Positions 1 through 64,000 of a stretch of 64,000 nucleotides of DNA are shown in pieces (within the stretch, counting starts at the first letter, position 1; every line of letters begins with the position of its first letter). Below the pieces are notes generated by a model. The model was given only the letters and a program-made list of their open reading frames with translations. It made no database searches and had not been told where the DNA came from. The position numbers were made by a program, and so were the translations under genes. The stretch is from the IMG/VR virus record IMGVR_UViG_3300045988_132703; one strand, 5' to 3'. The DNA comes from a virus.

Positions 1-3000
1 TTACTTGAAGAATCAGACTCTTATGTTTTTAAGAATAACCCCAACTATTCTCCAACTCTTTATCCTGACCCAAATGACGAAAGCCAAAATATAGAAGGAT
101 ATATTCCAGATAGATGGACAAGAAATGTTTTAAAAATAGGACAAAATTCTTTTCCAATTAACGATTATGAGACTCATACGGAGCAATATTATAATACTCA
201 AAAACCAGATACTTATTTTGTAGGAACAAAAGCAATAGGTAACGGTAATTCAGAAGTTTATTATACACCTGTCAAAAATTTAAGTTACTATACTTATAAT
301 TATTCTTATGATGCGAGTAATAAGACTTATCAATGTATTGCCTCAAGTCACGCATCTGCTTCTACTCTTGTTAGAAGTAATATTTCTGGCATTGTTGAAA
401 ATGCAATAGTAAAAGATTCTACTGGCGCGATTGTATCTATTTCAGACAAAGTTACCGGACGAGATTTATTTAATGCAACAAATAATAATAAATCTATTTC
501 CTATTCTCTAGGCAGCACATCTATAGTTACTGAACAAGTTACAAATAATGGAGTATAGGATATTGTAAATGCCACTTATGACATTGTTTGGGGTTCAACA
601 GGAGAAAATAAAAAGAATAGTAATTTATATAATTTTACTGTAAAGCAAGAAATAACTTCCTATGATTCCAACGGCGCGCCAATCGTTACAGAAAACATTC
701 TTACTGGTACTCGTTCTTTACTCGGAATGAGCAATTTACTTTATATTGACGCAAAAACGGGTAGTTATCGTAATGGTTCTTCTTATCTCACAGAAGAAGA
801 AATTGCGGCAATTTAGGGCAAAGCATTAGCAAGTACAACTATTGATTTACTTAACAGTTCAACTTATTCTACTTTAAGTGAAGAAGATATTGATTTTAAT
901 AAAGATAACGAAACTACAATTTATACTGTAGAATTAGAAGATGAAAAAATTCAATATAATAAAACTACTTCTACTAATGAAATACTTACTCGTGAAAAAG
1001 CGAAAAAGAAAGGAATTATTGATAAAAATGCAGCTGATATTTTAATTATTTTAAGTTCAACAGATTCTTCTGTTGATTCATCAAATACTTTTTTTACCTA
1101 TGATGAAATTTCTAATATCAAAGATTCAGATTACGGATTATATACTTTGGGACGAGGATTGTCTGATGATAAATTAAGTTTAATTAGTCCTAAAGATTCA
1201 ATTAATCAAATTGGTGAATTAACTGGTAATTAGGTTCTTTATTTTACTGTCTTAAATAATTATTATGATAGTAATTATTACTATTTTACTAATTAGAAAT
1301 AGCCAGATATAAATTTTTAGATTAATGATGTCCCATATTACTCTTTTTTAGCTTATTCTGAATAGATTGCTGCGGGTAATAAACCTACCTCTTCTGAACA
1401 CGGATTATTAAATCATTTTACTTTTTAGAAGTCAAAAACTCAGATTTTACCTTTGTCAAATTCGTCTGTTGGTTCTGAAGACAATCCGCTAGTAACCTTG
1501 CAGAGATTTTTCCCTATTGTTTCTTCTCTTGCGGGAATGCCTTATAATTTTAAATATTACAAATTTAAAATTCAAGGTGGAACAATCAATGAAAAAGGTA
1601 CGGTTATTTATAATAGTGCTCCTCTTTATGAGTCGGGAAAAATCTTCTCTCGTAGTATTTTAATTGATTATAATAATTATGTCACCGATTATGATAGATA
1701 TAGAATAGAATTAATGTTAGCTACCTCTGAAAATGGTTTCTATTATTATTATACTTATTTATATCCTACAATTGATATGTTCCAAGACGATGAAAAAGAC
1801 GACCATTTTGCTTCTGTTTCTTACGATGAAGAAAAAGGAGCGGCAAAAATTTCTTGGACTAAAGATAACGCTTATCCTCCAGCATTAAAAGGAGTAGAAA
1901 TTACTGAATATGGTACTTATATCACCAATGGTAAAAAATTCCCATTAAAAGCATATAAGATTTCAAAAGATGGGTATATAACTTACTATCATAAAGGTAG
2001 TGAAATTTTAAATATTAATCCACTTCATGATTTTCAAATTAGTTTTACTATTGATAAGGTTTTAAAAGGACTAGACAAAATAACTATCGATCCTCTTATA
2101 GCTTTTAATAACACTCAAAATGCAACTGTCATTAGTCTTTCAGTAGAAGATAATATAATTGAATTAATGGAAGATAATGTTACAATCAAATCTTCTAAAA
2201 ATACAATTATTGAAACTGTTCAATCTTTTATTGATTGGGATGATGATGATACACACAAAAATCAAATTTTCCAATATCGTCTACCAGAAGCTACAAATAA
2301 AACAGAAGATGTTTTATTACCAACCAATGGTGTTCTCGCGCCAACAGAACAAAACTTATCTAAGTACTGTTTCCACTTTTATTTATTCCCCTGGTCTACA
2401 AAAGGCTCAAATGAAGCAAAAGCTTCTTATAAAATTACTCGTTTTTATAATGTAGACAGTTGTGCGACAAATGAACTAATCATGGAATCTGAAGATGAAT
2501 GGCGTTTAGGTTTCTATGGCGAAGGCGCAGGTAATAATGCGGATTTAAGCAATGGCAGTAATAATTTACCATCTGGCCCAACCAAAACTAATTTTGATAC
2601 TTCAAAGTACATTTCTGTTTCTTATCTCTTAAGCGGCGGACGTCCCACTTCCCAAATGTTAAATGGTTTAAGTAAAATTAATCTCTATGGCGAAGTTCTT
2701 TATTATGGAATTTTAGATATTAACCGCCGAGGCATAATTGCAAGTGAAGATAATTTTATTTTAAATTTTAATGATAGTAATGTTGGATTTTCTTCTTTAT
2801 CGCGCGAAGTATACGGTTATAGAATTTTCCGCAATGTTTATGAAAATGACAATGTAAATAGTAGAGATATAGCTCTTGATTTTATGCGCCAAATGGATAC
2901 TGTTTATGCTTCTATCTGTGGTGCAATTACACTAGATGATTCAAACCATAGTCCTCTTGGTAAATATGAAAATATTGTCGATACCGCAACTTATGTTCAA

Positions 3001-3852
3001 GGCTGGGATGAAAATGGAAATGCTATCGGATATATTCGTGGAGCAGATTTAAGAGCATTAGTAAATGATAGTTTCACCGATTTAAGACAGGCGATGGATG
3101 AATATTTTGCAGGAAAAGATTTAAGTTTTAATTTTAATACTGAGCCTTTTGATGAAATTTATAGCTTACTTGACGGCATTCAAACTCCTAACATGATTGC
3201 TAATGATATGATTGCGGACATTAATATTTTTAATTATACAATATCGGAAGAAGCTGGACAATATTATATCTATGATTATAACATTCCAAGTAATGGCTAT
3301 TTTAGATATTAGATTGTTCCTTTATTAAGAGATAAAACTTATAATGTTTTAATCGCCAAAACTAACAATAATGGTGAAACCATTATTTATATAGATGATG
3401 AACAATGGCATATGACTGACATAAAGAAACGTGCTGACGGTAGTTATGCTCCCGGCGATACTTGGAATTTCCTTTTAGGAGTCCAGAGTGCGCAATATAC
3501 TCAAAACTTTACAAAAACTCTTCAAACTGGTTTTGCCCCATATCCTAAAGTCATGACCAGTATGGCTAATTACAAGACAACTCAATTTACTGGTTATTTA
3601 GGTAAATTTAGTTTTAGAAATGGTGGCTCTAACGTATATGAAGATACCATCGATCGTATTGAAAAATGGAATGAATTTGCATATGCACGCAATCAAATTT
3701 TAGTCAAAGATCCAAAAGGTCACGTTTTCATTGCCGCAATTTCTGCAACCTCTGACATTAGCGATGCAGCAATTCCAGAAATGCCAACTCAAGTTACCTG
3801 CACCTTAACTCAAGTTGGAGATATTGATTCGTTTAAGGTATATTCTCTGTGA
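1..3852 (+). CDS. Large virion protein (tail fibre / host-recognition type), 5'-partial, read with TAG=Gln
   Basis: Frame 1 is open from nt 1 to TGA at 3850 if TAG is sense. There are 9 in-frame TAG (556, 814, 1231, 1294, 1300, 1318, 1363, 1426, 3310). It joins track ORFs 1453..3312 and 3412..3852. Function is inferred only from size and position upstream of a baseplate-like gene. Confidence 0.6.
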
Positions 3853-3861
3853 GGTGTTCAA

Positions 3862-5085
3862 ATGGAATATTTTAACTACACAGGGAAGGAGTATAGAGTA
3901 GCGGTTCAATCTGCTACTTTATATCCCGTTATAAAGGTTGAACTACTTGATTAGTTTGAAAATGCTTACGCCGAAATTTCAGAAGAAATTACAGATAATA
4001 GTGGCTCAATTCAGTCAACTTTATAGCAAGGAGTTCGTAATACAGTTTCTTTTTCTATTTTTGATCCAGCGGGAAAATTTATTCCAGATGCAAATAATAA
4101 TTTGTTTTGGGTTAGAAAAAAATTTAAATTATATGTCGGACTTGCGACTGAACAAAAAGCAATTTAGCTTAATGGTCAAACCACTGGAATTTCTGGAGAT
4201 ATATTTTGGTTTTCTAAAGGCGTTTACATCATTACTGATATAAGCGCGCAAAAAGATAGTTCTGGCAATCAGACAATTTCTTTTACTGGCGTTGACAAAT
4301 ATGGAGCTTTTACTAACGATACTGGTTATGGCGAAATGATTGGAACTTTTTCTTTTGATATAGGAATGTCAATCTCTTATGTCATTAAAAATGTTCTTAA
4401 ACAAGATATTGGTAATGGTCAAATGCTTGATCCTCTTGAACCAATTATTGATCCAGACCTTCAAGAATATAAACTTCAACTTGCTTTTAGTAAAGGTCCC
4501 GGCTCTTATATTGGAGACCTCTTAAATGATTTAGCTACTACTCTTCATGCTGATATTTATTATGACATGGATGGACATTTGAATGTCAAAAAGTCATTAA
4601 ATTTTGATGAATATAAAAATGTCCAAAATCAATGGGATTTTACAGAAGGAAGTGCAGAGTATATCTCTGCGCAAGTAAATTATTAGTTAAAAAATATTGC
4701 TAATTATATTTATGTAATTGGTGATAATCCTCTTGGGGGACAAATTCCTGTCGCAATAGCTGAAAACAATGACGCTCGCTCACCATTAAGTATCGCAAAA
4801 ATAGGACGTAAATCTCGTTATATCGAGAAAAGTACTATTTATTCTCAATAGGAAGCTGAAGATTATGCACAATATATTTTAAAAACCGCTTGTCTTTTAG
4901 GTAATCAAATTTCTTTTACTTGTACTTTAATTCCTAGTCTTGAACTTGATAATACTTTTTCTTTAACAGATTCTTACTATCAATATGATAGACAAGAATT
5001 TATTATTACTGCAATTACTTATCCTATTGGCGTTGGTACAATGTCTATCAGCGGCAGTAGCATAAAAGAATTACCGGAGAATTGA
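3862..5085 (+). CDS. Baseplate/tail hub-like structural protein (XkdQ/gpD-like, tentative)
   Basis: GAGGTG RBS at 3851-56, ATG at 3862, TGA at 5083. 5 in-frame TAG. Includes track ORF 4336..4686. Function is assigned from context and weak remembered similarity. Confidence 0.5.
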
Positions 5086-5087
5086 TT

Positions 5088-5654
5088 ATGGCTTTAAATA
5101 AGTATGGAAGATAGATTATTGAAGTAATAGATTAGAGAATTGATTCCTATATAAAAGAATCAAAAATTACAGTCCGTTATATTGGGCAAATAAAAGAAGT
5201 TCTTGGAAATAATAGATATAGAGTATAGCTTGTTGGCTATGATACTATTTACACTTTTCCCGCACGCCCCTATGTTGATTCGATTGTAAATGATTATGTT
5301 TATATTGAAAGCAAAGCTGGAAATATTGATAATGGTATAATTATTGATAAATTAAATGGTAGTTATGGTTATATTTACAATGCCAATGGTTCAGTAGACC
5401 AAGATTTAAATAGTCAAGGCGCAATGTTAAAATCAGTTTATGACAGAGACAACAATGGTATCGTAGATAATGCAACTCGTGTTAATAATCATACAGTTCA
5501 ATCTGATGTTCCAGCCAACGCGCAATTTACAGATACTACCGATGCTTCCGGTATCCGTATGGCAAATGGGCAAACTGTTGAGCAAATTATTAATTCTATA
5601 AGCGCCGCTGTAGGCAACAGCGATTCTATTGACGAAGGCTTTTACTATAATTAA
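5088..5654 (+). CDS. Tail-fibre-like protein
   Basis: ATG at 5088, 3 in-frame TAG, TAA at 5652. Carries the motif MLKSVYDRDNNGIVDNATRVNNHTV...VPANAQFTDT seen in phage fibre proteins. A related motif occurs in 39655..40158. Confidence 0.5.
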
Positions 5655-5660
5655 AATTAA

Positions 5661-5694
5661 AATAAGGGTCAAATTTCTGATCCTTATTTTTTTT
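5661..5694 (+). terminator. Rho-independent terminator
   Basis: 11-bp stem 5661-71/5778-88-equivalent (AATAAGGGTCA / TGATCCTTATT, one G:U pair), 6-nt loop, then a T-run at 5689-94. Confidence 0.6.
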
Positions 5695-5702
5695 AAATTT
5701 CA

Positions 5703-5730
5703 TTGGCAAATTTTGCCAAAATTTTATAAT
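5703..5730 (+). promoter_or_regulatory. Sigma70-like promoter with overlapping palindrome
   Basis: TTGGCA (5703-08), 16-nt spacer, TATAAT (5725-30). The perfect palindrome TTGGCAAA/TTTTGCCAA (5703-5719) covers the -35 and spacer. Confidence 0.5.
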
Positions 5731-5773
5731 TCTCAATTAGGCTTTTCGCTTTATAGATGAAGGGGTGAGATAG

Positions 5774-5995
5774 ATGAATGATAAATTTCTTGATGCAATG
5801 ATTGAGCAAAGTATTCAAATGATGACCGATGCTTGTCATGGAAAAACATTAAGCAAAGATGAAATGGCATTTATTATTGCTACACAAAAAGCAGAAGATA
5901 AAAGAAAACGTGCTCAAATACTACCAAATTTGATTAAAAATTCTCAAAATATTTTACCACTAATTAATTCATTATTTGGCGGTGGAGGTAATTAA
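5774..5995 (+). CDS. Small hypothetical protein
   Basis: Track ORF with RBS GAAGGGGTGAG upstream. No TAG, ends in TAA. Confidence 0.5.
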   Translation: MNDKFLDAMIEQSIQMMTDACHGKTLSKDEMAFIIATQKAEDKRKRAQILPNLIKNSQNILPLINSLFGGGGN

Positions 5996-6486
5996 TGAAT
6001 AATCTTTATCAGAATATGCAAGGATAGCAATTTAATCCTGCGACAATATCTTCTATACCCTATAAACCTATTACTTTTGAAAAATTATCTAATGTAATTG
6101 GAATGACTTATAATTTATCTGCCATTGAAAATATGAACACTATTTCTCTTCCTCGCGGTGGAGAACAACAAATTTTCTTTGTTAATAACGACGATAGAAT
6201 TTATACGCGAGCTTTTGACAACAGCATTGGCATTATTGCCTATAAACAGGACTATGTTGAAAGACTTCAAAAAGAATTAAATGAAGCACAATCCCAATTA
6301 CACGAAATTTTTGAATCAGTTACTCAAAATGAACAAAGTAATGAAACTTCTCCTTTTGAAGAAAGACTTTCAAAAGTAGAGCAACAATTAAATGAACTAA
6401 TATCTAAACAGGAGGTTGTTTCTAATGAACATCCAGAATCTAATAAAGCTATGGCCGCAATATCAAAATTGGCTGAAACAAAATAA
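5995..6486 (+). CDS. Hypothetical coiled-coil protein
   Basis: ATG overlaps the previous TAA (TAATG). 1 in-frame TAG. Extends track ORF 6103..6486 upstream. Confidence 0.5.
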
Positions 6487-6739
6487 TATTACTCCTAATA
6501 ATATCCAATAGAAGATTCCAGAATTTGTTCAATAGGTACGACAAAATCCTGAAGATTCAAAGCGCTTAGATTCCTATTTGTCTAATCCAAATTTGACAAA
6601 AATTGCCAAATCATAGTTTAATTTAACTGATGATTAGATAAATAAAATTAAAGAAGTTGCAGGCGTAAATCAAACACCAGTAGGTTCTGGAAATTTAACT
6701 CCAGAACAATTAAATTTAATTAAAAAGTTTAGAAAGTAA
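6425..6739 (+). CDS. Hypothetical protein
   Basis: AGGAGG RBS 9 nt upstream of ATG 6425. 4 in-frame TAG, TAA at 6737. Overlaps the previous gene by 62 nt in another frame. Confidence 0.45.
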
Positions 6740-6795
6740 GTGCGCATTAACCGACTAAACTTTAAATAAATAAAATTTTTAAGGAGGATTCATTT

Positions 6796-7515
6796 ATGGA
6801 TTCTATTGGCTTAGGCGACATTCTTGCTGTTATGAACCAAAAAGATAATGACGGTTATGGTTGGGGTGGCTCTTGGTTTTGGGTTATTATCCTTTTCTTC
6901 TTCTTTGCTTTCTTTGGTCGCGGATTCGGTGGCTATGGAGATTCTGGTGCATTAACTCGCGCGGAACTTTATGACGGTTTAAACTATACTCAATTGCAGA
7001 ATGGCATTCGTGAAAATCAATCTACTATGCGCGAAGGCTTTTATGACAATGGTATGAACAATATGCAAGGTTTTAATGTAATCCAGAAAGACTTATGTCA
7101 AGGCTTTAACAGCGTAAATTCTAATATAAGTCAAGGATTTGATGCTGTATCAGCACAAATGGCTCAATTAGGCTATCAGCAATAGAGCTGCTGCTGTGAC
7201 ATTGAACGTTCTATTGATAATGTTCGCGCAGAAAATTATAAGAACACTTGCGAAATTACTAATGCTATTCATTGTGAAGGAGAGCAAACTCGCGCATTAA
7301 TTAATGCTAATACTATGCAAGAACTTCGCGATCGTTTAGCAGATCGTGATCGCGATTTGCTTACTGCTAACTTCCAGCTCAGCCAGCAAGCCCAGAGTGC
7401 TAACATTATTAGTACTCTCCGCCCATTCCCACAACCAGCTTATATTACTTGCTCTCCTTATGAAAGCGTATATGGTAATGGCTGTGCTCACGTGAATGCT
7501 GGTTGCGGCATCTAA
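6796..7515 (+). CDS. Membrane-anchored Cys-rich protein
   Basis: AGGAGG RBS. Joins track ORFs 6796..7185 and 7315..7515 through the TAG at 7183. Has an N-terminal Gly/aromatic TM segment (WFWVIILFFFFAFFG) and an SCCCD Cys cluster. Confidence 0.6.
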
Positions 7516-7534
7516 TTATTAAAGGAGGAATAAC

Positions 7535-7945
7535 ATGGTAAATAGTTATACTAATACCAGTGTCGCTGTTGCTAGTAACGCAGCTATTCCTTTTGTTAAT
7601 AATAGATATGTAGTTGGTTGTGGAACCAGTCATACAGCTGGTTCTCCAACCGTTACTTTAAGGAAAACTGGATATTATTTAGTTAATTTCAGTGGTGTTT
7701 TAAGTGCAGCTAGTACTGGTTTAGTCTCAACTCAATTATATAATAATGGAGTTGCAATTCCTGGTGCGCTAAGCTCTATAACAATTGACACCGCTGGAAG
7801 TCTTAAAAATGTTTCTTTCTCAACAATAGTAAGAGTTCTAAATTCTTGTGCTTGCATAGACAATACAGCTAATCTGACAGTTGTTAATACTGGATTAGAA
7901 GCTACTTATTCTGATGCTGAAATTACTATCGTAAGATTGAATTAA
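7535..7945 (+). CDS. BclA C-terminal (C1q/TNF-like) domain-like protein, tentative
   Basis: AGGAGG RBS, no TAG. The beta-rich pattern (GYYLVNFSG...QLYNNGVAIPG...NLTVVN) recalls exosporium BclA-CTD jelly-roll domains. This is from memory only. Confidence 0.4.
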   Translation: MVNSYTNTSVAVASNAAIPFVNNRYVVGCGTSHTAGSPTVTLRKTGYYLVNFSGVLSAASTGLVSTQLYNNGVAIPGALSSITIDTAGSLKNVSFSTIVRVLNSCACIDNTANLTVVNTGLEATYSDAEITIVRLN

Positions 7946-7956
7946 GGAGTGTTACT

Positions 7957-8253
7957 ATGGAAATAGAAGCTCTGTTAAAAACAATGATGGATGAGCTAAA
8001 AGACGCATAGATGATGTATGATTATGCTTGTGGTTCTAAAAAATACGGCCATGATGACCTTATGACTTTTTATATCACTCGCGCAGAACAACGTTTAAAA
8101 ATGTTTGATGAAGATCATGCTATCATTCTTCGTGAAATAGGCAAGAAAGAAAAAGAAGGATATTTCGCAAAGGAAGGGAAATGGGATTATCTTTATGACT
8201 ATTACATGGATCAAAAATGCGATTTAGCTAATAAAGTCAAAAATTTTAAATAA
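7957..8253 (+). CDS. Hypothetical protein
   Basis: AAGGAG RBS, ATG at 7957, in-frame TAG at 8008. Extends track ORF 8011..8253. Confidence 0.5.
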
Positions 8254-8254
8254 A

Positions 8255-8300
8255 TAAAAAAAGAGAGAGGACTCTTAATTGAGTCCTCTCTTTTCGTTTT
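8255..8300. terminator. Bidirectional rho-independent terminator
   Basis: 11-bp stem AGAGAGGACTC/GAGTCCTCTCT (8264-74 / 8281-91), flanked by an A-run upstream and a T-run downstream. It lies between convergent genes. Confidence 0.7.
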
Positions 8301-9045
8301 ATCCCCATTGAAACATTTCAACAGGTTTACAGTTCCTAGTTCCATAACGCCCAATACAAATTGCATCTGCTTCATCTTCAGTAACATTTATATCGAACCA
8401 ATCTCTTACATGAACCTAAGCACTTCGTTTTTTATCAGTCCTTGTTTTACCTTTAATTCCAACATCAGCGCGCCAGGTAGACGAAGACACAACTTTAAAA
8501 TCTACGCCCTACTCGCGCAAAGAAACTTGAAGAACTCCGAGCAATTCAGCCAAAGCTTTATAAACAGTAACCCCATTTACGGCCTCGCCATTAAAAACTG
8601 ATTTTCCTTCAATTTTCTATTGATACTAAATATCTTCAAGTAAAACAATATCTGGTTTATAATTAATAATTAAATTAGTTAGCCACTAACGAATTTCAAC
8701 TAATCTATCAACAGTGTCTTTTGATTTAGCTTTAAAAACACCATACCGCAATAAAGTTTCGTCGTCCCATAATGACCAACCACTTATTTTTGTAGCCTAA
8801 TCTAGCGCGAGAATACGTCTAGCTTCCGTTTTTTGAATAGGAGACATATCCATTTTTTTCAAAGGGTTGGAATTACATATTGGACACTAAAATTTATTTC
8901 TAATTTTTTTATATGGCGCAATAACTAAATGACCTTCTGGGCATTCAAACTCCATGTCTGTTGATAAATTAATATATTCTTCGCTTCTAACTTTCCAACC
9001 TTTCTCAGCTAGATCAGAACGAATCTAATCTAGTGTTATTTTCAT
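8299..9045 (-). CDS. ruvC: RuvC-like Holliday junction resolvase with N-terminal Zn-ribbon
   Basis: ATG at 9045, TAA at 8299, 8 in-frame TAG. Motifs: ILALDQATKISGW (TAG supplies the Q), LLEDI, DEADAICIG. Confidence 0.7.
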
Positions 9046-9050
9046 TTTAA

Positions 9051-9827
9051 TTAGCGGCCTGATGAACCAAAGCCAGCTCCTCTATCAGTGGAATATTTTT
9101 CAAACTCTTCTTCAGAAATTTCTTGAGCCTGCATTTTAGGAGTTTGTTCAAGAATCATTTGTGCAATTCTGTCACCTTTTTTAATAACATAAGGTTCAGA
9201 ACCAGTATTCCAAACAATGACTCCGACCTCATTACGATAAGTGCAATCTACTGTACCTGGCGCATTTGCAACTCTAATGCCAGTTTTTAGACTCATACCA
9301 CTACGGGGGACTACGGAAATACGATAACCACCAGGAATAATCATTTTAACTCCAGTGTGAATAATCATTGTTTCACCGGGTTCAACAACTGCATCTTCAT
9401 TAGAATAAATATCTGCACCCGCGTCACCAATAGACTGATAAGCAGGAATAATTGCATCAGGAGTAACTTTACAAAATTTAACTGGAACCTTTTGGAAATA
9501 ACCATTAGTTTCCTTAATTTCTTTAAACATGGCTTGGCAGCGAGCCATAAATGAAAGAATCATTTCCTTTTTCTTGCCGGTACCAAAAACATTTTTTCGA
9601 GCCTGATCAACCCATTCATCAAATTGCTTATCATAATGATTAAATTCTTGAGGATTATTCGCGCGAGAATCAACAAGTACGCGAACAAAATCTTCACTAT
9701 TCATAATAGTTTCAATCAAAGAATTAATTTCAGTAATATCTCTACCGTCTTCAAAAGCTTGATCGGGAATCTGGACAAAATCATCAAAAAGTTTCAAAGG
9801 ATTGTCTTGTAAAAAATTCTCATTCAT
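9051..9827 (-). CDS. dut: dUTPase with N-terminal extension
   Basis: Motifs GDAGADIY, RSGMS, GTVDCTYRNEVG, GDRIAQMI, RGAGFGSSG. The ATG at 9827 is preferred over the track TTG at 9839. No TAG. Confidence 0.85.
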   Translation of the reverse strand: MNENFLQDNPLKLFDDFVQIPDQAFEDGRDITEINSLIETIMNSEDFVRVLVDSRANNPQEFNHYDKQFDEWVDQARKNVFGTGKKKEMILSFMARCQAMFKEIKETNGYFQKVPVKFCKVTPDAIIPAYQSIGDAGADIYSNEDAVVEPGETMIIHTGVKMIIPGGYRISVVPRSGMSLKTGIRVANAPGTVDCTYRNEVGVIVWNTGSEPYVIKKGDRIAQMILEQTPKMQAQEISEEEFEKYSTDRGAGFGSSGR

Positions 9828-9981
9828 AAGAGTTTTCAATCTCCTTTAGTTCTTGTAAAATTTTTCTTACTCCTTCTCGCCACATTGGCATATCAGGAGA
9901 ATATTCTCCATTTGCAATAGAAATATTTATCTTATTTTGAAGCTGTTTTAATTCAGCTTGTAAATCTTGAATAGTTTTCAT
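9820..9981 (-). CDS. Small hypothetical protein
   Basis: 53-aa ORF coupled by ATGA overlaps to both neighbours. Confidence 0.35.
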   Translation of the reverse strand: MKTIQDLQAELKQLQNKINISIANGEYSPDMPMWREGVRKILQELKEIENSYE

Positions 9982-11054
9982 AATCTAGGTCTCCATTTAC
10001 CACTATCTCGAACTTGGCGAACATTTAAATTAGCCAATATATACAAATTACGGTCAGCTTGGATTGTTTGATTTATCAATTTGCATCGCTCTTTGCCAGC
10101 AATATGATAAACTTCATCCATAACTGTTTTATTAGAAGTAGGATTCAATTTATAAGTAAGAATATTTGAAAAAGCTCTCATTAAAATCTCATAAACAGTT
10201 GCTGCACCATCCCAATCATCTGGTTTTAAATCCACTTTTATAGGAATTTTTACATTGCGCGAGGCGCCATAAAAATAAATATTTAATGCAGCAATAAGAG
10301 CTTTTCGACTAGTAGGTTTCTCATTTAAAGGCACATGATAACCACAGTAGCAATTAAAACAATCTATATATTTCATTAATTTAGTAATAGGTATCCCATC
10401 ATTATGAACTAAAAATAACGCCTATCTACTATCAGTTATTGCTTTACTATTGGAAGAATAATAAACAAATAAATCTAAATCTTTTATCTAGCTGCTGTGT
10501 AAAAATAATAATTCATTTCCTCTTGAAGTAAAATAGTCAAATATTTCTTTTGCATAAGAGCTATTATAAAAATTATAATCATATAAAATGATTTTTTGAT
10601 TAGAATAATTTAGTTTAGTATAATCAATTAATAACTCATTTCCATTTGTTATTCTTAATAAAATAAAATCTTCGCTTAAAATTTTCTTAACTATCTAATT
10701 TTTAGTTCTAGTGGTAAATACATTTTCGTGAGTTTTTACAAAAGTAGAATAAAATGTCCTATCAGGAGGACTATGTTCAACTTCTTCTGGAAGTTTTACA
10801 TAATTACCAGTAAAGCCTCTACCTACCCATTGTAAATTACTTTGCAATAAAAAAGAAGAAGGAAAGTCCTTCTAAGAAAGACTTTCCCTAGAAAGATAAA
10901 GTATATCATATTTTTCACTATCTTCAAAAGATAGGACAAATTCTACTATATCTCCTCTTTTTTTATGATAATAGGACAATTTCATCAATTCAAGAGATGG
11001 ACAAAACTTCGCAGGATTTAAAAGAATATCCTAATCAAATATTCCAATATACAT
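9978..11054 (-). CDS. Hypothetical protein
   Basis: ATG overlaps the dnaE TAA (TAATG). 5 in-frame TAG. Extends track ORF 9978..10376. Confidence 0.5.
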
Positions 11055-12468
11055 TAGTCTGTCCTCTCTGTTCTTAAAGTTAAATGTCCTGTTGAATAAT
11101 CAATATCTGAAATCAACGTAATTGGTTTATAGGGTGAAGTTTTATATGCTTTAGGAATTGCACTATCTCCACGACGAATACACTGAATAATAAGTTTATT
11201 TCCTCTTGTAAACCATGATTTTTCAGTAACCGTTTTTTTACCAGTTACTTCGTCTTTAATAAAAGACTGTTTATCATATTTTACAAATTGAGGTTTATAA
11301 ATTTTAACTTTTACAACTCCATACTGAGTTAATAGAGTTACAATGTTTTTCAGTTTATTTTTTTCAATTACTGTTCCTGCAATATTATGCAATTTATAAA
11401 TTGGAATTTCTTTTCCCTCTTTTGAAGTAAATATCGTTTCTGGAACTGGATCTTCTGGAAGATTAAAGAAATTATCAATTTCCCTTTCTTCAAAATCTAC
11501 TCCATCAAGTTCATGCGCACCATCATAATAACCAACGCTGTCCATTTCCCATTTAGGAATGAAACCAGAACAATATTTATTCCAAATCTCGTCAATGATT
11601 GCTTTATTTAAACTCTCTAAAACTTTAGGCTTTTTCAACCACGGACGAATTTTATCCATGTAAGCCTTATATATTTTTTCCATACGAGTTTGTTCAATCA
11701 TTGCTCCACTCTCTCCAAACTTAACTAAGTCTGGATTAAAATGTGCATTGAAAAATTCAAGAGAATAATCGTCAAGCAAATAATAAAGACCAGATTTACA
11801 ATTCTTTTTTAAGAATTTATTAAAATTATAAACTGCTGCAACATCTTGGTATTTATCTGGAATAATACCATACTTAATCAAAGTTGGCATATTAGCGAGA
11901 GTTAATTTATTTTTCGTTTCTGCAATACTTTCAATATAATTACGAAGAAGACTTTCGCGCGGGATAGAAGAAATTTTATCAAATGCTCCACATTTAATTA
12001 AATTAATAACTTGAAGTTTTGTACTTTTAACTTTCTTCAAGAAATCTTCAAAAGAATTATATGGCCGATTATCAATAATTTCATTTGCATAATCTGCACT
12101 AACTCTTGTGATACCTTTTAATCCATAAATAATTTTATGGTGCGCAACATCTGGAACAAAAGTATAATTTGAAGCATTAATGTCTGGAAGTTCAACATCG
12201 ACACCAAAATTCTTCATCTTGCCAATGGCAGAGCTAATTTTACCATATTGAACAGTTTTTGAAGATTTCTTTTTAGTATCTTCTTCATCTTCTAATTCAT
12301 CTTCAATATCATTGCCTAAAGTATAATCTTCATCTTTTGGATTATCTTCAAGACCACCACTATCAACAATTAAACAAGCCGTATCCCAATAAATTGGGTC
12401 ATAAAAATATGCCAAATTTAATTCTTGAATTGCTACTGTTGAATAAGCTATGGTATGAATAATACTAA
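11054..12468 (-). CDS. dnaE: DNA polymerase III alpha (DnaE-type), exon 4
   Basis: The junction restores GYS|FSIIHTIAYS (consensus GYGFNKSHSAAY). The exon starts after an intron-terminal G. Confidence 0.8.
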
Positions 12469-12778
12469 CTTGCCAAACATAATTTCTTATGCCATTTAAA
12501 ATGTTTTGGTCTGGACTATACCATCATCTTTAAGAAAAGATGTCCTTATTATAGTCTCTGAACGTCTATCTCAATTTAATATATTTTCTATAAAAAATAT
12601 ACTATTGGATATTTCGCTGCGTTTGATTATCCAATCTTAAACGATTTTACCTTACCGTTCCCATTACTGAACGCCGCAAATTAATTACTTAATTTGTTTG
12701 GTTGTTTAAGCTCTAAGGAGTTCCCCGCAATTTAAAGGATTTTCGATATACATCACTGTATAAAGTCGCTTAATTTTA
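12469..12778 (-). mobile_element. Group I intron (family A), ORF-less, in dnaE
   Basis: The 5' exon ends in U and the intron ends in G. Core motifs are TTAAATTGCGGGGA (P4-like), GCGTTCAGTAATGGG and ATAGTC. Stops occur in all frames. Confidence 0.7.
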
Positions 12779-13427
12779 ACGAATAACCCATCTGCTTTTC
12801 GGCTTGAGACCAAATCCAATCAATAATGTCTTTAGAAGTTCCTAATTCTTTTCCCCGTTGATACAAATTTTCTTTTAAAGATGCAATTTCTTTAAATTTC
12901 TTTTTAGCAACAGTTTTACGGACTTTATTTGCTTCATCAACATTATAATTTGTAAATGGTAACATAACCGCGCGCATAAGAGATTCTTGGCTGTCCAATA
13001 CACCACCAAATTCCTTCATAAACTCATAAAGTTTATCTTTTTCTTCAGTAGTAGCATTAAGATTATAAATATCTCTTTTTAATTTTTCTGGATGCTCTTG
13101 GTATTCAACAAATTCCTCAACAGGAGTTTTTTGTCCTTTTTCTGGCATTAATCGCATCAAACTATTTGACTGCGCAAGAGTAAGCAAATTTTTTGGTTTA
13201 ATCTGTTTCGCTGTTTGCAATCCAACAGGAGTATCAAATTGGAACAAACTAATAATTTTATTGTCGCCAACAAGCTTCCACATTTCCGGATTATCGTAGT
13301 CAATAACATCTGGATTTAGATATTTCATATAAGTAGCTTTTAAAGAACCTTGCCACTCCATTAAACCATCATTAAGAAGTAATTCCATTGTGGTACGGAT
13401 TCTATCCAAACCATCAATAGTTAAGAA
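12779..13427 (-). CDS. dnaE: DnaE-type polymerase, exon 3
   Basis: The junction gives IKYD|FLTIDGLDRI (consensus KFDFLGL). Confidence 0.75.
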
Positions 13428-13852
13428 CCTTTATACCCTCGGTTTCCCGATATTTATTAGGGGAGTAGACTATCTCTTCATCCTATTGCTAGGAGTCTCG
13501 CACTTCGATTTAAAGGGATTTCACCTACCAGAGTTTCACTGGCCCTACTTCTATTGACATTTATAAAGCTGTCTAAAGAATAGTCGTTACACCTTCTAGA
13601 TTAATCTAGCTTGGCACGGTATTACCATATTATTTAACTTAGGCTTTTACCGTTAGCCGCAAAGCGACACCCTTAAATAAGGTTCACGAGATTATAATAT
13701 ATTATTACTAATATATCAGACATTTGATATATTTAGAAATTTTAGCATATCTTGAGTTTTTCTTTCTAGAGTAATTTCTGAGTTAGTTGAAAGTAAATAC
13801 TAAACAATATTTTTAGTTCTAATATACTAATCATCCATAAATATATACCTTT
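13428..13852 (-). mobile_element. Group I intron (family C), ORF-less, in dnaE
   Basis: Its ends are near-identical to intron 14339..15125: GAAGAGATAGTCTACTCCCCTAATAAATATCGGGAAACCGAGGGTA at the 3' side and GGCTAACGGT...GGTAATACCGTGCC at the 5' side. Confidence 0.7.
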
Positions 13853-14338
13853 ATCGTACTTAATATGACCCGCGTACTCTTCATCATGTAATTCCCATTG
13901 GCTACATTTTACTCCTTTAGGACTCTTCATCGTCGCGCCAAGTTCTGTAAATTTATCGTTTGTTAAGATAATACCAGAAGCATGAACTCCACGGCGACTA
14001 ATCAATCCCTCAATGTTTTTTGCAACATTCCAAATATCTTCATGTTTGCCCATTTCTGCAATAAATTGCGGAATAGGCTGATACCCCTTTTCTTCGTCTC
14101 CGTAATAACATTGCTGTAAACTTCTAACAAAACCGCGGTCAATAGGAATTAAAGAACTAAGAAAACTTCCTAATTCTGGTTCGTATCCTAAACCACGTGC
14201 AGCAGTTTGCAATGCTGCTTTTGAAGTTTCAGTGCCAAAAGTTGCGACACTCGTTAATTCTCCGCCAATGGACTCAAAGTAACGACGAACTGCTTCAATA
14301 AATCTTTCACGCTTGGATGCCTGAGAATCAATATCGAC
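13853..14338 (-). CDS. dnaE: DnaE-type polymerase, exon 2
   Basis: Begins VDIDSQASKRERF. The junction RAELAD|VDIDS matches the palm PDxDxD motif. Confidence 0.8.
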
Positions 14339-15125
14339 CTTTAATTACCCTCGGTTTCCCGATATTTATTAGGGGAATAGACTATCTCTTCATCCTATTT
14401 CTAGGAGTCCTGCGCTTCGAACGGTGATTAAATCTGCTCTACTACTTAGTCGTTACACCACATCTATCCTATAATCTTTACAATGTCCATATTTTCTTAA
14501 AGAAGATATGCTACAGTCAAAATATTCTTTAGCATATTCTGCGGCAGCTTTCTTATTGTCGAAGATTTTTATAATAGAGTTAGTTGAAATTTGAACTAAT
14601 GCACATTTTATCTAATTGCGTGCTGGTCCCATTGTAGAATAAGAATCATATAAATTATATTTTCTATCACACCATTCAAGATTTTCTAATTTATTATTGC
14701 TTCTATTCTTATCTTTATGATTTACCTCTGGTAAATTATCTGGATTAGGAATAAAAGCTTCTGCAACAAGTCTGTGAACAGCGTAATGTTTTGCTATATT
14801 ATTTTCACATAAAGAAATATATTGATAACCAGCCATATTTGTCCAAGCAGACATTTCTTTAGGCTTTTTATATTTATATGAAATAACTCTTCCATCATCG
14901 GTTATCCCATAATCTTCGTGATTTTTAATTCTTTTTTCCATTAATTTTCACCTCTAATCAAGAAGTAAAAATTTATCAACTTTCCTCTAAGAAAAATAGA
15001 TACGGCACGGTATTATCTTTTCGGATTTCCACCGTTAGCCATTTTAAATGACACGCGATAATCAATCGCTTCACAGGATTTTCTATTATGATATTACTAT
15101 CATAAGCGGACTATGATATAAGTTA
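14339..15125 (-). mobile_element. Group I intron (family C) carrying an HNH homing endonuclease, in dnaE
   Basis: U before the 5' splice site and G at the 3' end. It shares its core with 13428..13852, and the ORF sits in a peripheral loop. Confidence 0.75.
14453..14941 (-). CDS. HNH homing endonuclease (intron-encoded)
   Basis: VHRLVAEAFIPNP...VNHKDKNRSNNKLENLEW HNH motif. Continues through the TAG at 14612 to the TAA at 14453. Confidence 0.8.
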
Positions 15126-16512
15126 ATCCGCGAGTTCTGCACGTCCTCTTGAACAAAATCTCCAATAAGGAAGTGCAGTTGGACTTTTCAATGGATCGCG
15201 CTGAATAATGTCCATCAAATATGCGCTTAACATTGAACCTACTGAACCACGCCAAGGACCGACTAAAGAGTCACCATCTGTCCAAGCAATATCAATAACT
15301 TTACGAACGGTGATAAAATAAGCACTTAAACGCTCTTGAATTTTTTCGGATACAATCCACATTTCTTGAAGTTCTTCTTCAAGTCTATCAAGATGAATTT
15401 TGTCTAAACAATCTAATTCAAGCCCTTTTTGAATAATACTATAAAGAAAGAATTTATCTTCTTCATATTCACTATTCAAATACTTATTTAAATATTCTCG
15501 TTCGCCAATGATTTTTTGTGGCTCACAGTGGATTAAATGCCAATCAAGAGGAATACGAGGAACAATTTGCTTATATGCCAAATCATATTCTTCAATCATT
15601 GAACAAACTTTATTACTATTTTCAAAAATTTGAGTAATAAAATCGTCATCAAAATAATTAAGTTTCTCTCGAATTTCCTCTGCACTCATCATATAAGTGT
15701 AAGCGTAGAAATCATCAGTCTCTCTATCTCCATCGCCAGAATTAAGAAAACTCTTATGAATTTCTCTATCCTCTTGACGTAAATAGTGGCTATCAGTCGT
15801 AACTGTGATATTAAAATGATTCTTTTTTGCAAACTGCGCAGCTAAAGTATTAAAAGTAACTTGTTCTTTACTCAGCCCAGGCTGAATTTCAATAAAGAAA
15901 TTTTCTTTACCAAAAATTTGTTCACACCAATGGCAAAAATTTAATGCTTTTTCATACTGTTGATTTAAAATCAAATAATCGAAAAAACTACCTAAGCAAG
16001 CTGTTTGTGCAACCACATGTCCAGAATTATTTCCGATAATTTCTTCAATGTCTGAATAATAAGTTGGAACACGTTCCATAAATTGATAAAAACTTCTATT
16101 CCAAGCTCTTGAAGATAATTCTCGAAGTTGTTTATTTCCTATTTTATCTTTTGCTAATAAAATAAAGTGCCAAAATTTATCTTCACCTTTAATAAAGTTT
16201 TTTGCACTTAAATTATCACGGCAAAGATAAATCTCATTTCCTAATACAAGTTTAAAATTTTTAACTTGATTAGCCCATTTATCATTTGGTTCTGTCTCTA
16301 AAATCTTTTTCGCCTTTGATTTTAAAGATTTCATGTATTTTAAAGCTTTGATATAACCGGAAACACTCTCGTGGTCAGTGATTGCTACACCCGTTAAACC
16401 CAATTCCAAAGCATAATCAATTAATTTATCTTCTTTGATAATACAATCGAGCATACGAATGTTAGACCCACTAAGAATAATGGGTATGATTATGTCCACT
16501 AAAATATCCCAT
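15126..16512 (-). CDS. dnaE: DnaE-type polymerase, exon 1 (PHP domain), with a recoding site near codon 13
   Basis: The RBS AGGTGA serves ATG 16512 (frame A: MGYFSGHNHTHYS-TAG). The rest of the PHP domain (NIRMLDCII...AITDHES) is in the +1 frame (track ORF 15123..16499). Confidence 0.75.
16464..16476 (-). other. Candidate translational bypass / +1 frameshift site (UCU UAG UGG G UCU)
   Basis: Take-off UCU (16476-74) is followed by UAG, and a matching landing UCU (16466-64) lies 10 nt downstream. The hop gives HNHTHYS|NIRMLD. Confidence 0.45.
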
Positions 16513-16584
16513 TATTTCTTAGAATCACCTCTCTTTCTAATGCTTTCAATAAAGTAATTTGATATTATTTCCATTTCTATAAAT

Positions 16585-16593
16585 ATTATATCA
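16585..16593 (-). promoter_or_regulatory. Extended -10 (TGATATAAT) upstream of dnaE
   Basis: The minus strand reads TGTGATATAATATTTATAGAAAT, sharing the conserved box downstream of the -10 seen at other promoters here. The -35 is weak. Confidence 0.35.
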
Positions 16594-16609
16594 CATTTTT
16601 GCGCAGAAA

Positions 16610-18127
16610 TCAAAACATTGCCCTACCATTTTCAAGCTCATAATCTTCTATGATAACTTGAGGAGTATAATTACCCATAAATTGATTTAAATTCATTTTA
16701 CCATAAACGGTAATTGCACCAATAGAATAAGACTGAACTTTTTGTGCAAAATCGGCATCTTTAAATTTAACAAAAGCAATCCCATCTTTTTCAATTTTAA
16801 CGGAATCTTTATTTTTGCCCATGATAAACACATCATTTTGGGTAAAAAGAATTTTATTGACAATAACTTTAGGTTCTTCAACACCTTTGCCATAAACATT
16901 TTTTATGGCGTCCAAATCAACACAAATAGATTCAATATCGCCGCAGAAATTTCCATCAAATTCAAAATCTACAAGATAGCTGTTTTCACCCAAATTGATA
17001 TTAGCCAATTTCTTATTACAGTATTTAATAAATTTATTCAAATTCTTTTCTGCAATCCCAATACCTGCCGCGCTTTCATGTCCTTCAGCATATTCGACCA
17101 ATCCACTCTTAGTACAAAAATCCTTAAAATTTGCAAGAGGACTATTTGAATTAACCCTAAAAGAACCTTTAAATACATTATCATCTGCTAAGCGAATTAC
17201 AATAGCAGGACGGTTATACATTTGACAAAGCTTCATCGCAATTAAGCCAGTTAAATTAGGATTGACATATCTTGATTCGTCGTCATCAAGGGCAACTAAA
17301 AGAACTTTGTTTTCATCTAAACATTCTTTTTCAATTTTCCCACAAAGAAATTGGACACTTTGGTCAATCATTTTATTTTGATGATTACGTGCATTAGTGG
17401 CGATTCGTGCGGCTTTATCTGCAATGACTTCTGTATCGCCAGGCTTTGCCCCACGTTTGGTAGATGGTTCAGTATCATTCGGACCGCTAATAAATGCTTT
17501 AAATAAAGTTTCTTTTTCTTCCATTGTCCCTACACGAATTACCGCATTAACGAGTGGCGCGATGAAAAAAGAAACATCTGTAGGAGTAATATCATCAATA
17601 TTTCCTATCGAGAAAGATTGTTTTAAAGCAAATCGAGTCAAACCATAATTCTTTAAATTTGTTAAACCTTGACTGATAATATATCTTGTCTCAAGATTTC
17701 TTAAATCCATCATGTCACCAACGATACCCATTGCTGCGAGATCAAGGAAATTGTCAGCGTAATTATAACCATATTTTATATCAAAATATTTAATAAATTT
17801 ATAGACAACTCCAGCACCAGATAAATCTCGGTTAGGATATTTCCCTAATTGATTATTAATAACAATCGCATTTTCGCTTTCTGCTTCACACAAGTGATGG
17901 TCAAGAATAAGAATATCAAAACCTTGTTCTTTTAATATTTTATGTTCTTCATATTGATTAGAACCTGCATCTGGAATAACAATTAACTTCGCTTCATGAG
18001 GAACTTTATCTAACTCAACACCATGCTATTTCCCAGAGTGCATAGACCAAAGAATTTGAATATTCGGTTTAATCAATTTTAAATAATTATAAAGAATAGC
18101 AGAAGATGTAACTCCATCCTGATCAGA
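16610..18127 (-). CDS. recJ: RecJ-like DHH phosphoesterase / ssDNA exonuclease, exon 2
   Basis: SDQDGVTSSAIL, ILILDHH (DHH) and GHESAAG motifs. 1 in-frame TAG at 18028-26. Confidence 0.7.
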
Positions 18128-18449
18128 CATTACTACCCCGACTTTTGTCGTATTTATTCAGCAATTGCTGAAATTTATTATACTTTCTATTTAAATAAAA
18201 AGTATAAATTTTAAGGGATTAGACTATACAATCTCTTTCGAGTCGGTATTATAGTCGTTGAACGTTTCTCTTATTTATTACTAGACTTAGAGACTTCGCT
18301 GCGTTTGATTACCCAATCTTCAATGTTTTTACCTTACCGTTCCCGTTACTGAACGCCAATATAAAATTTCTTATATATCTTGGTAATTGAAGTTCTAAGG
18401 GACTCCCCGCAATTTAACCGATTTAACGTGGACTCAGACTTTTAGGTTA
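18128..18449 (-). mobile_element. Group I intron (family A), ORF-less, in the recJ-like gene
   Basis: Splits the DxDxDG motif (VVD|SDQDG). U/G boundary rule holds. TTAAATTGCGGGGAGTCCCTTAG core. Confidence 0.7.
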
Positions 18450-18671
18450 ATCCACTACGTCATAAATAATTGAATTAGCATCTAAATGCTTCTTTAAAAG
18501 TTCCGCGCCAGCATCTATATTCTTCAAAAGAAGTGGCGAATAGAGAACTTCTTTCGAAGGTTTCAAATATTGAATCATTTCATCGTGATTCAATCCTCTT
18601 GCACGCAATAAAGTTTCGACATAAGATTCATTTGGCAAATGATTAATTTTACTATTTAATACATATTTCAT
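18450..18671 (-). CDS. recJ: RecJ-like protein, exon 1
   Basis: The track ORF ends ...IIYDVVD just before the intron. Confidence 0.7.
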
Positions 18672-19735
18672 TTAACAAAAACTCTCCTATTGAATAGTTT
18701 TTCAAATATCTCTACTCCACTATCAAAAGGAGCAGCTTTATATTCCAAAATTCCATCTGTATCAAAAATAAAAGAAAAATTAGCATAGTTCTTATATTTT
18801 TGGCACATAGAATAAAGTTTATTAAAATATACTTTTTGAGATATTTTATCATGATTCATACGGTCATAAGCCACAATTATATCAGTAACACCTAATTTAA
18901 CTAATTGCTTTACTAAAAATTTATTAAACTTATCACCGCAAGTTGCGACAACGCAATTATTATCTCCATACCAACCATCAGCAATTAAAGAACTTTTTTC
19001 ACCTTCAGCTAAAATTGCTAAATGATTCTTTTGGATAGCTTGTTTATTAAAATTTAATCCATAAAGATTATACATTAAAGGATGAGTATAAAATTTTCCT
19101 TGAATATATGCCGGCATATATTTACCACCATGATCAATTTTATATTCATCCAAATTTCTAACTCTAATCCCAATTAAATCTCCATCAATATTGTAATGAG
19201 GAATAATAATTTGATTATTAGCTTCAGAAAAAAGTATATGATATTTTTTCATACTCTTTATTGTAATTCCATCATTTATCCATTCGATAGGATAGAGTTC
19301 ATGAAAACAAGCAAGAACTTTACTATCATATATTTTATAAACAGGTTCTACATTGCCATTTACATATCGGTCACTAATGCTTTTATAAGAATCCGCGCTT
19401 TCAACTTTTTCAAAAAATACATCGGAATATTTACTAATAACATTAAAAACTGATGCGAAATCATTTGGCAAATTGCGTAGTTCAAGCATCTTTTTAACTA
19501 ACTCATAAATATCAAAGCTACCGCAATGAGTATAACAATGAAATAAATGAGTGTTAAAATAATAATATAATTTTTTACTACCGTCCTCTTGCTCAAGATT
19601 ATGGCAGATAGTTGGTAAAATCAGACAACCATTTGAAGTATTTTCTTCATAATTCAAATCTGGAATAAAATGTTGGATGATTTTTATTATATCATCTGGT
19701 TCAAGTTCCTCTTTTATTTTATCATAATCAATCAT
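18668..19735 (-). CDS. dnaG: DNA primase (DnaG-type Zn finger + Toprim)
   Basis: CHN...HCYTHCG zinc motif, AEGEKS Toprim Glu, VAYDRM. No TAG. ATGA overlaps with its neighbours. Confidence 0.7.
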   Translation of the reverse strand: MIDYDKIKEELEPDDIIKIIQHFIPDLNYEENTSNGCLILPTICHNLEQEDGSKKLYYYFNTHLFHCYTHCGSFDIYELVKKMLELRNLPNDFASVFNVISKYSDVFFEKVESADSYKSISDRYVNGNVEPVYKIYDSKVLACFHELYPIEWINDGITIKSMKKYHILFSEANNQIIIPHYNIDGDLIGIRVRNLDEYKIDHGGKYMPAYIQGKFYTHPLMYNLYGLNFNKQAIQKNHLAILAEGEKSSLIADGWYGDNNCVVATCGDKFNKFLVKQLVKLGVTDIIVAYDRMNHDKISQKVYFNKLYSMCQKYKNYANFSFIFDTDGILEYKAAPFDSGVEIFEKLFNRRVFVK

Positions 19736-20424
19736 AATAAACGAGAACTCACTTTCTTAATTTTAGGTTTCTTTTGAAAATCTATTTCGTTTTCAATATA
19801 AGTTGAACTTTCTGCGGAAGTAATAGTTAAAGGGCTGTTAAAAGGAGGCAATTCTTCTTTTGGCTCTTTAAAATCTTCTCTTGTTGCAACCACTTCTTCA
19901 TTCACTTCCATATTTTCGTTTTCTTGCTCTTCATTGCCTAAACCAATTTCAGGAGTTAATTCAGTTTCATTAGATTCTTCTACTGAATTTTTAAGTTTTT
20001 CAGTATTAACAAAATAATCAGTTTTAAATTTAATTTCTTTAAAATCTTTTATTTCTTCATAATCACCAGTCGTGATAAGAATATCTTTTTCGCGGCAAGT
20101 ACCCAAATCAAGTATTGTCCAAATTTTTACTTGATTATACCTACTACGACGATTCTTATAAACATCAATAACATGAGTAGGCATTGGCAAACCAAGAGAT
20201 TCAATTAATGGAGAAATAGTTGCTTTCTCTTCATCACTAATTCTAACCATGATACAACCAACATCAGCTTTATCTGCCACGGCTTTTGAAGAACGAATAA
20301 AACTTTGATCACGCACTCCTCGACCATTTTTAAAATCGCCACTTAACTGAGTTGAACTTGACATAAAAATATGAAGTTCAGTAGCTAAATCTTTTAAAGC
20401 AGTTGATAGCAAGAAAAGTTGAAC
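19732..20424 (-). CDS. dnaB: Replicative helicase DnaB-like, exon 2
   Basis: The junction LRED|VQLFLLSTALKDLATEL matches the DnaB SRxLKxLAKEL region. Confidence 0.7.
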   Translation of the reverse strand, partial: VQLFLLSTALKDLATELHIFMSSSTQLSGDFKNGRGVRDQSFIRSSKAVADKADVGCIMVRISDEEKATISPLIESLGLPMPTHVIDVYKNRRSRYNQVKIWTILDLGTCREKDILITTGDYEEIKDFKEIKFKTDYFVNTEKLKNSVEESNETELTPEIGLGNEEQENENMEVNEEVVATREDFKEPKEELPPFNSPLTITSAESSTYIENEIDFQKKPKIKKVSSRLL

Positions 20425-20663
20425 CGTTTAATCCAATGTTTCCATTGGCACTGACTATCTCTTAACTGTATTAAAACAGCTATACCCATTTCGATTAGCG
20501 TATCAATAGTTAATCTACTTCCTCTTGACAAGGAATAGTCGATACAGGATTTTATTCCCACGGGATTGCCCACAACTTTGCTTGTTTGGGTTTCCCCGTT
20601 AGCCATTTACATGACCCCGCTGATTAACGGAAAAGGTATATAAGAGGACATTCGTTTACACAT
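20425..20663 (-). mobile_element. Group I intron (family B), ORF-less, in dnaB
   Basis: Shares GGCTAACGGGGAAACC, CCCGTGGGAAT, CCTGTATCGACTAT and GATAGTCAGTGCC blocks with introns 27535..27861 and 29381..29612. Confidence 0.65.
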
Positions 20664-21758
20664 ATCCTCGCGCAGATTATTTGATTTAAATTCAGTCAAA
20701 AGTCCTGGACTTGAAAAAATATAATCATAAAAAACATACTCTATCTAATCAACTTGCTTATGATTTCTTACACAAGCTTCAATTTGATTAATAGACGGGT
20801 CTGGAATTTTATCCAAAATAAAATTATCGTTAAAACATTCAATTACATCAAGTGCTTCATCAATAATTTTTTCTTCGAGAAAATTACATTCCGCATTTAA
20901 AATTTTATCTTCATTAACACCAGATACATTTGCCAATAGCATTGTTTGGACTTCATCTCTATCCAACTCTGTTGTAATAAATAAAATTTTATTATTTAAT
21001 CCAGTATCAACCCAACATTCTTTATGCCAATCGTAATATTTAGGGATTGCTAATCTACAAGCATCTCCTACCGCAAGACGTGTTTTGCCTACGCCACTTC
21101 CTGCACTTCGAATATAATATTTACCTAATCTTGCGCCAGATACAACTGTATTATAAATAGAACCAGATAAAGGTTGCCCAATTTCTGGTTTCTTTTTTAA
21201 AGATTGTACTAACTCGCGCAAACCAACAGAAGCACCGGCGGAAGTATTCAAATCACTGGTATTATATTCTTTTTCTACTATTGATAAACGTTTTTTAACT
21301 TCATCAAAAATTGTAGAAATATCCGCCTGCTCAAAACGTTCTTGAGTTTCTTTGTAATTTGCAGCTAAAGGATTATCGCAATAAAAATAACTTATATCGA
21401 AGCCGCTCTTTTTAAGAGAACGGAGCAAAGAGTATTTTTTTAAACGATTATAATAATAATCAAAAGTATCTAGATTACTTAATCCTTCGCAGTCTTTAAT
21501 ATATTCAAGTCCATTGCGCTTTTCATATTCACTTTTTATTTCTTGGCGCTCTTGAAAGAAATTATCTAAATCGACAACACTAATCGTTCTCGCGCCAGAA
21601 GCATAAAAATTCTGAATTGCTTGATAAATATACCTATTCAACAAATCATCAAAATCTGTAAAATTTATATCGTATCTATCTGCTTGAGAAAGGATTGTCG
21701 TGTTTTTCATTAAGCATCCAATAACTTGCATCATTGAATTCTTATCAGACAATGGCAT
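20664..21758 (-). CDS. dnaB: DnaB-like helicase, exon 1
   Basis: Walker A GSGVGKTR. Reads through the TAG at 20747-45 into IEYVFYDYI (Walker B region). Confidence 0.75.
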
Positions 21759-21762
21759 TTAA

Positions 21763-22551
21763 TCACTCCAAATCTTTATAAAGTTCTGGGTTCGAAAAAC
21801 TTAAATCCCATCCATGAATACTTGCAATTCGTTGCTTCTTTTCATCTTCTGTTTCTACTTTCTTTTCTTTTGAAAAATCAATATCTACAATTTTAGAACC
21901 CATTTTAAAAGTAGCTGGGTTTATTTTTTGAGACGACTTTTCTATTGATTTAAAATATTCATTGGCATCTTCATAAATATATGGAACAATACCAATACCG
22001 CCATTAGCTTTTTCAATACTTTTATTTTTTACAATATACCAATAATTAAGAGCATTGTAAATGTCTTCATTGGTAAGTCCTTGCTTTATAAAAGTTATTC
22101 TTTGACGTTCTATTTTTTGGAAATCATATTTGCCAAAAGCAACTTTTAAAACACTATAAAGTTTATCAATCCATTGATCGTCTGCGCTAAAGTATTTTTC
22201 GTAACACTCTTTGTGCGCCCAACGAGTACCTACTCCAACCAAACAAGCATCATCAGTGTCTAAATCAATCATTTTATTACAGTATAAGCATTTTTTTGTT
22301 TTTGCCTTTTGCTCTGTAACAGTTCTACCATTTTTTTCAGCTTCTTCTTTTATCTTTTTAGCTGTTTTTAAACGATTAAATTCAGTAACTGGCATCCAAT
22401 TATATTGCTCGCCACAGTGTTGATGCGCATAACGGCGTGGATTTAGTTCTGTGCTGCCAAGCTCTTTAAGAGGACGTCCGTAAGGCTCAGTATTTCTATC
22501 AATAGGAAGTTCACAATAACAGCATTTTACAGGAGCTAATTTTCTTGCCAT
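21763..22551 (-). CDS. Replication-module Zn-ribbon protein (function unknown)
   Basis: Track ORF with two CxxC...H/C clusters. Sits upstream of dnaB. Confidence 0.4.
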   Translation of the reverse strand: MARKLAPVKCCYCELPIDRNTEPYGRPLKELGSTELNPRRYAHQHCGEQYNWMPVTEFNRLKTAKKIKEEAEKNGRTVTEQKAKTKKCLYCNKMIDLDTDDACLVGVGTRWAHKECYEKYFSADDQWIDKLYSVLKVAFGKYDFQKIERQRITFIKQGLTNEDIYNALNYWYIVKNKSIEKANGGIGIVPYIYEDANEYFKSIEKSSQKINPATFKMGSKIVDIDFSKEKKVETEDEKKQRIASIHGWDLSFSNPELYKDLE

Positions 22552-22583
22552 AATTTATTCCTCTCATATTTTCTTCTATAAAT

Positions 22584-22612
22584 ATTATATCATAACTAAA
22601 AACTTTTGTCAA
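22584..22612 (-). promoter_or_regulatory. Consensus sigma70-like promoter
   Basis: Minus strand reads TTGACA (22612-07), 17-nt spacer, TATAAT (22589-84), then ATTTATAGAAG. Confidence 0.6.
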
Positions 22613-22641
22613 TAAAAAAGGAGAGAACTTGCGTTCTCCCC
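22611..22641 (-). terminator. Rho-independent terminator
   Basis: Minus strand reads GGGGAGAAC-GCAA-GTTCTCTCC followed by a U-run. Confidence 0.55.
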
Positions 22642-22651
22642 AGTAATCTAT

Positions 22652-23635
22652 TTATAGAGTTTTATATAAATCTTCCAAATCAGAAACAGTAAGCTCAAGT
22701 GCATCCTGTTGTGCCGGAGTAGTTTGAGAAAGAAGAACTTGGGAACCAAAATTCTTCTCAATAATATGATTCATCTCACCAACGGTGGTATCTGAATCGT
22801 TCTTTTCAAGAATTTTAATCCAAATGTCTTTTGCTTCTGCCATCACTTCATCAAAAGGACGAACTTCAGATTGATAGAAGTTATCTCCTTTTTCAACAGT
22901 TCCCTCAGAGCCAACTTGCTTATCAATAGCATCATTAACGGCATCAACTAATTCTTGATAACCAAATTTTGCTTTGTCAGGAATATAGCGGAAACGAGAA
23001 CCGGCTTGCATATGTTTATTGCCTTTAAAGTACATATAGCGAGTACCAATTTCATCTTCCGCACTGCTATATTCAATGCCAATATAGATAATAAAATCGA
23101 CTAATTTATTTACGATGTTTGCGGCGATAGATGGACAAGCAGGGATAATTCGAGGATATTCTTCTCCATTCTCCTTAATAGTTTTTTCTTGCGCGTGGCT
23201 GATAAAAATAATACCATAACCCATCATTGCAATGTCGCGGAAAATTTTAGAAAACTCTTTCTTGAGTTTTGTCCAACCACCGCCATAAGGAATATCGCCA
23301 ATAGATTGAACTCCATTAGTACTGCAAATATATTGTTCACAAAGATCATAAGCAATATCTACGGTATCTATTGAAACAAAATCAAATTTCTCTTTTACTT
23401 TATCATTGGCCAACTGCTTTACCGCAAGTTTAAAATCTTTCCAAGAAGTAATATTAATTTTATAAATATTATTCAAGCCATTAGTACCTGGCTCAAAAGA
23501 AAAAATCAAAGACTTCGGGAAAGAAGCTACAAGACTAGTCTTTCCAATTTTAGGAAGGCCATAAGCTAAAATATATTTGCCTTTAAGGTCTCTTGAAATT
23601 TTAGTAGGTTCCAAATTTAATAAATCAATAGCCAT
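22652..23635 (-). CDS. AAA_24 / Sak4-like RecA-fold ATPase
   Basis: Walker A GLPKIGKTSL, Walker B-like FVSIDTVD. No TAG. Confidence 0.65.
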   Translation of the reverse strand: MAIDLLNLEPTKISRDLKGKYILAYGLPKIGKTSLVASFPKSLIFSFEPGTNGLNNIYKINITSWKDFKLAVKQLANDKVKEKFDFVSIDTVDIAYDLCEQYICSTNGVQSIGDIPYGGGWTKLKKEFSKIFRDIAMMGYGIIFISHAQEKTIKENGEEYPRIIPACPSIAANIVNKLVDFIIYIGIEYSSAEDEIGTRYMYFKGNKHMQAGSRFRYIPDKAKFGYQELVDAVNDAIDKQVGSEGTVEKGDNFYQSEVRPFDEVMAEAKDIWIKILEKNDSDTTVGEMNHIIEKNFGSQVLLSQTTPAQQDALELTVSDLEDLYKTL

Positions 23636-23673
23636 GTTATTTACTCCATATATTATATCTCAACTTTCATTTT

Positions 23674-23704
23674 AAAATAAAAAGGAGTGGATTGCTCCAC
23701 TCCC
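23674..23704 (-). terminator. Rho-independent terminator
   Basis: 8-bp stem GGAGTGGA/TCCACTCC with a 4-nt loop, then a U-run on the minus strand. Confidence 0.6.
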
Positions 23705-23713
23705 TAAAATTTC

Positions 23714-24601
23714 TTAGAAACCGCGGCTTAAACGATTTGCGTTAGCTTTAGGAGCAGCAGTTTGAGTATTCTTTAAACGCTCTTCAGTTACGCGCTTCTT
23801 TTCATTTAGTGCCGGAGCAACTTCGTCGATGTTATAAGCATTATCTTCGTCATACGGTGCGGAACCAGCAGTTACAATGAACTCGTGAATGTTACGAGTG
23901 CGAACTTTAGTAGGAGCTTCACCGAAAGCAGTTACATCAGCACTAGTAACTTCAACAGTTTCAGAACCATAACGAATCTTACCGCTCAATTTAACGGTGT
24001 TCTCTGGCTCCCAATTCTGCTCAATATAAGAAACAGCTTGAGGATTCTCAACAATATAACGAATCTTATCGGGAGTACCGTTATACTGAATTACAAGACC
24101 ATCAACCAACATACGACCAGTGGTCTCTTCATTCTTAACTTCATCTGCGACATTGGCAATGACAATTTCCTGCTCAAAAGATGCATCCTCTTCCTCTGCC
24201 GCAACGCCAGAACGCTTAGAGAAAAAAGAACCATTAATTACAGTAGTGGAAACAATAGTACCATCGCGTCCAAGGAAATTATTTTCCTGAAGACGACAAT
24301 TGCACTCATAAGAATCTGCCTTAGTCGGATCACCAGTTGCTGCAACAGAAATACCCTTAGTCATCAAATCTTTTGCATTCTGATATGCAGGATTAGGTTT
24401 GCCAGCATTGGTTTTCTCAAATGCGAAAACACGAACTGGAATAACTTCAGTTTCCTCAATATCGCTTACCATTTGATTGACAAGGAAAGTAACATCACCG
24501 CTGATATAATGGCGGCCGTCCTTTGAACTGTCACGCTCCTGCAAATTAATTTCATTGAGTCTGCCGAGAATATGTACATTATTATATGCTTGCTTCAACA
24601 T
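23714..24601 (-). CDS. Putative ssDNA-binding protein (OB-fold type)
   Basis: Position after the AAA_24 ATPase. Acidic middle region. Assignment is by context only. Confidence 0.3.
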   Translation of the reverse strand: MLKQAYNNVHILGRLNEINLQERDSSKDGRHYISGDVTFLVNQMVSDIEETEVIPVRVFAFEKTNAGKPNPAYQNAKDLMTKGISVAATGDPTKADSYECNCRLQENNFLGRDGTIVSTTVINGSFFSKRSGVAAEEEDASFEQEIVIANVADEVKNEETTGRMLVDGLVIQYNGTPDKIRYIVENPQAVSYIEQNWEPENTVKLSGKIRYGSETVEVTSADVTAFGEAPTKVRTRNIHEFIVTAGSAPYDEDNAYNIDEVAPALNEKKRVTEERLKNTQTAAPKANANRLSRGF

Positions 24602-24722
24602 AAAACTTTCTCCAAATATTTTCTTTTTATAATTATATTATATTACAATATTATATTAAAGTCAAAATTTTATAAAAGAAAAGGGGAGTAAAACTCCCCT
24701 AAATTATATTTTGGTGTATCTA

Positions 24723-25046
24723 TTACTCAGCGCTCTTTGCAGCCTTAGCAGCAGCCTTAGCAGCTTTCTCAGCAGCCTTACGCTCGGCTTCCTCAGCCTC
24801 AGCCTTCTCAGGATCGAAAGCCATGCCCTCGTCAGTCAAAGCAATATACTTAACAGTGGTCTTCTTACCCTCAACCTCGATAACATCCTCGGTACGAACG
24901 GCATAGCCCTTACGAACAAGACCATTGACAGAACCAGTAACAGCAGAAACGGTAATGCCGAGCTTCTCAGCAATCTCGCCAGCAGTCAAATTAACATCAT
25001 GATTGTCGTGAAGAAAATGAAATACATTCTTAGAATTCTCAGTCAT
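24723..25046 (-). CDS. Winged-helix DNA-binding protein with Lys/Ala-rich tail
   Basis: HTH segment LTAGEIAEKLGITVSAVTGSVNGLVRKGY and a C-terminal AERKAAEKAAKAAAKAAK tail. Confidence 0.55.
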   Translation of the reverse strand: MTENSKNVFHFLHDNHDVNLTAGEIAEKLGITVSAVTGSVNGLVRKGYAVRTEDVIEVEGKKTTVKYIALTDEGMAFDPEKAEAEEAERKAAEKAAKAAAKAAKSAE

Positions 25047-25124
25047 AATAGAATTACTCCTTAAACTTAAATACTTTTTAATTTATAAACATTTTAGAAA
25101 ACCTTTTCTTGATTTTCTATAAAT

Positions 25125-25153
25125 ATTATAGCATAAACATTATTGAAAGTCAA
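25125..25153 (-). promoter_or_regulatory. Consensus promoter
   Basis: Minus strand reads TTGACT, 17-nt spacer, TATAAT, then ATTTATAGAAAATC. A second TGCTATAAT box lies at 25235-43. Confidence 0.6.
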
Positions 25154-25259
25154 TTATTTAATAGCTTTTATTTTCAAAATTTAATTTTGAATAAATTTAA
25201 TATTTAATTTTCTATCTCTTAACTTTCTATAAATATTATAGCACATCGCGCGGTAAAAA

Positions 25260-25544
25260 TCAAGTAACTGATTTGTCAAGTTCCTCAATAAATTTTGTGA
25301 CTAGAGGAATTGTTAAATCAACTTTTTCCTTTTGAGTATTAAGGACGCGCAGACGATGTTCCATAATCATTTTTAATTGTTTTTCATTATAATCAGAAAT
25401 ATCATCATTGATAAGTTTATCCATCAAACTTTTATATTCTTCTATTGTATTACGAATCGTTTCTTTTGGACTATCTTTCAAGCCAGTATCTTTTGCGCTC
25501 TCAAGAAAGTTTTCTAAGTCTCGAATAGTAGTTTCAATAGACAT
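25260..25544 (-). CDS. Small hypothetical protein
   Basis: Track ORF with its own promoter upstream. Confidence 0.45.
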   Translation of the reverse strand: MSIETTIRDLENFLESAKDTGLKDSPKETIRNTIEEYKSLMDKLINDDISDYNEKQLKMIMEHRLRVLNTQKEKVDLTIPLVTKFIEELDKSVT

Positions 25545-25614
25545 AGTTAAAAGACCAAAGTTGTCTTTAATACACTATTTCATCGGAAACACCTCTGTTT
25601 GATTTTCTATAATT

Positions 25615-25660
25615 AGTATAACATACAAAACAAAAAAAGTCAAGGTAATGACACCTTGAC
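25615..25660 (-). promoter_or_regulatory. Promoter whose -35 lies in the 3' arm of a terminator hairpin
   Basis: Minus strand reads GTCAAGGT-GTCATT-ACCTTGAC followed by a U-run. TTGACT, 17-nt spacer, TATACT. Confidence 0.55.
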
Positions 25661-25668
25661 TTAAATAT

Positions 25669-27534
25669 TTATTCGACAATTAATCCGGTTACATATTGCC
25701 CATCTTTAAGATTAATAGATTTTACGCCAACCGTTGCACGACTAGTAGTAGGAATTTCATTCAAAGAAATTTTTATAATTGCTCCTGTACTAGCAACAGA
25801 AACAGTTTTTGAATCTTCGCGCACGGGTGCAAAGCCAGCTAATTTATCCCCATCATTTAGCTTATGAATAATTGCTCCTTTTGCTGCGCGGGAAGTAACT
25901 GAAAATTCATCTAAATCAGTCTTTTTAACTTGTCCTGCTTCAGTTACGGAGATAAGCTCCTTAGCATCTTTTCTAATGACACAAGCGTCACAAACTTCAT
26001 CACCAGGGCGCAGAGTAATTCCACGGACACCGATAGTATTTCTACCTTGAGTATTAATTTCAGTTAATGGGAAAATAACGACATAGCCGTTTTTGGTAGT
26101 GATCGCGAGATTATCTTTATTATTCACAATCATTACTCTTTTAATAAAATCACCATCAGTTAATTTAATCGCAGAAACGCCTTTAATACGCTTAATATTA
26201 TATTCTCTTAAAAGAGTCTTTTTAACAGTTCCCTTTTGAGTAACAAAAAGGACTTCTTCTCCTTGAGATTTATCTGTATCGCTGACAATATAAGTAATTG
26301 TCTCGTCAGGCGCGAGTTCAAGGATTGTACTAATTGGAGTTCTGCAATCAAGAGTGAGATTACTTAGTGCAAGATTGTATACTTTACCAAGAGAACTAAA
26401 AAGTAAAAGATTATTTAGATTAGAATCTTTTACCGTTTGAATAATTTGCTCATTATTGCCTAACTTAACTTTCATACCTCTGCCGCGACGTGCAGTGATA
26501 AGAGTAGTATCTTCATAAGCGTAAAGAGTATTTAAATTAGTTAAATGAACAACCATTTGTTTCTTTTCTATTGGCTCATCGGTCTCTTCATTAATGGTTA
26601 AATTCATAATTTGAGTGCGACGTTCGTCACCAAACTTTGATGCAACATCCTGCCAACCTTTAATTAATTGTTTATCAAATTCTTCTTCATTATCAAGAAT
26701 ATATCTTAATCCATCAATTTTTGCAGTAAGTTCTTCAGCTTCTTTTTCAAATTTCTCAACTTCCATGTGCGCTAAGCGAGAAAGTTTAATATCAAGAATT
26801 GCTTTAGCTTGAATTTCATCAAGTAAAAAGTTAGATTGCAAATTTTTATTTGCCTCTGCCGTTGAAGAAGATTTTTTGATTACTTCAATAACTTCTTCGA
26901 TTCGTGCAAGCGCAATTAAAATGCCTTCAACAATATGAAGTCTTGCTTCTGCTTTTGCTAAATCATATTCATAACCACGACGATAAACTACTTTCTCATG
27001 GTCAATATGAGCTTGAAGCAATTCTCTCCATCCAAATACTCTTGGGAAACGGCCATTATCAAGCATCGTCATATTAATGCTAAAATGATGCTGTAAAGAT
27101 GTTTCTTTATAAAGAATCTGAAGCACTTTAGAAACATTGGCTTTTTTAGTAAGATAAATTTTAATATTAGGAGTAGAACCTGTCAAATCATTATAGCGCT
27201 CAATACCAGGACAAAGTCCTTCATTTAAAATTCTATCAAGCTCTCCACGAATTGTTCCAGTATAAACGCTATAAGGGATTTCTTTAACAATTAAACAATT
27301 TTCACTCTCGTCATACTCAATAACAGAGCGGAGTTTGCAAGCTTTACCAACACCATTCTTAATACTTTCTTTTACTTCGTCAGCATTAAGTAAAATTGCT
27401 CCAGTGGCGAAATCTGGCGCGCAATAAATTTCATCAAAATCGCAGTCTGGATTTTGAAGCAAAGTAATTAAAGCGTTATTTACATCTTTAATATTAAATT
27501 GAGGACAACTAGAGCTTGCGGCGACCATGCCGCT
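25669..27534 (-). CDS. Type IIA topoisomerase subunit A (GyrA/ParC-like), exon 3
   Basis: The junction SGIG|SGMVAAS matches SGIAVGMAT. The 3' splice site is uncertain by a few nt. Confidence 0.75.
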   Translation of the reverse strand, partial: SGMVAASSSCPQFNIKDVNNALITLLQNPDCDFDEIYCAPDFATGAILLNADEVKESIKNGVGKACKLRSVIEYDESENCLIVKEIPYSVYTGTIRGELDRILNEGLCPGIERYNDLTGSTPNIKIYLTKKANVSKVLQILYKETSLQHHFSINMTMLDNGRFPRVFGWRELLQAHIDHEKVVYRRGYEYDLAKAEARLHIVEGILIALARIEEVIEVIKKSSSTAEANKNLQSNFLLDEIQAKAILDIKLSRLAHMEVEKFEKEAEELTAKIDGLRYILDNEEEFDKQLIKGWQDVASKFGDERRTQIMNLTINEETDEPIEKKQMVVHLTNLNTLYAYEDTTLITARRGRGMKVKLGNNEQIIQTVKDSNLNNLLLFSSLGKVYNLALSNLTLDCRTPISTILELAPDETITYIVSDTDKSQGEEVLFVTQKGTVKKTLLREYNIKRIKGVSAIKLTDGDFIKRVMIVNNKDNLAITTKNGYVVIFPLTEINTQGRNTIGVRGITLRPGDEVCDACVIRKDAKELISVTEAGQVKKTDLDEFSVTSRAAKGAIIHKLNDGDKLAGFAPVREDSKTVSVASTGAIIKISLNEIPTTSRATVGVKSINLKDGQYVTGLIVE

Positions 27535-27861
27535 CCACCATTTCGGGTGGCACTGACTATCTTTTACTTTCTATAAATAGAAAGGACACCATTTCAGACT
27601 GTGTACCAATAACAGCCTTACTCCCCCGATTCGGGGATAGTCGATACAGGATTTATTTTAATATGTCTATATCTTCGACCGCAATATATATCATTAAAAT
27701 ATTTCCCACGGGATTGCCTTCTAATTGTAAAATGCTATTCCAATTCCAAAACTTTAATTTTTAAATTAAATTTGGCATTACAATCGTTCAGGTTTCCCCG
27801 TTAGCCACATTAAGTGACCCCGCTGGTAAGCGGTAAAGTGTTACACAGGCAATTCTTAATT
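27535..27861 (-). mobile_element. Group I intron (family B), ORF-less, in topoisomerase A
   Basis: Carries the family B blocks plus an AT-rich insertion. Confidence 0.65.
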
Positions 27862-28149
27862 ACCAATTCCACTAGTGCCATTGACAATATTAAAATAGCC
27901 CTTTCCAGTTAAAACGGCAGGATATTGTTCTGTGTCATCGTAATTATCTCGCCATTCTTTAATGGTATTTTTTTCAATATCTTTGAATAGATATTCAGCG
28001 AGAGGGGACAAACGTGCAGAAGTATAACGAGGAGCAGACCAGTTTCCGCTTTCTGCGAGAGTACCGTAAGCGCCATCTACTTCAACCAAAGGATAGCGCA
28101 TAGAGAATGGTTGCCCCGCACGCATAATAACTCCAACACAAGATGAGTC
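27862..28149 (-). CDS. Topoisomerase subunit A, exon 2
   Basis: DSSCVGVIMRAGQPFSMRYPLVEVDG matches GDSAVYDTIVRMAQPFSLRY. Confidence 0.75.
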
Positions 28150-28378
28150 CAAAATGTTATCCTAAAAGCTTTTTATCTTTTAGTTCTTACAATTTCTTGT
28201 AAGTTCAGCATATCTTTTTAGCTCGCGCTATCGGGGCCTCGTGGAGAGATTATATCTTTTCACTCTCTATGCGTTGCGGCTGGCTATATTAAATATAGCC
28301 TTCACCTCTGATTAGCTTGACTTAAAGTTTTAGCCTTCCAGATTTTTTCCCCAATTTAACCACGGCAATTCAATCTTT
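28150..28378 (-). mobile_element. Group I intron (singleton family E), ORF-less
   Basis: Splits HPHG|D (here YIHG|DSS). Contains GGTTAAATTGGGGAAAA and AAGATATAATC core-like elements. U/G boundaries hold. Confidence 0.55.
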
Positions 28379-28588
28379 ACCGTGGATATACATTCTCATT
28401 GCTGAGCCTACTGCTTTCAAAGTCTTTTTAAAAGGCTTATCAGCAGTAAATTTATCTGTTTTCATACAGTAGAAAATTTGCCGAGCGGACGGTTTCAAAA
28501 AATCTCGCGCATCCACGAGAGCGCGAGACTGCAAAACCGCACCAGAATATTGAGCAAAACTTTCTTCAATAATCGGTGTTAGTTCCAT
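28379..28588 (-). CDS. Topoisomerase subunit A, exon 1
   Basis: N-terminal GyrA-like region ending ...RMYIHG. Confidence 0.7.
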
Positions 28589-28589
28589 A

Positions 28590-28976
28590 TTACTCCTTTA
28601 TTTCTGAAAAGTCAATTTTACTAAATACAAAATCTTTACGAGGTTGAACATCCTCGCCCATCAAATCATAAAGCATTTGAATAGAATCATCATCTGAGAC
28701 AAGAATATCCATTCGTTGATTCTCAGGATTAAACATAGATTCTTTTGCTTTTGCTGCACTCAATGCGCCCAAGCCTTTTTCACGACTAACATCGCCTTTA
28801 ATTTGCGCTCGAGCTTTGTTAAACTCTTCATCGCTGTAAAAATAAGTGTGTTTCTTACCATTTGTAACAATGTAAAGAGGAGAGCGTAACCAGCATAGTC
28901 TATGCTCTTGAATGAACTCAGGAGCAAGATATTGTAGTGCAGACATAATAAGCAAACCAATATGATAACCATCGGA
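28590..28976 (-). CDS. Type IIA topoisomerase subunit B (GyrB/ParE-like), exon 4
   Basis: The junction SDAD|SDGYHIGLL matches TDADVDGSHI. Confidence 0.75.
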   Translation of the reverse strand, partial: SDGYHIGLLIMSALQYLAPEFIQEHRLCWLRSPLYIVTNGKKHTYFYSDEEFNKARAQIKGDVSREKGLGALSAAKAKESMFNPENQRMDILVSDDDSIQMLYDLMGEDVQPRKDFVFSKIDFSEIKE

Positions 28977-29229
28977 CATTTATACCCTAGCTTTCGCTAT
29001 ATTTCAAGGGATTAGACTATACAATCTCAGTAGAGTCAGTATTATAGTCGTTGAACGTTTTTCCTTTTAAGGAAACTTCGCTGCGCTTGATTACCCAATC
29101 TTCAATGATATTACTGTACCGTTCCCGTTACTGAACGCCACCAAAATAATTACTTACTTGGTTTAGTTATTGAAGCTCTAAGGGACTTCCCGCAATTTAA
29201 CTGATTTAGTGCGGACTCAACTTTTGGTT
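28977..29229 (-). mobile_element. Group I intron (family A), ORF-less
   Basis: Near-identical blocks to the recJ intron, e.g. GAT|TAACC(A/T)AAAGT...GAGTCC...TTAAATTGCGGG. Confidence 0.7.
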
Positions 29230-29380
29230 AATCCGCATCCGAACAAATAGCAATTCGTCCATAACGTAGTTTAGAAGAATTGTATTTTCCGGGGATAATA
29301 TTCATCGCACTTAGGAGCAATTTAATTTCTTCATTTTCAAAAATTTTATCCTCGCTATTGGATAGGCAATTAATAATTTT
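29230..29380 (-). CDS. Topoisomerase subunit B, exon 3 (50-codon micro-exon containing a +1 frame change)
   Basis: KIINCLSNSEDKIF (frame 0) followed by ENEEIKLLLSAMNIIPGKYNSSKLRYGRIAICSDAD (+1). Together they align residue-for-residue with [27 protein letters not shown]. Confidence 0.65.
29336..29344 (-). other. Candidate +1 frameshift site AUU UUU UGA
   Basis: T6 run (29343-38 on the minus strand). The frame-0 TGA comes immediately after UUU, and tRNA-Phe can re-pair on UUU after a +1 slip. Confidence 0.45.
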
Positions 29381-29612
29381 CGCGTAATCCATTATTTCTA
29401 ATGGTGCTGACTATCTTTTAATAGAAAATTCTATTACAGCCATTTCGAACTATGTATCAATAATAGTCCTACGAGCCGATTAAGGCATCTAGTCGATACA
29501 GGTATTTTATTCCCACGGGATTGCCTTGCCTGCATAGGTTTAGGTTTCCCCGTTAGCCGCAATGAGCGACCCCACTGATAAGTGGCAAAGCTGTATTAGG
29601 GCAATTTTGTTT
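29381..29612 (-). mobile_element. Group I intron (family B), ORF-less
   Basis: Splits PL(R/K)G|K. The 3' end GGATTACGCG parallels the dnaB intron's GGATTAAACG. Confidence 0.6.
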
Positions 29613-30596
29613 ACCCCTAATGGCCAAAATTCCGTAATGCTTTTCATCTCGCGCAATGGCCATAGCTGCCGCAGCAGAATTTCCTTCTACAATTAAGAGA
29701 GTTGAATCTTGCCCAAGATATTCTGCATCAGACAATTTATCAGAAGAAAAAACTTTTCTCTTTTGATTCTTCTCAATATCTTTAGTTGCATTTAGAACAG
29801 CTGTTCTTGCTTTTTCTGCTGCTTTTTCTGCTTTTTCTTCCTTGGTAAGAAAATCTTCAATTTTCTTTTCTTCATTGGGATATTGTAAGCAGAACTTCTC
29901 AAATCCTTCGCTAAAAGCTTTACTTGCAAGACTGCGCAATTCTGGATTGTTAATCTTCGTTTTTGTTTGATTAGCGAAAGAAGGATTAACAACTTTACAA
30001 CTAACTGCATAAACCAAACCAGTTCGTGCAAGCTCGCCAGTTAAACTTTTAATTTTCTTTTGAAGAGTTTTAGTAATTGAAGTTTTTAGACCAGTGATAG
30101 GAGTACCACCTTCAGCATTAGCAACACCATTTGTGAAACAATAAAAATGTTCATTGCGCGCTTTCGTCCAAACACAAGCAATTTCAACTGAATTTGTTCC
30201 ATCGCTTAAAAAGTAAGAAATCGGATTTTCATGAACTTTATTTGCAGCTTTTTGCATAACCAAATCCATAAGACCATTTTCACTTTTATAGGTAATACTT
30301 TGTGCTGGAGAGACAGTTTCATCTCGAAGTTCAAAAGTCAATCCTTTGGTTAGAAAACTTAAATTTTCACAAGTCTTACATAAATGCTCAAATTTAATTT
30401 CAATAGGCTCAAGATTAAAGACTTGCGCATCTGGCTTATATTTTACAAAAGTACCGTTGGGCAAATTTTTATCATTATTCACTTCGGTATAATCAATCAT
30501 ATTTCCGCGTTCAAAACAAATTGAAGCTACTCGATTATCACGAACTGACACAACTGAAAATTCTTCAGATGAAAGGCAAGTAGCTTTCGCTCCAAT
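29613..30596 (-). CDS. Topoisomerase subunit B, exon 2
   Basis: IGAKATCLSS (junction GLNG|IGAK matches GLHGVGAS). Toprim EGNSAA. Confidence 0.8.
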
Positions 30597-31504
30597 CTTA
30601 AATATTCAACAAGAGTCGTTAATTCCTGCCCGCGACTTTACTCGCTGCTCATAGTTTCCTATGAGAATAGACTATATCTTTTTCAATCCCATTTCGACTC
30701 ACTTGAGTCTACTCTACTAATTATCTCTTGATAATTTATACCTAATAATTTATTCCAATCTGGACATTTATTTTCAAGAAGATATTTTTCGATAGTCGTT
30801 GAACTTTCATCTATAATATAACCAAATTCTCTCATTTTGTTAATTCTAAAAAGTATTGCTTGGCGTAGCGCTTCGTCTGCGCCGTATTTTCCAATTGAAA
30901 AACTTTTTTGTTTTTGCAATTTTCTTTTGTCATTATATCTGGTATCATTTTCAAAAGTAGACCAGCGAACCCGGATTCTTGGAGTTCCTCTAGCCCCTTT
31001 TTCTATGCTAATGCCATTAAAATTAAAAGAATTTGATTTAATTGGTTTAGAGTTCTTTTTATTTTCAGAACAGGTAACTAATCTTAAATTGGACTTTTGA
31101 TTATTTAATCCATTGCCATCTATGTGATCAACTATGATTTTAGGATTGGTTACTTTCATAATATAACGATGTGCTTTTCCATAAGTATCATGCTGAGCAT
31201 AATCAGTTCTTGAATTATGCAATTCTTTTGGTACCAAATACCAACCACTCTTAGGAAAAGTTTCATAATCCTCATCGTCTAAAAGAATCTCTTTTCCGCA
31301 TTTCATTAAAAATTTTTTCATCTATAACCTCTTTATAGGGTTATATTATAGATGCTTAGCTGCGTTAGGTTATCCAATCTTTAACGATTTTACTATACCG
31401 TTCCCGTTACTGAACGCCATTTAATTATTACTAATTAAATTTAGTTGTTAAAGCTCTAAGGAATTTCCCGCAATTAAAGATTTTTTAGAACAGCTATGAA
31501 GTCA
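30597..31504 (-). mobile_element. Group I intron (family A) carrying an HNH-AP2 endonuclease
   Basis: Family A 5' core, ORF, then an AAGATATAGTCTA 3' core. U/G boundaries hold. Confidence 0.7.
30683..31321 (-). CDS. HNH endonuclease with AP2-like DNA-binding domain (intron-encoded)
   Basis: VDHIDGNGLNNQKSNLRLVTCSENKKN, followed by an AP2-like GISIEK...RIRVRW segment. No TAG. Confidence 0.75.
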   Translation of the reverse strand: MKKFLMKCGKEILLDDEDYETFPKSGWYLVPKELHNSRTDYAQHDTYGKAHRYIMKVTNPKIIVDHIDGNGLNNQKSNLRLVTCSENKKNSKPIKSNSFNFNGISIEKGARGTPRIRVRWSTFENDTRYNDKRKLQKQKSFSIGKYGADEALRQAILFRINKMREFGYIIDESSTTIEKYLLENKCPDWNKLLGINYQEIISRVDSSESKWD

Positions 31505-31843
31505 ACCGTTCAAACCAACTGCAAACTGATAATCTTTTGATGTAAATTTACCGCCAGTATGCGCATGAGAATAAATAGCTTCAAGAACATTTTCGCCATT
31601 TTCTCTTGTTCCAAAAGGAACTCCACGCCCATAATCTCTTACAGAAATGTAATTATCAGGATAAAGTACAATTTCAATTTTATTACCAAATCCCATAATA
31701 AATTCGTCAATTGAATTAGAAATAATTTCTTGGATGCCGTTGTACACGCCTTCCATATCGTTGGAACCAAGATACATCGGGATTCTCATACGAACAGCTT
31801 CCTTAAATTGAAGCGTTTCGATAGAGTTTATATCATAACTCAT
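31505..31843 (-). CDS. Topoisomerase subunit B, exon 1 (GHKL ATPase N-terminus)
   Basis: EIISNSIDE, VRDYGRGVP, GGKF...GLNG. Confidence 0.8.
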
Positions 31844-31864
31844 TTTATCACTCCTTTTACATAT

Positions 31865-31913
31865 ATTATATCACATAATAGAAAAGAAGTCAAGAAATAA
31901 TATCTTGACTTCT
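31865..31913 (-). promoter_or_regulatory. Promoter embedded in a terminator hairpin
   Basis: Minus strand reads AGAAGTCAAG-N9-CTTGACTTCT. The 3' arm supplies TTGACT, then a 17-nt spacer and TATAAT (31870-65). Confidence 0.55.
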
Positions 31914-31921
31914 GAAAGTAG

Positions 31922-32464
31922 TTATTTTCTTTTTAATTCTTTAAAAATTAAATTATTTGGAAGAAAATTTCTACAAATGTAGATGCTCCCAAATGACGCA
32001 CCTTTGCTGACTTCCGTTTGTTCTATATCCTTAAAATATTGAACTCTTTTGTCAAATATTAAAGCTTCACAATCTTTAATATAAGGAAATCTTTTTTGCC
32101 CCTGTAAAGTTGGGAGTGGTAATAACATTGCATAAGGCCGATTCAATTCGTATAATCTTTTTAAAACTTCATCTTTACAAGAAAATGGTGGATTAGAAAT
32201 GATATAGTCGTAAGGTTCATCAGGTTCATAAGAAAAGAAATCTTTTCCTTCGTCAATATGGGAATGAATCACTTTATATCCAGCTGCTGAAAATACTTTT
32301 ACAAATTGACTTTCTTCTTTATCAAAAGGACACCAAATAGTATAATTTGATTTATTTTCTTTATCTAAATACTATAGTAAAGGTTCTACAGCATATGCTG
32401 GAGTGTAGTATTCATCTGATTCTTTTGTACTTTTCGCTGTTAAATATCCTTTATTAGTTGGCAT
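31922..32464 (-). CDS. DNA N6-adenine methyltransferase-like (NPPF)
   Basis: EYYTP and ISNPPF motifs. 1 in-frame TAG. Extends track ORF 31922..32272. Confidence 0.6.
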
Positions 32465-32501
32465 TGATTAAATTCCTCAAACTAAAATTTTTTAAAATGA
32501 A

Positions 32502-32933
32502 TTATAATTCATCTAAATAGCCCGCTGCTTGTGCCGTTCTACTTCTTTCAATTTGCTCTAAGTGCACTGCCGCGAACAAATCAGAATAATCTTTGCTAAA
32601 ACGTAATTTAGTCAAAAGTTTTAATCCACTCTTTTGACGGAAAATATTTGAATCAGCCTGCTTAATATCACCATCAAAGAAAATCCGTGTGTTTTCACCG
32701 CAACGAGCAACCAATAACTTCACATGATCTTCTGTTAAATTTTGTGCTTCATTAACAAGAATAATCGAATTATCAAAACTGCGCCCACGAGCAATAGAAA
32801 TGGGTAGCAATTCTAATTGTCCTTTTTCGTACATCTGGATTACTTCCTATTGACTAATTATATCACATAATGTACCAATGTATGGCAAAATCTTATCGAA
32901 CATTTCCGCAACTACTTCATCTTTCGATAAAGG
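32502..32933 (-). CDS. phoH: PIN-PhoH ATPase, exon 3
   Basis: ARGRSF...ILVNEAQN...FFDGDIKQAD. 1 in-frame TAG. Confidence 0.7.
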
Positions 32934-34169
32934 CTAGACTATATCTTTAAGTTTACAAAGAGGTTAATAAAAACTAATATTTATCATATTTTCTCTGAAG
33001 AAAACAAGTGCTGTTAGAATAGAGATAATTTAAAATTGAAAGAATCTAAATTCTCCCACGCCAATGACAGTTATAAGCATTGCCTTTTTCAATTTTATTA
33101 TGAAAATTTTTACCAATAGCTTTATCTATAGCTAATTGGAAATCTTGAACAAAACTTTCATAATATGCGCAAAAGCCGATTGAAGCGTCATTTTGATTTA
33201 CAATTGAACAAATTCCATCTCCATCATATAATCCACGAAGATAATGATGGAATAGTTTTTCTGGAATTTTATTTGATAAGTGAGTTAAAGAATAAGTTTT
33301 ATTAGGAATTATACCATATTGGGCTAAATCCTACGCCATTTTCGCAGAAGCCCATTCGATAGTAAAACATTCTTTATTGGCTCTTTTATCTTCTTGAATT
33401 TTGCAATCTAAACAAAGAATCTTTTTAATCCATTCTAAAGTTGCTCGATCATCAACTTGTAAACTAATTCCAATTGTAAAACTATTACGACTTTTTAAAT
33501 TTTTAACATAACCATCAGTAGTTAATAATCCCAAAAGATAAGCTTTTTCTTCAGTGTCAATTGTTTCAAAAAAATCTTCAATAATATTTTTATTAACTTT
33601 TTTCCAAGTGACTTTGTCTATTTGATTTTCTTTTAATACTCGATTAATTAAAGTAATATCACAATTATATTTTCTAGCAATTTCGTTAATTCCAGAATGG
33701 CAACGATACATATTTATTATATCTTGCTATTGTTCACTAGTAAAAAATTTTTTTCTAAGCCCTCTTTTAATTTCAATTCCCATAGATTTTAATGCTTTAG
33801 AAATTGTATCTGGTTTTTTATGATATTCTTTTGATAATTGCTAAATAGAAAATCCTTTTTGATATTTATCAATTAATTCTTCTAAAAGAACGTTATTTAT
33901 CATATAAATCACCTCAAAAAAGAAGTAATTTATCTAATAAGTCACTCTAAACTTACTCTGCATTTCGCTTTCGCTACTCCCGGCCAAGGGATAGTCGTTG
34001 AACCTTTTCCTCTAAAGGAACTTGGCTGCTGATTGCCCAATCTAGTTTATTTTCAAACATTCACAATTATTGTTTCCAATTTTGTTGTAGTTAAACTAGC
34101 TCTAAGGGGTTTCCAGCAATTAACAGAGTTTTTCAATACATATCGCTATGTAAGGGAGCTATTTAATTA
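32934..34169 (-). mobile_element. Group I intron (family D) with a LAGLIDADG endonuclease
   Basis: GGT|TAAATAGCTCCCTTA at the 5' end, as in 34293..35364. TTGCTGGAAACCCCTTAG block and GATATAGTCTAG 3' end. Confidence 0.65.
32953..33903 (-). CDS. LAGLIDADG homing endonuclease (double-motif) with N-terminal HTH
   Basis: LLGLLTTDGY and LRGLYDGDG motifs. 5 in-frame TAG join the track ORF 33331..33711 to flanking coding sequence. Confidence 0.75.
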
Positions 34170-34292
34170 ACCCGGCATAGTTCCTAATTCCATAGAATTT
34201 TCATTCTAACTATTATTAGGAACATAAACAATTTTATCTATATTTCCTTTCTATAATTCTTGTAAGGCGTAAGAAGTTAATAGGAAACTTTT
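34170..34292 (-). CDS. phoH: PIN-PhoH ATPase, exon 2 (41-codon micro-exon)
   Basis: The junction GSFGTG|KSFLL completes Walker A. Ends ELGTMPG (consensus LGFLPG). 2 in-frame TAG. Confidence 0.65.
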
Positions 34293-35364
34293 CCTTTATA
34301 CCGCTGTTTTCACAGTACTTTAACACCAATTCAATAGTCGGAGTAGACTATATCTTCTTCGTTATTATCCTCGAACAATATGCTTGCCTTTTCATATTTT
34401 CGAGCTAAAGATATTTTACTATCTTTATATAAAACAGTAGCCAACTGTTTTACTAAATGTTTTTTATTTATCCTGAAATGATAAGCTGTACCATAATTTT
34501 CAATTATAGTAGTAACAGGCTCGTCTAAAAATTGATTGCATAAATTTCTAAAATCTTCACAAATACTTTTATGGTAAGAACAGAAATCTATTTTATAACT
34601 TTTATCTTTCTATTGGTAAATACTTCCATCTCCATCTAACAATCCTCTCATGAAAGGTATTATAAAATTTGAAGGAATATTATTTGGAAGATGCTTTGTT
34701 TTATAAGTTTTTTGAGGAATAATCCCATATTTAGCTAAGTCATTGGCCATTTTTTGACTTCTAAATCTTAGAACTGCACATTCTTTATTTTCTCTTTTGT
34801 CATAAGTTAATTTTGAGTGCATATTTATTTCAGTTCTAAGCTTTTCTAAAATATCAATATCGGATATTTTTAAAGAAATGATGATTGACGGAAATCTTTT
34901 TCCATCTGAGTCTGGAACTATACTTCCATCAGTGAAAAATAATCCTAAAAAATAAGCTTTTTCTTCACTGTTGATATTTTCAAAATAGTCTTCTTTTAAA
35001 AGACGATTTTTTGATAGACCCTTTCTTTTAATAGGTATATTATATTTTAATAAAACATTTTTGATAGCTTCCGTACGACAATGGTAATTTTGAGCTAAAA
35101 AACTTATTGTCATACCTTCTTGATTATATTTTTCACAAATTATTTTTTCTGTATTTAAATCAAATTGTCTCATTTTTCTCCTGGATTGGCAAAACGAAGT
35201 GCGGCATTTCATAGTTTAAAAACCACTATTATTATTTTAGTCGTTGAACCTTCTTATTGGCTAGATAAGCTTGGCTGCTGATTGCCCTCGTCTTTACGTT
35301 AGGGGTTTCCAGCAATTAACCGCATTATTCAATATATATTACTACATAAGGGAGCTATTATTTA
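34293..35364 (-). mobile_element. Group I intron (family D) with a LAGLIDADG endonuclease
   Basis: Interrupts Walker A. Shares core blocks with 32934..34169. Confidence 0.65.
34331..35212 (-). CDS. LAGLIDADG homing endonuclease
   Basis: FLGLFFTDGS and MRGLLDGDGS motifs. Continues through the TAG at 34612-10 to the TGA at 34331. Confidence 0.75.
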
Positions 35365-36072
35365 ACCCGTGCCAAAGCTACCTCCAGCATAAATTATATT
35401 AGCTTTACTATAAAGGGCGTCTATTAAACAAGCCTATTCAATATTTCGAGCCTAAATTTTATTACCATAACTTATTTCAATAGATTCTCTTTTTATTGGT
35501 TTAATTAAATGATTTCTATAAACAAGAACATCTTTTACATTATCATCCTCAATAATAACTATATACTAATTTTCAAATAAAGTCAAATTAGTAAAATCAT
35601 TAATATATAATTCACTAATTAATTCATTATCTTTAGGAATATATAATCTTAATATTCCTGTATAAATTTCATTATTTTTAATATAAGATTCATACTATAC
35701 TTGTAAAGCTATACATTTAACTTGTAAATTAATATCATTGGTGATTAAAGTATAATTATTATCTTTACAGAGGTATAATAATTGATTATCAATAGAAAGA
35801 TTATTATAATTAGAAGTATCAATAAAATGAATTTGTGTATCTCTTTCTTCTATCTTTTCTTGGTACTTCTTTTCTTCGTCTTTCTCTGTTGGTTCGTCTT
35901 TTTCAAGCAAATCTCGCAATTTTCTTAGAACAATCCGTGCTTTCTTTGCACGCTCGCCCTGTGTAATTTTAATACGATCAAGTTCTTCAAGGACTGACCA
36001 AGCAATTCCAATATTCTCGTGAGTGACAATATCTGGATAATCAATTAAAACGTTGGTATCAATTATAAACAT
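35365..36072 (-). CDS. phoH: PIN-PhoH ATPase, exon 1 (PIN domain + Walker A start)
   Basis: AAGGAGG RBS before ATG 36072 (MFIIDTNVLID). 4 in-frame TAG. Ends GGSFGTG. Confidence 0.7.
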
Positions 36073-36154
36073 ATGATACCTCCTTATAAATTTGTACATC
36101 TATAAAGTAAAAAGTCAGCTAATCTACTCTATTAGATTAGCTGACTTTTGATTT

Positions 36155-37264
36155 TTACTGTTGTTCACCCATATATTTTTCAAAAGTACAATCTTCGATA
36201 GGAATATCATCGCGCATACGAACAAGCTTAGCATGACGAAGATTACCATCAGGAGTAAACATCATACAAGTTACTTCAATGGGTTTCATTGCATAATCGG
36301 CATAATTGGCTTTTACATCATCTTCAAGACCGCTCAAAAATCCAATAGGATGAATTTCTCCTTTATCCATAACGCCAATTTCAAGAGAGCCAGGAATCCC
36401 CATATAGTAATTTTTAGTAACAGGCTCGATACTTTGCCCAGCATCATATTCTTTGCACCAATCGCCAATCGGAAGAAGCTTATCATTTTTGGTATCTTCC
36501 CAATATTTCCAAGAATCAAGTTCCTTACCCGTATAAAGACGAGTTGCTTTTTTCGCACGTCCAGTAAAGAAACAGTCAATATGATGATCAAGTTCTCGTT
36601 TTACTTTAATAGTTTTCCAAGCAGTCCGTTTGCCCGGTGCAACAGTTGCAGTTTTTTTAACAAGAACGATACCTTCACCATCATGCGCAAAAACAGATTC
36701 CATTAATTCATTGATTTTAGTAGGCTCACTTTGCCAATTCGCGCAATCAATATATTTATTATTTTTAAGAAATTCATCATAAAGTTCTTTTACTTTTTGA
36801 ATACGAAATTCATAAGGCATATCCATTAAATTAGTTCCACGACAAAACCAACAATCATGAACATAATATCTCATTTTAGGATAATCTTTTTCTTGCCGCT
36901 GGACAGCTTTTTCTGCTTTACATCCAAGAATTTTCCCAGCTTCTTGAGAGGTCGTGTTGGGAATATATAATTCTCCAATAAGAATAGTTCCCCAAGGAAG
37001 AGTTTTTAAAGTTTCCGCAATATGAGGAACATGAAATTGCTTATCGGAATATTCACCAGTAACGGTACTTTTGGTCCTGCTCTCCATGCGCATCGCGCCA
37101 TCAAAATTAATGACTGTACGATTATAATGCCCATCAATTTTTTCTGAACCAATATATTCATTAGAAGCGATACGAGCAATAATTTCATTCTTCTTTTGGG
37201 TAACAGTATACTTTACGGGAAATTGCCAATAGCGCTCAGGATCGAGGTTAAACAAAGTAGTCAT
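36155..37264 (-). CDS. lig: ATP-dependent DNA ligase
   Basis: Motif I EKIDGH and a downstream nucleotidyltransferase/OB pattern. No TAG. Confidence 0.75.
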   Translation of the reverse strand: MTTLFNLDPERYWQFPVKYTVTQKKNEIIARIASNEYIGSEKIDGHYNRTVINFDGAMRMESRTKSTVTGEYSDKQFHVPHIAETLKTLPWGTILIGELYIPNTTSQEAGKILGCKAEKAVQRQEKDYPKMRYYVHDCWFCRGTNLMDMPYEFRIQKVKELYDEFLKNNKYIDCANWQSEPTKINELMESVFAHDGEGIVLVKKTATVAPGKRTAWKTIKVKRELDHHIDCFFTGRAKKATRLYTGKELDSWKYWEDTKNDKLLPIGDWCKEYDAGQSIEPVTKNYYMGIPGSLEIGVMDKGEIHPIGFLSGLEDDVKANYADYAMKPIEVTCMMFTPDGNLRHAKLVRMRDDIPIEDCTFEKYMGEQQ

Positions 37265-37959
37265 ATATTAATCAACCTTTCTAAATTAATCTTATCAAAA
37301 TCCCAATAAGGAATAATAATAAGAGGAATATTATGTTTTAAACAGTAATCAATTTTTTGTTTGTCTGATTTTTTCTATTCTTCAAAAGAACGCCTAAAAT
37401 ATTTATTTTCTTCGTAATGTTGTTTTCCATTATATTCTATTAAATGAGATAATTCTCCATTATCTTTAAATATTGCAAAATCAAATAATAAAGGAAAATT
37501 TTTATCTGAAAGTAAATCAGAAAAAGAATATTGAGTTTTAAAATTAATATTATTCTCAATTAAAATTTTATTAATTTTAAATTCACCTTTTGATTTTAAA
37601 CAGCCGCAAGAATACAATTCAGAAATTTCTCCTTGCCTTTTATTAAAAATTTTCCCGCAAGCTGTACACTAACATTGCCAAATAATATCGCCATGTTTAT
37701 TATCTTTTCCTACTGGTTTTATAGCTTTAACTGCTCCAAACATTTGATTAGTTAAATCTTTAGAAAAGAGCTTAGAAGCAGTCTCTTTTTGAACACATCC
37801 GCAACTAATTGTATCTCCGCCAGTTAAATGGTCAGAACGAATACTTTTAATTGTTTTTTCTTCACAATGCTAGCATTGACAAATCCAATAACATTTTTTA
37901 TTAGGATCTCTTTGTAAAACTTTTAGATAACCAAAAGTCTAACCTTCTAGGTGTAACAT
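37261..37959 (-). CDS. Free-standing nuclease-like protein with repeated Zn-ribbon modules
   Basis: Three C..C-x-C/SCGC repeats followed by a C-terminal nuclease-like domain. 4 in-frame TAG. ATGA overlap with the ligase gene. Confidence 0.45.
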
Positions 37960-37969
37960 TTAAACTCCT

Positions 37970-38548
37970 TTATTTGTTACAACCAACTTTAACAAACGCG
38001 TAGTTAAATACAGCATTCATATAATTTTTATCAATGACTTTTTCACCATGTCTCGCGCAAGCATGCATCATCTCATCAATAAATTCTTTAGTTTGTGGAT
38101 GCATTGCAATACCATTACTTTTCTTTTCATTCCACCATTTTAACTCGTCCTTAAAAGAAAAATCTTTTCCTTGATAAGCTCTTGCTGCGCCAATGTAATC
38201 GCAAAACATTTCAAAGGCATATTTTTGAGGCATTATAATTGGATTACCACCTTTATCAAAATTGTCTTGCCAATATTCATAATGATGAAGATTCCGTCCG
38301 CGATGATGAAACCATGCTTTTGAATAGCCATTTACTTTTTTGCTAACCTCAATAGGTGAATTAATGTCTTGATAATATTTAACACTTTCCCAAAATTCAA
38401 CTGGAGAAAATTTACTTAAATCATGAATAATACCTTGCCAATATAAACCAGCTTTAAAACAATAGTATCCAACCCAATATTTATGAACACAAATTTTTTT
38501 AAAATGAAGAAAAATATTTTTTAATTTTATTTTCATTTTTATCCTCAC
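37970..38548 (-). CDS. HD-motif protein (DUF5662-like, tentative)
   Basis: IIHDLSKF and HHRGRNLHH motifs. First gene after promoter 38561..38589. Confidence 0.45.
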   Translation of the reverse strand: MRIKMKIKLKNIFLHFKKICVHKYWVGYYCFKAGLYWQGIIHDLSKFSPVEFWESVKYYQDINSPIEVSKKVNGYSKAWFHHRGRNLHHYEYWQDNFDKGGNPIIMPQKYAFEMFCDYIGAARAYQGKDFSFKDELKWWNEKKSNGIAMHPQTKEFIDEMMHACARHGEKVIDKNYMNAVFNYAFVKVGCNK

Positions 38549-38560
38549 TTTCTTTATTAT

Positions 38561-38589
38561 ATTATATCATAAAATATAAAGATTGTCAA
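38561..38589 (-). promoter_or_regulatory. Consensus promoter at the start of the minus-strand module
   Basis: Minus strand reads TTGACA (38589-84), 17-nt spacer, TATAAT (38566-61). Confidence 0.6.
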
Positions 38590-38654
38590 ATCTTTATAAC
38601 AATATAATGTAAGTCTTACTTTAATTTAGAAGAAAACAAAGGAGCGTGCTACCG

Positions 38655-39074
38655 ATGGAAACTATTGGAATAGTCATTGGTGCTTTACTTGCTGTTGCTG
38701 CGGCTGTCTCGACTATCGGCGGCGCATGGAAGTACATCCAACAAATTAAACAACCTTATGAAGATTTGAAAAACAAGGTGATAAAGTTGGAAGAACAAAA
38801 TAAAGCATCAAAGCGCGATTTAAATGACCTAGAATTAAGATTGCGTAGATATGTTGATGAATAGAATAGTAAAACTGATACTGCAATTCATAATATCAAA
38901 GAAGATATTACCGCATTGCGTACATCAATAGAAGCAAATGAACAAGATACTAAATTAATATTAAAGGAAATTTTTCATTTAACTTCTTATATTACCTCTG
39001 GCGACAAAGAAAAATTGCAAGATTTGCTTGGTGTTAATAGTGAGATTTTAAATCATTTGATAGAACATGAATAA
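38655..39074 (+). CDS. Membrane-anchored coiled-coil protein
   Basis: AAGGAG RBS, ATG at 38655. N-terminal TM segment IGIVIGALLAVAAAV. In-frame TAG at 38862. Confidence 0.5.
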
Positions 39075-39075
39075 T

Positions 39076-39141
39076 TTGACAAATCCGAATAAATATGGTA
39101 TAATATAATTGTATTTTAAAATACCATATTTATTCGGATTT
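39076..39141 (+). promoter_or_regulatory. Consensus promoter nested in a 20-bp perfect inverted repeat (terminator/promoter module)
   Basis: TTGACA (39076-81), 17-nt spacer, TATAAT (39099-104). The arms 39081-39100 and 39122-39141 are perfectly complementary and are followed by TTTTATTT. Confidence 0.65.
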
Positions 39142-39162
39142 TTATTTGAAAAGAGTGATTTT

Positions 39163-39648
39163 ATGGAAGAAATGAAATTTATTAGTCCAACTAATGGACA
39201 AATGATAAAAAACGAAATTTATCAATTTTTACTTGATAAAATTAAAGAAAATCAAATTACTAAAAATCATGATTATAGTATTATTGTTGGCACAGATAGT
39301 CAAAATTTTTATAAAACAAAAATGGTATTAGTAATTTGTTTAATTGATAAAGGTCATGGTGGACGTTATTTTTATCATATTGATTGGTTAAATAAAATTA
39401 AAGATGTCAATACTAAAATTTATACTGAAACTGAAAAGAGTTTAGAAATTGCAAGAGAATTAAATACTTATTTACATGAAAATGGAGTGCGCGCTGAAGT
39501 TGAAATTCATGTAGACATAGGCCGCAATGGAAAAACAAAAGATTTAATTCAAGGAATTTTAGGATGGGTAACAGCAGAAGGCTTTAAAGCTAAAATTAAA
39601 GATGAATCTTGGGTAGCTTCTACCATTGCTGATAAAATTTCTAAGTGA
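39163..39648 (+). CDS. YkuK/DUF458-like RNase H-fold protein
   Basis: IVGTDSQ motif. The start is placed downstream of the promoter. No TAG. Confidence 0.5.
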   Translation: MEEMKFISPTNGQMIKNEIYQFLLDKIKENQITKNHDYSIIVGTDSQNFYKTKMVLVICLIDKGHGGRYFYHIDWLNKIKDVNTKIYTETEKSLEIARELNTYLHENGVRAEVEIHVDIGRNGKTKDLIQGILGWVTAEGFKAKIKDESWVASTIADKISK

Positions 39649-39654
39649 GGATAT

Positions 39655-40158
39655 ATGCAGATTAAACGATAGATTCCTGATTCAACAATTCCGAAACCAC
39701 CAGGAAACGTTGATAAAAATAAATATGGTGAAATTTTTGCTACAATAGATGGACAAATTTATTGTCGTGATAAAAACGGTTATCCAAAAAGTATTGCTTC
39801 AACCGCAAAATACGCAAATGAAGCAGCAAATGCGAGTTCAGTTAATAATCATTCAGTAAATATAGATGTTCCACAAAGCGCGTCTTTTAATGATACTACT
39901 TATACATTTTCAGAAGGTACAATCGACGGGAGTTTTCGAGTTGATTGGTCTATTGCTGGCCCAACTTCAGTTCGAGATTCAGGAACTAATATTAAAATTC
40001 ATGGACTAGGAACAGCGGCGTATAAAAATTCTACTGATTTTGTTTCACCGGCAGATTTGCGAAATGTTAATGCAGTTACTCTTGGCGGTAGCTCATTATC
40101 AGATATTATTAATTATATTGATAAAAAAACTCATTCCGGAGGCGGGATTTAGGATTAA
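39655..40158 (+). CDS. Tail-fibre-like small protein
   Basis: 2 in-frame TAG. The SSVNNHSVNIDVPQSASFNDTT motif is related to that in 5088..5654. Confidence 0.45.
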
Positions 40159-40215
40159 AATAGAGTTGATTAAATAAATTTTTACTTTCATTTTAGAATA
40201 AATGGAGGTGGATTT

Positions 40216-41640
40216 ATGACCCCAAAATATAAAGGTATTGATGTTTCAAAACATCAAGGAATTATTAATTGGGATTAGCTTGCAACTGATCCTAATGTGC
40301 AGTTTGTAATTATTCGCGCGGGCTATGGTAGTTATTATCCAGCTCAAGTTGATGCGCAATTTGAAACAAACTATAAACAAGCAAAAGCGCATAACATTCC
40401 AGTTGGTGTCTATTGGTATTCTTATGCTTCAACAGTAAGCGAAGTTCATCAAGAAATGGCCGCACTATTAAAAACAATAGAAGGAAAACAATTTGAATAT
40501 CCTATTTATTTTGATCAAGAATATGAAAAAGACATTGTCGCTTTAACAAAAGCTCAAAGAACAGAACTTGTCAAAACAGCACTTAATATCCTTGAAGGAA
40601 AAGGATATTATGCTGCACTTTATTGCAGCGCGGACTGGTTAAATAATCGTTTAAACTATAATCAATTAACTTCTTATGATATGTGGATCGCATAGTATGG
40701 GACAAATTGTTCCGCCAAACTTCCATACGGAATGTGGCAATATTCATCAAAAGGAAAAGTTAATGGTATTTCTACTGATGTGGATTTAGATTATTGCTAT
40801 AAAGATTATCCAAACATAATCAAGAAAGCTGGACTGAATGGTTATAAAAAAGATAGTTTAGCTACTCCATCAGCTTCAACAACCCCGATTGTTTCTTCTA
40901 CTGATTATGTGCTAGATTGGCCGCTACAAGGGCAGCATGTAATTACAGCTGGTTGGTGTTATTCTACTGGTTCACTACATTAGGCTATTGATTTAAGAGT
41001 AACTTTAAAATAGCCAATTTATGCTGCCGGAGCGGGAATAGTTAATTTTGTTTATACTTGGAACGGTAAAATAACTAATGGTGATACGAATAGTTATGGC
41101 AATTGCATAAAAATTCTTCATGATAAAAAGTATAATGGCAAAAACATTGAGACTCTTTATGCTCATTTAGATAGTTATGTCGTTTCAAAAGGACAAAGAG
41201 TTATGGCAGGATAGTTAATTGGCTATGCCGGTTACACTGGTCATGTTGTTCCTGCTGGGCCAAACGGCAAACATTTGCATTTTGAAGTTCGTTTGTCTGG
41301 CAAGAGAACTAATCCTTTAGTCTGGTTAGATGCTGATTTTACGACAAAAGATTCTTCTGTTTATACTTTTGGTAAGGGAGAGCGTAGCGCGATTCGCTCA
41401 ACTGAATCATCTAAACCTACTGCTCCAACTCAACCATCTATTCCTCAAAAGACTATTACTTTTAAGGATGGTCGTTGGAATGTGCGCAAAGGACCCGGTA
41501 TGGAATATGGCATTGTCGGATAGATTACTAGTCCACAAAATGGGAAATCAACTTGCATTAACTATTCTGAAATTAAAAATCAATGGTATAAAACTGTTTA
41601 TGGCTATGTAGGCCCAGCTGCAATCAAAAGCCATACATGA
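40216..41640 (+). CDS. Endolysin: GH25 muramidase + M23 peptidase + SH3-like domain
   Basis: GGAGGTG RBS. GIDVSKHQG...WIA(TAG)YG is the GH25 part. H(TAG)AIDL...YAHL...G(TAG)LIGYAGYTG...HLHFEV is the M23 part. 6 in-frame TAG (40276, 40693, 40981, 41011, 41212, 41521). Confidence 0.85.
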
Positions 41641-41960
41641 GGCGTATTATGAGTAAAAAAGATAAAATGCGCTTCAGCAAAAAAATAATAATTTTTACAA
41701 TGACTTGTACAGTAATTTATGCTATTGCTTATATGGTTTTATGTTATCGTATAGGTCAATTGCCAGATTATTCATTTAATGCTGGAATTTTTGCAGCATT
41801 GACCGCGGAGAATGGTTTTAATGCGTGGATTAAAACAGCAGAAGCGGGATAGAATAGTTCTACTGATAATACAGTTGATTTAACTGATTCGACTCCTATT
41901 GATGATTCAAACGATGATGATTTATTAGAATCTAATGTTTCTATTCAAGAGGAACCTTAA
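41637..41960 (+). CDS. Holin-like two-TM protein
   Basis: ATGA overlap with the endolysin gene. Two hydrophobic segments. 1 in-frame TAG at 41850. Confidence 0.5.
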
Positions 41961-41971
41961 AGGTGATTTAT

Positions 41972-42313
41972 ATGGTTGATATTACTCCTATTTTAACTTC
42001 TGCTTTGCAATTAGTTGCAGCAATCTTTACCATTATGGGAACTTTTGTAATTAAAGTTTACTTGATTCCTTGGCTAAAGTCAAAATTGACTCAAGAGCAA
42101 CAAGATCGAGTAAAAGAATATATTAAAGCTGCAATGGAAGCTGCCGAACAACTCCAAAAGAACGGTTATTTCGACGGTATTGAATAGTAGGGTAAAGCAA
42201 AGAAAGATTATGTAATCAAACAAGTAAAAGCTTATTGTGAGAAATATGGTTTTACTTTTGACGAAACTACAATTGATACTTTAATTGAAAGTTTAGTTAT
42301 CGACATTTCTTAA
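41972..42313 (+). CDS. LL-H family holin-like protein
   Basis: N-terminal TM, then GKAKKDYVIKQVKAY...IDTLIESLV. Tandem in-frame TAG-TAG at 42185-42190. Confidence 0.55.
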
Positions 42314-42317
42314 TTTC

Positions 42318-42346
42318 TTGACTTTTAAATCTTAATATGATATAAT
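42318..42346 (+). promoter_or_regulatory. Consensus promoter
   Basis: TTGACT, 17-nt spacer, TATAAT. Confidence 0.6.
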
Positions 42347-42385
42347 GGTAACAGAAAATAAAAAAATCTGTTACCATTTTTATTT
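42347..42385 (+). terminator. Leader hairpin with U-tract (terminator/attenuator-like)
   Basis: GGTAACAG-N13-CTGTTACC followed by ATTTTTATTT, immediately after the -10. Confidence 0.4.
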
Positions 42386-42395
42386 AGGTGAATAT

Positions 42396-43442
42396 ATGAA
42401 TCGTTTTTGGACAGTTTGTATTCCTTGCTATAATCCAGATGATAGACTTGATAATCTTTTGTAGTCAATAGTTAATTAGAATTGTTCTGATGATATTGAA
42501 GTAATTGTTATTGACGATTGTTCGACTGAAGATTTTTAGCCAATCTTGGATAAATATAAAGATAAATTATTTATTAAAAAATATGTAACTGAAATTAATG
42601 GCGGTCCGGGTCCATCTCGGCAGCGTGGAATTGAGCACGCAACAGGAGAATGGATTACTTTTATTGATCAAGATGACGAGTTTATTTCAGATACTTTTAA
42701 ATCAGTAAGAGATAAGATTGAAAAAAATCCAACTCTTACTACAATGGTAAATACTCCATTTTATATTATTAATGCAAAAACTGGAGAGACTACACAATAT
42801 CTTCCAAGTGCAGATAATTGGATTCATGGTAAGTTTTATAATAGAGAGAAATTTCTTTTAAAATATAATATTCATTTTTGTGAAGACTTATATTCTCATG
42901 AAGATATTTATTTTTCTACTCTTGTAAAAGGTATTTTAAATTGTTGCCATTTACCTTATTTGCAATGTGACGTACCAACTTATAATTGGTATACTTATGG
43001 CGATTCTTTAAGCCATAAACCAACTGAAACTGGATTGAATTATTTGGAAGAATATTATGGAGAATATATTGATTCTATTCTTGAACCAGTCATGCAATTA
43101 GATGAAAAATATCATGACGAAAGTTTTGTTCAAAACCAATTATTAACTCTGCTTTTATTTGGTTATTTTTATATTCAAGGTTTTCTTTATTATAATAGTT
43201 AGAATTTTAAACGTGATAATTTTACGAAATTTAAACAGTTGCTTGATTATACAGAAAAACGTTTGAGTGTTACCAATGATCAAATAATTGAATGGACATA
43301 TAGAAACCCCGCAACATATTTTGATATTCGAGAAAAAGCAGCAGGTGGAACAGGACCAATGATTGAAACTCATTCTTATGCCACTTTCATTAATATGATG
43401 AATCCACCTCAATAGGATGTAAATGATAACAAAGAAAATTGA
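42396..43442 (+). CDS. Family 2 glycosyltransferase
   Basis: CIPCYN, VIVIDDCS, FIDQDDEF. 5 in-frame TAG. Paralogous to 61116..62162. Confidence 0.75.
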
Positions 43443-43668
43443 TAGTGTAGGCCGCATTGTAATTCCGATGGAATTACGAAATAGTTTAGGCTGGAAGTCA
43501 AATGATGAGATTGAATTATGTGAACAAGATGGAAAGTTAGTTTTAACAAAGCATATTATTAAGCAAGGACAATGTGCGATATGTGGGAGTAAAGAGAAAC
43601 TTCTTTCTATTGAAGGTATTGATATTTGCCTGAACTGCGCGGAAAAGATAAGCCAAAAAATAAAATAA
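43423..43668 (+). CDS. AbrB/SpoVT-type DNA-binding protein with C-terminal Zn ribbon
   Basis: VGRIVIPMELRNSLGW swapped-hairpin motif and CAICG...CLNC. No TAG. Overlaps the GT2 3' end by 20 nt. Confidence 0.7.
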   Translation: MITKKIDSVGRIVIPMELRNSLGWKSNDEIELCEQDGKLVLTKHIIKQGQCAICGSKEKLLSIEGIDICLNCAEKISQKIK

Positions 43669-43746
43669 AAAAAGAAAAGCAAAAATAATAAGAATTCAAA
43701 ATAAGTTATGTCGGTTTAGGCAAATTTATTAAAAAGGATTTTTATT

Positions 43747-43972
43747 ATGAAAATTTGCAATTCTTTTAAAACTGGAATATTTATTGGAAAATTTTGAAAG
43801 TATTAATTCTTTTACAGTAGTAACTAAAATAAATAGAGAATTTGATTCTAATTATTTAGTTATTATTCATATGAATTCTAAATACTTTACTAAAGAAGAA
43901 TTAAATAATTCTTTAGCTGATTATTTTAAAAATTTACCCATTGAGTATTCTATAATAGTTGACGAGGGGTAA
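43747..43972 (+). CDS. Hypothetical protein, candidate +1 frameshift fusion (43747..43794 + 43796..43972)
   Basis: An RBS+ATG short ORF ends AAA UUU UGA at 43795-97. The downstream track ORF (43784..43972) lacks an ATG and RBS and is in the +1 frame. Confidence 0.35.
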
Positions 43973-43993
43973 AATACCCCTCGTTTTTATTTT
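43962..43993 (+). terminator. Rho-independent terminator
   Basis: ACGAGGGG-N7-CCCCTCGT followed by TTTTTATTTT. Confidence 0.7.
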
Positions 43994-44004
43994 GAGGTGA
44001 TTAA

Positions 44005-45756
44005 ATGCCTAAATCTAATCATTATGGGCGATTTTATAATAGTGGATTTTATAAAATATATAAACCTAAAGCAAGAAAAGAAAATTTATTTTTTGTTTTT
44101 GAACATGGCACAACGGAAAAAACATCTTATTCAGCAACAAAAATTAAAACTTTAAAAAAGCGTTTATTAGATTCTATTCGAGCTGCGGAATAGATCAGTT
44201 TATAGACAGAATATGGGTTAGTTACAGAATTATGTTCTCATTTAGATAATGATTCAAATTTAACAAAAACAATTAAAGAATATTTAAAAGCTGATGCTAA
44301 TTATTCTGAAATTTAGGGTATTATTCAAAAAGGCGGAGCGACTTCTCAAGCAGAATTAATGCAGTTTTTTAATAGTCGTTATTTTAACACAATGGCTGGT
44401 ACACTTACTGCAGGAGATATTGTTATAAATTCGCGCGGTGAAAAAGATTTAACTGACGCTTTTTGGAGAAAATTACATCAAGATACTTGGGGTCTTTAGA
44501 CTGCGGCATCAAAAGCTGTAACTTATCAAAAAGCATTTGAGAGAATGAAAAGTAAATGGAAAACTTATGGTCATACTCAAAAGGGAAATACTTGGTCTGT
44601 TGTTGGAGATTATTTTGGTTCTATGGGGCAAACATTTCAAGAAAGTGGTTTAGAAGATGAATTATTAATTTATTTTATGTCAGAAATATCTAAAGGCAAA
44701 AAAACACCAGATTAGATTAAAGCTCTAATAGCCTAGGGAGATTAGGCTAAATTTGAGATGCAACGAACTGACAAAGGAGATTTGACTCAAAAACATGGTC
44801 AATTTCAAGAAATATTAGCTAATATTTTAAATGAATTTTATTTACCATAGATTTATGGACAGCTAGGTGTTGGAGTTACATTAACTCATACGGGTAATGA
44901 TTCAAGAAAATATTCTAAAATGGATTTATCTTCTGGTAAATTAGTGAGAGCAGATGAATATAACGTTGGTTAGACAGATTTAAAAATTAATTTTAATTTT
45001 AATGACACAAGTAAATTCTCTTCTAAATACTAGGTAAATATTAGTGCTAAAATGAATCAAGGTTTTGCACGTTTAGAAAATGAAGAAAAACGGCATACAG
45101 ATAGATATTTAACTCATATTTATAGCGGTGGCACTTTAGGTTCAGCATTAAATAGAATTTATAGCAGCCCTGTTTTTAGTGAAACTGGGATGCTAACAGA
45201 AGATAATTTTATAGATTTAGCTTACCTTTTGATAAATGCTGCACAAGGTGGTATTTCTGAAAACAATAAAGATCAAGCTATTTAGGCTTATAAAGCAGCA
45301 ATTTCTTTTGTTGGAATGGAAGAAATTGGAAACACTTTAGGTTTTGATTCTAGCAAAACTGGTAAAAATATAAAAGTTGCAGGTTTAGATATTGGAGCTT
45401 CTACCGTTGTTAATTTATTTTTGATAAATGGTAAATATATAACTGCTTCGGCTTTCTTTTCTGCTCTATATGATTTTATCAATGATAATGAAACAAAAGC
45501 AATGTCAACTAATATTACTTTTGCTAAGACTTTTGATGAATCTGAATTAACGACTTCTTTAGAAAATCAAAGAGTTTATTCTCAAGGTTATTTAAATTTT
45601 ATAAATAGTAATAATTTAGGTTCTCAAAAATCTCATAATAATTTTACTTTTATTCAAGGTGATCCTGTAAAAGTTAGAGACTATATTATGTCAAAGACTA
45701 AAGCTCAAGAATTTAACATTAAATGGACAACTTTTTGGAGAACTTTTTCTGGCTAA
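44005..45756 (+). CDS. Hypothetical 583-aa protein
   Basis: GAGGTGA RBS. 11 in-frame TAG join track ORFs 44005.., 45052.. and 45316..45756. The weak D...(Q)TDLK motif is only suggestive of a nuclease. Confidence 0.5.
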
Positions 45757-45761
45757 ATTCT

Positions 45762-45790
45762 TTGACTTTCTCTTAACTTCATGCTATAAT
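45762..45790 (+). promoter_or_regulatory. Consensus promoter
   Basis: TTGACT, 17-nt spacer, TATAAT, then AATTATAGAAAG. Confidence 0.6.
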
Positions 45791-45839
45791 AATTATAGAA
45801 AGTTAAGAAAAATACATACTTAAAAGGAGTATATTTAAT

Positions 45840-46448
45840 ATGAAGAAATTTTATTGCTGCGACTATTGTGACGAGCTTTTTGAGACTGAAGCTGAATGTA
45901 AGGCTCACGAAGCGACTTGCTTTGAAAAGAAAGATTATGACGAGAGTCGTAAAATGGATAAAGATTCTCTAATTCTCCATCTACGTGAGTTCATCGAGGA
46001 AGTTGAAATCTTCAATGAAGCCTATGGCGCGGACATCATGGATGAATTGCTTAATGATTTCCGCGATGGCGAGTTGAGCTTCGATGGTTGCGAGCATAAG
46101 TGCAATGACACTTATGACTGTGATTGTGAAGATAAAGAGAATGATGAAGATTACGATGGAAATGACGACGAAATCTGCGATGAAGATTTTTATGATGATT
46201 TTTTTGGTATTTCTCATATAAAGAATGCTGAGGAACGTCTTGAGGAAATTCTTAAAGATTGCTGTAATAATGACAAAGAATATACTTTTTATCTTAATGG
46301 TAAGAAAGTAAGTAAAGAAGACCTCAAGAAAGAGCTGGCTGATATTTTTTCTGCTAAGATTGTCCCAGCAGCAAAAGATGCGACTAAAACCGCAGTAAAA
46401 AAAACTGATGATTTTTTGAGTGCGATTCTCGAAAAACTAGATAAGTAA
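45840..46448 (+). CDS. Highly acidic protein with N-terminal C2HC zinc-finger-like motif
   Basis: CDYCDELFETEAECKAHEATC. Long D/E-rich stretch. No TAG. Confidence 0.5.
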   Translation: MKKFYCCDYCDELFETEAECKAHEATCFEKKDYDESRKMDKDSLILHLREFIEEVEIFNEAYGADIMDELLNDFRDGELSFDGCEHKCNDTYDCDCEDKENDEDYDGNDDEICDEDFYDDFFGISHIKNAEERLEEILKDCCNNDKEYTFYLNGKKVSKEDLKKELADIFSAKIVPAAKDATKTAVKKTDDFLSAILEKLDK

Positions 46449-46454
46449 TTTAAT

Positions 46455-46487
46455 GGGAGAGACTAATTGTCTCTTCCTATTTTTTTA
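46455..46487 (+). terminator. Rho-independent terminator
   Basis: GGGAGAGAC-N5-GTCTCTTCC followed by a T-run. Confidence 0.65.
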
Positions 46488-46548
46488 TTATATAATATTT
46501 AACACTTTTTTACTTTAATCTTAGATAAAAAATGGAGGGATAAAATAG

Positions 46549-47622
46549 ATGGCTAATAAATACTATCTTGACCCTAGTAGACCTGGCGGTTAGCCAGTTC
46601 AAGAGTTATATGATACAATTAATTATCTATCTGGAATGTCAGCAAGTGGTACAGCTTCAACAACGACCATTGTACATGATACTCAGATGGAATTTACTAA
46701 TGGTGTAATATTTTCTTGTCCAACAACTTTTTCAAAAAAAAATACCTTTACTGGTAATTCAACTTTCTCTGGTAATGTTTCTTTAAAAGGAAAAAACGAA
46801 CTCTCTGGAACTTTAGAAACAACTCCAGGTTCTACATTGAATATTGCTGGTGGGATTAATTCTTCTGGAACAAATACCTTTTCAGGAAAAACTTCTTTTA
46901 CTACTAATCCAGTTACTATTTTTAACGGTTTAAATGTTAGCGGTCCCGCAAAATTTACTGGCTCTGTATCTTACTCAGATACTATTGATTCCACTGGAAC
47001 TACTAATTTAAATGGTACTTAGAATTTAGGTGGTTCAACAACTAACATTACTAGTGGAACATTAAATGTTTCTGCATAGACAGTTTTTAGTAACGATGTA
47101 ACTTCAAATAAGAAAATTACTGTTAATAATGAATTACAATCTAATTCATTATACGTTAAAAACAATATTAGAGCAGATGGCTCTATTACTGGTTCCCAAG
47201 TTTTTGGTTCTGTTTTTAATGACTATGCTGAATTTTTCCCTCGCAGTGGGTATACAGAACCAGGTGATATTATTGCTCTTGACATGGATTCTGAAAAAGA
47301 AGCCTATAAGCGTGCATCAGCTGGTGATAAATTATTGATTGGTGTTCATTCTAATCAATTTAGTCATTTAATTGGTGGCGAAAATCCACCAGAAGGAAGA
47401 AGTTTTGTTGAATATAATATCAACAAATATATTCCTGTAGGACTTGCTGGACGTGTAAAAGTTAAAGTTTTGGCTCCAATAGAAAAAGGCGATAAAATAA
47501 CTATTAGCGCAGTACCAGGAGTTGGTAAGCGTGCAGAATATGGCGATCAAGTAATTGGTTATGCTCTTGAAAATTATGACGATGATTTAAATATCGGTAT
47601 GGTCAATATGAAGATTATTTAA
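46549..47622 (+). CDS. Tail fibre with beta-helix repeats and peptidase_G2 / IMC-like C-terminal domain
   Basis: Repeated NTFTGNSTFSGNVS units. C-terminus reads DYAEFFPR...LIGVHS...VGLAGRVKVKV...GDKI. 3 in-frame TAG. Confidence 0.6.
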
Positions 47623-47632
47623 GGAGATTATC

Positions 47633-49633
47633 ATGGCTATTAGATTGTACTCTGAGAGCTATGATGGCTCTTTATTAGATGCTTCTAATGAGGGTTTTTC
47701 AACTTACCATAATATAGTTACTTACCAAACAAAACATAATACTATTTATTTAAAAGCAGATGATAATAAAAGATATACTTTAATAGAACTTTCATTACGA
47801 GGTAAAACTTATTTTCTTCAATATGCCATTAATGCTTCTTAGGCTTATTTAGATTTAACGAATGTTGATGGAATCGCGCCAGGAAGTATTTTAAAAGTTG
47901 ATAATGAAGAAATTTTAGTTGAATCGGTTAATTATTCAACTAAGAGATTAACTATATCAAGAGGATACCATTCTACAGTTCCTATGCAGCATAATTCATC
48001 AACAAAAGCAACTGTTGTTACGGATTATACTCAACTTTATTCTCTTGATTCATTAGGTAATAAAACTATTATGTCTTCTGGTATTCTCAATAGTAATATT
48101 GATCCTATTGTTTTATTAGAAGATATTGATGACAAACAAACTTAGTTTTTAATTGCTGACGTATTTGATTGCGCGGTAGGCGATGAATTTACTGATGGTA
48201 TAGAAAATTTTGTTATTCAGGATAAACAAGAAAACGGAACTAATTTTCTTATAACAGTCAAACGTAGTAATGCAATCTCGCATTTAAAAGGAGAAGTATT
48301 TTCTCTTTTCGCAATCCAAGATGATAAATATCATTATTGTTATTATTCAACTTCTCCAATTCGCGGTTCGTCAGTAGGAGAAAGGAATGATATTCAATTA
48401 ATTCTTGATTATGATTGCGAAAATCAATCCTATTCTTCTTCTTTTGATTTAAAAACCATTACTCGTTTAGCTATTATTGGTACTATTGGAGATTCTATTA
48501 CTGCTGGACACGCTGCGTTCCGTGCGGAAGATCATAAAGGTACTTACTGCTGCAATGGAGTAAGTTATGCTAATGATAATACTTCTGAAGATGTAACTTC
48601 TTAGTATCAATATTGGCTTAGTTATAGGCTTGGCAAAAATTATAATGTGTATAATTATGGTACAGGAGAAGAAGTTGGCTATCAAGTTAAAAATCGTTTT
48701 GAAAAAGAAATTCTTTCCTTGCATCCAGATTACACGATTATTCAATGTGGAACTAATGACCTTTCTTTGTTTAATGGCGCAACTGTGATTTCTGGTATTG
48801 ATTCAAGTGCAACAATGGATGAATGGATTTTCACTGAAACTCCAATCATACTTGAAAAGAACGGTATGCGAATAACTTATTATGGATTAGTTCCAGCAGT
48901 AAAAGCAATGATTACTTTGGCACTTAACAATGAAGTTGTTCCAGTAGTAGGAAATCTTTTACCTCGAAATGGTTTAAGTGCAGATATGAGAAAAGCATTT
49001 GATGCTTTCAATAATTGGCTTAAAGATTATGTAGCGTCTCTTGATGGCGTTTATATGGTTGATTTTTTCAATGCTCAAGAAAATGGAAAATATTTAAGAG
49101 AAGATCCTACTGATCCTACTAATTATCGAATGAATGATATTTATTCTTCTGGAGCAGAATTGAATGCAGATGGAACAATCAAAAAATCTGGTGATGGTAT
49201 CCATTTAAATTCAAATGGTTATCGTATTATGGGTTATTGTTTGAATATTGATGTTTTATTTGATGCTTCGGTAGAAGGATTTAGTCTTTACTTAAAACCA
49301 GACGCTTCAATAGAGCCACTTGAAGGACAATTAGATGTAACAACTAATAAGTTTATATATAAAATTCCTTTTAATCTTGTCCAATTAAATAAAGAAAAGA
49401 TTGCAACAAGATACCTTTATAACAAAGGCGTGCTTAATGAGCTTTGTTATATATATCCAAATTCTAATGATGATTTAGATATAAAACTTATTCAAAATGG
49501 TCAAGAAAAAGGACTTATTGCTGAAACTCTTGCGCCAGGTAATTTTTTAGAAATAAAGTTTAAAGTAATCGCTAAAGGTAATACGACGACTGGTCAAATT
49601 ATTGTACTTGGGCGACCAATAGAAACTCTATAA
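47633..49633 (+). CDS. Tail-associated SGNH/GDSL esterase
   Basis: GDSITAG (block I), CGTNDL (block III), DGIHLN (block V). 3 in-frame TAG. Confidence 0.65.
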
Positions 49634-49647
49634 AAGGCGGTGATATA

Positions 49648-50724
49648 ATGGCAGCTCAATTAGATTTTTATAGTTATGATGAAACAACCAAAATATCGAC
49701 CGCGCTAAATGGAACTTATAGCTTAGGAGATATTTTTAAAGGTGCTTCTGGTATAGGAGCACTGAGAATTTATAATTCTGGGACAAAAACAGCTGTAAAT
49801 CCTACTGTCTCTTTCGAAGCATATAATAATAATACTTCAATTTTAGACTGGAAAGGATTATCTTTTAGTAAAGATTATGATTATGATAAAATCCTTTCTC
49901 TTGAAAATATTGCCCCAGGAGAATTTGCGGTTGGTAAAAATATTTACGTTGAAGATTTTGATACTTATGATTATCAATCTGCACAACCAATATCGGGCGA
50001 TGATTGGAAAACATGGCACAATTCTGCATCAATTGATCCTTGGTACGCTTATTCAAAATCTTTATATTTTTATGGGGTAGATTCTCGATTTTCTAATCTT
50101 CCAGAAAATACCGATACAACTGCAATTTTAACACCGTCTGAAAATATTTTAGGAAAAGCAAAAGATTTTACTATTTCTGCAACAATGAGTTGCTTAAAAA
50201 ATTCTTTTATTGGGTGGATTTTTAGAGATAATTATATTATCACAGTTTCTGGGATAAGAGAAGATTTTAAAGATACAATTTATTAGCTTGGACATCAATA
50301 TGCTTTGTAGATTTGGTATGGCGATCCGAAGAAAAATAAAGCATGGTGGACTCCTCTTGAAGATTTTGATTTAGGAAATTCTGTAAATGGCACGAAGATT
50401 ACCATTTCTCTTGAAGATAAAAATGATATTCCAGTCTTTAAAATTTGGTTGGATACAATAGACACAACTAAAGATCCATCATTTGTTTATGTTTTAGAGG
50501 AAGATAAGCGTAAATCTTGTTATTCTGTAGCGGAGTCTATCCCAAAAATTATTGGCTATGAGCCGATTTCCGCTAATATGTCTAATATGGTTATTGATAA
50601 TATTAAAATGATAACTAAAAATGATTTAGGTATTATATATCTAAGAAGCCAAATTCCATCAGATACTAAGTTATCTGGTACTCAATATTTTCTTCTTGAT
50701 ATAGATTATGGTTCGGAGGATTAA
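49648..50724 (+). CDS. Virion-associated hypothetical protein
   Basis: 2 in-frame TAG join track ORFs 49648..50286 and 50449..50724. Confidence 0.5.
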
Positions 50725-50727
50725 TAA

Positions 50728-51840
50728 ATGAGTGTAAAATTATAGTTTTATGACGCGGCTTCTAAACTTTTAGATACTACTATTGGATTAGATTTAGGGA
50801 AAGTACGCAGAGGTTATGACCATATTTCAACCATTTATGTTAAAAACGATGGTGATGAAGCCGCGAAAAACGTAAGTATTATTTCAACAGCAGAAGATAG
50901 TACAGATGCAGATTCTGTATTGGCTTCTACTTGGCAAACTTTTAGCTTAGACGGCAGAATTTATTCTTCAACTCTTGATTTGGGAGTTATAGAAGCAGGA
51001 AAATTTGCTACTGGTCAAGATACTACTGCTGATTCTTTTAAAGACACAAGTTCAAGCATTTTTAAATATTTGCTTGGGAGCGCAAAGCAAGATTTTACTC
51101 CTCCTATTTTAACTTATTATCAAGATGATTCTACTTCTCAATCTTATGGGAGAAGTCAACTTGCTCTTGAGAACGCAAAAAATATTGACTTTTCTTTTAA
51201 AATGGGTTATACTTATAATAAAGAAACATTTAATAGCTTACCATCAAATTAGCAAAATGTTTCAATGGCTATTTTTGCAGCTCGTATAAATGGCATGGGC
51301 AATCCAAAAGATAATGATAATACTGGATATTTAATTGAATTTTTTACTAGTCCTAAATATGAGAATAAATTCCAATTAAAAATTACAGTTGGCGGAAAAG
51401 GCATTGCTGGATAGTCAGATAGAAGTTACGGTACAATTATTGCAGATACTGGCTCAACTTGGCTTGATTATTATCCGCTTTTGACAGATTTTAGAATCCG
51501 TCTTTATAATGATGAAGATGGAGTTCCTTGCTTTGAATTTTATAAAGATAATGAACAGATTGATTTATATAAGTTTGAATGGAACTCAAATAAAACAAGT
51601 ACCGTCCGCACAAATGAAAAGGTAAAAATTCTTAAAGATTTTGACAAAACTTATACCACTGGTGGAAAAACTTATTTTGATGTCAATTTACAAAAAGGTT
51701 CTTTATCTTATCGTTTGTCTGATTTCATTATTAGCTATGACAATGTGAAAGCTCCAATTTATATCAAGACTCATATTGATGATTCTGGTATAAATGGACA
51801 AAAATATACTAGTACAGCTACACTAATTTATCAAGATTGA
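50728..51840 (+). CDS. Virion-associated hypothetical protein
   Basis: 3 in-frame TAG join 50920..51252 and 51481..51840. Its N-terminus resembles that of 49648..50724 (Q/LDFYxxD...LG...G). Confidence 0.5.
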
Positions 51841-51850
51841 GGTGATTGTT

Positions 51851-52522
51851 ATGGGAATTTAGCTTCCAATAAAATTACCTACTACTTTAGACGAATATAA
51901 AATAGGAATTTAGCTTCCTATTAAATTGCCTTTTAGAATTAACCGTGTCAAAAAAGATGACATTTATTATCAAGAGAAATTAAAAATTAGTTCTATTCCT
52001 CAAGAAAGTATTGGCAATAAAGTCTTTTTAAGAATTAGTGAACGTCCGTCTGGCGTGTCAAATTTTTTACCTATTTCAGAAACGGTTTGGGCTTTTCCAG
52101 GTCTAATAGTTAGTGAGAATATTGTTTCTGCACGAAAAAATCAATTGCTAATTGATGAAAAGATTTATAGTCAAATTATTGCTTCTTTTGAGTTAATTAG
52201 TCCAACTCAATTAAAAGTTAGTTGGACTGGTTCAAGAGTTCCACGTGTTTAGGTATATATTAAATCTCTCGAATCGGAGAATTATACATTATATAACACT
52301 TACGCTTGGAACAGGGGTAATGTTATTATTCCTTTACAAAATCAAAATTATTATATTCGTTTAATTGGAATTAATGATTCTGGTTCTTCGGAAACTTATT
52401 TAATTAACACTCCTCTTGAAATAGGTATTCAACCAGAACTGAATATGGTTAATTCAATAGATAAAATTTATAATATTAACGTTCCTTACACATCTGAGTA
52501 TAAGATAGAAGTGGAGTACTAA
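51851..52522 (+). CDS. Hypothetical protein with duplicated GIQLPIKLP N-terminus
   Basis: 3 in-frame TAG. A 27-nt imperfect direct repeat at 51854-80 and 51904-30, each containing a TAG. Confidence 0.45.
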
Positions 52523-52626
52523 TATGGCAGATGCTTATGAATTAGACGAGAAAGACATTCAAATTCAATCTGATTCGTCTAAGAATACATTAATGACTGC
52601 TGAGGAAATTTATAAAAAGTTAGGGT

Positions 52627-54999
52627 GTGACGCGCTTGAATGATGAAATTTTGAATATCATTGAAAGCGCCAGAAAATCTCATAATAATAAACAGGCGTT
52701 GTTCTTAGAGAAGTATATTGATTATTACAATATGCCGGTTAAGAACAACGTTATTTTATATGAGTCATTTGCGGGCGCGGGTATGATTGATAGTCCTTAC
52801 GCAATTTTTCTGGAATTTTTGCATAATAAAAAATTTAATGACTATATTCATGTTTGGGTAATTAATAATTTTGAAAACAATAATTTTAGACTATTGGAAT
52901 ATGCAGATAAACCAAATGTAAGATTTATTTTATATGGCTCAAATGATTATCTTAAATATATCTCAATAGCACGCTATTTAATTAATAATAATACTTTTCC
53001 TACCTACTGGACAAAGAAACCAGGACAAATTTATGTAAATACTTGGCACGGCGTTCCGCGCAAGAAATTATTTTTTGATATTCCTAATAATAAAATGAAT
53101 ACTGGGAATGTTATGCGAAATTTTTTAAGTGCTGATTATTTACTTGCTAGTGATGATTCAATAGAAAAAATGTATCTGGGCGCTGCGAGACTTAATAGAT
53201 TATGCAATGATAAAATAATTCGCACTAGAGATTTTAGAAAAGAATTAATTATTCCTAAGAAACAAGTTTTTAAGCAACTTGATATGGTAGGAATGATAGA
53301 TTTATCAAAAGAAAGAAAACCAATCGCTTTGTATGCCCCCACTTGGCGTGACGGAAAGTATTCTGTTGATACTGAAATTATTCGAGAATTAGGAAATTAC
53401 GGTTATCGTGTTTTAGTTAAAGCGCACCATGTAGATTATGAAAATAGAGCGAGATATATTCCATCTTCTATTGATATAAATACTTTATTTCCAATTTGTG
53501 ATTTGTTGGTGACAGATTATTCAAGTGTTTTTTATGATTGGATAAATTATGGTAATAATCCAGTTATTTTTTATGCTCCTGATTATGAGGAATATTGTCA
53601 AAAGCAAGGACTATACCAAGACTTTCCATGTGCGCCCGCGAAGAATATTGAAACTTTTAAAACATATCTTGAGAATCTTGATGATTATTGGGAAAAAGTT
53701 CAACAACAAGTTTGGGAACAAGGGACTAATGTTTGGACTGATAAAGATATAAATATTTATGAATTTTTAGAAGGACTTTTGAGTGAAGCTGGTTTTAATA
53801 CTCCAAAAGTGAATGATAAAAAACGTTTGTTATTCTATGCTGGAGATTTTAAGCCAAATGGAGTAACATCTTCTATTCTTTCTTTATTCAATAGAATTGA
53901 TTATAGTAAATATGATGTTTCGCTTATTCTTTTGAAAAAAGATAATCCAGATTATTTGGATAAAATAAATGAAATTAATCCCAATGTTCGTTTACTTGTC
54001 CGCGCGGGAACATATAATCAAACATTACTTGAGCGTTGTGCGAATGAAATCTGTCTTAAAAAAGGAATAGATTCTTTTGAATTAGATAAAATGTTTCCTC
54101 GTGAGCTTTACCGCAGAGAATGGAGACGTTGTTTTGGCGACACTCATTTTGATGCGATAATCAATTTTACTGGTTATAGTCCTTTTTATGCTTATTTTTT
54201 TGCCTATGGTATTAAAAATTCTTCTACTATCCAAAAAATTATTTGGCAACATAATATAATGAAATTAGATCAAATGAGAGAAATTGATGGCAAGTATCCT
54301 TTAAAAGATTCTCTTAATGCAGTTTATTCAACTTACCCTATGTATGATAAAATAGTTTCTGTTAGTGAGCAATGCTTAGAAGCTAATAAAAAAGATTTTC
54401 CTTTTTATGAATCTAAAATGGTGCTGGTCCATAATTTTATTGCTCAACCTTATGATTTATTTGCAAAATCAAATCCCAAATATGCAAATTTTGAGCAACA
54501 TTCTTTTTCGACAGAAGCAGTTTATTTGAATGTTGCGCGTCTTTCTCCTGCAAAGAATCAACTTAATTTGATTAAGGCTTTTAAAGATTTTCATATAAAA
54601 TATAATAAGACTCAACTTTATATTATGGGCGATGGAGAATTAAAAGATAAGATTCTCAAAGAAATAAAAGACTGTGATTTCATTCATTTAATTCCATATA
54701 ATAAAAATCCATTTGCTAATATGAGGAATGCGAATTATAATATTCTTCCATCCGTCTACGAGGGGCAAGGACTTTCTGTAATTGAAGCGAAAGTACTTGG
54801 TAGAAAAACCATTGTTACAGACTTTGGCGTGGATAAGGGAGTAACGGATATAGCAGATATTTTAATTCATGGGACAGATGAGTACGCTATTAGAGCCGCA
54901 CTTGAAGATTCGATTCATTCTTGGAACAAACCTGTTATTGAATTTGATCCATATAAATATAATGAAGAAACAAAAAAGGAGTTTGACTCTCTATTTTGA
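52627..54999 (+). CDS. CDP-glycerol glycerophosphotransferase (TagB/TagF family) fused to a GT4-type glycosyltransferase
   Basis: VNTWHGVPRKK and LYAPTWRD (TagF-family motifs). C-terminal LPSVYEGQGLSVIEAKVLG (GT1/GT4 E-x7-E). GTG/TTG start is uncertain. No TAG in 790 codons. Confidence 0.7.
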   Translation: MTRLNDEILNIIESARKSHNNKQALFLEKYIDYYNMPVKNNVILYESFAGAGMIDSPYAIFLEFLHNKKFNDYIHVWVINNFENNNFRLLEYADKPNVRFILYGSNDYLKYISIARYLINNNTFPTYWTKKPGQIYVNTWHGVPRKKLFFDIPNNKMNTGNVMRNFLSADYLLASDDSIEKMYLGAARLNRLCNDKIIRTRDFRKELIIPKKQVFKQLDMVGMIDLSKERKPIALYAPTWRDGKYSVDTEIIRELGNYGYRVLVKAHHVDYENRARYIPSSIDINTLFPICDLLVTDYSSVFYDWINYGNNPVIFYAPDYEEYCQKQGLYQDFPCAPAKNIETFKTYLENLDDYWEKVQQQVWEQGTNVWTDKDINIYEFLEGLLSEAGFNTPKVNDKKRLLFYAGDFKPNGVTSSILSLFNRIDYSKYDVSLILLKKDNPDYLDKINEINPNVRLLVRAGTYNQTLLERCANEICLKKGIDSFELDKMFPRELYRREWRRCFGDTHFDAIINFTGYSPFYAYFFAYGIKNSSTIQKIIWQHNIMKLDQMREIDGKYPLKDSLNAVYSTYPMYDKIVSVSEQCLEANKKDFPFYESKMVLVHNFIAQPYDLFAKSNPKYANFEQHSFSTEAVYLNVARLSPAKNQLNLIKAFKDFHIKYNKTQLYIMGDGELKDKILKEIKDCDFIHLIPYNKNPFANMRNANYNILPSVYEGQGLSVIEAKVLGRKTIVTDFGVDKGVTDIADILIHGTDEYAIRAALEDSIHSWNKPVIEFDPYKYNEETKKEFDSLF

Positions 55000-55397
55000 A
55001 AACTGTCTTAACTTATGGTACTTTTGATTTATTTCATCAAGGGCATTTAAATCTTCTTCTCCGCGCGCGGAGTATGGGAGATAGATTAATTGTAGGTTTG
55101 TCAACAGATAAATTTAATAGAGATAAAGGAAAAGAATCTTACTTTACCTTTAGTTAGAGGAAAGAATTACTATCTACTCTTGATTGCGTTGATTTAATTA
55201 TTCCAGAAAATAACTGGTGGCAGAAAAAGCGCGACATAATGAATAATCAAGTAGATATTTTTGTCATGGGAGACGATTGGAAAGGTAAGTTTGAATCGCT
55301 TCGTGATTATTGTAGCGTAATTTATTTACCTCGCACCGAAAATATATCTAGTACCGATATAAAGGAGGAGATAAATAGTGCTAATACCAGAGTATAA
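54996..55397 (+). CDS. tagD: Glycerol-3-phosphate cytidylyltransferase
   Basis: GTFDLFHQGH, GLSTDKFN, VMGDDWKGKF. TTG start overlaps the upstream TGA. 1 in-frame TAG. Confidence 0.8.
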
Positions 55398-57540
55398 AAA
55401 GACAGAATGGATTGATAACGGTCCAGAGTATAATCAAGATAATTTTAATAATTTTGAGAATCAAATTGAAAAGTTAAGCAAATATGATTCTTATCATTAG
55501 AAGCAAGTTTATTTGATGGGTTAGAAGTAGTATAAACTTCGTACTTTTACACAATATTGCTGGGATACTCTTGCGGATACACATTTTAAGATTGCAATGT
55601 GTGGAGACTCTGTTTGGTTTGGCTATAATACTTTAAAATCAACAGGCGTTAATGACGATAATAACGCAACAAATTATTACACTGGTAATGCGAATGAAAG
55701 ATTGGATACATCGACTGTAATTGCTGTTCCTACTACTTTTACCTATCCAGATGGTATGTATAAAGACAATAGAAAAGGAACCGCTTCTGCTTTTGACCGT
55801 ATCTTGAAGAAGAGTGGTAGTACTCGTCAATCTAAAGTACGTCCACCAGAAGTAATGATTGAAGCGCTCAACGAAGTCTTTGGTAAGGGTATTAAAGATG
55901 GGCAAGAATTTGATAAGTTTGAGCTTATAAACCAAATTTATACTGGTGATGATGCCTATTGCGCGTATAATCGTTGGGGTGCTTCTGGTGCAGATATTTG
56001 GATGTGTAATCTTGGCATTAATGATGCAAGCGCGGATTTTGTTAATAATGCATATAAAGGTCATGTTGATGAGTTTTTTAAATATTATACTGCTTTAATT
56101 GAGCGCGAGCTTGATAATGGAACTCCTTGTGTAATTATTACACCAGTTCTTCAAACTCAAGCTGCTTCTTATGATTTTGATAAACGTCAGCAAGTTATGG
56201 CTTATGCGGAAGTTCTTCAAGAGATTGGTAAGTTGTATGGCATTCCAGTTATTGACGGAAGCGACTTTAACCGTAATTTTAATGGTAATCAATGTATTGA
56301 TTTTACCCATATGACCAATGACGGTAATAATACAGTTGGCAAAGAGATGGCATCATTGTTTATTGCTGGATACCTAGGACGTCCATTAGTTGTTGAAGAT
56401 GGCTTGTTCTTATCCGCCCGTGTCCAACAAGATAACATTAATGTACGTGGTAATGCCGTTATTGATTATTCGAAGCATTCTCCAACAATGCCTACTCTAT
56501 TAAACAGTCCAGATCTTTATGCAACTGAGCCAAGTCGTGAAAATATGGGCTTGACTGTTTATATGAATTATCCATTAAGCAATAATGAGACTGCGGAAAT
56601 TGTTGACGGACGGTTAGTATATAATACTCCAGATGGGCAAAAGATTGAGTTCAATTTGGACAATTTCCCTTATTATAACGTCTTATGGCGTCAAGCCGAT
56701 TTAAAAGCACGTTCAGACATTGATAGTGCAGTGGCGAAGATTGCATCTCCTATTGCTACAGCTTATGCTACTGATGTAGCTAATGCTGCGACGGATTCTT
56801 GGGATTCTGAGAAGATGATTGAGACCAAAGTCTATGGTGATGCTTATTGGGCGATGTATGAAAAAGTTTATTCTCTTTGCTACAATAATACTCAAAATCT
56901 TGCGGCTGGAACTACTTATTGGATGGATAATCCTAATTCAATTCCATCAACAGTTAAAGGTGATAGCAAATATAGCTTTAGTTTTGCAAAAGATATTAGT
57001 TTAGGAACTACTTATGCTGATATTTATGCAAATCAAATTGTTGAGCTAACTAAGCGCCATACTAATGCAAACAATTAGCAAGATGATGGAGCTATTTATT
57101 ATAGTTTTTATTGCCCTCAAGATGGAATGGTTGCAGTCCCTTATTTGTATGCAAGTGCTTCTTCTGTTTATACTGATGCTGAAAAGCAAAGCAAATTTAA
57201 GGTTGATTTAGCGCTTGACTTTGGCGCAACTCAAGGTTGCCCGCAGAATACATTCGAATGGAATAATGAAGAAAGTTTAATTGTAGACGACGGTGATGAG
57301 CACGCGACCAATGGAATTAGCGTCCCGTCTACTTGCTCTATTGAATGGAGAAATTTGAGTAACAAAGGCTATTATTCAAAATTCCAAATTAGGGATTATA
57401 CTGCTCCTGTAATTGATATAGTATCAAAAGGTTGGCACTCAATTCGCATTAATTCCGCAGCTGCTTCTACTTTTGAATTTTATGGATTGCAATTCCTTGA
57501 TCGCCACACTTATAATTCTTGGATAAAAAGCTAGGAGTGA
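55378..57540 (+). CDS. Tail fibre/spike with SGNH esterase domain
   Basis: AAGGAGGAG RBS, GTG at 55378. Fibre-type N-terminus (EWIDNGPEYNQDNFNNFENQIEKL). CGDSVWFGY, LGINDA, DFTHMTNDGN. 5 in-frame TAG. Confidence 0.65.
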
Positions 57541-57545
57541 TTTAA

Positions 57546-57920
57546 ATGGCACAAAAAATAACACTCCAACAGAATGATAATGGTATCAAGTTATTATTCA
57601 CTATATCTAAAGATAAACAAGTCTCAGATATAACTAATTCAAAAATTAGAATTAAATTTGCAAATCCTTCGGAAGGAACAGAGTTTTGGAAAGAAGCTAA
57701 AATTGTAGATGCTGAAAACGGACAAGCCCAATGTGTTTTATTTAAAAAAGATATTGTTGGAATAGGAACTTATTAGACCGAAGTTGAGACGACTTACCCA
57801 AATGGAGTTCGTCTTTCTAGTAAAAATCCATTTTTAGTTACGATTGTTCCAGAGATATTTGAAGAAACTCAAGAAGTAGTTGAAGATTTTCCCGACTACA
57901 AAGACGAAAATTTAGAATAA
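57546..57920 (+). CDS. BppU_N-like Ig-fold domain protein (tentative)
   Basis: 1 in-frame TAG at 57774. The pattern matches baseplate upper protein N-domains from memory. Confidence 0.4.
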
Positions 57921-57925
57921 ATTTT

Positions 57926-57956
57926 AGAGCATAGAGAAATCTATGCTCTTTTTTTA
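57926..57956 (+). terminator. Rho-independent terminator
   Basis: AGAGCATAG-N6-CTATGCTCT followed by T7. Confidence 0.7.
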
Positions 57957-58013
57957 TTAACAATTTTAAATTCTTATGTTATAATTATTATAGAAAATGA
58001 AAAAGGAGATAAT

Positions 58014-58244
58014 ATGAAAATCAAGAAAGTAGAGTATATTGTTTGTCTAAAGAATGATTTCTTTATGCCTAAGACTACTGTTAAACGGCAATCTTGCGGT
58101 AAGTTGGAGAATATCGCAAATGGTAGATTTTATTTTAGATTGAATGGTAGTAATGCTGTAGTTATTGTTCCTCATGCCGAGATTGATTGGATGGCTCCTA
58201 GTAAGGAATTTTGGGAGCGAGGATGTAGAAAAGAAGATATTTGA
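58014..58244 (+). CDS. Small hypothetical protein
   Basis: AAAGGAG RBS. TGTTATAAT extended -10 upstream (about 57979-87). No TAG. Confidence 0.5.
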   Translation: MKIKKVEYIVCLKNDFFMPKTTVKRQSCGKLENIANGRFYFRLNGSNAVVIVPHAEIDWMAPSKEFWERGCRKEDI

Positions 58245-58269
58245 CAAAAAACTGTAAGTATGCTATAAT
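58241..58269 (+). promoter_or_regulatory. Consensus promoter
   Basis: TTGACA (overlaps the TGA stop), 17-nt spacer, TATAAT, then AATTATAGAAAAT. Confidence 0.6.
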
Positions 58270-58301
58270 AATTATAGAAAATATGAAAAGGAGTAAATTC
58301 T

Positions 58302-58943
58302 ATGTTCGATAGTTTTAATAAAATGTTCCGAAAGATTCCTGCTGGTTGGTGTCGTCTTAGTTTGACTGGCGGCATTGCAGTTAAGACTTCTAATGGTTAT
58401 AAGACTTATGATGTTGCGACTGGCAATCTTGTCAACTGCTCTGATTTTGTGCTTGATGTTGGTGACGATATGTTCTTCTGCATTCCGACCAATACTCTAT
58501 TCAAGGGCGATATTATTCTTGTAAATAATAAGCCTGCTGCGGTTATCAAGGTTGAGAATAATCAGATTACTGCTTTCCGCTATGAAGATTCGACTATTGT
58601 GACTATCGTACCTGAGCATCTGGTTTTTCTTGGTAATACTTATTTCTATTCCAAGATTGTGTCTATGTTTGGCGGCGCGAATGGTACTAGCGTTGACCCA
58701 AAGAATATCATGCAGATTATGATGATGTCTGAGATGTTGAAGGGTTCTGGTTCTGGTGACAATAAGATGATGGCTTTCATGGCAATGTCAATGATGGGTA
58801 ATAATAATCCTTTTGCTGGGCTGATGAGTTCTATGAATCCCATTGCCCCTATCAGTACTACTCCGGCAGTAATGACTACTCCTGTTCAGACTGCCGCTCC
58901 TGCCGAAGCAGCAACTGCTAATAACGAAAATACTACTGTTTAA
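58302..58943 (+). CDS. Hypothetical protein with Met-rich low-complexity tail
   Basis: Track ORF with AAAGGAG RBS. No TAG. Confidence 0.55.
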   Translation: MFDSFNKMFRKIPAGWCRLSLTGGIAVKTSNGYKTYDVATGNLVNCSDFVLDVGDDMFFCIPTNTLFKGDIILVNNKPAAVIKVENNQITAFRYEDSTIVTIVPEHLVFLGNTYFYSKIVSMFGGANGTSVDPKNIMQIMMMSEMLKGSGSGDNKMMAFMAMSMMGNNNPFAGLMSSMNPIAPISTTPAVMTTPVQTAAPAEAATANNENTTV

Positions 58944-58963
58944 TTAAAGAAAGAGGTATATTT

Positions 58964-59836
58964 ATGGGTGGAGGTTCTTGGACCGCGCAGAGTTATACTG
59001 CATATCGTTCTACTACTAAAGCGTGCAACATGGACGCACTTAATTGCGCTTCTGTATATGACATTTATCAAGAGAAAGGGCTTAATCAGGCACTTTCTCC
59101 GATGAATGTAATGCGTGAGGCTTGTGATTCTGAGGAGCATCCTAATAGTTTGCCAGTTATTATTGGTCTTGATGTAACTGGCTCTATGGGCACTGCATCT
59201 GCTCGTTGTGCTCAGAAGTTGAGTGACATTATGACTGAGGTTATTAAGAAAACTAAAGACGTTCAGTTTATGTTTATGGGCATTGGTGACGTTGAATGTG
59301 ATCGTGTTCCTATCCAGCTGACTCAGTTTGAAAGTGATGTCCGTATCGCGCAGCAGATGGAGAAGATTTATTTTGAAGGTGGCGGTGGCGGCAACGATTA
59401 CGAAAGTTATACTGCTGCATGGTATATGGGTAGCCGTCACTGCAAGCTAGATTGCTGGGCAAAGGGTAAAAAGGGTTTGATTATCACTCTAGGTGATGAA
59501 CCGCTTAATCCTATTCTTGAATCCTACGGACTCAAGAAAGCAACTGGCGATAGTCTCCAGGCTGATGTTAAAACCAAAGAACTATATGACGAGACGGCAG
59601 AGAAGTATGATATTTTTCATATTTCTATTGATGACCCGTCTAGCAGCTATAATTATCGCGCAAAGAGAATTGACGAATCTTTTGAGAAGATTCTCCCCAC
59701 TGGTCATTATAAGGTAGCTACTCTTGAGCAGCTTCCGAATTTGATCACGGCTATTATCGAGGGGCATTATAACGGCTTTGAGACTCTTGAAAACGCGGAA
59801 CCGACTAGCGAAGATACCGCTTGGACTAACTGGTAA
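58964..59836 (+). CDS. von Willebrand factor A (vWA) domain protein
   Basis: MIDAS-like IIGLDVTGSMG. LIITLGDEP. No TAG. Confidence 0.65.
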   Translation: MGGGSWTAQSYTAYRSTTKACNMDALNCASVYDIYQEKGLNQALSPMNVMREACDSEEHPNSLPVIIGLDVTGSMGTASARCAQKLSDIMTEVIKKTKDVQFMFMGIGDVECDRVPIQLTQFESDVRIAQQMEKIYFEGGGGGNDYESYTAAWYMGSRHCKLDCWAKGKKGLIITLGDEPLNPILESYGLKKATGDSLQADVKTKELYDETAEKYDIFHISIDDPSSSYNYRAKRIDESFEKILPTGHYKVATLEQLPNLITAIIEGHYNGFETLENAEPTSEDTAWTNW

Positions 59837-59854
59837 TTAAAGAAAGGATTAATC

Positions 59855-61042
59855 GTGAAAGAAGTAAAGGTAGTTATTGGCGCAAATTATGGTGACGAAG
59901 GTAAGGGTCTAATGACTAACTACTTCGCGTATCAGGCTGATAAGAAGCATAAAAAGTGTTTGAATATTCTTTTTAATGGCGGTGCTCAGCGTGGGCATAC
60001 CGTAGAAAATGGAGGTTTCCGTCACGTCTTTCATGCTTTTGGCGCAGCATCATACCAAGATGCGGATACCTTTTACAATCATCATTTCATGGTTAATCCT
60101 TTTATTTTTCTTTCTGAGAAAAATGAATTAGAGAAACTCTATGTGAATCATGGGCGAACTTGGGTTGATTGGAATTGTGAAATTACAACCCCTTATGATA
60201 TTTTATTTAATCAAGCTCTTGAGCAATCAAGAGGAAAAAGTCGTCATGGCTCGTGTGGTTGCGGAATTTTCGAAACTTTTAATCGAGTAAATAAAGGATT
60301 TCATTTTACTTGTAAAGAACTTTTTATGTCTTTTGGTGAACTTTATAGTAAGATTAAATTTATTCGTGATAAATATTTTGCTGAAAAGCGAATGAAAGAA
60401 ACGGATATTGTTTTTACAATGGAGTGGCGTGAAAACTTCTTCAGTGAGATTACTCTTGCTAATTTTGTAAAAGACTTAATGGATTTTAAAAAGTCTGTTT
60501 ATTTTAGTTCTTTAGATGAAATTTCAGATTATTATGACACTTTAATTTTTGAGGGCGGACAAGGGCTTGCTCTTGATATGGATAATAAAAAAGACTTTCC
60601 GCATCTTACTCCGTCTCATACCGGCTCTGATTGGGTAATCGAGCAATTAAGAAAATTGGATGGAGTATTTGATGTTGAAGTATGCTATGTTACTCGGAGT
60701 TATTTTACTCGGCATGGCGCAGGCGCGCTAAAAAATGAAGTGCATGAACCATGCGAACTTGGTATTAAGAATATGGATAAAACCAATGTTAAAAATGATT
60801 GGCAGGGGTCTATTCGTTATGCCCCTTTCAATGAGAAAGATTACATTCAGCGAGTTCAGCATGATGTAGATAAATGGAGTTATGATTTGCTTCATAAGAA
60901 AATTGAGCATTTTAAAGTCTCACAATCTTTTACCCATCTAAATGAAATTTCTCTTATTGGAGAAGTGGATACTTCTTTATCTCCTTATGTTTATCTTTCT
61001 TTTTCCCCCAATTTTGATGATGTTGTTTATATCCATAAATAA
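59855..61042 (+). CDS. Adenylosuccinate synthetase (PurA/PurZ) superfamily protein, divergent
   Basis: GDEGKG P-loop, GGAQRGHT, GSCGCGIFET, FEGGQGLALD, VTRSYFTRHGAG. The Asp-binding TTGRRR loop is not conserved. No TAG. Confidence 0.7.
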   Translation: MKEVKVVIGANYGDEGKGLMTNYFAYQADKKHKKCLNILFNGGAQRGHTVENGGFRHVFHAFGAASYQDADTFYNHHFMVNPFIFLSEKNELEKLYVNHGRTWVDWNCEITTPYDILFNQALEQSRGKSRHGSCGCGIFETFNRVNKGFHFTCKELFMSFGELYSKIKFIRDKYFAEKRMKETDIVFTMEWRENFFSEITLANFVKDLMDFKKSVYFSSLDEISDYYDTLIFEGGQGLALDMDNKKDFPHLTPSHTGSDWVIEQLRKLDGVFDVEVCYVTRSYFTRHGAGALKNEVHEPCELGIKNMDKTNVKNDWQGSIRYAPFNEKDYIQRVQHDVDKWSYDLLHKKIEHFKVSQSFTHLNEISLIGEVDTSLSPYVYLSFSPNFDDVVYIHK

Positions 61043-61115
61043 TTGACAATATTTACCTCTTATGATATAATTATATTAGAAATAGTATAATTATACTCAT
61101 AAGAGGTATTTTTTT
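61043..61115 (+). promoter_or_regulatory. Consensus promoter nested in a 12-bp inverted repeat + U7 (terminator/promoter module)
   Basis: TTGACA (61043-48), 17-nt spacer, TATAAT (61066-71). Arms TACCTCTTATGA (61054-65) and TCATAAGAGGTA (61097-108), then T7. Confidence 0.6.
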
Positions 61116-62162
61116 ATGTATCAATTTTCAATAGTAATCCCTTGTTTTAATAGTTCTCCATATATCGCAGCGACACTTGAGTCAATTGTAAATTAGCATT
61201 TAGGTGATAAAATTCAAGTTGTACTCGTGGACGATTGTTCAACAGAACCATTTGATGAAGTAATAAAGCCTTATGAAGAAAAGCTTCATATTAAAAAAGT
61301 AAAAACAGAAAAGAATCTTGGGACTGGTATGGCTCGTCAATTTGGTATTGATAACGCCGATGGTGATTGGGTTATTTTTTGTGACCATGATGATTTCTTC
61401 GTGCCTAATACTTTCAACAGAGTTAGAACAATCATTCGCAATAATCCCAGCCGCAATATAATTCAAACTAGATTTCAAGAGGTAACTCAATCTGGCGAAA
61501 TAATCCCTTATTCTCTTGAGAAAGGGATGAATTGGGTTCATGGAAAATTTTTTAGAAGAAGTTTTTTAAAAGATTATAATTTAACTTTTTGTGACGGGCT
61601 TGAAACGCATGAGGATATTTATTTTTCAATTTTAACTCGTTTAATGACAGAGCATCTTGGCGCGCCAACTTTAAATTGCGATTTAATAATTTATAATTGG
61701 GTTAATCGACCAGAGTCTCTATCTCATAGACGTGAAACTGGTTTAGATTTATTTTGCAATCATTTTCAAGATTATGTTACAAGTGCACTAGGCCCTCTTG
61801 ATAAATTGCATAATGAATTATCTTTAGAGGAAATTTTATCTCAAGGTTTAAGTTCTTTCTTATTTGTTTATTTTTATGTACAAGGATTTTACCAACTCGG
61901 ACGTGGAGATGCAAAAGAATATCGTAGAATAATGCTTAATTGCGTTAAAAAGATTATGACTTACACTGGATTTAATTCACAACAATTAGAATCTATTCTT
62001 GGTCAAAATCCTGCGACTTTTTGTATGATTCGTGAAAAAGCTTTTGATTCAGTTGGTTATTTCTTTGAAGTTGATAATGTTGCAGAGATTATCGAGTCCG
62101 CAGAAGCAGAGTTAATTGAATCTAAGGAGAAAGAATTAAAGGATGAACAATCAGAGAGTTGA
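61116..62162 (+). CDS. Family 2 glycosyltransferase
   Basis: IPCFNS, VVLVDDCS, CDHDDFF. In-frame TAG at about 61194. Paralog of 42396..43442. Confidence 0.75.
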
Positions 62163-63135
62163 TGTTATAATTCCTTTTTACAATCAAAAAGATTTTTTAG
62201 TTAGATGTTTAAGTAGTATTCAAGTGTAGACGATTTCAGATGACATAGACGTAACTATTATAGATGATTGTTCTGATGAAAACATTGATGATATTATTAC
62301 GTTTTTTAAGCGTTTTTTAAATATAAATGTACTTCATTTAAATCGTAACAAAGGACCTGGCTATGCTCGACAACTAGGATTAGATATTACTTCTGCGCCT
62401 TATGTCTGTTTTATAGATGCAGACGACATTTTTGAAAACGCTTATGCTGTAGAATATATGCGTGGATTGATGCTTGTTAATAAGAAAAGACCTGCTGTAT
62501 TCACATCGTTCGTTGAGGAGTGCAGCGATGGACGAAAAATTCCTCATATTAAAGATAATACATGGATATTTGGAAAGATTTATTCTCGAGAATTTCTTAA
62601 TGAAAACAAAATTGTTTTCAGTGATAGTCGAGAGAATGAAGATAAAGGTTTTAACTGTGCAGTAATGCTTTGCGCGCAGAAAGATCCAAATAACGGAATT
62701 CGTTTTGAAGATCGTATTACTTACTCTTGGAAGTGGAATGAAAAATCTATTACAAGAGAAAATAATTTTGACTATCGTCATAGAGATTTAATTGGCTTTA
62801 CTTATAACACTCTTGATGCTATTCAAATCGGAATTAAAGCAAATGCTCCGATAAATGCGATAGCAAGGCAATCAACTGTTACTATGATATATCTTTATTA
62901 TCGTTATCTTGAAAATTTAAAGACTAATGATTATTCTAATGAAGATATAATTAAATATTGTTATGATTTTTATATGCAAGCGTATAAAAATTATGGTTAT
63001 AAACCAACAGATAGAGAATTTAAATTTATTAAAGATAATCAAACTACGACATTTAGAAAAAGAAATTTGATAGATGTAGATAGTGTCCCTATTTCTTTTG
63101 AAAATTTTATTCTAAATCTTGATGGAAATATTTGA
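62143..63135 (+). CDS. Family 2 glycosyltransferase
   Basis: IIPFYNQ, TIIDDCSD, FIDADD. 1 in-frame TAG. 20-nt overlap with the upstream gene. Confidence 0.7.
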
Positions 63136-63160
63136 CTTTTTACTCTATATATGCTATAAT
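63132..63160 (+). promoter_or_regulatory. Consensus promoter for tRNA-His
   Basis: TTGACT, 17-nt spacer, TATAAT, ATTTATAGAAAAT. Leader hairpin AAGAGAGGA-N7-TCCTCTCTT follows. Confidence 0.6.
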
Positions 63161-63205
63161 ATTTATAGAAAATCAAGAGAGGAAATAAAATCCTCTCTTA
63201 TCTAT

Positions 63206-63284
63206 GGCTTTAGTAGTGTAATGGTTGTAAGCACGCCAGTCTGTGGAACTGGTAGAGGGAGTTCGAATCTCCTCTTTAGCCCCA
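63206..63284 (+). tRNA. tRNA-His (GTG)
   Basis: Hand-folded cloverleaf. G-1 (63206) sits opposite C73. Anticodon loop is CTGTGGA (GTG at 63243-45). T-loop TTCGAAT, encoded CCA. The acceptor stem has two U:U mismatches. Confidence 0.75.
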
Positions 63285-63359
63285 ATAGAAAGGCTGTTGT
63301 ATGATTACGATTGCAGTTTTCTTCATTCTCCTTTTCGCTTTATGGTATATGTTTTTCTG

Positions 63360-63389
63360 TTGACTTTTTAAAAAATATATGCTATAATA
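63360..63389 (+). promoter_or_regulatory. Consensus promoter for the downstream tRNAs
   Basis: TTGACT, 18-nt spacer, TATAAT. Leader hairpin AATGTAAG-N14-CTTACATT follows. Confidence 0.55.
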
Positions 63390-63427
63390 TTTAATGTAAG
63401 GTTGAGAAATAAATCTTACATTGATAT

Positions 63428-63504
63428 GCCCTCGTGAGCAAATTGGCAAAGCTAAACGGCTCAAACCCGTTGTTTTGTGGGTTCAAATCCCATCGAGGGT
63501 ACCA
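63428..63504 (+). tRNA. tRNA with anticodon CAA (Leu codon UUG) but class I architecture
   Basis: 7-bp acceptor (G1:U72), anticodon loop CTCAAAC (CAA at 63462-64), 5-nt variable loop, T-loop TTCAAAT, A73, encoded CCA. Confidence 0.65.
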
Positions 63505-63720
63505 AGAGGTTCTGACGTGACGCCTCGTTAATGTTGAAAAGTCAGGGTAGTGGTGATTAAGGCTAGAAGTGCTAGAGTTCCAGCTGCTACCTAAAAGAAC
63601 AAGTAGGAATAGCATGCACTTTGGTTTCCTTTGTCAATACAGTTGCGTACGAACTGCGGACAAAAAAGATAACGGCATAGAGTTGTCAATTGCTAGGTTT
63701 GAAGGTTCCTAGCATTATAA
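63505..63720 (+). other. Structured 216-nt spacer between tRNAs (possible ncRNA)
   Basis: Several local hairpins (GGTAG..CTACC, AGGAA..TTCCT, TTGTC..GACAA, CAGTT-GCGTACG-AACTG, CTAGG..CCTAG). No credible ORF. Confidence 0.25.
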
Positions 63721-63791
63721 TGGGGTATCACCTAGTGGCAGGGTAGCGAGCTTTGACCTCGTGTGTAGGTGTTCGATTCACCTTACCCCAA
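63721..63791 (+). tRNA. tRNA-Gln (TTG)
   Basis: U1:A72, G2:C71 and G3:C70 acceptor as in bacterial tRNA-Gln. Anticodon loop CTTTGAC (TTG at 63753-55). T-loop TTCGATT. No encoded CCA. Confidence 0.75.
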
Positions 63792-63850
63792 GAAACACTT
63801 ATTACTCAACCTCCACGTGGTGTGTTTCGGGTAATGCTAATGGAGTAATT

Positions 63851-64000
63851 ATGGCTATTGTAGATAATTTTTCAGAATCAGAGTTAAGAGAAATTGTTCA
63901 ATCTTGTACTTCAAAACGTCAGCTAATGAAGGCTTTAGGATATAAGTCTTTAGGTGCAAATTTCGATACAATAGAAAGACGTTTAAAAGAGTATAATATT
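63851..64000 (+). CDS. Homing-endonuclease-like protein N-terminus (3'-partial)
   Basis: RBS AATGGAG, ATG at 63851. The N-terminal SESELREIV...RQLMKALGY...TIERRLKEYNI HTH-like module is typical of phage HNH/NUMOD proteins next to tRNA clusters. Confidence 0.4.
   Translation, partial: MAIVDNFSESELREIVQSCTSKRQLMKALGYKSLGANFDTIERRLKEYNI

What the first reader, a model, noticed from the sequence alone, without database searches (positions are those of the whole stretch)
1..63135. TAG is decoded as a sense codon (Gln): code-15-like stop-codon recoding
Across the window the only codon that breaks long coherent reading frames is TAG. Reading TAG as sense fuses about 60 fragmentary track ORFs into about 40 full-length genes with RBSs. 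I found no gene that ends in TAG, since every closed gene ends in TAA or TGA. TAG falls exactly on conserved Gln positions: GH25 'WIA-TAG-YG' (40693), M23 'G-TAG-LIGYAG' (41212), RuvC 'LALD-TAG-ATKISGW'. Stop-codon recoding in phages is known but uncommon. Here it affects structural, lysis, glycosyltransferase, nuclease and some replication genes.
Basis: partly seen in the sequence, partly recalled or inferred. Interest (0 to 1): 0.8.

Follow-up and report, generated by a model that had tools for sequence, protein, structure and literature searches.

The report
Phage reads TAG stop as glutamine
This window is part of a large uncultured phage genome that reads the stop codon TAG as glutamine, mostly in late genes; the reassignment is real, but it is a known phage trait (genetic code 15) seen here in a lineage with no close sequenced relative.

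Summary

- **Coding coverage:** treating TAG as sense raises long-ORF coverage from 73% to 92%. Treating TGA as sense gives only 77%.
- **Extent:** 42 of 71 ORFs of at least 70 aa carry 116 in-frame TAGs. All 71 end in TAA or TGA.
- **Spanning domains:** Pfam GH25, M23 and GT2 domains run across TAGs. Selection continues unchanged downstream of the first TAG.
- **Amino acid, close relatives:** in 8-10 close relatives, TAG is either kept or swapped for CAA/CAG (46 of 52 alternate-codon events, 47 of 52 in the reverse direction).
- **Amino acid, divergent relatives:** two divergent recoded relatives give Gln by at least 46 log-likelihood units over Lys.
- **Amino acid, standard-code homologues:** a standard-code relative has CAA at three near-invariant RuvC Gln columns that are TAG here. 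Five solved GT2 alignments (four proteins) have Gln at the TAG of the GT2 motif.
- **Gene-class bias:** TAG makes up 17-21% of Gln codons in tail and lysis modules but 3.7% in the replication module.
- **Suppressor tRNA:** none lies in the window. All eight close relatives whose fetched DNA reaches that far carry an identical tRNA(CUA), with its own promoter-like site, 1-2 kb beyond the point matching the window's end.

Group I introns also break the replication genes. The GH25 and M23 TAG sites are not Gln family-wide.

This is a new member of a known kind.

The parts
727..8253 (+). Late (tail/baseplate) gene block. 7 of 8 ORFs carry in-frame TAG: 20 TAGs, 17% of Gln-type codons.
   Evidence: Gene list. 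PHROG tail protein hit for 3862-5085. TAG share. TAG interchanges with CAA/CAG in relatives.
8299..9045 (-). RuvC-like resolvase gene with 8 in-frame TAGs. Codons 83 (8797-8799), 140 (8626-8628) and 210 (8416-8418) sit on near-invariant Gln columns.
   Evidence: Pfam RuvC. In 54 homologues these columns are Q in 83%, 96% and 94%. The standard-code relative L048 has CAA at all three. All 8 TAGs are conserved in 8 close relatives.
9978..11054 (-). ORF with a PHROG match to a radical-SAM domain family, carrying 5 in-frame TAGs.
11054..31843 (-). Replication module: DnaE-type polymerase pieces, RecJ-like gene, DnaB, AAA_24 ATPase, GyrB/GyrA. It is TAG-poor (7 TAGs in 5,757 codons, 3.7% of Gln-type codons) and several of those TAGs are not in real coding sequence. 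Several genes are split by group I introns; DnaB is also in two pieces but has no intron hit at its junction.
   Evidence: Gene identities come from homologous called genes in L036, L048 and L009.
32953..35370 (-). Two group I introns (33875-34178 and 35199-35370) with LAGLIDADG homing-endonuclease ORFs (32953-34119 and 34331-35212) that themselves contain in-frame TAG. They interrupt a PIN/PhoH gene whose exons are 35362-36099 and 32502-32903.
   Evidence: Rfam RF00028 at 59.3 and 56.5 bits. Pfam LAGLIDADG_3. PIN_4+PhoH is a single gene in L036.
38646..57920 (+). Late/lysis/cell-wall block. 15 of 19 ORFs carry in-frame TAG: 49 TAGs, 21% of Gln-type codons.
   Evidence: Holin and GDSL identities come from called genes in L036.
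40216..41640 (+). GH25 + M23 endolysin with TAG at 40276, 40693, 40981, 41011, 41212 and 41521.
   Evidence: The full-length Pfam GH25 (residues 8-185) and M23 (254-367) domains span five of the TAGs. Relatives show TAG, CAG or CAA at codons 160, 266, 333 and 436. Coordinates checked.
42345..43442 (+). GT2 glycosyltransferase with 5 TAGs. Codon 45 (42477-42479) is the conserved Gln of the N-terminal GT2 motif.
   Evidence: Pfam GT2 residues 23-179. All 5 solved-structure alignments shown (four proteins, one matched in two domains) have Q at this column.
61116..63135 (+). Two further GT2 paralogues (61116-62162 and 62143-63135), each with one TAG (61194 and 62227) at the same motif position by inspection of the paralogue sequences (not separately aligned).
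   Evidence: Translations. Codon 29 of 62143-63135 is CAG (6) or CAA (3) in the nine relatives. Coordinates checked.
63207..63791 (+). Start of a tRNA array: His(GTG) 63207-63284, Leu(CAA) 63428-63504 and Gln(TTG) 63721-63791. There is no CTA-anticodon tRNA inside the window. In the eight close relatives whose fetched DNA reaches that far, the suppressor tRNA(CUA) lies 1.0-1.9 kb downstream of tRNA-Gln, beyond coordinate 64000.
   Evidence: ARAGORN. Rfam tRNA.

Best explanation
The window is part of an uncultured tailed-phage genome. Close relatives are 176-179 kb, G+C is 32%, and the host is probably a Gram-positive Firmicute. TAG is read as glutamine, which is genetic code 15.

Shown here:
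- TAG is translated through.
- It behaves as a synonym of CAA/CAG.
- It is essentially not used as a terminator.
- It is concentrated in tail, lysis, cell-wall-modifying, resolvase and homing-endonuclease genes, and nearly absent from the replication module.

Shown in relatives, inferred for this genome: a dedicated phage tRNA with anticodon CUA lies in the tRNA array that begins at the window's 3' end. It has U1-A72, a short variable loop and an encoded CCA, with its own promoter-like and terminator-like sites.

Inferred from established knowledge and the published model for recoded phages:
- Host enzymes charge this tRNA with Gln. It then competes with release factor 1 at UAG.
- TAG-free early genes can be translated with the host's standard code. 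TAG-rich late genes yield full-length protein only once the suppressor has accumulated.
- Recoding would therefore gate the production of virion, lysis and homing-endonuclease proteins.
For: Read-through:
- Coverage rises from 73% to 92% with TAG as sense, against 77% with TGA as sense.
- Coding bases rise from 45,990 to 58,317.
- Pfam GH25, M23 and GT2 domains span TAGs.
- The window RuvC (248 aa, 8 TAGs) aligns over 250 columns to a 246-aa standard-code orthologue.
- There is no ribosome-binding-site enrichment after internal TAGs.
- Among close relatives, substitutions after the first TAG are 73% third-position and 76% synonymous. Before it they are 75% and 78%.

Glutamine:
- 105 of 118 TAGs align to relatives. 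The aligned codons are TAG 663, CAA 63, CAG 63 and all others 28.
- At position level, the alternates are Q 46, E 3, K 1, W 1 and stop 1. In the reverse direction they are CAA 27, CAG 20 and others 5.
- The likelihood over 106 and 78 aligned sites in the divergent relatives L036 and L045 ranks Q first, with K at -46.6 and -58.9.
- Using only standard-code partners (23 sites), Q is still first, with E at -2.2.
- RuvC columns 140, 210 and 83 are 96%, 94% and 83% Q, and are CAA in standard-code L048.
- GT2 codon 45 is Q in all 5 solved-structure alignments shown, from four proteins.

No TAG terminators: stops are TAA 48 and TGA 23.

Gene-class bias: TAG/(TAG+CAA+CAG) is 17-21% in the late blocks, 36% in the RuvC block and 3.7% in the replication block. 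Fisher odds ratio 6.3, p = 5e-8.

Suppressor tRNA:
- An identical 76-nt tRNA(CUA) is present in all 8 relatives whose locus reaches that far.
- It is invariant while its flanks vary.
- It scores 31.5 bits on Rfam tRNA, against a gathering score of 29, and folds as a cloverleaf.
- A TTGACT-17-TATACT site with an upstream TG and a terminator-like hairpin flank it.
- tRNAs with the same anticodon arm occur in other IMG/VR phage contigs; on three of the five extra loci coverage rises most with TAG as sense.

The overall pattern matches the published description of code-15 phages (bioRxiv 10.1101/2021.08.26.457843; PMC9523058).
Against: - No tRNA(CUA) lies inside the window, and the window's own contig could not be found. 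The suppressor is therefore inferred for this genome.
- The window's tRNA region differs from the relatives. Its tRNA-Gln has a different sequence with no encoded CCA, and a homing-endonuclease-like ORF follows it.
- The CUA tRNA only just passes the Rfam gathering score, was missed in the 8-kb scan, and has a bulged T stem.
- The identity of its charging enzyme is unknown.
- The endolysin TAG sites are not Gln in distant homologues.
- A few TAG positions align with E, K or W in relatives.
- Five ORFs have a TAG within their last 10 codons, so occasional use as a terminator cannot be excluded.
- There are no expression, timing or proteomic data, so temporal gating is inference.
- Each tRNA gene seems to have a strong sigma-70-like promoter, which may mean the suppressor is made early rather than late.
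Confidence: 0.88

Rival explanations
1. TAG is an ordinary stop. The fragments are separate short genes, pseudogenes or assembly errors.
For: Under code 11 the window still gives 82 ORFs of at least 60 aa. Some naive 'in-frame' TAGs do lie outside real coding sequence, in intron tails or upstream of true starts.
Against: Pfam domains and full-length alignments span TAGs. The TAGs are conserved or swapped for CAA/CAG in 8-10 independent assemblies. Purifying selection is unchanged downstream of TAG. Fragments have no ribosome-binding sites of their own.
Confidence: 0.01
2. TAG is a sense codon but encodes another amino acid, such as Lys, Glu, Trp or pyrrolysine. ARAGORN labels the CUA tRNA 'Pyl'.
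For: ARAGORN's label. A minority of aligned positions show K, E or W. With only 23 standard-code sites, Glu is just 2.2 log units behind Gln.
Against: Alternates are 88-90% CAA/CAG in close relatives, including many two-nucleotide TAG-to-CAA differences. Gln leads Lys by at least 46 log units in each divergent relative. Near-invariant Gln columns in RuvC and GT2 are TAG here. The 'Pyl' label only reflects the anticodon. No Pyl-system protein turned up in the window proteins that were scanned, but the scan was incomplete.
Confidence: 0.03
3. TAG means Gln, but the phage does not impose it. Either the host itself decodes TAG as Gln, or read-through relies on host or near-cognate tRNAs such as the phage tRNA-Gln(UUG), with no dedicated suppressor and no temporal switch.
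For: No suppressor lies in the window. TAG is not used as a terminator even in early genes. The window encodes tRNA-Gln(UUG).
Against: TAG is about 5-fold depleted in the replication module, which is not expected if the host decoded it freely. All eight close relatives whose fetched DNA reaches that far carry a conserved tRNA(CUA). The lineage has standard-code members (L048, L009). Related endolysins occur in Ruminococcus records, which NCBI names as full-length family members. Genes with 8-11 TAGs could not be made by low-efficiency near-cognate read-through; this last point is an inference from general knowledge.
Confidence: 0.06

Closest known systems
Alternatively coded (genetic code 15, TAG to Gln) gut phages described by Borges et al. 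(bioRxiv 10.1101/2021.08.26.457843): the Lak, crAss-like, Garnet, Amethyst, Agate and Topaz clades
   Same: - The coding-density gain under code 15 is far above their thresholds of 5-10%.
- In-frame TAG is concentrated in structural and lysis genes and variable in replication genes.
- Low G+C, with TAG lost as a terminator.
- A phage suppressor tRNA(CUA) is present.
- Standard-code relatives occur in the same lineage.
- A recoded group I intron homing endonuclease sits in an early gene. They report this for Agate, although there the recoded codon is TGA.
   Different: - Clade membership could not be tested, because the window has no terminase.
- There is no nucleotide match to any of 50,697 deposited phage records.
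- The replicase is a DnaE-type polymerase, closest (38% identity) to SPbeta-like and Enterocloster phages.
- Relatives are 176-179 kb.
- No release factor or tRNA synthetase was seen, but only part of the genome was examined.
crAss-like phages with proteomically validated code 15 (Peters et al. 2022, PMC9523058)
   Same: The reassignment is the same (TAG to Gln), and in that case it was shown by LC-MS/MS (abstract).
   Different: This is a different phage group. From background knowledge, Crassvirales are about 100 kb, infect Bacteroidota and use family A or B polymerases. There is no sequence similarity. The window shows Gram-positive-type features: a GH25+M23 endolysin and TagF/TagD-like enzymes. 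No proteomics are available here.
phAss-1 / proposed Phassvirus (Babkin et al. 2023, PMC10607447)
   Same: An uncultured gut phage with TAG inside 41 ORFs, including hallmark genes, and with suppressor tRNA genes (abstract).
   Different: That genome is 136 kb with three suppressor tRNA genes. I did not compare the sequences specifically, and the search of deposited phage records found no near match to anything.
Classical amber suppressor tRNA-Gln(CUA), such as E. coli supE (background knowledge)
   Same: The molecular mechanism is the same: a tRNA with anticodon CUA inserts Gln at UAG in competition with release factor 1. The relatives' tRNA shares the U1-A72 first pair that marks bacterial tRNA-Gln.
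   Different: Here the tRNA is encoded by the phage, and the genome has adapted to it with more than 100 sense TAGs and no TAG terminators. The tRNA is only 48 of 78 identical to the phage's own tRNA-Gln(UUG). Charging was not tested.

Membership tests
Genetic code 15 (TAG to Gln) alternatively coded phage | Coding density clearly higher with TAG as sense than under code 11. The published threshold is more than 5% for contigs of at least 100 kb and more than 10% for 5-100 kb. | tested here: met
   Long-ORF coverage rises from 73.3% to 92.2%. Coding bases rise from 45,990 to 58,317 of 64,000. The TGA-sense control gives 76.7%.
Genetic code 15 (TAG to Gln) alternatively coded phage | In-frame TAG inside conserved genes, giving correct-length proteins rather than artificial fusions. 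| tested here: met
   GH25, M23 and GT2 domains span TAGs. RuvC is 248 aa against 246 aa in standard-code L048. Gene order and lengths match those of the called genes in L036 and L045.
Genetic code 15 (TAG to Gln) alternatively coded phage | TAG aligns with glutamine in homologues. | tested here: met
   The exception is the endolysin sites, which are Gln only within the close subfamily.
Genetic code 15 (TAG to Gln) alternatively coded phage | TAG is not used as a terminator. | tested here: met
   71 of 71 ORFs end in TAA or TGA. At most 5 have a TAG within their last 10 codons. This is partly by construction, hence the caveat.
Genetic code 15 (TAG to Gln) alternatively coded phage | A phage-encoded suppressor tRNA with anticodon CUA. 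This is frequent but not universal; it was detected in about 40% of published TAG-recoded genomes. | tested here: inconclusive
   Absent from the window. Present and identical in the 8 close relatives whose fetched DNA reaches that far, just beyond the point that corresponds to the window's end.
Genetic code 15 (TAG to Gln) alternatively coded phage | Recoded codons are enriched in late (structural and lysis) genes relative to early genes. | tested here: met
   17-21% against 3.7% of Gln-type codons. Odds ratio 6.3, p = 5e-8.
Genetic code 15 (TAG to Gln) alternatively coded phage | Gln is found at TAG positions in the proteins themselves. | not testable with these tools
   This needs proteomics.
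Genetic code 4 (TGA to Trp) phage | A coding-density gain with TGA as sense. | tested here: not met
   76.7% against 73.3% coverage. Mean ORF length is unchanged at 185 against 186 aa.
Pyrrolysine decoding of UAG | TAG aligns with Lys or Pyl positions, with pyl genes and a tRNA-Pyl-type structure. | tested here: not met
   Lys is at least 46 log units worse than Gln. The CUA tRNA matches the general tRNA model with a normal cloverleaf. No pyl domain was found among the 30 window proteins scanned against Pfam or PHROGs, but not all proteins were scanned.
Crassvirales (crAss-like phages) | Sequence relatedness to crAss-like genomes. | tested here: not met
   There is no megablast match in 50,697 phage records. 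The replicase is DnaE-type, closest to SPbeta-like and Enterocloster phages. Hallmark capsid and terminase genes are not in the window, so this is only a partial test.

The most novel reading that the evidence does not exclude
This may be an undescribed lineage of roughly 175-180 kb code-15 phages that infect Gram-positive hosts. In this reading, a stand-alone, promoter-driven amber-suppressor tRNA acts as the code switch. The replication module, unusually dense in group I introns (at least 7), carries homing endonucleases whose synthesis is also gated by in-frame TAG. Recoding would then control mobile-element activity as well as lysis timing.
Probability: 0.35. Interest if true: 0.5.

Novelty: new member of a known kind. 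Interest (0 to 1): 0.35.

Why it matters
**Practical.** Any standard-code annotation of this genome would shatter about 40 genes, including the endolysin, tail proteins, resolvase and glycosyltransferases. The genome must be called with translation table 15.

**Biological.** It adds a well-supported case of amber-to-Gln recoding, backed by codon-level comparison across relatives, in a large phage that probably infects a Gram-positive host and has no close sequenced relative. The lineage contains both standard-code and recoded members, which makes it useful for studying how recoding arises. The TAG-rich homing endonucleases and the self-contained suppressor tRNA unit give concrete handles for testing the published 'recoding as late-gene gate' model.

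The phenomenon itself is already established, so this finding does not open a new question.

Tried and rejected
- **Finding the window's own contig.** Exact-protein look-ups of two TAG-free window proteins found nothing on record. An exact 48-nt match to the window's 3' end found nothing in JGI metagenomes. The genome's own suppressor tRNA therefore could not be checked.
- **Deposited phages.** Megablast of 40-60 kb against deposited phage records gave no match.
- **Solved-structure alignments of the endolysin.** TAG positions aligned with N/R/H, T, T and Q/E, which is uninformative for Gln. The 120-homologue alignment likewise showed that codons 160 and 333 are not Gln family-wide.
- **Wider search of IMG/VR.** An alignment-based search with the ligase recovered only the same close relatives.
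- **Standard-code phage L046.** It shares only 5 genes with the window, and its 7-8 aligned sites were too few to be informative.
- **Sequence context of sense TAG.** The base after TAG differs only weakly from that after CAA/CAG (p = 0.03), with no clear suppression context.
- **tRNA(CUA) identity by similarity.** Gln is nominally closest (48 of 78), but the differences between tRNAs are small. Only the U1-A72 pair is distinctive.

Full report
**What the window is.** It is 64 kb of phage DNA with 32% G+C. Tail and baseplate genes lie on the plus strand at 0.7-8.3 kb. A minus-strand block at 8.3-38.5 kb holds RuvC, dUTPase, a DnaE-type polymerase, a RecJ-like gene, DnaB, an AAA_24 ATPase, gyrase subunits, PIN/PhoH and a ligase. 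A plus-strand block at 38.6-63.1 kb holds a GH25+M23 endolysin, a holin, glycosyltransferases, GDSL esterases and teichoic-acid-type enzymes. A tRNA array begins at 63.2 kb.

The closest sequences are uncultured IMG/VR contigs of 176-179 kb, 92-99% identical at the protein level. Nothing in 50,697 deposited phage records matches at the nucleotide level. The polymerase is only 38% identical to those of SPbeta-like and Enterocloster phages. Endolysin homologues occur in Ruminococcus records. Together with the TagF/TagD-like enzymes, this points to a Gram-positive host.

- Coverage by ORFs of at least 100 aa is 73.3% under the standard code, 92.2% when TAG is read through and 76.7% when TGA is read through.
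- A non-overlapping gene set grows from 45,990 to 58,317 coding bases, and mean length rises from 186 to 262 aa.
- 42 of 71 ORFs of at least 70 aa contain 116 in-frame TAGs. All 71 end in TAA (48) or TGA (23).

**Is TAG translated through?** Four independent arguments say so.
1. Full-length Pfam GH25 (residues 8-185) and M23 (254-367) domains in the endolysin, and the GT2 domain (23-179) in 42345-43442, span several TAGs.
2. The RuvC gene has 8 TAGs, and its longest TAG-free stretch is only 45 codons. It aligns over 250 columns with a 246-aa orthologue in a relative that uses the standard code. That relative is L048, with code-11 coverage of 0.955 and no in-frame TAG in the aligned genes.
3. 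Among close relatives, substitutions downstream of the first TAG of a gene are 73% at third positions and 76% synonymous. Upstream of it they are 75% and 78%.
4. The first start codon after an internal TAG has a Shine-Dalgarno-like motif in 13 of 103 cases. The rate is 29 of 335 for random internal ATGs and 44 of 71 for gene starts.

**Which amino acid?**
- *Close relatives.* At the 105 window TAGs that align to 8-10 close relatives, the aligned codons are TAG 663, CAA 63, CAG 63, TAA 11, GAG 7, TGG 5, GAA 4 and AAA 1. Counted by position in genes of at least 100 aa, the alternates are Gln 46, Glu 3, Lys 1, Trp 1 and stop 1. In the reverse direction, TAG in a relative corresponds to window CAA 27, CAG 20, GAA 2, TGG 2 and CCA 1. 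Control codons such as TAT, AAG and GAG change mostly to their own synonyms. The TAA cases fall in doubtful small ORFs or upstream of true starts.
- *Divergent recoded relatives.* For L036 and L045 (roughly 30-85% protein identity), I built an empirical substitution model from the same alignments. It ranks Gln first, with Lys at -46.6 and -58.9 natural-log units, and -108.8 when the two are combined.
- *Standard-code partners only.* With 23 sites, Gln is still first but only 2.2 units ahead of Glu.
- *Conserved columns.* In a 54-member RuvC alignment, the four most Gln-conserved columns are 142, 140, 210 and 83. Three of these (140, 210 and 83, at 96%, 94% and 83% Q) are TAG in the window, and they are CAA in L048. 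Codon 45 of the GT2 enzyme aligns with Gln in all five solved-structure alignments shown, from four proteins. The paralogues at 61194 and 62227 have TAG at the same motif position by inspection, and the latter is CAG or CAA in all nine relatives.
In solved structures they are N/R/H and Q/E.
- *Codon usage.* In the window, TAG (109) is used more often than CAG (97), and CAA (482) dominates.

**How it probably works.**
- No CUA-anticodon tRNA lies in the window.
- In all eight close relatives whose fetched DNA reaches far enough, an identical 76-nt tRNA with anticodon CUA lies 1.0-1.9 kb downstream of tRNA-Gln(UUG). That is just beyond the point matching the window's end.
- The tRNA is invariant while its flanks vary. 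It scores 31.5 bits on the Rfam tRNA model, against a gathering score of 29, although a larger scan missed it. It folds into a cloverleaf with a bulged T stem.
- It begins with a U1-A72 pair. Among the array's tRNAs, only tRNA-Gln shares this. From background knowledge, this pair is a recognition feature of bacterial tRNA-Gln.
- It is flanked by a TTGACT-17-TATACT site with an upstream TG and by a terminator-like hairpin.
- tRNAs with the same anticodon arm but different stems occur in other IMG/VR phage contigs; on three of the five extra loci coverage rises most with TAG as sense.
- TAG accounts for 17-21% of Gln-type codons in the two late blocks and 36% in the RuvC block. It accounts for only 3.7% in the replication block and 4% in the 58-63 kb block (odds ratio 6.3, p = 5e-8).
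- This is the pattern published for code-15 phages. There it is interpreted as letting early genes use the host's standard code while late and lysis genes wait for the suppressor.
- Still inferred: charging of the tRNA with Gln, competition with release factor 1, and the timing.

**Comparison with what is known.** Amber-to-Gln recoding in uncultured phages is well documented. Examples are the Lak, crAss-like and 'gemstone' clades, proteomic validation in crAss-like phages, and phAss-1. The present case meets the published criteria. It differs only in lineage, with no close sequenced relative, a DnaE-type replicase, Gram-positive features and a genome of about 178 kb. The same lineage contains standard-code members (L048, L009) and recoded members (L036, L045, L049). 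I therefore rate it a new member of a known kind, with moderate-to-low interest.

**Side observation.** The replication module is interrupted by many group I introns.
- Two Rfam hits pass the gathering score, at 33875-34178 and 35199-35370.
- Five more reach E-values of 1e-6 to 1e-8, at 12496-12788, 13446-13736, 18242-18424, 28995-29285 and 29388-29622. Two weaker hits were also found.
- The introns share repeat cores and carry HNH and LAGLIDADG endonuclease ORFs that contain in-frame TAG.
- DnaE is a single 1,328-aa gene in L048, and PIN/PhoH is a single gene in L036.
- These introns, not TAG, explain the broken frames in the replication genes.

Noticed in passing
window 11000-36500, minus strand (12496-12788, 13446-13736, 18242-18424, 28995-29285, 29388-29622, 33875-34178, 35199-35370; weaker hits at 28186-28388 and 30650-30681): The replication genes carry an unusually high density of group I introns. 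Two Rfam hits pass the gathering score, five reach E-values of 1e-6 to 1e-8, and repeat families D1, D4, D5, D7, D8 and D9 are shared intron cores. The introns split DnaE, a RecJ-like gene, GyrB/GyrA and PIN/PhoH; DnaB is also in two pieces, marked only by a copy of repeat D8 at 20432-20464. Relatives L048 and L036 have DnaE and PIN/PhoH as single genes.
   Followed up: partly
window 14453-14941, 30683-31321, 32953-34119, 34331-35212 (minus strand); L014 14141-14863: Homing-endonuclease ORFs (HNH and LAGLIDADG in the window, and a homing-endonuclease-like ORF in the relatives' tRNA array) carry in-frame TAGs; the one in the array has 13. The window's LAGLIDADG elements have no aligned counterpart in the close relatives. 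Mobile elements therefore seem adapted to the recoded genome, and possibly gated by it, as published for a TGA-recoded Agate phage.
   Followed up: partly
window 52627-55397, 42345-43442 and 61116-63135 (plus strand): A cluster of cell-wall polymer enzymes: a TagF-like CDP-glycerol glycerophosphotransferase fused to a GT1 domain (790 aa, TAG-free), a cytidylyltransferase-like ORF (identified by eye) and three GT2 paralogues. This suggests teichoic-acid-type modification of a Gram-positive host surface.
   Followed up: partly
window 63130-64000: By eye, tRNA-His and tRNA-Leu are each preceded by a near-consensus TTGACT ... TGCTATAAT promoter-like site. The window's tRNA-Gln(UUG) differs in sequence from that of the relatives and lacks an encoded CCA. 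It is followed by an ORF starting at 63851 that looks like a homing endonuclease, whereas in relatives tRNA-Gly follows directly.
   Followed up: no
window 59855-61042 (plus strand): A phage-encoded adenylosuccinate synthetase homologue (Pfam PF00709, E = 3e-29). It is TAG-free and sits in a TAG-poor block at 58-63 kb next to the tRNA array.
   Followed up: no
L048 (ENA ERZ27257203 k141_5187200), L009, L046 versus L036, L045, L049: The wider lineage contains both standard-code members and TAG-recoded members, with syntenic dUTPase-RuvC and endolysin-holin-GT2 neighbourhoods. This could serve to date and order the steps of recoding.
   Followed up: partly
L056, L059, L060, L057 (IMG/VR 3300028805_000051, 3300031867_000788, 3300024486_000900, 3300028805_000039): Other phage contigs, some of 171-240 kb, carry tRNA(CUA) genes with an identical anticodon arm (GGTGG-CTCTAAC-CCACC) but different acceptor and T stems. 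Three of them again start with U1 and end with A72. This hints at a shared origin for, or convergent constraint on, phage amber suppressors.
   Followed up: partly

What the first reader, a model, noticed from the sequence alone, without database searches (positions are those of the whole stretch)
8299..36072. TAG codons also sit inside essential replication-module genes, in a mosaic with TAG-free neighbours
The usual model places recoded stops in late genes only. Here dnaB has one TAG upstream of its Walker B region (20747-45). The recJ-like gene has one TAG (18028-26). PIN-PhoH has 7, the MTase has 1, and the RuvC-like gene has 8. In contrast dnaE, primase, both topoisomerase subunits, ligase, dUTPase and the AAA_24 ATPase have none. 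A DnaB truncated at that TAG would be non-functional. So either suppression is already active when replication starts, or these single TAGs act as a translational throttle.
Basis: partly seen in the sequence, partly recalled or inferred. Interest (0 to 1): 0.65.

Follow-up and report, generated by a model that had tools for sequence, protein, structure and literature searches.

The report
Amber codons inside phage replication genes
A large gut-type phage that reads the stop codon TAG as glutamine really does carry TAG inside its helicase and RecJ-like genes, but these are young, drifting synonymous changes within an already described kind of recoding. The more unusual feature is a TAG at the start of its polymerase gene that ribosomes probably have to jump over.

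Summary
Twelve group I introns were mapped using intron-less alleles in sibling genomes. After splicing, dnaB has one in-frame TAG (20747) and the recJ-like gene has one (18028). PIN-PhoH has 7, the MTase 1 and the RuvC-like gene 8. DnaE, primase, gyrA, gyrB, ligase, dUTPase and AAA_24 have no sense TAG. The mosaic is not chance (chi-square p = 6e-12).

TAG means Gln. It aligns with Gln 7.7-fold above background. At the dnaB and recJ sites, sister lineages carry CAA or CAG. Sibling genomes carry a tRNA(CUA) 0.8-1.9 kb past the window's last tRNA.

The two single TAGs are clade-specific and recent. Among strains, TAG, CAG and CAA interchange at Gln sites in recJ, yorF and gyrA. This argues for working suppression plus leaky purifying selection, not site-specific throttles.

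At gene level the hierarchy recurs across about 15 TAG-recoded lineages: gyrase and DnaE about 0-1%, DnaB 8%, RecJ 17%, PIN-PhoH 21%, RuvC-like and hyp358 about 50%. TAG-rich genes overlap TAG-free genes in the same predicted operons.

Borges et al. already reported variable recoding of replication genes, so this is a new member of a known kind.

Unexpectedly, dnaE begins with MGYFSGHNHTHYS, then TCT-TAG-TGGG-TCT. This is a conserved candidate translational hop.

The parts
19732..21758 (-). dnaB (YorI-type helicase). Exon 1 is 21758-20664, the group I intron is 20663-20425, and exon 2 is 20424-19732. There is one sense TAG at 20747-20745 (codon 338).
   Evidence: All 8 siblings plus L010 and L011 lack the intron. 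Spliced ORF is 595 aa. Pfam DnaB_C. Alignments to YorI and Geobacillus DnaB. The site is TAG in 8/8 siblings, CAA in L098 and GGA in L010 and L011.
16610..18671 (-). recJ-like DHH exonuclease (YorK-type). Exon 1 is 18671-18450, the intron is about 18449-18128, and exon 2 is 18127-16610. There is one sense TAG at 18028-18026 (codon 108).
   Evidence: Pfam DHH, DHHA1 and RecJ_OB. The column is Q in 33 homologs and E in 21. It is CAG in L003/L013 and CAA in L010 and L098.
11054..16512 (-). dnaE (YorL-type polymerase).
- Start ATG at 16512.
- Frame-A codons 1-13 (MGYFSGHNHTHYS) run to the take-off codon TCT at 16476-16474.
- TAG at 16473-16471 plus TGGG (16470-16467) forms a 7-nt gap.
- Landing codon TCT at 16466-16464.
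- Exon 1 continues to 15126.
- Introns: 15125-14339 (with an HNH ORF at 14941-14453, 1 TAG), 13853-13429, and about 12780-12471.
- No sense TAG among 45 Gln codons.
18668..19735 (-). Primase (YorJ-type), 0 TAG. It overlaps the dnaB stop and the recJ start.
8299..9045 (-). RuvC-like Holliday junction resolvase. 8 TAG among 12 Gln codons.
   Evidence: Pfam RuvC. PHROG 827 and 159..
9051..9827 (-). dUTPase, 0 TAG.
9978..11054 (-). hyp358, a protein of unknown function with a weak match to a PHROG labelled radical SAM domain. 5 TAG of 11 Gln codons. Its start overlaps the dnaE stop.
   Evidence: The homolog in L011 has 11/17 TAG and the one in L010 has 2/10.
32502..36072 (-). PIN-PhoH. Exons are 36072-35365, 34292-34170 and 32906-32502. 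There are 7 sense TAG (35697, 35568, 35454, 35436, 34253, 34208, 32849). Two group I introns, 35364-34293 and 34169-32907, carry LAGLIDADG ORFs with 1 and 5 TAG.
31922..32464 (-). Small MTase-like gene with an NPPF motif. 1 TAG at 32374. The gene is absent from L011.
28590..31843 (-). gyrB-like topoisomerase subunit. Four exons: 31843-31505, 30596-29613, 29380-29231 and 28976-28590. Three introns, the first with an HNH ORF. 0 TAG.
25669..28588 (-). gyrA/parC-like subunit. Three exons: 28588-28379, 28149-27862 and 27525-25669. 0 TAG. The TAG at 27573 lies in an intron.
   Evidence: One sibling (L002/L012) has TAG at codon 458, where the window has CAG.
21763..25583 (-). YorH-like (21763-22551), AAA_24/Sak4 (22652-23635), YorF-like (23714-24601) and MarR (24723-25046), all with 0 TAG. 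hyp107 (25260-25583) has 1 TAG.
36155..38536 (-). ATP-dependent ligase (36155-37264, 0 TAG), free-standing HNH homing endonuclease ORF232 (37261-37959, 4 TAG) and DUF5662 (37970-38536, 0 TAG). The genes overlap or abut.
22584..22612 (-). Consensus sigma-A-type promoter-like site (TTGACA-17-TG-TATAAT, 12/12) ahead of yorH-dnaB-primase-recJ. Similar sites lie at 38589-38561 (12/12), 31893-31865, 25153-25125 and 24665-24637 (11/12 each), and 16613-16585 (10/12 with TG, ahead of dnaE).
   Evidence: These are pattern matches only.
63207..63791 (+). tRNA-His, tRNA-Leu(CAA) and tRNA-Gln(UUG), the start of a tRNA array. In sibling genomes the suppressor tRNA(CUA) follows 0.8-1.9 kb further on, which is beyond the window end.

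Best explanation
What it is.
- The window comes from a phage of about 176 kb and 32% GC. It looks like a phage of Bacillota and reads TAG as glutamine.
- Its replication module is homologous and syntenic to SPbeta yorF-yorL and carries 12 group I introns.
- The in-frame TAGs in dnaB and the recJ-like gene are genuine sense codons.

How the two TAGs arose.
- They are young, synonymous replacements of CAA or CAG.
- They are decoded by a phage tRNA(CUA). In sibling genomes this tRNA lies just past the window end, as its own small transcription unit.
- So suppression must already work while the host-promoter-driven replication operons are translated (inferred).

What sets TAG density.
- It is set gene by gene, not operon by operon.
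- DnaE and both gyrase subunits are under strong purifying selection against TAG.
- Primase, Sak4 and DnaB are under weaker selection.
- RecJ-like behaves like an average late gene.
- RuvC-like resolvase, PIN-PhoH, hyp358 and the homing endonucleases carry TAG at or above late-gene density.

How it most likely works (inferred).
- The yield of each protein scales with (suppression efficiency)^(number of TAGs).
- Proteins needed at full yield, while the suppressor is still scarce relative to RF1, stay TAG-free.
- DNA-cutting enzymes are held back until suppression is strong.
- Single TAGs, like those in dnaB and recJ, are slightly deleterious or near-neutral leaks. They come and go.
For: TAG means Gln.
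- TAG in homologs aligns to Q 7.7 times above background.
- PIN-PhoH codon 213 is Q in 37 of 39 homologs.
- The dnaB site is CAA in L098.
- The recJ site is CAA in L098 and L010, and CAG in L003.

Suppressor tRNA.
- tRNA(CUA) has U1-A72 and G73. It sits in 5 of 5 sibling genomes examined, with a promoter-like site and a terminator.

Turnover among 9 genomes of 92-97% identity.
- TAG alternates with CAG or CAA at recJ codons 77, 98 and 108, yorF codons 74 and 195, and gyrA codon 458.
- The 67% relative L011 has TAG at dnaB codon 25/26 and recJ codons 32 and 324/325 (numbering differs by one between its own and window coordinates). L010 has none in either gene.

Selection.
- TAG/(TAG+CAG) is 0.05 in core genes, 0.58 in plus-strand genes and 0.87 in accessory module genes. 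DnaE keeps 13 CAG.

Recurrence across 16 representatives of TAG-recoded lineages.
- gyrA 0/192, gyrB 1/172, DnaE 3/427, AAA_24 7/176, primase 9/166.
- DnaB 22/290, YorF 13/134, RecJ 48/288, PIN-PhoH 37/175.
- RuvC 12/24, hyp358 18/38.
- Stratified permutations show RecJ enriched, and DnaE and gyrase depleted (0 of 20000).
- DnaE, RecJ and DnaB are equally diverged (38-42% identity), so protein conservation does not explain the difference.

Not explained by operons.
- TAG-rich genes overlap or abut TAG-free genes: dnaE/hyp358 at 11054, ORF232/ligase at 37261-37264, and dUTPase/RuvC with a 5-nt gap.
- No predicted terminator lies between them in an intergenic position.
Against: - There are no expression data. 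Promoters and terminators are pattern matches only.
- The suppressor tRNA itself is not in the window. In siblings it is flanked by TAG-containing ORFs, not by a standard-code 'early' block.
- The 'core' versus 'accessory' split was partly drawn after seeing the counts.
- The lineages in the cross-lineage table are not fully independent. Some TAG columns are shared, for example DnaB 30 and 116, and RecJ 167, 312 and 324.
- gyrase seems to have been exchanged horizontally: gyrB is 38% identical to L011 against 79% for DnaE. Part of its TAG-free state could therefore be history.
- hyp358 is TAG-rich but is not a known nuclease.
- DnaB is needed in stoichiometric excess over DnaE, yet tolerates TAG.
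Confidence: 0.6

Rival explanations
1. The single TAGs in dnaB and recJ are selected translational throttles or timers. They would delay or cap helicase and exonuclease synthesis until the suppressor is present.
For: The dnaB TAG is fixed in 8 of 8 siblings and the recJ TAG in 7 of 8. DnaB carries at least one TAG in 12 of 16 recoded lineages and RecJ in 14 of 16. RecJ is significantly enriched within the module.
Against: Positions are not conserved between lineages. The nearest outgroups have CAA or GGA at these sites and no TAG in either gene. Strain L003 swapped the recJ TAG for CAG and gained two others. The DnaB share equals the module average (p = 0.34). Fixation across only 3-8% divergence carries little information.
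Confidence: 0.15
2. The pattern is pure history with no selection on TAG. TAG-free genes would be recent imports from, or frequently recombined with, standard-code phages or hosts. TAG-rich genes would circulate only among recoded phages.
For: gyrB and gyrA are far more diverged from L011 (38% and 47%) than DnaE (79%), and are closer to standard-code L019 and L020 (60-63%). Homing endonucleases and introns move between genomes. The MTase is an indel.
Against: DnaE shows no sign of exchange, yet has 3/427 TAG over 11 lineages while retaining many CAG codons. The same hierarchy recurs in lineages with different gene histories. Low-frequency TAG polymorphisms do arise in gyrA and yorF but are rare.
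Confidence: 0.1
3. The whole module is transcribed late, or by a phage polymerase after the code switch. In that case TAG in dnaB and recJ poses no timing problem, and the mosaic reflects translation level only.
For: There are no expression data. The suppressor tRNA in siblings sits among TAG-containing ORFs.
Against: Perfect or near-perfect sigma-A promoter-like sites with extended -10 precede each unit of the module. Core genes avoid TAG about 17-fold relative to tail and lysis genes. That avoidance is hard to explain if all were translated under full suppression.
Confidence: 0.1
4. Annotation artefact: the TAGs lie in unrecognised introns or wrong frames.
For: The module has 12 introns. Several TAGs in raw stop-to-stop ORFs do lie in introns or upstream of starts: 27573, 32936, 29452, 29413, 36102 and 9084.
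Against: Intron-less alleles define every junction. The dnaB and recJ TAGs sit inside blocks aligned to YorI, YorK and dozens of homologs.
Confidence: 0.01

Closest known systems
Code-15 (TAG to Gln) recoded gut phages: Borges et al. 2021/2022, Peters et al. 2022, and the phAss-1 group of Babkin et al. 2023
   Same: In-frame TAG aligns with Gln. There is a phage tRNA(CUA). TAG is dense in tail and lysis genes and sparse in replication genes. A recoded intron homing endonuclease sits inside an early gene. Borges et al. explicitly note variable recoding of replication machinery. The phAss-1 paper notes strain-to-strain differences in which genes, including dUTPase, carry TAG.
   Different: The module here is SPbeta-type (DnaE/YorL, YorI, YorK), not crAss or Lak. 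No close relative was found in the phage collection. TAG-rich and TAG-free genes are interleaved with overlapping start and stop codons inside single predicted operons. The gene-by-gene hierarchy (gyrase and DnaE, then primase and Sak4, then DnaB, RecJ, PIN-PhoH, and finally RuvC-like) is reproduced over about 15 lineages. I did not find this hierarchy stated in the papers read.
Bacillus phage SPbeta replication module (yorF-yorG-yorH-yorI-yorJ-yorK-yorL)
   Same: Same gene order and homologs: YorF 26%, Sak4/YorG 28%, YorI 30-40%, YorJ 32%, YorK 37%, YorL 36-43% identity.
   Different: SPbeta uses the standard code and has none of the introns seen here in these genes. The window adds gyrase, PIN-PhoH, ligase, dUTPase and a RuvC-like gene.
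Streptomyces phage phiHau3 terminase: 10-nt frame-disrupting inserts that begin with the rare codon UUA (PMC10732093)
   Same: This applies to the dnaE 5' site. A short frame-disrupting insert begins with a slow or conditionally decoded codon. The flanks match the contiguous sequence of relatives that lack the insert. A zero-frame stop follows shortly after, so cognate decoding aborts the protein and bypassing makes it.
   Different: The A-site codon is UAG rather than UUA. The gap is 4-8 nt. The gene is dnaE. The take-off and landing codons are Ser UCN. There are no experiments here. The site occurs in both standard-code and TAG-recoded phages.
Phage T4 gene 60 translational bypass
   Same: [quoted passage not shown] The site is in a replication-type gene of a phage rich in homing endonucleases. 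It is polymorphic as a cassette.
   Different: The gap is 4-8 nt instead of 50 nt. Take-off is at codon 13-20, so any nascent-peptide signal must be very short. No common stem-loop could be demonstrated.

Membership tests
TAG-to-Gln (code 15) recoded phage | In-frame TAG inside conserved protein-coding genes, with no in-frame TGA or TAA | tested here: met
   ORF length gain occurs only with TAG as sense. Twenty-four module CDSs are open after splicing. The endolysin has 6 TAG.
TAG-to-Gln (code 15) recoded phage | TAG positions correspond to Gln in homologs | tested here: met
   Q enrichment is 7.7-fold (39 of 157). PIN-PhoH codon 213 is Q in 37 of 39. RecJ codon 108 is Q or E. Strains show a CAA/CAG/TAG series at the same sites.
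TAG-to-Gln (code 15) recoded phage | Phage-encoded suppressor tRNA with anticodon CUA | tested here: inconclusive
   None is present in the window's 64 kb. One is present in all 5 sibling genomes examined, 0.8-1.9 kb past the tRNA-Gln that ends the window. The window's own copy was not seen.
TAG-to-Gln (code 15) recoded phage | The host uses the standard code | not testable with these tools
   The host is unknown. A Bacillota affiliation is inferred only from SPbeta, Enterococcus and Staphylococcus phage homologs.
Late-gene-restricted recoding model (code switch before late translation) | Structural and lysis genes are enriched in recoded stops | tested here: met
   Plus-strand tail, endolysin and fibre genes have 70 TAG of 397 Gln codons. 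Core replication genes have 2 of 198.
Late-gene-restricted recoding model (code switch before late translation) | Replication and early genes are compatible with the standard code | tested here: not met
   DnaB, RecJ-like, PIN-PhoH, the RuvC-like gene, hyp358, the MTase and the homing endonucleases need TAG read-through. The same holds in L011 and in about 14 other lineages.
SPbeta-type replication module | Collinear YorF, Sak4, YorH, YorI, YorJ, YorK and YorL homologs | tested here: met
Group I introns | Match to the group I covariance model, and precise absence in otherwise collinear alleles | tested here: met
   Two matches lie above Rfam gathering score and eight below it. All 12 have intron-less alleles. 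The dnaB intron itself has no Rfam match. It is defined only by the intron-less alleles and by similarity of its ends to the gyrase introns.
Programmed translational bypassing (T4 gene 60 and phiHau3 type), for the dnaE 5' site | [quoted passage not shown] | tested here: met
   Nine gap variants were found. Take-off is TCT or TCC. Landing is TCT, TCC or TCA. The product always restores HxHxxYS-N[ILF]R exactly as in contiguous homologs.
Programmed translational bypassing (T4 gene 60 and phiHau3 type), for the dnaE 5' site | A slow-to-decode or stop codon sits in the A site at take-off | tested here: met
   TAG follows the take-off codon in all nine variants. The viral and metagenome pattern scans imposed TAG. 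The regex used for the DnaB-anchored loci (L001-L088) also allowed TAA and TGA and found none.
Programmed translational bypassing (T4 gene 60 and phiHau3 type), for the dnaE 5' site | Stimulatory RNA structure or nascent-peptide signal | tested here: inconclusive
   Split alleles fold more stably than contiguous ones. In several, the take-off region pairs with the start-codon region or heads a hairpin. RNAalifold found no shared structure.
Programmed translational bypassing (T4 gene 60 and phiHau3 type), for the dnaE 5' site | A junction peptide is demonstrated in the protein product | not testable with these tools
   This needs a reporter assay or mass spectrometry.

The most novel reading that the evidence does not exclude
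The replication module may be wired to the genetic-code switch in both directions.

ON with the suppressor. TAG-laden nucleases need the suppressor tRNA and are switched on by it. These are the RuvC-like resolvase, PIN-PhoH, the homing endonucleases and, across lineages, RecJ-like.

OFF with the suppressor. The polymerase gene dnaE starts with a 13-codon frame that ends in TCT-TAG-TGGG-TCT. Full-length DnaE requires peptidyl-tRNA-Ser to hop over the 7-nt gap. Reading the TAG as Gln runs into TAA two codons later and aborts DnaE. Rising suppressor levels would therefore turn DnaE synthesis down while turning the DNA-cutting and late functions up.

Even without that regulatory link, the 'Ser-TAG-gap-Ser' site would be a new, widespread natural family of short translational hops. 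It has nine gap variants, in both recoded and standard-code phages.
Probability: 0.2. Interest if true: 0.8.

Novelty: new member of a known kind. Interest (0 to 1): 0.45.

Why it matters
The assigned finding shows, with exon-exact gene models and population data, that a code-15 phage of the SPbeta replication type depends on amber suppression for its own helicase. It also shows that TAG, CAG and CAA behave as interchangeable Gln codons in replication genes.

This constrains the timing of the code switch: the suppressor must act before or during replication. It replaces the picture of 'standard-code block versus alternative-code block' with a gene-by-gene gradient inside operons. That matters for gene callers that assign one code per block.

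The recurrent hierarchy, with polymerase and gyrase TAG-free and nucleases TAG-rich, gives a testable rule for which proteins a phage holds back translationally.

The by-product may matter more. A conserved TAG-headed 4-8 nt gap interrupts the catalytic PHP motif of dnaE. It offers a compact, natural and probably portable system to study ribosome hopping and its competition with RF1 and suppressor tRNA.

Tried and rejected
- I first assumed a crAss-like phage, from the low GC, TAG recoding and introns. The closest homologs are SPbeta, Enterococcus and Staphylococcus phage replication genes, so this was rejected.
- Megablast of 24.7 kb against the phage collection found only 58-nt intron-core matches.
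- Six-frame ORF-length ratios were too noisy to call the code of 21-kb loci. I replaced them with counts of in-frame stops inside tblastn alignments.
- phmmer of DnaB against PDB found nothing. A profile search was needed.
- Protein conservation does not explain TAG avoidance. DnaE, RecJ and DnaB are equally diverged.
- For the dnaE site, a simple +1 frameshift is disfavoured. The variants shift by 7, 8, 10 or 11 nt, which covers both non-zero frames. Each always restores the exact motif only if the second Ser codon is the landing site.
- A downstream start codon is rejected as a general explanation. L080 and L081 have no start codon in that frame, and most variants lack the Met.
- A sequencing error is excluded by more than 20 independent assemblies.
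- A search for AGY-TAG versions gave only chance hits.
- RNAalifold gave no consensus structure.
- TAG shows a 5' positional bias in late genes: 28 of 69 fall in the first fifth. The bias disappears when the first 15-20% of each gene is excluded, so it may reflect my start-codon calls.

Full report
**What the window is.** The 64-kb window has 32% GC. Reading frames lengthen markedly only if TAG is treated as sense. GC skew and ORF orientation split it into a minus-strand block at 8.3-38.6 kb, flanked by plus-strand blocks. The plus-strand blocks encode tail proteins, an endolysin with six TAGs, fibres and glycosyltransferases.

The minus-strand block is a replication module. Its best annotated homologs are the SPbeta genes yorF, yorG (Sak4/AAA_24), yorH, yorI (DnaB-type helicase), yorJ (primase), yorK (RecJ-like) and yorL (DnaE-type polymerase), in the same order. 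So this is not a crAss-like phage. The closest sequences are IMG/VR contigs of 98-179 kb at 92-97% nucleotide identity. No deposited phage genome is close.

**Exon structure.** The module is interrupted twelve times. Rfam finds group I introns at ten places, two of them above the gathering score. More decisively, for every interruption at least one sibling genome is collinear without it. This fixes the junctions to within a few bases.

| Gene | Intron coordinates |
|---|---|
| PIN-PhoH | 35364-34293 and 34169-32907, both with LAGLIDADG ORFs |
| gyrB | 31504-30597 (HNH ORF), about 29612-29381, about 29230-28977 |
| gyrA | 28378-28150, 27861-27526 |
| dnaB | 20663-20425 |
| recJ | about 18449-18128 |
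| dnaE | 15125-14339 (HNH ORF), 13853-13429, about 12780-12471 |

All spliced CDSs are open.

**The observation.** DnaB has 1 TAG (20747), RecJ-like 1 (18028), PIN-PhoH 7, MTase 1 and RuvC-like 8. There are none as sense codons in DnaE, primase, gyrA, gyrB, ligase, dUTPase or AAA_24.

The dnaB TAG is 3 codons upstream of EYVFYDY. That block aligns to the Walker-B strand VVIDYL of Geobacillus DnaB. The recJ TAG lies in the conserved block GK-x-HG.

The mosaic is statistically real:
- Heterogeneity gives chi2 = 92 and p = 6e-12.
- TAG makes up 1.0% of Gln codons in the TAG-poor genes (2/198).
- It makes up 17.6% in plus-strand genes (70/397).
- It makes up 38.8% in the TAG-rich module genes (26/67).

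**TAG means Gln, and a suppressor exists.**
- TAGs in homologous loci align to Gln 7.7 times more often than expected. Window TAGs sit on columns that are Q in most homologs, for example PIN-PhoH codon 213 in 37 of 39.
- At the two sites in question the nearest outgroup (L098, 93% DnaB identity) has CAA in both genes. Strain L003 has CAG at the recJ site.
- The window has only tRNA-His, tRNA-Leu and tRNA-Gln(UUG), at its right end.
- In five sibling genomes the array continues, and a tRNA with anticodon CUA follows 0.8-1.9 kb later.
- That tRNA has U1-A72 and G73, like the phage tRNA-Gln. In L092 it has its own TTGACT-17-TG-TATACT site and a terminator.

**Are the single TAGs devices or drift?** They are clade-specific.
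- The dnaB column is GGA (Gly) in the 87% and 67% relatives, CAA in the 93% relative, and TAG only in the window clade.
- The 67% relative L011 shows the same gene-level mosaic but at other sites: dnaB codon 25/26 and recJ codons 32 and 324/325 (numbering differs by one between its own and window coordinates). DnaE is 0/41 and gyrA 0/22.
- L010 has no TAG in either gene.
- Within the nine genomes of 92-97% identity, TAG alternates with CAG or CAA at recJ codons 77, 98 and 108, yorF codons 74 and 195, and even gyrA codon 458.

This is the signature of a codon that is functionally synonymous with CAG when these genes are translated. It arises repeatedly and is usually removed. It does not fit a conserved regulatory site.

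**A reproducible gene hierarchy.** A profile-guided scan recovered 78 loci with this module. Many use the standard code, with zero TAG. About 15 lineages are TAG-recoded. Summed over one representative each, the TAG share of Gln codons is as follows.

| Gene | TAG / Gln codons |
|---|---|
| gyrA | 0/192 |
| gyrB | 1/172 |
| DnaE | 3/427 |
| AAA_24 | 7/176 |
| primase | 9/166 |
| DnaB | 22/290 |
| YorF | 13/134 |
| RecJ-like | 48/288 |
| PIN-PhoH | 37/175 |
| RuvC-like | 12/24 |
| hyp358 | 18/38 |

Stratified permutations, excluding the window, show RecJ enriched, and DnaE and gyrase depleted (none of 20000 permutations as extreme). DnaB is average (p = 0.34).

DnaE, RecJ and DnaB are equally diverged between lineages, so protein conservation is not the explanation. 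gyrase shows signs of horizontal exchange, which may contribute to its TAG-free state.

**Not an operon effect.** Consensus sigma-A-type promoter-like sites with extended -10 precede the units of the module. Examples are 38589-38561 and 22612-22584 (both 12/12), 31893-31865 (11/12) and 16613-16585 ahead of dnaE. Terminator-like hairpins separate the units.

Inside the units, TAG-rich and TAG-free genes overlap or abut:
- DUF5662 (0 TAG), HNH ORF232 (4 TAG) and ligase (0 TAG).
- dnaE (0), hyp358 (5), hyp53 (0), dUTPase (0) and RuvC-like (8).

Differences in TAG density therefore act at translation, if they act at all. The TAG-rich set is dominated by DNA-cutting enzymes: resolvase, PIN-PhoH, and the HNH and LAGLIDADG endonucleases. 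Across lineages RecJ joins this set. hyp358 is an exception of unknown function. This grouping is my inference.

**Comparison with the literature.**
- The late-only expectation is stated by Peters et al. (PMC9523058).
- Borges et al. (10.1101/2021.08.26.457843) already report that alternative-code use is variable in replication machinery and mostly alternative in Lak phages. They also report that an intron homing endonuclease inside an early gene is preferentially recoded.
- Babkin et al. (PMC10607447) report strain-specific recoding of genes such as dUTPase in a related Bacillota-type group.

The finding is therefore a well-documented new member of a known kind. The added value is the intra-operon interleaving and the cross-lineage hierarchy.

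**An unexpected TAG in dnaE.** While fixing the dnaE start I found that the gene begins at ATG 16512 with MGYFSGHNHTHYS, the first metal-binding motif of the PHP domain. It then reads TCT TAG TGG GTC TAA. The rest of DnaE (S-NIRMLDCIIKEDK...) starts at TCT 16466, 10 nt downstream of the first TCT and in the +1 frame.

Two siblings (L013, L014), L011 and most other homologs encode ...HTHYSNIRMLDC... contiguously.

The same interruption occurs in nine architectures, from 25 distinct sequence contexts in viral and metagenomic contigs:
- TCT-TAGG-TCT
- TCT-TAGT-TCT
- TCT-TAGCG-TCA
- TCT-TAGGG-TCT
- TCT-TAGTGGG-TCT and TCT-TAGTGGG-TCC
- TCT-TAGCGTA-TCT
- TCC-TAGGTAAG-TCC
- TCT-TAGCGAAA-TCT

The evidence for a programmed hop is comparative:
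- The displacement is 7, 8, 10 or 11 nt, which covers both non-zero frames.
- The gap always begins with TAG.
- The second codon is always a UCN Ser codon, identical to the first in 7 of 9 variants.
- Joining the two Ser codons always restores the universal motif exactly.
- Some variants have no start codon in the downstream frame.
- The 21-nt core is invariant between the window and L019, although DnaE is only 61% identical and flanking synonymous sites differ.
- The site occurs in standard-code relatives (L019, L020) as well as recoded ones.

The simplest reading is a short programmed translational hop of peptidyl-tRNA-Ser over a TAG-headed gap. This is the logic of T4 gene 60 and, more closely, of the UUA-headed 10-nt inserts in the phiHau3 terminase (PMC10732093). 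dnaE is not mentioned in the 2016 recoding review.

Structure predictions are suggestive but not conclusive.

In this TAG-suppressing phage, reading the TAG as Gln leads to TAA two codons later. Suppressor abundance could therefore lower DnaE output. That is a hypothesis, not a result.

**Verdict.** The dnaE hop candidate deserves its own follow-up.

Noticed in passing
window 16512-16452 (- strand); also L010, L019, L020, L080, L099-L142 and L172: The dnaE initiating frame (MGYFSGHNHTHYS) ends in TCT-TAG-TGGG-TCT, and the gene continues 10 nt downstream in the +1 frame. Nine gap variants (4-8 nt, all starting with TAG and all flanked by Ser UCN codons) interrupt the same PHP-motif position in diverse phages, both standard-code and TAG-recoded. 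This is a candidate programmed translational hop.
   Followed up: partly
window 8299-38566 (- strand): Twelve group I introns lie in 30 kb, inside dnaE (3), gyrB (3), gyrA (2), PIN-PhoH (2), dnaB (1) and recJ (1). Each is present or absent among genomes that are 92-97% identical. Four carry HNH or LAGLIDADG ORFs. Short intron cores match introns of Staphylococcus, Listeria, Bacillus and Enterococcus phages at 88-97% identity.
   Followed up: partly
window 58302-61042 (+ strand): This is a compositional island of three TAG-free genes with about 40% GC and CAG preferred over CAA, inside the TAG-rich plus-strand block. The third gene (59912-61042) is a divergent adenylosuccinate-synthetase-like protein (Pfam PF00709, E = 2e-21; PDB PurA, E = 5e-11) with an atypical P-loop (NGGAQRGHT). 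A PurZ-like role is possible but was not tested.
   Followed up: partly
window 52732-54999 (+ strand), with 42345-43442, 55074-55397, 61116-63135: This is a teichoic-acid-type glycerophosphotransferase fused to a GT1 domain (755 aa). It has 0 TAG among 20 Gln codons, although its neighbours are TAG-rich. Several GT2 genes and a small gene that looked like a cytidylyltransferase by eye (not searched) are nearby. This may be a cell-wall-modifying cassette.
   Followed up: no
plus-strand genes of the window: In-frame TAGs cluster in the first fifth of late genes (28 of 69; Mann-Whitney p = 5e-4 against CAA and CAG positions). The signal vanishes when the first 15-20% of each gene is excluded. It may be real 5' gating or an effect of my start-codon calls.
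   Followed up: partly
L014 (IMGVR_UViG_3300045988_138203), dUTPase codon 206 = window 9212: One sibling has TAG where all the others have TGG (Trp) in the dUTPase. This is the only TAG polymorphism in the module that is not a Gln-codon swap. It could be a W-to-Q substitution or a deleterious allele.
   Followed up: no
L092 13434-13682 and equivalents in L091, L095, L096 and L097: The suppressor tRNA(CUA) was checked in L092. There it sits as a stand-alone unit with a promoter-like site and a terminator, but it is surrounded by TAG-containing ORFs rather than by a standard-code block.
   Followed up: partly
window 38561-39104: Two perfect (12/12, TG-extended) divergent sigma-A promoter-like sites lie at 38589-38561 (-) and 39076-39104 (+). 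They sit at the boundary between the replication module and the plus-strand block.
   Followed up: no

What the first reader, a model, noticed from the sequence alone, without database searches (positions are those of the whole stretch)
11054..36072. Twelve group I introns in six replication genes within about 25 kb
dnaE (3), recJ-like (1), dnaB (1), topoisomerase A (2), topoisomerase B (3) and PIN-PhoH (2) are each split by non-coding blocks of 229-1236 nt. Removing each block restores a canonical motif exactly: PDxDxD, KFDFLGL and GYxFNKSH in DnaE; DxDxDG in RecJ; HPHGD and GIAVGMAT in GyrA; GLHGVG, PLxGK and DADxDG in GyrB; Walker A and LGxLPG in PhoH. At every junction I could place the 5' exon end on U and the intron end on G. 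All 12 blocks contain an (A)GAKATAGTC-like element, and most contain a TTAAATTGCGGGRA-like element. These resemble the J8/7-P7 and P4 cores of known group I ribozymes as I recall them from the Tetrahymena intron. Four introns carry homing endonuclease ORFs. This density is far above the handful of introns typical of intron-containing phages.
Basis: partly seen in the sequence, partly recalled or inferred. Interest (0 to 1): 0.9.

Follow-up and report, generated by a model that had tools for sequence, protein, structure and literature searches.

The report
Twelve group I introns, phage replication genes
Six DNA-replication genes of an uncultured, TAG-recoded phage are interrupted by twelve mobile self-splicing (group I) introns that near-identical relatives mostly lack, which is an unusually dense example of a well-known kind of selfish element.

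Summary
Twelve minus-strand blocks of 229-1263 nt (6377 nt in total) interrupt dnaE (3), recJ-like (1), dnaB (1), gyrA-like (2), gyrB-like (3) and PIN-PhoH (2).

- **Exact insertions.** Each block is exactly absent from at least one IMG/VR relative (89-96% DNA, 96-99% protein identity). One relative has none of the twelve.
- **Splice sites.** Every 5' exon ends in U and every block ends in G. Removing the blocks gives six ORFs with no TAA or TGA stops.
- **Ribozyme evidence.** Rfam RF00028 passes its curated threshold for only 2 blocks. Nine more match below it, and dnaE intron 1 only weakly. Covariation supports P2-P9, including the P3/P7 pseudoknot and P7.1/P7.2, in the worst-scoring class.
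- **Mobility.** Four introns carry HNH or LAGLIDADG ORFs. Three ORF-less ones have ORF-bearing versions in relatives. Exon divergence rises toward the insertion sites, as co-conversion would give.
- **Not an assembly artefact.** An independent assembly carries nine introns entire and parts of two more on one contig.

"Exact" canonical motifs was overstated. The density claim needs tempering, because Jug and crAss-like phages also carry many. The phage also reads TAG as Gln. This is a new member of a known kind, of moderate interest.

The parts
11054..16499 (-). dnaE (Pol III alpha-like) gene. Four exons: 16499..15126, 14338..13853, 13427..12779, 12468..11054.
   Evidence: The spliced ORF is 1307 aa with no stops. 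Pfam PHP, DNA_pol3_alpha, finger and HHH_6 domains run across the junctions. It is collinear with the uninterrupted DnaE of Enterocloster phage PMBT24 and with intron-less relatives.
14339..15125 (-). dnaE intron 1 (787 nt), carrying an HNH endonuclease ORF at 14941..14453 with one in-frame TAG.
   Evidence: Absent from 6 of 9 close relatives and 99% identical in the other 3. P1 is GCGGAU/GUCCGC. Pfam HNH_3 matches the ORF. RF00028 gives only 15.4 bits, on the 3' part. The last 82 nt are 91% identical to dnaE_i2.
13428..13852 (-). dnaE intron 2 (425 nt, no ORF), with an AU-rich insertion of about 116 nt in the P1 loop.
   Evidence: RF00028 38.2 bits, E=1.5e-6. Absent from 4 of 9 close relatives; the other 5 carry a different intron at or near the site. 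The exon-side P1 is only 3 bp and is closed around a long hairpin.
12469..12778 (-). dnaE intron 3 (310 nt, no ORF). It is the only intron that is not at a codon boundary.
   Evidence: RF00028 42.9 bits, E=5.9e-8. Three relatives carry the same ribozyme plus a 312-aa LAGLIDADG ORF, 1133-1135 nt in all.
16610..18671 (-). recJ-like DHH exonuclease gene. Exons 18671..18450 and 18127..16610.
   Evidence: The spliced ORF is 579 aa. Pfam DHH, DHHA1 and RecJ_OB match it.
18128..18449 (-). recJ intron (322 nt, no ORF).
   Evidence: RF00028 44.2 bits, E=2.4e-8. P1 is GUGGAU/GUCCAC. Absent from all 9 close relatives. It is 82% identical over 246 nt to topB_i3.
19732..21758 (-). dnaB-like helicase gene. 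Exons 21758..20664 and 20424..19732.
   Evidence: The spliced ORF is 595 aa. Pfam DnaB_C spans the junction.
20425..20663 (-). dnaB intron (239 nt, no ORF).
   Evidence: Missed by the wide Rfam scans, but scores RF00028 28.7 bits, E=1.1e-5, over the full model when scanned alone. P1 is GAGGAU/GUCCUC. It belongs to the class with covariation support. Absent from all 8 close relatives whose loci cover the site.
25669..28588 (-). Type IIA topoisomerase A subunit (GyrA/ParC-like) gene. Exons 28588..28379, 28149..27862 and 27525..25669.
   Evidence: The spliced ORF is 784 aa. Pfam DNA_topoisoIV matches at E=6.5e-103 across both junctions.
28150..28378 (-). topA intron 1 (229 nt, no ORF).
   Evidence: RF00028 23.7 bits, E=0.034. 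P1 is CCACGGU/GCCGUGG. RNAalifold on 4 homologues finds P3, P4, P5, P6 and P9 with 16 compensated pairs. Relative L020 has the same ribozyme plus a 273-aa LAGLIDADG ORF.
27526..27861 (-). topA intron 2 (336 nt, no ORF).
   Evidence: RF00028 15.5-18.2 bits. It belongs to the class with covariation support. Relatives hold the same ribozyme with a full GIY-YIG ORF (1017 nt) or a truncated one (685 nt).
28590..31843 (-). Type IIA topoisomerase B subunit (GyrB/ParE-like) gene. Exons 31843..31505, 30596..29613, 29380..29231 and 28976..28590.
   Evidence: The spliced ORF is 619 aa. Pfam HATPase_c, DNA_gyraseB, Toprim and DNA_gyraseB_C match it.
30597..31504 (-). topB intron 1 (908 nt), carrying an HNH-AP2 endonuclease ORF at 31321..30683.
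   Evidence: RF00028 hits only the 3' end (23.8 bits). The 5' part is 76-81% identical to recJ_i1, topB_i3 and dnaE_i3. P1 is GAACGGU/GCUGUUC. Pfam HNH_3 matches the ORF. Absent from all 8 close relatives.
29381..29612 (-). topB intron 2 (232 nt, no ORF).
   Evidence: RF00028 36.3 bits over the full model. Covariation supports P2-P9. Absent from all 8 close relatives.
28977..29230 (-). topB intron 3 (254 nt, no ORF).
   Evidence: RF00028 42.5 bits, E=8e-8. P1 is UGCGGAU/GUCCGCA. Two relatives share it, one has an empty site, and five hold a different 1033-nt intron with a GIY-YIG ORF at the same site.
32502..36099 (-). PIN-PhoH gene. Exons 36099..35365, 34292..34170 and 32906..32502, with 7 in-frame TAG codons.
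   Evidence: The spliced ORF is 420 aa. Pfam PIN_4 and PhoH match, and PhoH spans both junctions. The TAG positions align mostly with Gln in relatives.
34293..35364 (-). phoH intron 1 (1072 nt), carrying a LAGLIDADG ORF at 35212..34331 with one in-frame TAG.
   Evidence: RF00028 56.5 bits, above the gathering score. Pfam LAGLIDADG_3 matches the ORF. Absent from all 8 close relatives.
32907..34169 (-). phoH intron 2 (1263 nt), carrying a LAGLIDADG ORF from about 33903 to about 32953 with several in-frame TAGs.
   Evidence: RF00028 59.3 bits, above the gathering score, plus a 3' hit of 29.2 bits. Pfam LAGLIDADG_3 matches the ORF. It is 80-85% identical to phoH_i1 in both ribozyme and ORF. Absent from all 8 close relatives.

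Best explanation
The twelve blocks are mobile group I introns. The class checked by covariation has the P7.1/P7.2 helices typical of subgroup IA, as in phage T4, SPO1 and Twort introns.

**Splicing (inferred).** Each replication gene is transcribed with its introns. In the pre-mRNA the last 3-7 exon bases pair with an internal guide sequence 10-17 nt into the intron, forming P1 with a U.G pair at the splice site. The folded core (P3-P9) binds guanosine and carries out two transesterifications that end at the terminal G. The exons are joined exactly, and this restores the catalytic motifs of DnaE, RecJ, DnaB, both topoisomerase subunits and PhoH.

**Spread (inferred).** At the DNA level the introns spread by homing. 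During co-infection an intron-encoded HNH, LAGLIDADG or GIY-YIG endonuclease cuts the intron-less allele. Repair copies the intron together with some flanking exon sequence. Afterwards the endonuclease ORF decays. That accounts for the eight ORF-less introns here, which still make their sites uncuttable.

**What is shown.** Precise insertions, U/G ends, the P1 helices, the covarying core, the endonuclease domains, presence/absence polymorphism and flank linkage are all shown by tool results. Splicing itself and endonuclease activity are inferred.
For: **Precise, polymorphic insertions.** Each block is exactly missing in at least one relative of 89-96% DNA identity. Contig 138203 has 0 of 12. 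Six of the sites are occupied only in this genome.

**Splice-site nucleotides.** All 12 have U at the exon end and G at the intron end.

**P1.** Exon-side helices are 3, 3, 4, 4, 4, 5, 6, 6, 6, 7, 7 and 7 bp. Six of 12 reach 6 bp, against 6% of control positions.

**RF00028.** Two blocks pass the gathering score (59.3 and 56.5 bits). Eight more blocks hit below it in the 28-kb scan, all on the minus strand. dnaB scores 28.7 bits when scanned alone. The alignments place P1, P3, P4-P6, GACUA, P8, AUAGUC and a GAAA-capped P9.

**Covariation.** For 15 class-B introns, 90.7% of cells are paired, against 32-48% when the partners are slid. Thirty-one pairs show compensatory change, and 0 of 500 shuffles reach the observed values. 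P7 (the pseudoknot), P7.1 and P7.2 are 97-100% paired. The topA_i1 family has 16 compensated pairs.

**Coding restored.** The spliced ORFs have no stops, and Pfam domains span the junctions.

**Endonucleases.** Four HE ORFs are present here. Relatives carry the same ribozymes with LAGLIDADG or GIY-YIG ORFs, including a 1017 > 685 > 336 nt decay series.

**Co-conversion signature.** Exon identity to intron-less relatives falls from about 95.6% more than 800 nt away to 89-90% within 25 nt of the sites. At dnaE_i1 the 5' flank has 0 mismatches in the three intron-plus relatives and 4-5 in the intron-less ones. At topA_i2 and topB_i3 at least one intron-plus relative likewise has fewer mismatches than any intron-less one.

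**Independent assembly.** Logan contigs from run ERR414483 are 100% identical to the window. One of them carries nine introns entire and parts of two more.
Against: - No RNA data are available, so splicing is not shown for any intron.
- Ten of the 12 blocks score below Rfam's curated threshold, and dnaE_i1 has only a weak partial hit.
- dnaE_i2 has only a 3-bp exon-side P1, formed around an insertion of about 116 nt. topA_i2 also has only 3 exon-side bp. These two could splice poorly or need a protein cofactor.
- Eight introns have no endonuclease, so present-day mobility of those eight is not demonstrated.
Confidence: 0.9

Rival explanations
1. Some of the twelve are decayed, splicing-dead relics. 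The interrupted genes, at least dnaE through intron 2, would then be pseudogenes in a defective or helper-dependent phage genome.
For: dnaE_i2 and topA_i2 have only 3 exon-side P1 base pairs. dnaE_i2 has a large insertion in the P1 loop. Eight introns have lost their endonuclease ORF. Several score low against RF00028.
Against: All exons are intact, with no frameshift and no TAA/TGA stop in 13 kb of spliced coding sequence. The weak-P1 introns keep fully paired cores. The guide sequence of dnaE_i2 sits at the same position as in its paralogue dnaE_i1. The genome was assembled at enough depth to give long contigs in an independent run.
Confidence: 0.08
2. The count of twelve is an assembly artefact. 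A mixture of strains, each with a few introns, was collapsed into one consensus path that picked up every insertion.
For: Close relatives in IMG/VR carry 0-6 of the 12 in different combinations. The window comes from an uncultured source.
Against: A separate Logan assembly of run ERR414483 is 100% identical to the window. One 20,959-nt contig runs from inside phoH_i1 to the last bases of dnaE_i1. It breaks only inside repeats shared between paralogous introns, not at exon-intron borders. Six introns are found in no sampled relative, so they cannot have been borrowed from those strains.
Confidence: 0.04
3. The blocks are another kind of intervening element: inteins, group II introns, insertion sequences, or translational bypass as in T4 gene 60.
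For: Topoisomerase and polymerase genes of phages are also known targets of inteins and of the T4 gene 60 bypass (own knowledge).
Against: The ORF-less blocks carry stops in all frames and have no Hint domain. No group II family appears in the Rfam scans. No terminal inverted repeats or transposase genes are present. At 229-1263 nt the blocks are far longer than a bypass gap. Positive group I evidence exists for every block except dnaE_i1, whose link rests on the 91% identity of its last 82 nt to dnaE_i2, its P1 helix and a weak 3' hit.
Confidence: 0.01

Closest known systems
Phage T4 td, nrdB and nrdD (sunY) introns: subgroup IA2 group I introns with homing endonucleases such as I-TevI (own knowledge; reviewed in PMC3073962)
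   Same: These are self-splicing group I introns in phage DNA and nucleotide metabolism genes. Endonuclease ORFs sit in peripheral loops. Sites are polymorphic among relatives. P7.1/P7.2 helices are present; the class-B introns here have both.
   Different: T4 has three introns in about 169 kb. This window has twelve in 25 kb, in different genes (dnaE, recJ, dnaB, gyrA/B-like, phoH). Most have lost their ORF. The ORFs that remain are mostly written with in-frame TAG codons.
Introns of Staphylococcus phage Twort and the SPO1/SPbeta/Bastillevirinae phages of Firmicutes, including three introns in Twort orf142 (PMC11878797; own knowledge for Landthaler and Shub 1999)
   Same: Several introns can sit in one gene. 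HNH, LAGLIDADG and GIY-YIG endonucleases occur. There is direct sequence kinship: a 58-nt stretch shared by dnaE_i1 and dnaE_i2 near their 3' ends is 88-97% identical to sequences in Enterococcus, Bacillus (SPbeta group), Listeria and Staphylococcus phages.
   Different: Those phages carry one to a handful of introns per genome; the Bastillevirinae table lists about one per invaded genome. They use the standard genetic code. The present phage is only about 38% identical in DnaE to any cultured phage.
Intron-rich metagenomic phages: Jug phages, averaging 18.5 group I introns per 360-402 kb genome (PMC12880540), and zeta crAss-like phages with 'numerous' introns and inteins plus alternative codes (PMC12386605)
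   Same: These are uncultured phages whose essential genes are fragmented by many group I introns and endonucleases. In the crAss-like case this is combined with stop-codon recoding.
   Different: The lineage and probable host differ. DnaE is closest to phages of Enterocloster and Bacillus, which suggests a Firmicutes host. Local density is about ten times higher, at 1 per 2 kb against about 1 per 20 kb. The introns are confined to the replication module. Near-isogenic intron-free relatives are available for comparison.

Membership tests
Group I intron (Rfam RF00028) | The 5' exon ends in U, which forms a U.G wobble pair in helix P1 with an internal guide sequence near the intron's 5' end. | tested here: met
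   12 of 12 exons end in U. A G-initiated complementary stretch lies 10-17 nt into the intron in 11 of 12. Exon-side lengths are 3-7 bp, with 6 of 12 at 6 bp or more against 6% of controls. P1 is weak (3 bp) in topA_i2 and dnaE_i2.
Group I intron (Rfam RF00028) | The intron's last nucleotide is G (omega-G). | tested here: met
   12 of 12, with borders fixed independently by intron-less alleles.
Group I intron (Rfam RF00028) | The covariance-model score reaches the family's curated gathering threshold of 50 bits. | tested here: inconclusive
   Two of 12 pass, at 59.3 and 56.5 bits. Nine more score 15.5-44 bits; eight of these have E between 2e-8 and 0.03, and topA_i2 reaches only E=0.12 at best. 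dnaE_i1 gives only 15.4 bits on its 3' part because the ORF splits the core. The threshold is a detection cut-off, not a structural criterion.
Group I intron (Rfam RF00028) | A conserved core of helices P3-P9 with the P3/P7 pseudoknot, kept by compensatory changes. | tested here: met
   Class B (dnaB, topB_i2, topA_i2 plus 12 homologues): 90.7% paired, 31 compensated pairs, and P7 100% paired with one compensated pair. P3 and P8 reach only about 63% in that alignment, where the alignment is poor. topA_i1 family: P3, P4, P5, P6 and P9 with 16 compensated pairs. The other classes rest on RF00028 alignments only.
Group I intron (Rfam RF00028) | Removal joins the exons into an uninterrupted functional gene. 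| tested here: met
   Six spliced ORFs have no TAA/TGA stops, and Pfam domains span all 12 junctions. The junctions are identical to those of intron-less relatives.
Group I intron (Rfam RF00028) | Guanosine-dependent self-splicing of the transcript. | not testable with these tools
   This needs in vitro transcription with GTP and Mg2+, or RNA-seq junction reads.
Subgroup IA (phage-type) group I introns | Extra helices P7.1 and P7.2 between P7 and P3'. | tested here: met
   Both helices are 97-100% paired, and every pair is compensated, in the class-B alignment. Not examined for the other classes.
Homing (endonuclease-driven intron mobility) | The intron encodes a homing endonuclease of a known family. 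| tested here: met
   Four of 12 in the window: HNH_3 twice and LAGLIDADG_3 twice. Three ORF-less ribozymes (topA_i1, topA_i2, dnaE_i3) carry LAGLIDADG or GIY-YIG-like ORFs in relatives. Five introns have no ORF in any copy seen.
Homing (endonuclease-driven intron mobility) | Presence/absence polymorphism at the same site among close relatives, with co-conversion of flanking exon sequence. | tested here: met
   Occupancy is 0-6 of 12 in nine relatives. Exon identity falls from 95.6% to 89% toward the sites. Flank variants travel with intron presence.
Homing (endonuclease-driven intron mobility) | The endonuclease cleaves the intron-less target site. | not testable with these tools
   This needs expressed protein and intron-less target DNA.
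Intein | An in-frame protein-coding insertion with a Hint splicing domain. | tested here: not met
   Eight blocks have no ORF of 70 aa or more, even with TAG read as sense. No Hint or intein domain appears in Pfam.
Group II intron | A domain V / six-domain RNA and usually a reverse-transcriptase ORF. | tested here: not met
   No group II family appears among the Rfam matches at gathering score or at E up to 10. The intron ORFs have no RT domain.

The most novel reading that the evidence does not exclude
This strain is 'intron-saturated'. It holds an intron at all twelve of these sites, while close relatives hold 0-6 and wider relatives occupy each site in 0-21% of cases outside dnaE. Only one further site is known in the family, TopB near aa 557, and it is empty here.

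That pattern may not be neutral accumulation. Filled sites cannot be cut, so a fully loaded genome would be immune to every endonuclease carried by co-infecting relatives, while its own four endonucleases attack them. The intron load would then be a weapon and a shield in phage-phage competition.

In addition, paralogous introns seem to have jumped between different genes by recognising the same short motif-coding sequence:
- recJ GTGGAT|TCTGAT against gyrB-like GCGGAT|TCCGAT, with 82% identical ribozymes.
- The two phoH introns, both inserted after CGGGT.

This would be a natural record of ectopic transposition guided by the 4-6 nt guide sequence (reverse splicing) or by relaxed endonuclease specificity.
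Probability: 0.3. Interest if true: 0.65.

Novelty: new member of a known kind. Interest (0 to 1): 0.5.

Why it matters
The element type, its mechanism and its preference for conserved motifs of DNA-metabolism genes are textbook, so no new category is involved.

The value lies in the system:
- Twelve introns of several ribozyme lineages occupy one 25-kb replication module, taking up 25% of the sequence.
- Natural near-isogenic relatives carry from 0 to 6 of them.
- All stages of the homing cycle are visible: a full ORF, a truncated ORF, an ORF-less ribozyme and an empty site.
- The exons show measurable co-conversion tracts.
- Paralogous introns sit at look-alike target sites in different genes.

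Together this is a compact data set for studying how introns invade, persist and decay in phage populations, and for testing whether intron load affects competition between co-infecting phages.

There is also a practical lesson. Introns and TAG-to-Gln recoding together make standard gene callers shred this region, so annotation pipelines need both corrections. Wide Rfam scans at the curated threshold also miss most of these introns.

Tried and rejected
- **Rfam at the gathering threshold** over the whole window found only 2 introns. The relaxed 28-kb scan still missed dnaB and dnaE_i1. Focused scans recovered dnaB but gave only a weak partial hit for dnaE_i1.
- **Megablast of the region against annotated phages** gave only 58-nt intron-core matches and no close genome.
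- **Two splice junctions I first guessed from motif logic were wrong.** For topB_i2 I guessed 'RGK|IMDYAK', and for topA_i2 'GIG|SGMVAAS'. Intron-less alleles corrected them to RGK|IINCLS and GIG|VAASSS.
- **Search for further introns outside 11-36 kb.** No RF00028 hit at E up to 1. No similarity to any of the 12 introns elsewhere. No unexplained non-coding gaps once TAG is read as sense.
- **A stronger P1 for dnaE_i2.** I found only 3 exon-side bp, around a long hairpin.
- **Pfam on the 232-aa indel ORF** (37261-37959) gave nothing.
- **A literature search for the run accession** found nothing, so the habitat is unknown.
- **Not attempted:** I did not build a custom covariance model, because alignment A1 has 443 columns, over the 400-column limit. 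I did not run covariation tests for the recJ/topB_i3/dnaE_i3/topB_i1, phoH or dnaE_i1/i2 classes.

Full report
**What was checked first**

A whole-window Rfam scan at curated thresholds gave two Intron_gpI (RF00028) hits, at 33875-34178 and 35199-35370, both on the minus strand, plus three tRNAs. A relaxed scan of 10-38 kb gave twelve RF00028 hits, all on the minus strand. There was nothing in the dnaB block or in dnaE block 1. Scanned alone, the dnaB block scores 28.7 bits (E=1.1e-5) over the full model. dnaE block 1 gives only a 15.4-bit hit on its 3' part.

**Exact borders from relatives**

The region has no close match among annotated phages. The nearest cultured DnaE proteins are about 38% identical and come from Enterocloster phages and the SPbeta group. 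Enterocloster phage PMBT24 has uninterrupted DnaB, RecJ and DnaE genes in the same order, and tblastn against the window is collinear across every gap.

IMG/VR holds near-identical relatives, 96-99% identical in protein and 89-96% in DNA, on contigs of up to 179 kb. DNA alignment shows that each of the twelve blocks is exactly absent from at least one of them. Combined with the U/G rule, this fixes the borders listed under 'parts'. The twelve blocks total 6377 nt, about a quarter of the 25-kb module.

All twelve 5' exons end in T and all twelve blocks end in G. The sites follow GGT six times, GAT five times and CGT once, and eleven of twelve lie on a codon boundary.

Two junctions I had first guessed from motif logic were wrong, and the intron-less alleles corrected them. 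With the blocks removed, all six genes read through without TAA or TGA stops, and Pfam domains span every junction. The restored motifs are recognisable but diverged (ADVDID, YIHGD, GIGVAAS and so on), so 'restores a canonical motif exactly' is overstated.

**Ribozyme evidence**

- *P1.* A guide sequence beginning with the G that pairs with the terminal exon U lies 10-17 nt into eleven introns. Exon-side helices reach 6-7 bp in six of them, against 6% of control positions.
- *dnaE intron 2.* This is the exception. Its guide sequence sits at the position homologous to that of its paralogue dnaE_i1. About 116 nt of AU-rich hairpin has been inserted in the P1 loop, which leaves only 3 exon-side pairs.
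- *Rfam alignments.* These place P1, P3, P4-P6, the GACUA strand of P7, P8, the AUAGUC strand of P7 and a GAAA-capped P9.
- *Class B covariation.* For the class that scores worst in Rfam (dnaB, topB_i2, topA_i2), I collected twelve ORF-stripped homologues from related loci and counted pairs on a hand-mapped structure. 90.7% of cells are paired, against 32-48% when partners are slid. Thirty-one of 50 pairs carry compensatory changes, and 0 of 500 shuffles reach the observed values. P2, P4, P5, P6, P7 (the pseudoknot partner of P3), P7.1, P7.2 and P9 are 96-100% paired. P3 and P8 reach only about 63%, because the alignment is poor there. P7.1 and P7.2 point to subgroup IA.
- *topA_i1.* For this intron and three homologues, RNAalifold on its own finds P3, P4, P5, P6 and P9 with 16 compensated pairs. 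Its P7 is GCAUA/UAUGC instead of GACUA/UAGUC, which explains why ATAGTC is missing from this one block.

**Mobility evidence**

Occupancy of the twelve sites in nine close relatives is 0 (contig 138203), 1, 1, 1, 3, 4, 4 and 6. The ninth contig covers only recJ and dnaE and holds one intron. Six sites (both phoH, topB_i1, topB_i2, dnaB, recJ) are filled only in this genome. In up to 78 more distant relatives each site is filled in 0-21% of cases outside dnaE. One further TopB site, near aa 557, is used by three relatives and is empty here.

Four introns here carry endonuclease ORFs: HNH in dnaE_i1 and topB_i1, and LAGLIDADG in both phoH introns. Three ORF-less introns have the same ribozyme with an ORF in relatives:
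- topA_i1 with a LAGLIDADG ORF.
- dnaE_i3 with a LAGLIDADG ORF.
- topA_i2 with a full and a truncated GIY-YIG ORF, giving a 1017 > 685 > 336 nt series.

At the topB_i3 and dnaE_i2 sites, other relatives hold unrelated introns.

Exon identity to intron-less relatives drops steadily, from about 95.6% beyond 800 nt to 89-90% within 25 nt of the sites, even though these are conserved motif codons. Flank variants go with intron presence: at dnaE_i1 the 5' flank has 0 mismatches in the three intron-plus relatives and 4-5 in the intron-less ones, and topA_i2 and topB_i3 show the same direction less cleanly. This is the signature expected of homing with co-conversion. The 123-nt phoH exon between the two introns is only 77-83% identical to relatives.

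**Paralogy**

- recJ_i1 and topB_i3 are 82% identical over 246 nt and sit in near-identical targets, GTGGAT|TCTGAT and GCGGAT|TCCGAT.
- The two phoH introns are 80-85% identical in both ribozyme and ORF, and both follow CGGGT.
- dnaE_i1 and dnaE_i2 share their last 82 nt at 91% identity.
- dnaB and topB_i2 are 69% identical over 240 nt.

Some of the twelve therefore arose by spread within this genome or lineage to look-alike sites. The mechanism, reverse splicing or relaxed endonuclease specificity, is an inference.

**Is the count real?**

Exact-protein look-ups found Logan assemblies of run ERR414483 that are 100% identical to the window. One contig ends 87 nt into phoH_i1. Another, of 20,959 nt, runs from inside phoH_i1 almost to the end of dnaE_i1. 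It carries nine introns entire and parts of two others. It breaks only inside sequence repeated between paralogous introns. A strain-mix chimera is therefore unlikely.

**Scope**

No other intron was found in the window. There are no RF00028 hits at E up to 1 outside 11-36 kb. Nothing elsewhere resembles any of the twelve introns. Once TAG is read as sense, the rest of the window is tightly packed coding sequence.

**Genetic code**

Many genes carry in-frame TAG, and the eight gene ends I checked use TAA or TGA. TAG positions in PhoH, RecJ and DnaB align most often with Gln in relatives; for example, PhoH position 222 is Q in 22 of 22 distant relatives. The phage therefore reads TAG as Gln, as described for several gut phage clades (bioRxiv 10.1101/2021.08.26.457843). 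Three of the four endonuclease ORFs contain TAG.

This matters for the finding, because table-11 ORF lists cut exons and HE ORFs short. For example, phoH exon 1 runs through four TAGs up to the Walker A motif.

**Comparison with what is known**

Group I introns with homing endonucleases in phage DNA-metabolism genes are classical, as in T4, SPO1, SPbeta and Twort (reviewed in PMC3073962). Surveys list over 100 phage introns, usually one to a few per genome (PMC11878797). Metagenomic Jug phages average 18.5 per 360-402 kb genome, with splicing confirmed for many by metatranscriptomes (PMC12880540). Zeta crAss-like phages combine numerous introns with alternative codes (PMC12386605).

The present case is the same kind of element in a different lineage, probably one that infects Firmicutes. 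Its local density is about ten times higher (1 per 2 kb), and an unusually complete set of comparison genomes is available.

**Verdict**

This is a new member of a known kind. Interest is moderate (0.5): the case is striking in degree and useful as a natural system, but not new in principle.

Noticed in passing
whole window; e.g. 35697, 35568, 35454, 35439 (phoH exon 1), ~18028 (recJ), ~20747 (dnaB), 32374-32372 (methyltransferase-like gene): In-frame TAG codons occur in most long ORFs on both strands. 37 of 58 TAA/TGA-bounded ORFs of 150 codons or more contain TAG, with 124 TAGs in all. The eight gene ends I checked use TAA or TGA. TAG positions align mostly with Gln in relatives. The phage evidently reads TAG as Gln (code 15-like). 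No suppressor tRNA lies in the window.
   Followed up: partly
63792-63847 (+), directly after tRNA-Gln(ttg) at 63721-63791: A sub-threshold match to the HDV-like ribozyme family RF02682 (30.2 bits, gathering score 44, E=0.05) starts at the base after a tRNA. HDV-like 'theta' ribozymes next to tRNAs are described for recoded gut phages (PMC10879173), which fits the TAG recoding seen here.
   Followed up: no
37261-37959 (-): A 232-aa ORF with 4 in-frame TAGs fills a segment of about 690 nt. The segment is present in 2 of 8 close relatives and absent from 6. It lies between the ligase gene and the next gene. The ORF has no Pfam match. It may be a free-standing mobile (endonuclease-like) gene.
   Followed up: partly
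13737-13852 (-), the first ~116 nt of dnaE intron 2: An AU-rich stretch that folds into its own long hairpin sits inside the P1 loop. It is absent from the paralogous dnaE intron 1. Only 3 exon-side P1 pairs remain. Its origin is unknown, and I found no similarity to anything else fetched.
   Followed up: partly
34170-34292 (-), phoH exon 2: This 123-nt exon between the two phoH introns is only 77-83% identical to close relatives, against about 94% nearby. It carries two TAG codons where all eight relatives have CAA or CAG. It looks like a tract co-converted from a more divergent donor that also uses TAG as Gln.
   Followed up: partly
L015-L092 (related loci); TopB near aa 557 of the spliced protein: Three more distant relatives have insertions of about 950-1070 nt at a thirteenth TopB site that is empty in the window. 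The TopB aa-491 site (topB_i3) is the family's hot spot, filled in 16 of 77 loci.
   Followed up: no
window ~32463-32500, against L015 7958-8971: Close relatives carry about 1 kb between phoH and the methyltransferase-like gene that the window lacks. The methyltransferase region itself (31962-32479) is replaced by different sequence in two relatives.
   Followed up: no
L093 and L094 (Logan contigs of run ERR414483): Short-read contigs of this genome end inside intron sequence that is repeated between paralogous introns (phoH_i1/i2 and dnaE_i1/i2). Intron paralogy therefore fragments assemblies of this phage.
   Followed up: yes

What the first reader, a model, noticed from the sequence alone, without database searches (positions are those of the whole stretch)
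12469..31504. The introns fall into paralogous families that have spread between unrelated genes
Family A (12469-12778 dnaE, 18128-18449 recJ, 28977-29229 and 30597-31504 topoB) shares long near-identical blocks such as GCGTTCAGTAACGGGAACGGTA and TTAAATTGCGGGGA-N-TCCCTTAGAGCTT. Family B (20425-20663 dnaB, 27535-27861 topoA, 29381-29612 topoB) shares GGCTAACGGGGAAACC, CCCGTGGGAAT, CCTGTATCGACTAT and GATAGTCAGYRCC. Family C (13428-13852, 14339-15125) and family D (32934-34169, 34293-35364) are pairs within one gene. Only some members still carry an endonuclease. This suggests ectopic transposition, by reverse splicing or illegitimate homing, followed by ORF loss within a single genome.
Basis: seen in the sequence. 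Interest (0 to 1): 0.65.

Follow-up and report, generated by a model that had tools for sequence, protein, structure and literature searches.

The report
Mobile group I intron families in a phage
Twelve self-splicing introns interrupt six replication genes of a gut-type phage and do form related families, but comparison with sister phages shows that most were picked up one by one from a shared pool of mobile introns, not copied around inside this one genome.

Summary
Window 11-36 kb, minus strand, carries 12 group I introns in dnaE, recJ, dnaB, topoA, topoB and PIN-PhoH. They fall into families A (4), B (3), C (2), D (2) and a singleton X. Within-family alignment scores are 54-263, against 19±2.6 for shuffled controls. 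The shared blocks include peripheral elements, and the helices show compensatory changes. One sister phage lacks all 12 introns and confirms every junction.

Ten related genomes (87-97% exon identity) carry 0-6 of these introns, and seven introns are unique to the window. Paralogs are only 69-82% identical, while orthologous introns are 89-100% identical. At least ten of the 12 sites hold an intron of the same family in distant phages. The families are therefore old lineages of a phage-wide intron pool, gained by homing, with endonuclease loss and module swapping.

One pair fits ectopic movement. A2 (recJ) is an A3-lineage (topoB) intron in every module. It sits at a look-alike site (GTGGAT|TCTGAT vs GCGGAT|TCCGAT) with a matching one-base change in the guide sequence.

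ORF loss is confirmed: A1, X and B2 have endonuclease-bearing orthologs in sister phages. The phage also reads TAG as sense.

The parts
12469..12778 (-). Intron A1 in dnaE (after codon 836, phase 1), 310 nt, no ORF
   Evidence: Rfam gpI 42.9 bits, E 6e-8. The junction restores GYS|FSIIHTIAYS. It is precisely absent in 6 sister contigs. In 3 others it is 1133-1135 nt with a LAGLIDADG ORF, and the 146661 copy is 99.7% identical apart from an 825-nt deletion between ATAGAAA-like repeats.
13428..13852 (-). Intron C1 in dnaE (after codon 620), 425 nt, no intact ORF
   Evidence: Rfam gpI 38.2 bits, E 1.5e-6. SPbeta YorL residues 628|629 are contiguous across it. It is absent from all sister phages, which instead carry an unrelated 304- or 1189-nt intron 15 nt upstream. 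Its 3' 82 nt is 91% identical to C2. I found no convincing P1 or guide sequence.
14339..15125 (-). Intron C2 in dnaE (after codon 458, catalytic D-x-D motif), 787 nt, with an HNH ORF at 14453-14941 (one in-frame TAG)
   Evidence: YorL residues 468|469 are contiguous across it. P1 pairs GCGGAT with GTCCGC. HNH_3 E 1e-9. It is 99% identical in 3 sister contigs and absent in 6.
18128..18449 (-). Intron A2 in recJ (after codon 74, DHH D-x-D motif), 322 nt, no ORF
   Evidence: Rfam gpI 44.2 bits. P1 pairs GTGGAT with GTCCAC. It is absent from all 9 sister contigs. Its closest relatives in every module are the topoB A3 orthologs.
20425..20663 (-). Intron B1 in dnaB (after codon 365), 239 nt, no ORF
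   Evidence: P1 pairs GAGGAT with GTCCTC. It is absent from all 8 sister contigs. The family B consensus structure shows covariation. The same site holds B-type introns in L009 and L097.
27526..27861 (-). Intron B2 in topoA (gyrA-like, after codon 166), 336 nt, no ORF
   Evidence: The corrected 3' end comes from the GyrA alignment and from intron-less sister alleles. Orthologs carry an intact GIY-YIG ORF (1017 nt) or a truncated one (685 nt).
28150..28378 (-). Intron X in topoA (after codon 70, HPHG|D motif), 229 nt, no ORF, in no family
   Evidence: P1 pairs CACGGT with GCCGTG. Weak Rfam hit of 23.7 bits. Contig 146661 has a 1076-nt ortholog with a LAGLIDADG ORF, 99% identical in the shared parts. 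X-type introns occupy the same site in L030, L101, L102, L120 and L123.
28977..29230 (-). Intron A3 in topoB (gyrB-like, after codon 491, Toprim D-x-D motif), 254 nt, no ORF
   Evidence: Rfam gpI 42.5 bits. P1 pairs GCGGAT with GTCCGC. 256-257-nt orthologs, 89-90% identical, occur in 146661, 135559, L218 and L219. Five sister contigs instead carry an unrelated 1033-nt GIY-YIG intron 6 nt downstream.
29381..29612 (-). Intron B3 in topoB (after codon 441, Toprim region, ILAIRG|K), 232 nt, no ORF
   Evidence: Rfam gpI 36.3 bits. P1 pairs GGGGT with GCCCT. It is absent from all sister genomes. B-type introns with ORFs occupy the same site in L020, L065 and L120.
30597..31504 (-). Intron A4 in topoB (after codon 113, GLNG|IGA), 908 nt, with an HNH+AP2 ORF at 30683-31321
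   Evidence: P1 pairs GAACGGT with GCTGTTC. HNH_3 E 2e-7 and AP2. It is absent from all sister genomes. Only its P3-P6 module is A-like. Its ORF resembles that of the topoB-113 intron of L101/L102.
32907..34169 (-). Intron D1 in PIN-PhoH (after codon 286), 1263 nt, with a LAGLIDADG ORF at about 32953-33903 (several in-frame TAG)
   Evidence: Rfam gpI 59.3 bits, above gathering. The corrected 3' end rests. LAGLIDADG_3. It is absent from the sister genomes. D1-type introns sit at about the same place in L119-L123.
34293..35364 (-). Intron D2 in PIN-PhoH (after codon 245, Walker A GTG|K), 1072 nt, with a LAGLIDADG ORF at 34331-35212 (one in-frame TAG)
   Evidence: Rfam gpI 56.5 bits, above gathering. 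LAGLIDADG_3 E 1e-10. It is absent from the sister genomes where the site is covered. A same-site ortholog in L134 is 72% identical over 1089 nt.
11054..16499 (-). dnaE (DNA polymerase III alpha, SPbeta YorL-like), 4 exons, 1307 aa after splicing
   Evidence: tblastn with SPbeta YorL and a Staphylococcus phage homolog. Spliced translation.
16610..18671 (-). recJ-like exonuclease (YorK-like), 2 exons, 579 aa, one in-frame TAG
19732..21758 (-). dnaB-like helicase, 2 exons, 595 aa, one in-frame TAG
25669..28588 (-). topoA (GyrA/ParC-like subunit), 3 exons
   Evidence: PDB phmmer gives GyrA at E 1e-85. Spliced frame.
28590..31843 (-). topoB (GyrB/ParE-like subunit), 4 exons, 619 aa
32502..36099 (-). 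PIN-PhoH ATPase, 3 exons, with in-frame TAG codons
   Evidence: PDB PhoH 3b85 at E 2e-18..

Best explanation
The region holds 12 group I introns, mostly IA-like with P5 or P7.1/7.2 extensions. They interrupt conserved catalytic motifs of six replication genes in a roughly 175-180 kb phage that reads TAG as sense and has an SPbeta-like replication module.

The families are old lineages of a large intron pool shared among related, mostly metagenomic, phages. This genome accumulated its set one intron at a time. The likely route is endonuclease-driven homing at the matching (cognate) site during mixed infections, with short flank changes that strengthen P1 pairing. This route is inferred.

After fixation the endonuclease ORFs decay by deletion between 5-8-nt direct repeats. 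This is shown for A1 and B2. Ribozyme modules are also exchanged between introns. This is shown as mosaicism: A4 is A-like only in P3-P6, C1 and C2 share only their 3' ends, and an outside dnaE intron and an outside recJ intron are 96% identical in P3-P6.

Genuine site-switching has occurred in the history of each family. The only event plausibly specific to this lineage is A2. An A3-type intron from the topoB Toprim motif D-A-D|S-D relocated to the recJ motif V-V-D|S-D. The two targets agree at 10 of 12 nt, and the guide sequences differ by the one compensating base (GTCCGC to GTCCAC). This event is inferred.
For: Presence and absence. Ten sister genomes carry 0-6 of the 12 introns, with exact empty sites. 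A2, A4, B1, B3, C1, D1 and D2 are unique to the window.

Divergence. Exons are 87-97% identical between the window and its relatives. Orthologous introns are 89-100% identical, and paralogs 69-82%.

Cognate occupancy in distant phages, where exons share 30-80% aa identity:
- recJ-74, A-type: L004, L009, L013.
- dnaE-836, A-type: L003.
- topoB-113, with the A4 endonuclease: L101, L102.
- topoB-491, A-type: L120.
- dnaB-365, B-type: L009, L097.
- topoA-166, B-type: L099, L120.
- topoB-441, B-type: L020, L065, L120.
- topoA-70, X-type: L030, L101, L102, L120, L123.
- phoH-245, D2-type: L134, 72% over 1089 nt.
- phoH at about 284, D1-type: L119-L123.

For B1, B2, B3, D1, D2 and X, the best outside match exceeds the best paralog.

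Intron-plus alleles differ from intron-minus alleles at 1-5 positions within about 10 nt of every junction, usually giving a G or C at -4 that pairs with the guide sequence.

Endonuclease decay series and repeat-flanked deletions are shown.

The module analysis places A2 with the A3 orthologs in all three modules (82-88%, 84-86%, 90-92%). It lies far from other recJ-74 introns (51-55%, 82%, 73-75%). No closer A2 relative turned up in IMG/VR, metagenome or genome scans.
Against: Outside sampling was pattern-driven and incomplete, so 'nearest relative' statements could change.

For A1, A4 and C1/C2, outside matches are no better than paralogs.

Flank differences could reflect selection for P1 pairing and not co-conversion. 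Identity profiles toward candidate donors were inconclusive, because introns sit in conserved motifs anyway.

A2 is still 18% diverged from A3, so the jump need not have happened in this genome. An unsampled recJ donor remains possible.

No splicing or endonuclease activity has been measured. C1 lacks a recognisable P1.
Confidence: 0.62

Rival explanations
1. The families arose inside this one genome by ectopic transposition (reverse splicing or illegitimate homing) from a few founders, followed by ORF loss.
For: Family members sit in different genes of one 25-kb module. Seven introns are unique to this genome. A2 and A3 are mutual best matches at look-alike targets. D1 and D2 share an identical guide sequence (TAGCTCCCTTA) and the target ending CGGGT|.
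Against: Paralogs are 18-31% diverged, while the genome differs from relatives lacking these introns by only 3-13%. At least ten of the 12 sites hold a same-family intron in distant phages. Family B and D members and intron X have closer relatives outside than inside the window. A4 and C1 are mosaics, not copies.
Confidence: 0.1
2. Homing only. Every intron, A2 included, came from a donor phage that carried it at the same site. The extra similarity of A2 to A3, and of other same-genome paralogs, reflects gene conversion between intron copies that share a genome lineage (concerted evolution).
For: recJ-74 is an established family A site in at least 5 other phages. P3-P6 modules cluster by phage lineage and not by site. 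Examples are L003 dnaE versus L009 recJ at 96%, and 146661 A1 versus A3 at 91%. The window's recJ flanks differ from all intron-less alleles at -4, +2 and +3, as expected if donor flanks came along with the intron.
Against: A2 resembles A3 in the site-proximal P1-P2 segment and in P8-P7 too, not just in the exchangeable P3-P6 module. No A2-like recJ intron above 77% identity was found in three collections. The three changed recJ flank bases equal the bases flanking A3 in sister phages (GCGGAT|TCTGAT).
Confidence: 0.22
3. The shared blocks are only generic group I core positions, so the families are an artefact of core conservation.
For: Some quoted blocks are core-proximal, for example GATAGTCAG in P7 and AAATTGCGGG in P3. 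The last 46-58 nt of C1 and C2 is 95-100% identical to introns of many unrelated phages.
Against: Between-family scores sit at the shuffled null, while within-family scores are 3-14 times higher. The family A signature lies in a P5-loop insertion absent from the Rfam core. Family B peripheral helices (P2, P2.1, P7.1/7.2, P9) align and covary.
Confidence: 0.02

Closest known systems
Staphylococcus phage Twort group I introns (three in orf142, two in nrdE; Landthaler and Shub) and the T4 td/nrdB/nrdD introns
   Same: Several related IA-type self-splicing introns occur in one phage genome. They sit in conserved motifs of DNA-metabolism genes, some with endonuclease ORFs and others ORF-less or with defunct ones. 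The nrdE introns are cited in the reference list of PMC3984707, and I-TevIII decay in PMC2790892. The rest is from my own knowledge.
   Different: This window has 12 introns in 25 kb across six genes and four families. Population data show 0-12 occupancy among near-identical genomes. The host genome reads TAG as sense, and the endonuclease ORFs themselves contain TAG codons.
[quoted passage not shown]
   Same: Metagenomic gut phages whose essential genes are heavily fragmented by group I introns and endonucleases. In the crAss-like groups this is combined with stop-codon reassignment.
   Different: This is a different phage lineage, with an SPbeta-like DnaE/RecJ/DnaB module at about 38% aa identity to SPbeta YorL. 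As far as I read them, those papers did not resolve intron families, site-by-site polymorphism or site switching.
Related rDNA group I introns at different rDNA positions, the classical circumstantial case for reverse-splicing spread (reviewed in PMC3984707)
   Same: Related introns occupy non-homologous sites whose 5' exon bases pair with the guide sequence. The A2/A3 and D1/D2 pairs fit this pattern.
   Different: The targets here are protein-coding genes of a DNA phage. Flank bases changed together with the insertion, and homologous endonucleases accompany the sub-lineage. Both observations point to DNA-level illegitimate homing more than to an RNA route.
Bastillevirinae (Herelleviridae) introns (PMC11878797) and the nrdE/nrdF introns of the SPbeta and B. 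cereus groups (PMC2248736)
   Same: Intron clades are decoupled from the type of endonuclease they carry. Several insertion sites occur per gene, and ORF-less and ORF-bearing versions coexist.
   Different: The only DNA similarity is short: a 58-nt 3' module up to 97% identical and about 70% over the cores. The host genes and phage lineage differ.

Membership tests
Group I catalytic intron (Rfam RF00028) | Covariance-model score at or above the gathering threshold of 50 bits | tested here: inconclusive
   D1 (59.3) and D2 (56.5) pass. A2, A1, A3, C1 and B3 score 36-44 bits with E 2e-8 to 6e-6. A4, X and B2 give only weak hits (23.8, 23.7 and 15.5 bits). B1 and C2 give no hit. The generic model is insensitive to these peripherally extended or ORF-split introns.
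Group I catalytic intron (Rfam RF00028) | 5' exon ends in U, paired with G of an internal guide sequence (P1); intron ends in G (omega-G) | tested here: met
   All 12 follow a T and end in G. A 4-7-bp P1 with terminal U·G is readable for 10 of them. B2 has only 3+2 bp, and C1 has no convincing P1.
Group I catalytic intron (Rfam RF00028) | Conserved P3-P8 core with paired P7 strands, supported by covariation | tested here: met
   The Rfam alignments of A3 and B3 place P3, P4, P6, P7 and P9. RNAalifold on 7 family B members gives 44 pairs, 18 with compensatory double changes, with the P4/P6 and P7 pairs invariant. Families C, D and X were not tested separately.
Group I catalytic intron (Rfam RF00028) | Precise removal restores an intact, conserved coding sequence | tested here: met
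   Spliced frames are open and match the YorL, GyrA and PhoH motifs. Sister phages carry exactly the empty sites.
Group I catalytic intron (Rfam RF00028) | Self-splicing with guanosine cofactor in vitro or in vivo | not testable with these tools
   No RNA data were available.
Mobile (homing) group I intron | Encodes a homing endonuclease (LAGLIDADG, GIY-YIG or HNH) | tested here: met
   In the window: A4 (HNH_3 + AP2), C2 (HNH_3), D1 and D2 (LAGLIDADG_3). In sister phages: A1 and X (LAGLIDADG_3) and B2 (GIY-YIG). The window's other eight introns have no ORF.
Mobile (homing) group I intron | Presence/absence polymorphism at the same site among close relatives, with flank markers linked to the intron | tested here: met
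   Occupancy matrix. Junction-proximal substitutions are linked to intron presence at every site.
Ectopic transposition by reverse splicing | Related introns at non-homologous sites whose 5' exon is complementary to the guide sequence | tested here: met
   A2/A3: targets GTGGAT and GCGGAT, guide sequences GTCCAC and GTCCGC. D1/D2: target CGGGT, identical guide sequence GCTCCC. Look-alike targets also occur between families (A3-C2 and B3-D2, 10 of 12 nt), so guide-sequence identity alone is a functional necessity.
Ectopic transposition by reverse splicing | Recipient exon flanks unchanged (no co-conversion); RNA/cDNA intermediate | tested here: inconclusive
   The window's recJ differs from all intron-less recJ alleles at -4, +2 and +3, and there it equals the flanks of A3 in sister phages. 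That fits DNA-level co-conversion, but selection for P1/P10 pairing is not excluded. An RNA intermediate cannot be tested here.

The most novel reading that the evidence does not exclude
This phage population preserves a natural, datable case of a group I intron changing genes. An A3-lineage intron moved from the Toprim D-x-D motif of a type II topoisomerase to the DHH D-x-D motif of RecJ, through target mimicry plus a single compensating guide-sequence change. Alongside this, ribozyme modules (P3-P6, 3' ends) are exchanged between co-resident introns. If so, the intron-less, ORF-plus and ORF-less alleles found in sister genomes form a ready-made system for testing reverse splicing against illegitimate endonuclease-driven homing in protein-coding genes.
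Probability: 0.4. Interest if true: 0.65.

Novelty: new member of a known kind. Interest (0 to 1): 0.45.

Why it matters
How group I introns reach new sites is a long-standing gap. The 2014 review PMC3984707 notes that there is no direct evidence for ectopic integration and that the best hints come from rDNA.

This window and its sister genomes give a site-by-site picture of gain, loss, endonuclease decay and module swapping in a phage population. They also give one concrete candidate jump (topoB to recJ) with testable targets.

In practice, the finding shows that these TAG-recoded, intron-dense phages will be badly mis-annotated by standard gene callers. Six essential genes here appear as more than 20 fragments.

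Tried and rejected
- Rfam at gathering threshold found only 2 of the 12 introns.
- Megablast against cultured phages found only a 58-nt 3' module. Distant blastn gave at most 70-72% over half of the intron length, so cultured phages cannot date the families.
- I looked for an A2 ortholog in three ways: a recJ-type guide-sequence pattern in IMG/VR (62 loci, best 75-76%), an A2/A3-specific pattern in metagenome contigs (only two sister-phage contigs carrying A3), and the same pattern in GTDB genomes (no hit).
- I tested for co-conversion tracts by binning mismatches with distance from the junction and by profiling identity toward candidate donors. Only the first 10-30 nt stand out. Because introns sit in conserved motifs, this cannot separate co-conversion from constraint.
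- Target-site similarity as proof of common descent was rejected, because cross-family pairs (A3-C2, B3-D2) are equally similar.
- I could not find a P1 for C1 by inspection.
- I did not build a covariance model.

Full report
**What the window is.** Genes between about 8 and 39 kb lie on the minus strand. The replication module has the same order as SPbeta yorI-J-K-L (dnaB, primase, recJ, dnaE), at about 38% amino-acid identity. It is followed by a two-subunit type II topoisomerase (GyrA-like, E 1e-85 to PDB) and a PIN-PhoH ATPase. No cultured phage matches at the DNA level beyond short intron pieces. The genome reads TAG as sense. Conserved genes and intron ORFs carry in-frame TAG, for example ARNIE[TAG]A where PhoH proteins have N-x-E-Q. 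Treating TAG as sense raises the longest frame from 791 to 1283 aa.

**Checking the observation.** Self-comparison recovers the same families. All 12 insertions follow an exon T and end in G, and most show a 4-7-bp P1 with a terminal U·G pair. Removing them gives open frames for dnaE, recJ, dnaB, topoB, topoA and phoH. Three boundaries needed correction:
- A3 starts at 29230 (frame).
- B2 ends at 27526 (3-aa excess against GyrA).
- D1 ends at 32907 (PhoH spacing LPG-7 aa-PY, plus a GAAA-capped P9 hairpin).

The best proof came from relatives. IMG/VR contig 3300045988_138203 is intron-less at all 12 sites, with zero-length gaps at exactly these junctions. ERZ808278 NODE-16 confirms six of them.

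**Are the families more than generic core?** Yes.
- Smith-Waterman scores within families are 54-263. Most between-family pairs sit at the shuffled null of 19±2.6.
- In the Rfam alignment, the family A signature lies inside a roughly 70-nt insertion in the P5 loop, a peripheral element.
- Family B members from the window, plus four from other phages, give a consensus fold with 44 pairs. Of these, 18 show compensatory double changes in P2, P2.1, P7.1/7.2 and P9.

The families are partly modular, however. A4 is A-like only in P3-P6. C1 and C2 share their last 82 nt (91%) and a core type but little else. D1 and D2 share the P1-P2 region, core pieces and homologous LAGLIDADG ORFs.

**Population survey.** Protein-guided scans of IMG/VR returned eight or nine sister contigs, with primase and topoB 96-98% identical at the amino-acid level. 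A metagenome scan added two more. Exon nucleotide identity to the window is 87-97%. Occupancy of the 12 sites is as follows:
- Absent from every relative: A2, A4, B1, B3, D1 and D2.
- C1: also unique to the window. The relatives' 304- or 1189-nt intron is unrelated and lies 15 nt upstream.
- A3: present without an ORF in four relatives. Five others carry an unrelated 1033-nt GIY-YIG intron 6 nt downstream.
- C2: three relatives, 99% identical.
- A1: three relatives, all with a LAGLIDADG ORF.
- X: one relative, with a LAGLIDADG ORF.
- B2: two relatives, one with an intact and one with a truncated GIY-YIG ORF.

Relatives therefore carry 0-6 of the window's introns, and the window is the most intron-rich of the set.

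**Timing.** Orthologous introns are 89-100% identical to the window's copies, and paralogs only 69-82%. A copy made inside this genome after it split from relatives that are 3-13% diverged should be far more similar than that. The duplications that created the families therefore predate this phage cluster. The presence of seven unique introns is recent.

**Where the introns came from.** Pattern scans found the family A and family B signatures in dozens of other viral contigs. Translating their flanks shows that at least ten of the window's 12 sites are also occupied, usually by the same family, in phages whose exons are only 30-80% identical in protein:
- recJ-74, dnaE-836 and topoB-491: A-type.
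- topoB-113: the A4-type endonuclease.
- dnaB-365, topoA-166 and topoB-441: B-type.
- topoA-70: X-type.
- phoH-245: D2-type (72% over 1089 nt).
- phoH at about 284: D1-type.

The same sites can host different families in different phages (dnaE-836 and topoB-491 carry B-type introns elsewhere). Family B also occupies at least seven further sites. For B1, B2, B3, D1, D2 and X, the best outside match beats the best paralog in the window. At every site, intron-plus alleles differ from intron-minus alleles at a few bases next to the junction. This typically gives a G or C at -4 that pairs with the guide sequence. At the A4 site all four such bases equal those of the distant intron-bearing allele L101. 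This is what homing at cognate sites from diverged donors predicts. Selection for P1 pairing would give a similar picture, and longer-range identity profiles were inconclusive.

**The one good case for a jump.** Splitting family A into three modules shows that A2 (recJ) is closest to the A3 orthologs (topoB) in all of them: P1-P2 at 82-88%, P3-P6 at 84-86%, and J6/7-P8-P7 at 90-92%. It is far from the recJ-74 introns of other phages (51-55%, 82%, 73-75%). The two targets are GTGGAT|TCTGAT and GCGGAT|TCCGAT, both Asp-x-Asp metal-binding motifs. The guide sequences are GTCCAC and GTCCGC. The A3 guide sequence could even pair with the recJ exon through a G·U wobble. No closer A2 relative was found in IMG/VR, metagenome or GTDB scans. 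The three bases that set the window's recJ apart from every intron-less recJ allele (-4 G, +2 C, +3 T) are the bases that flank A3 in sister phages. That favours DNA-level illegitimate homing over reverse splicing, but not decisively. Two cautions apply. A2 and A3 are still 18% apart. Equally similar targets occur between families (A3-C2 and B3-D2, 10 of 12 nt; expected frequency 0.0017 per pair), so guide-sequence identity by itself is a functional requirement.

**Module exchange.** P3-P6 modules group by phage lineage and not by site. L003 (dnaE-836) and L009 (recJ-74) are 96% identical there, but 47% and 69% in the outer modules. In contig 146661, A1 and A3 are 91% identical in this module. 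A4 couples an A-type P3-P6 to an endonuclease like that of the topoB-113 intron of L101/L102, whose ribozyme is otherwise different, and its 3' part looks similar by eye. Recombination or gene conversion between co-resident introns is the simplest reading.

**ORF loss.** This is confirmed and given a direction.
- Window A1 equals the 146661 A1 (99.7%) minus 825 nt, flanked by ATAGAAA-like repeats.
- B2 forms a series: 1017 nt (247-aa GIY-YIG), 685 nt (truncated), 336 nt (no ORF). The deletion lies between TTTTAAT repeats.
- X is 99% identical to a 1076-nt LAGLIDADG-bearing ortholog.
- The relatives' dnaE-615 intron shows the same pattern, 1189 versus 304 nt.

**Comparison with what is known.** Multiple related introns in one phage (Twort, T4), endonuclease decay (I-TevIII; PMC2790892), decoupling of ribozyme clade from nuclease type (Bastillevirinae; PMC11878797), and very high intron density in recoded gut phages (crAss-like Zeta, up to 14 per genome, PMC7886860; Jug phages, about 18.5 per genome, PMC12880540) are all documented. 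Ectopic integration remains without direct evidence (PMC3984707). The finding is thus a new, well-resolved member of a known kind. Its specific added value is the A2/A3 candidate jump and the population matrix.

**Verdict.** The 'single-genome spread' interpretation is only partly supported. Interest is moderate.

Noticed in passing
whole window; e.g. 20745-20747 (dnaB), 35365-36099 and 32502-32906 (phoH exons), 1-3852 (+ strand): TAG is used as a sense codon, probably Gln: PhoH proteins have N-x-E-Q where the window has N-I-E-TAG. Long frames contain 124 in-frame TAGs, no long frame ends in TAG under that reading, and the longest frame grows from 791 to 1283 aa. Replication genes and intron-encoded endonucleases also contain TAG. 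No suppressor tRNA(CUA) lies in the window, only tRNA-His, tRNA-Leu(CAA) and tRNA-Gln(UUG) at 63.2-63.8 kb.
   Followed up: partly
13428-13473 and 14339-14395 (3' ends of C1 and C2): The last 46-58 nt of these introns (…ACTCCCCTAATAAATATCGGGAAACCGAGGGTATAAAGG) is 95-100% identical to intron 3' ends in many unrelated phages. These include Enterococcus, Listeria, Staphylococcus and Bacillus SPbeta-like phages and IMG/VR contigs L187 and L192. The rest of the introns differs. I have no explanation for such extreme conservation of one module.
   Followed up: partly
13700-13852 (5' 150 nt of C1): C1 has an A/T-rich 5' segment of about 150 nt with only a 40-codon ORF remnant. No recognisable guide sequence pairs with the exon end TACGAT. 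Its splicing competence is uncertain.
   Followed up: partly
sister contigs L084 11141-12173 and L069 16196-16499 (equivalent to window ~28971 and ~13867): Sister phages carry different introns 6 nt downstream of the A3 site (1033 nt, GIY-YIG) and 15 nt upstream of the C1 site (304 or 1189 nt, GIY-YIG). Distinct introns therefore occupy positions a few nucleotides apart in the same conserved motifs in different genomes.
   Followed up: yes
63792-63847 (+): A sub-threshold Rfam hit to the HDV-like ribozyme of F. prausnitzii (30.2 bits against gathering 44, E 0.12) starts exactly one base after tRNA-Gln (63721-63791).
   Followed up: no
42463-43184 and 61180-61889 (+): Two stretches of about 720 nt are 60% identical. 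They are probably paralogous late genes.
   Followed up: no
L120 (IMGVR_UViG_3300045988_165556): A more distant phage (topoB exon 2 about 48% aa identical; flanking topoA/topoB exon pieces 58-78%) carries introns of the same families at five of the window's sites: phoH at about 284, topoB-441, topoB-491, topoA-70 and topoA-166. Its B3-site intron has a P9 hairpin identical to the window's B3. Phages of this type are plausible donors.
   Followed up: partly
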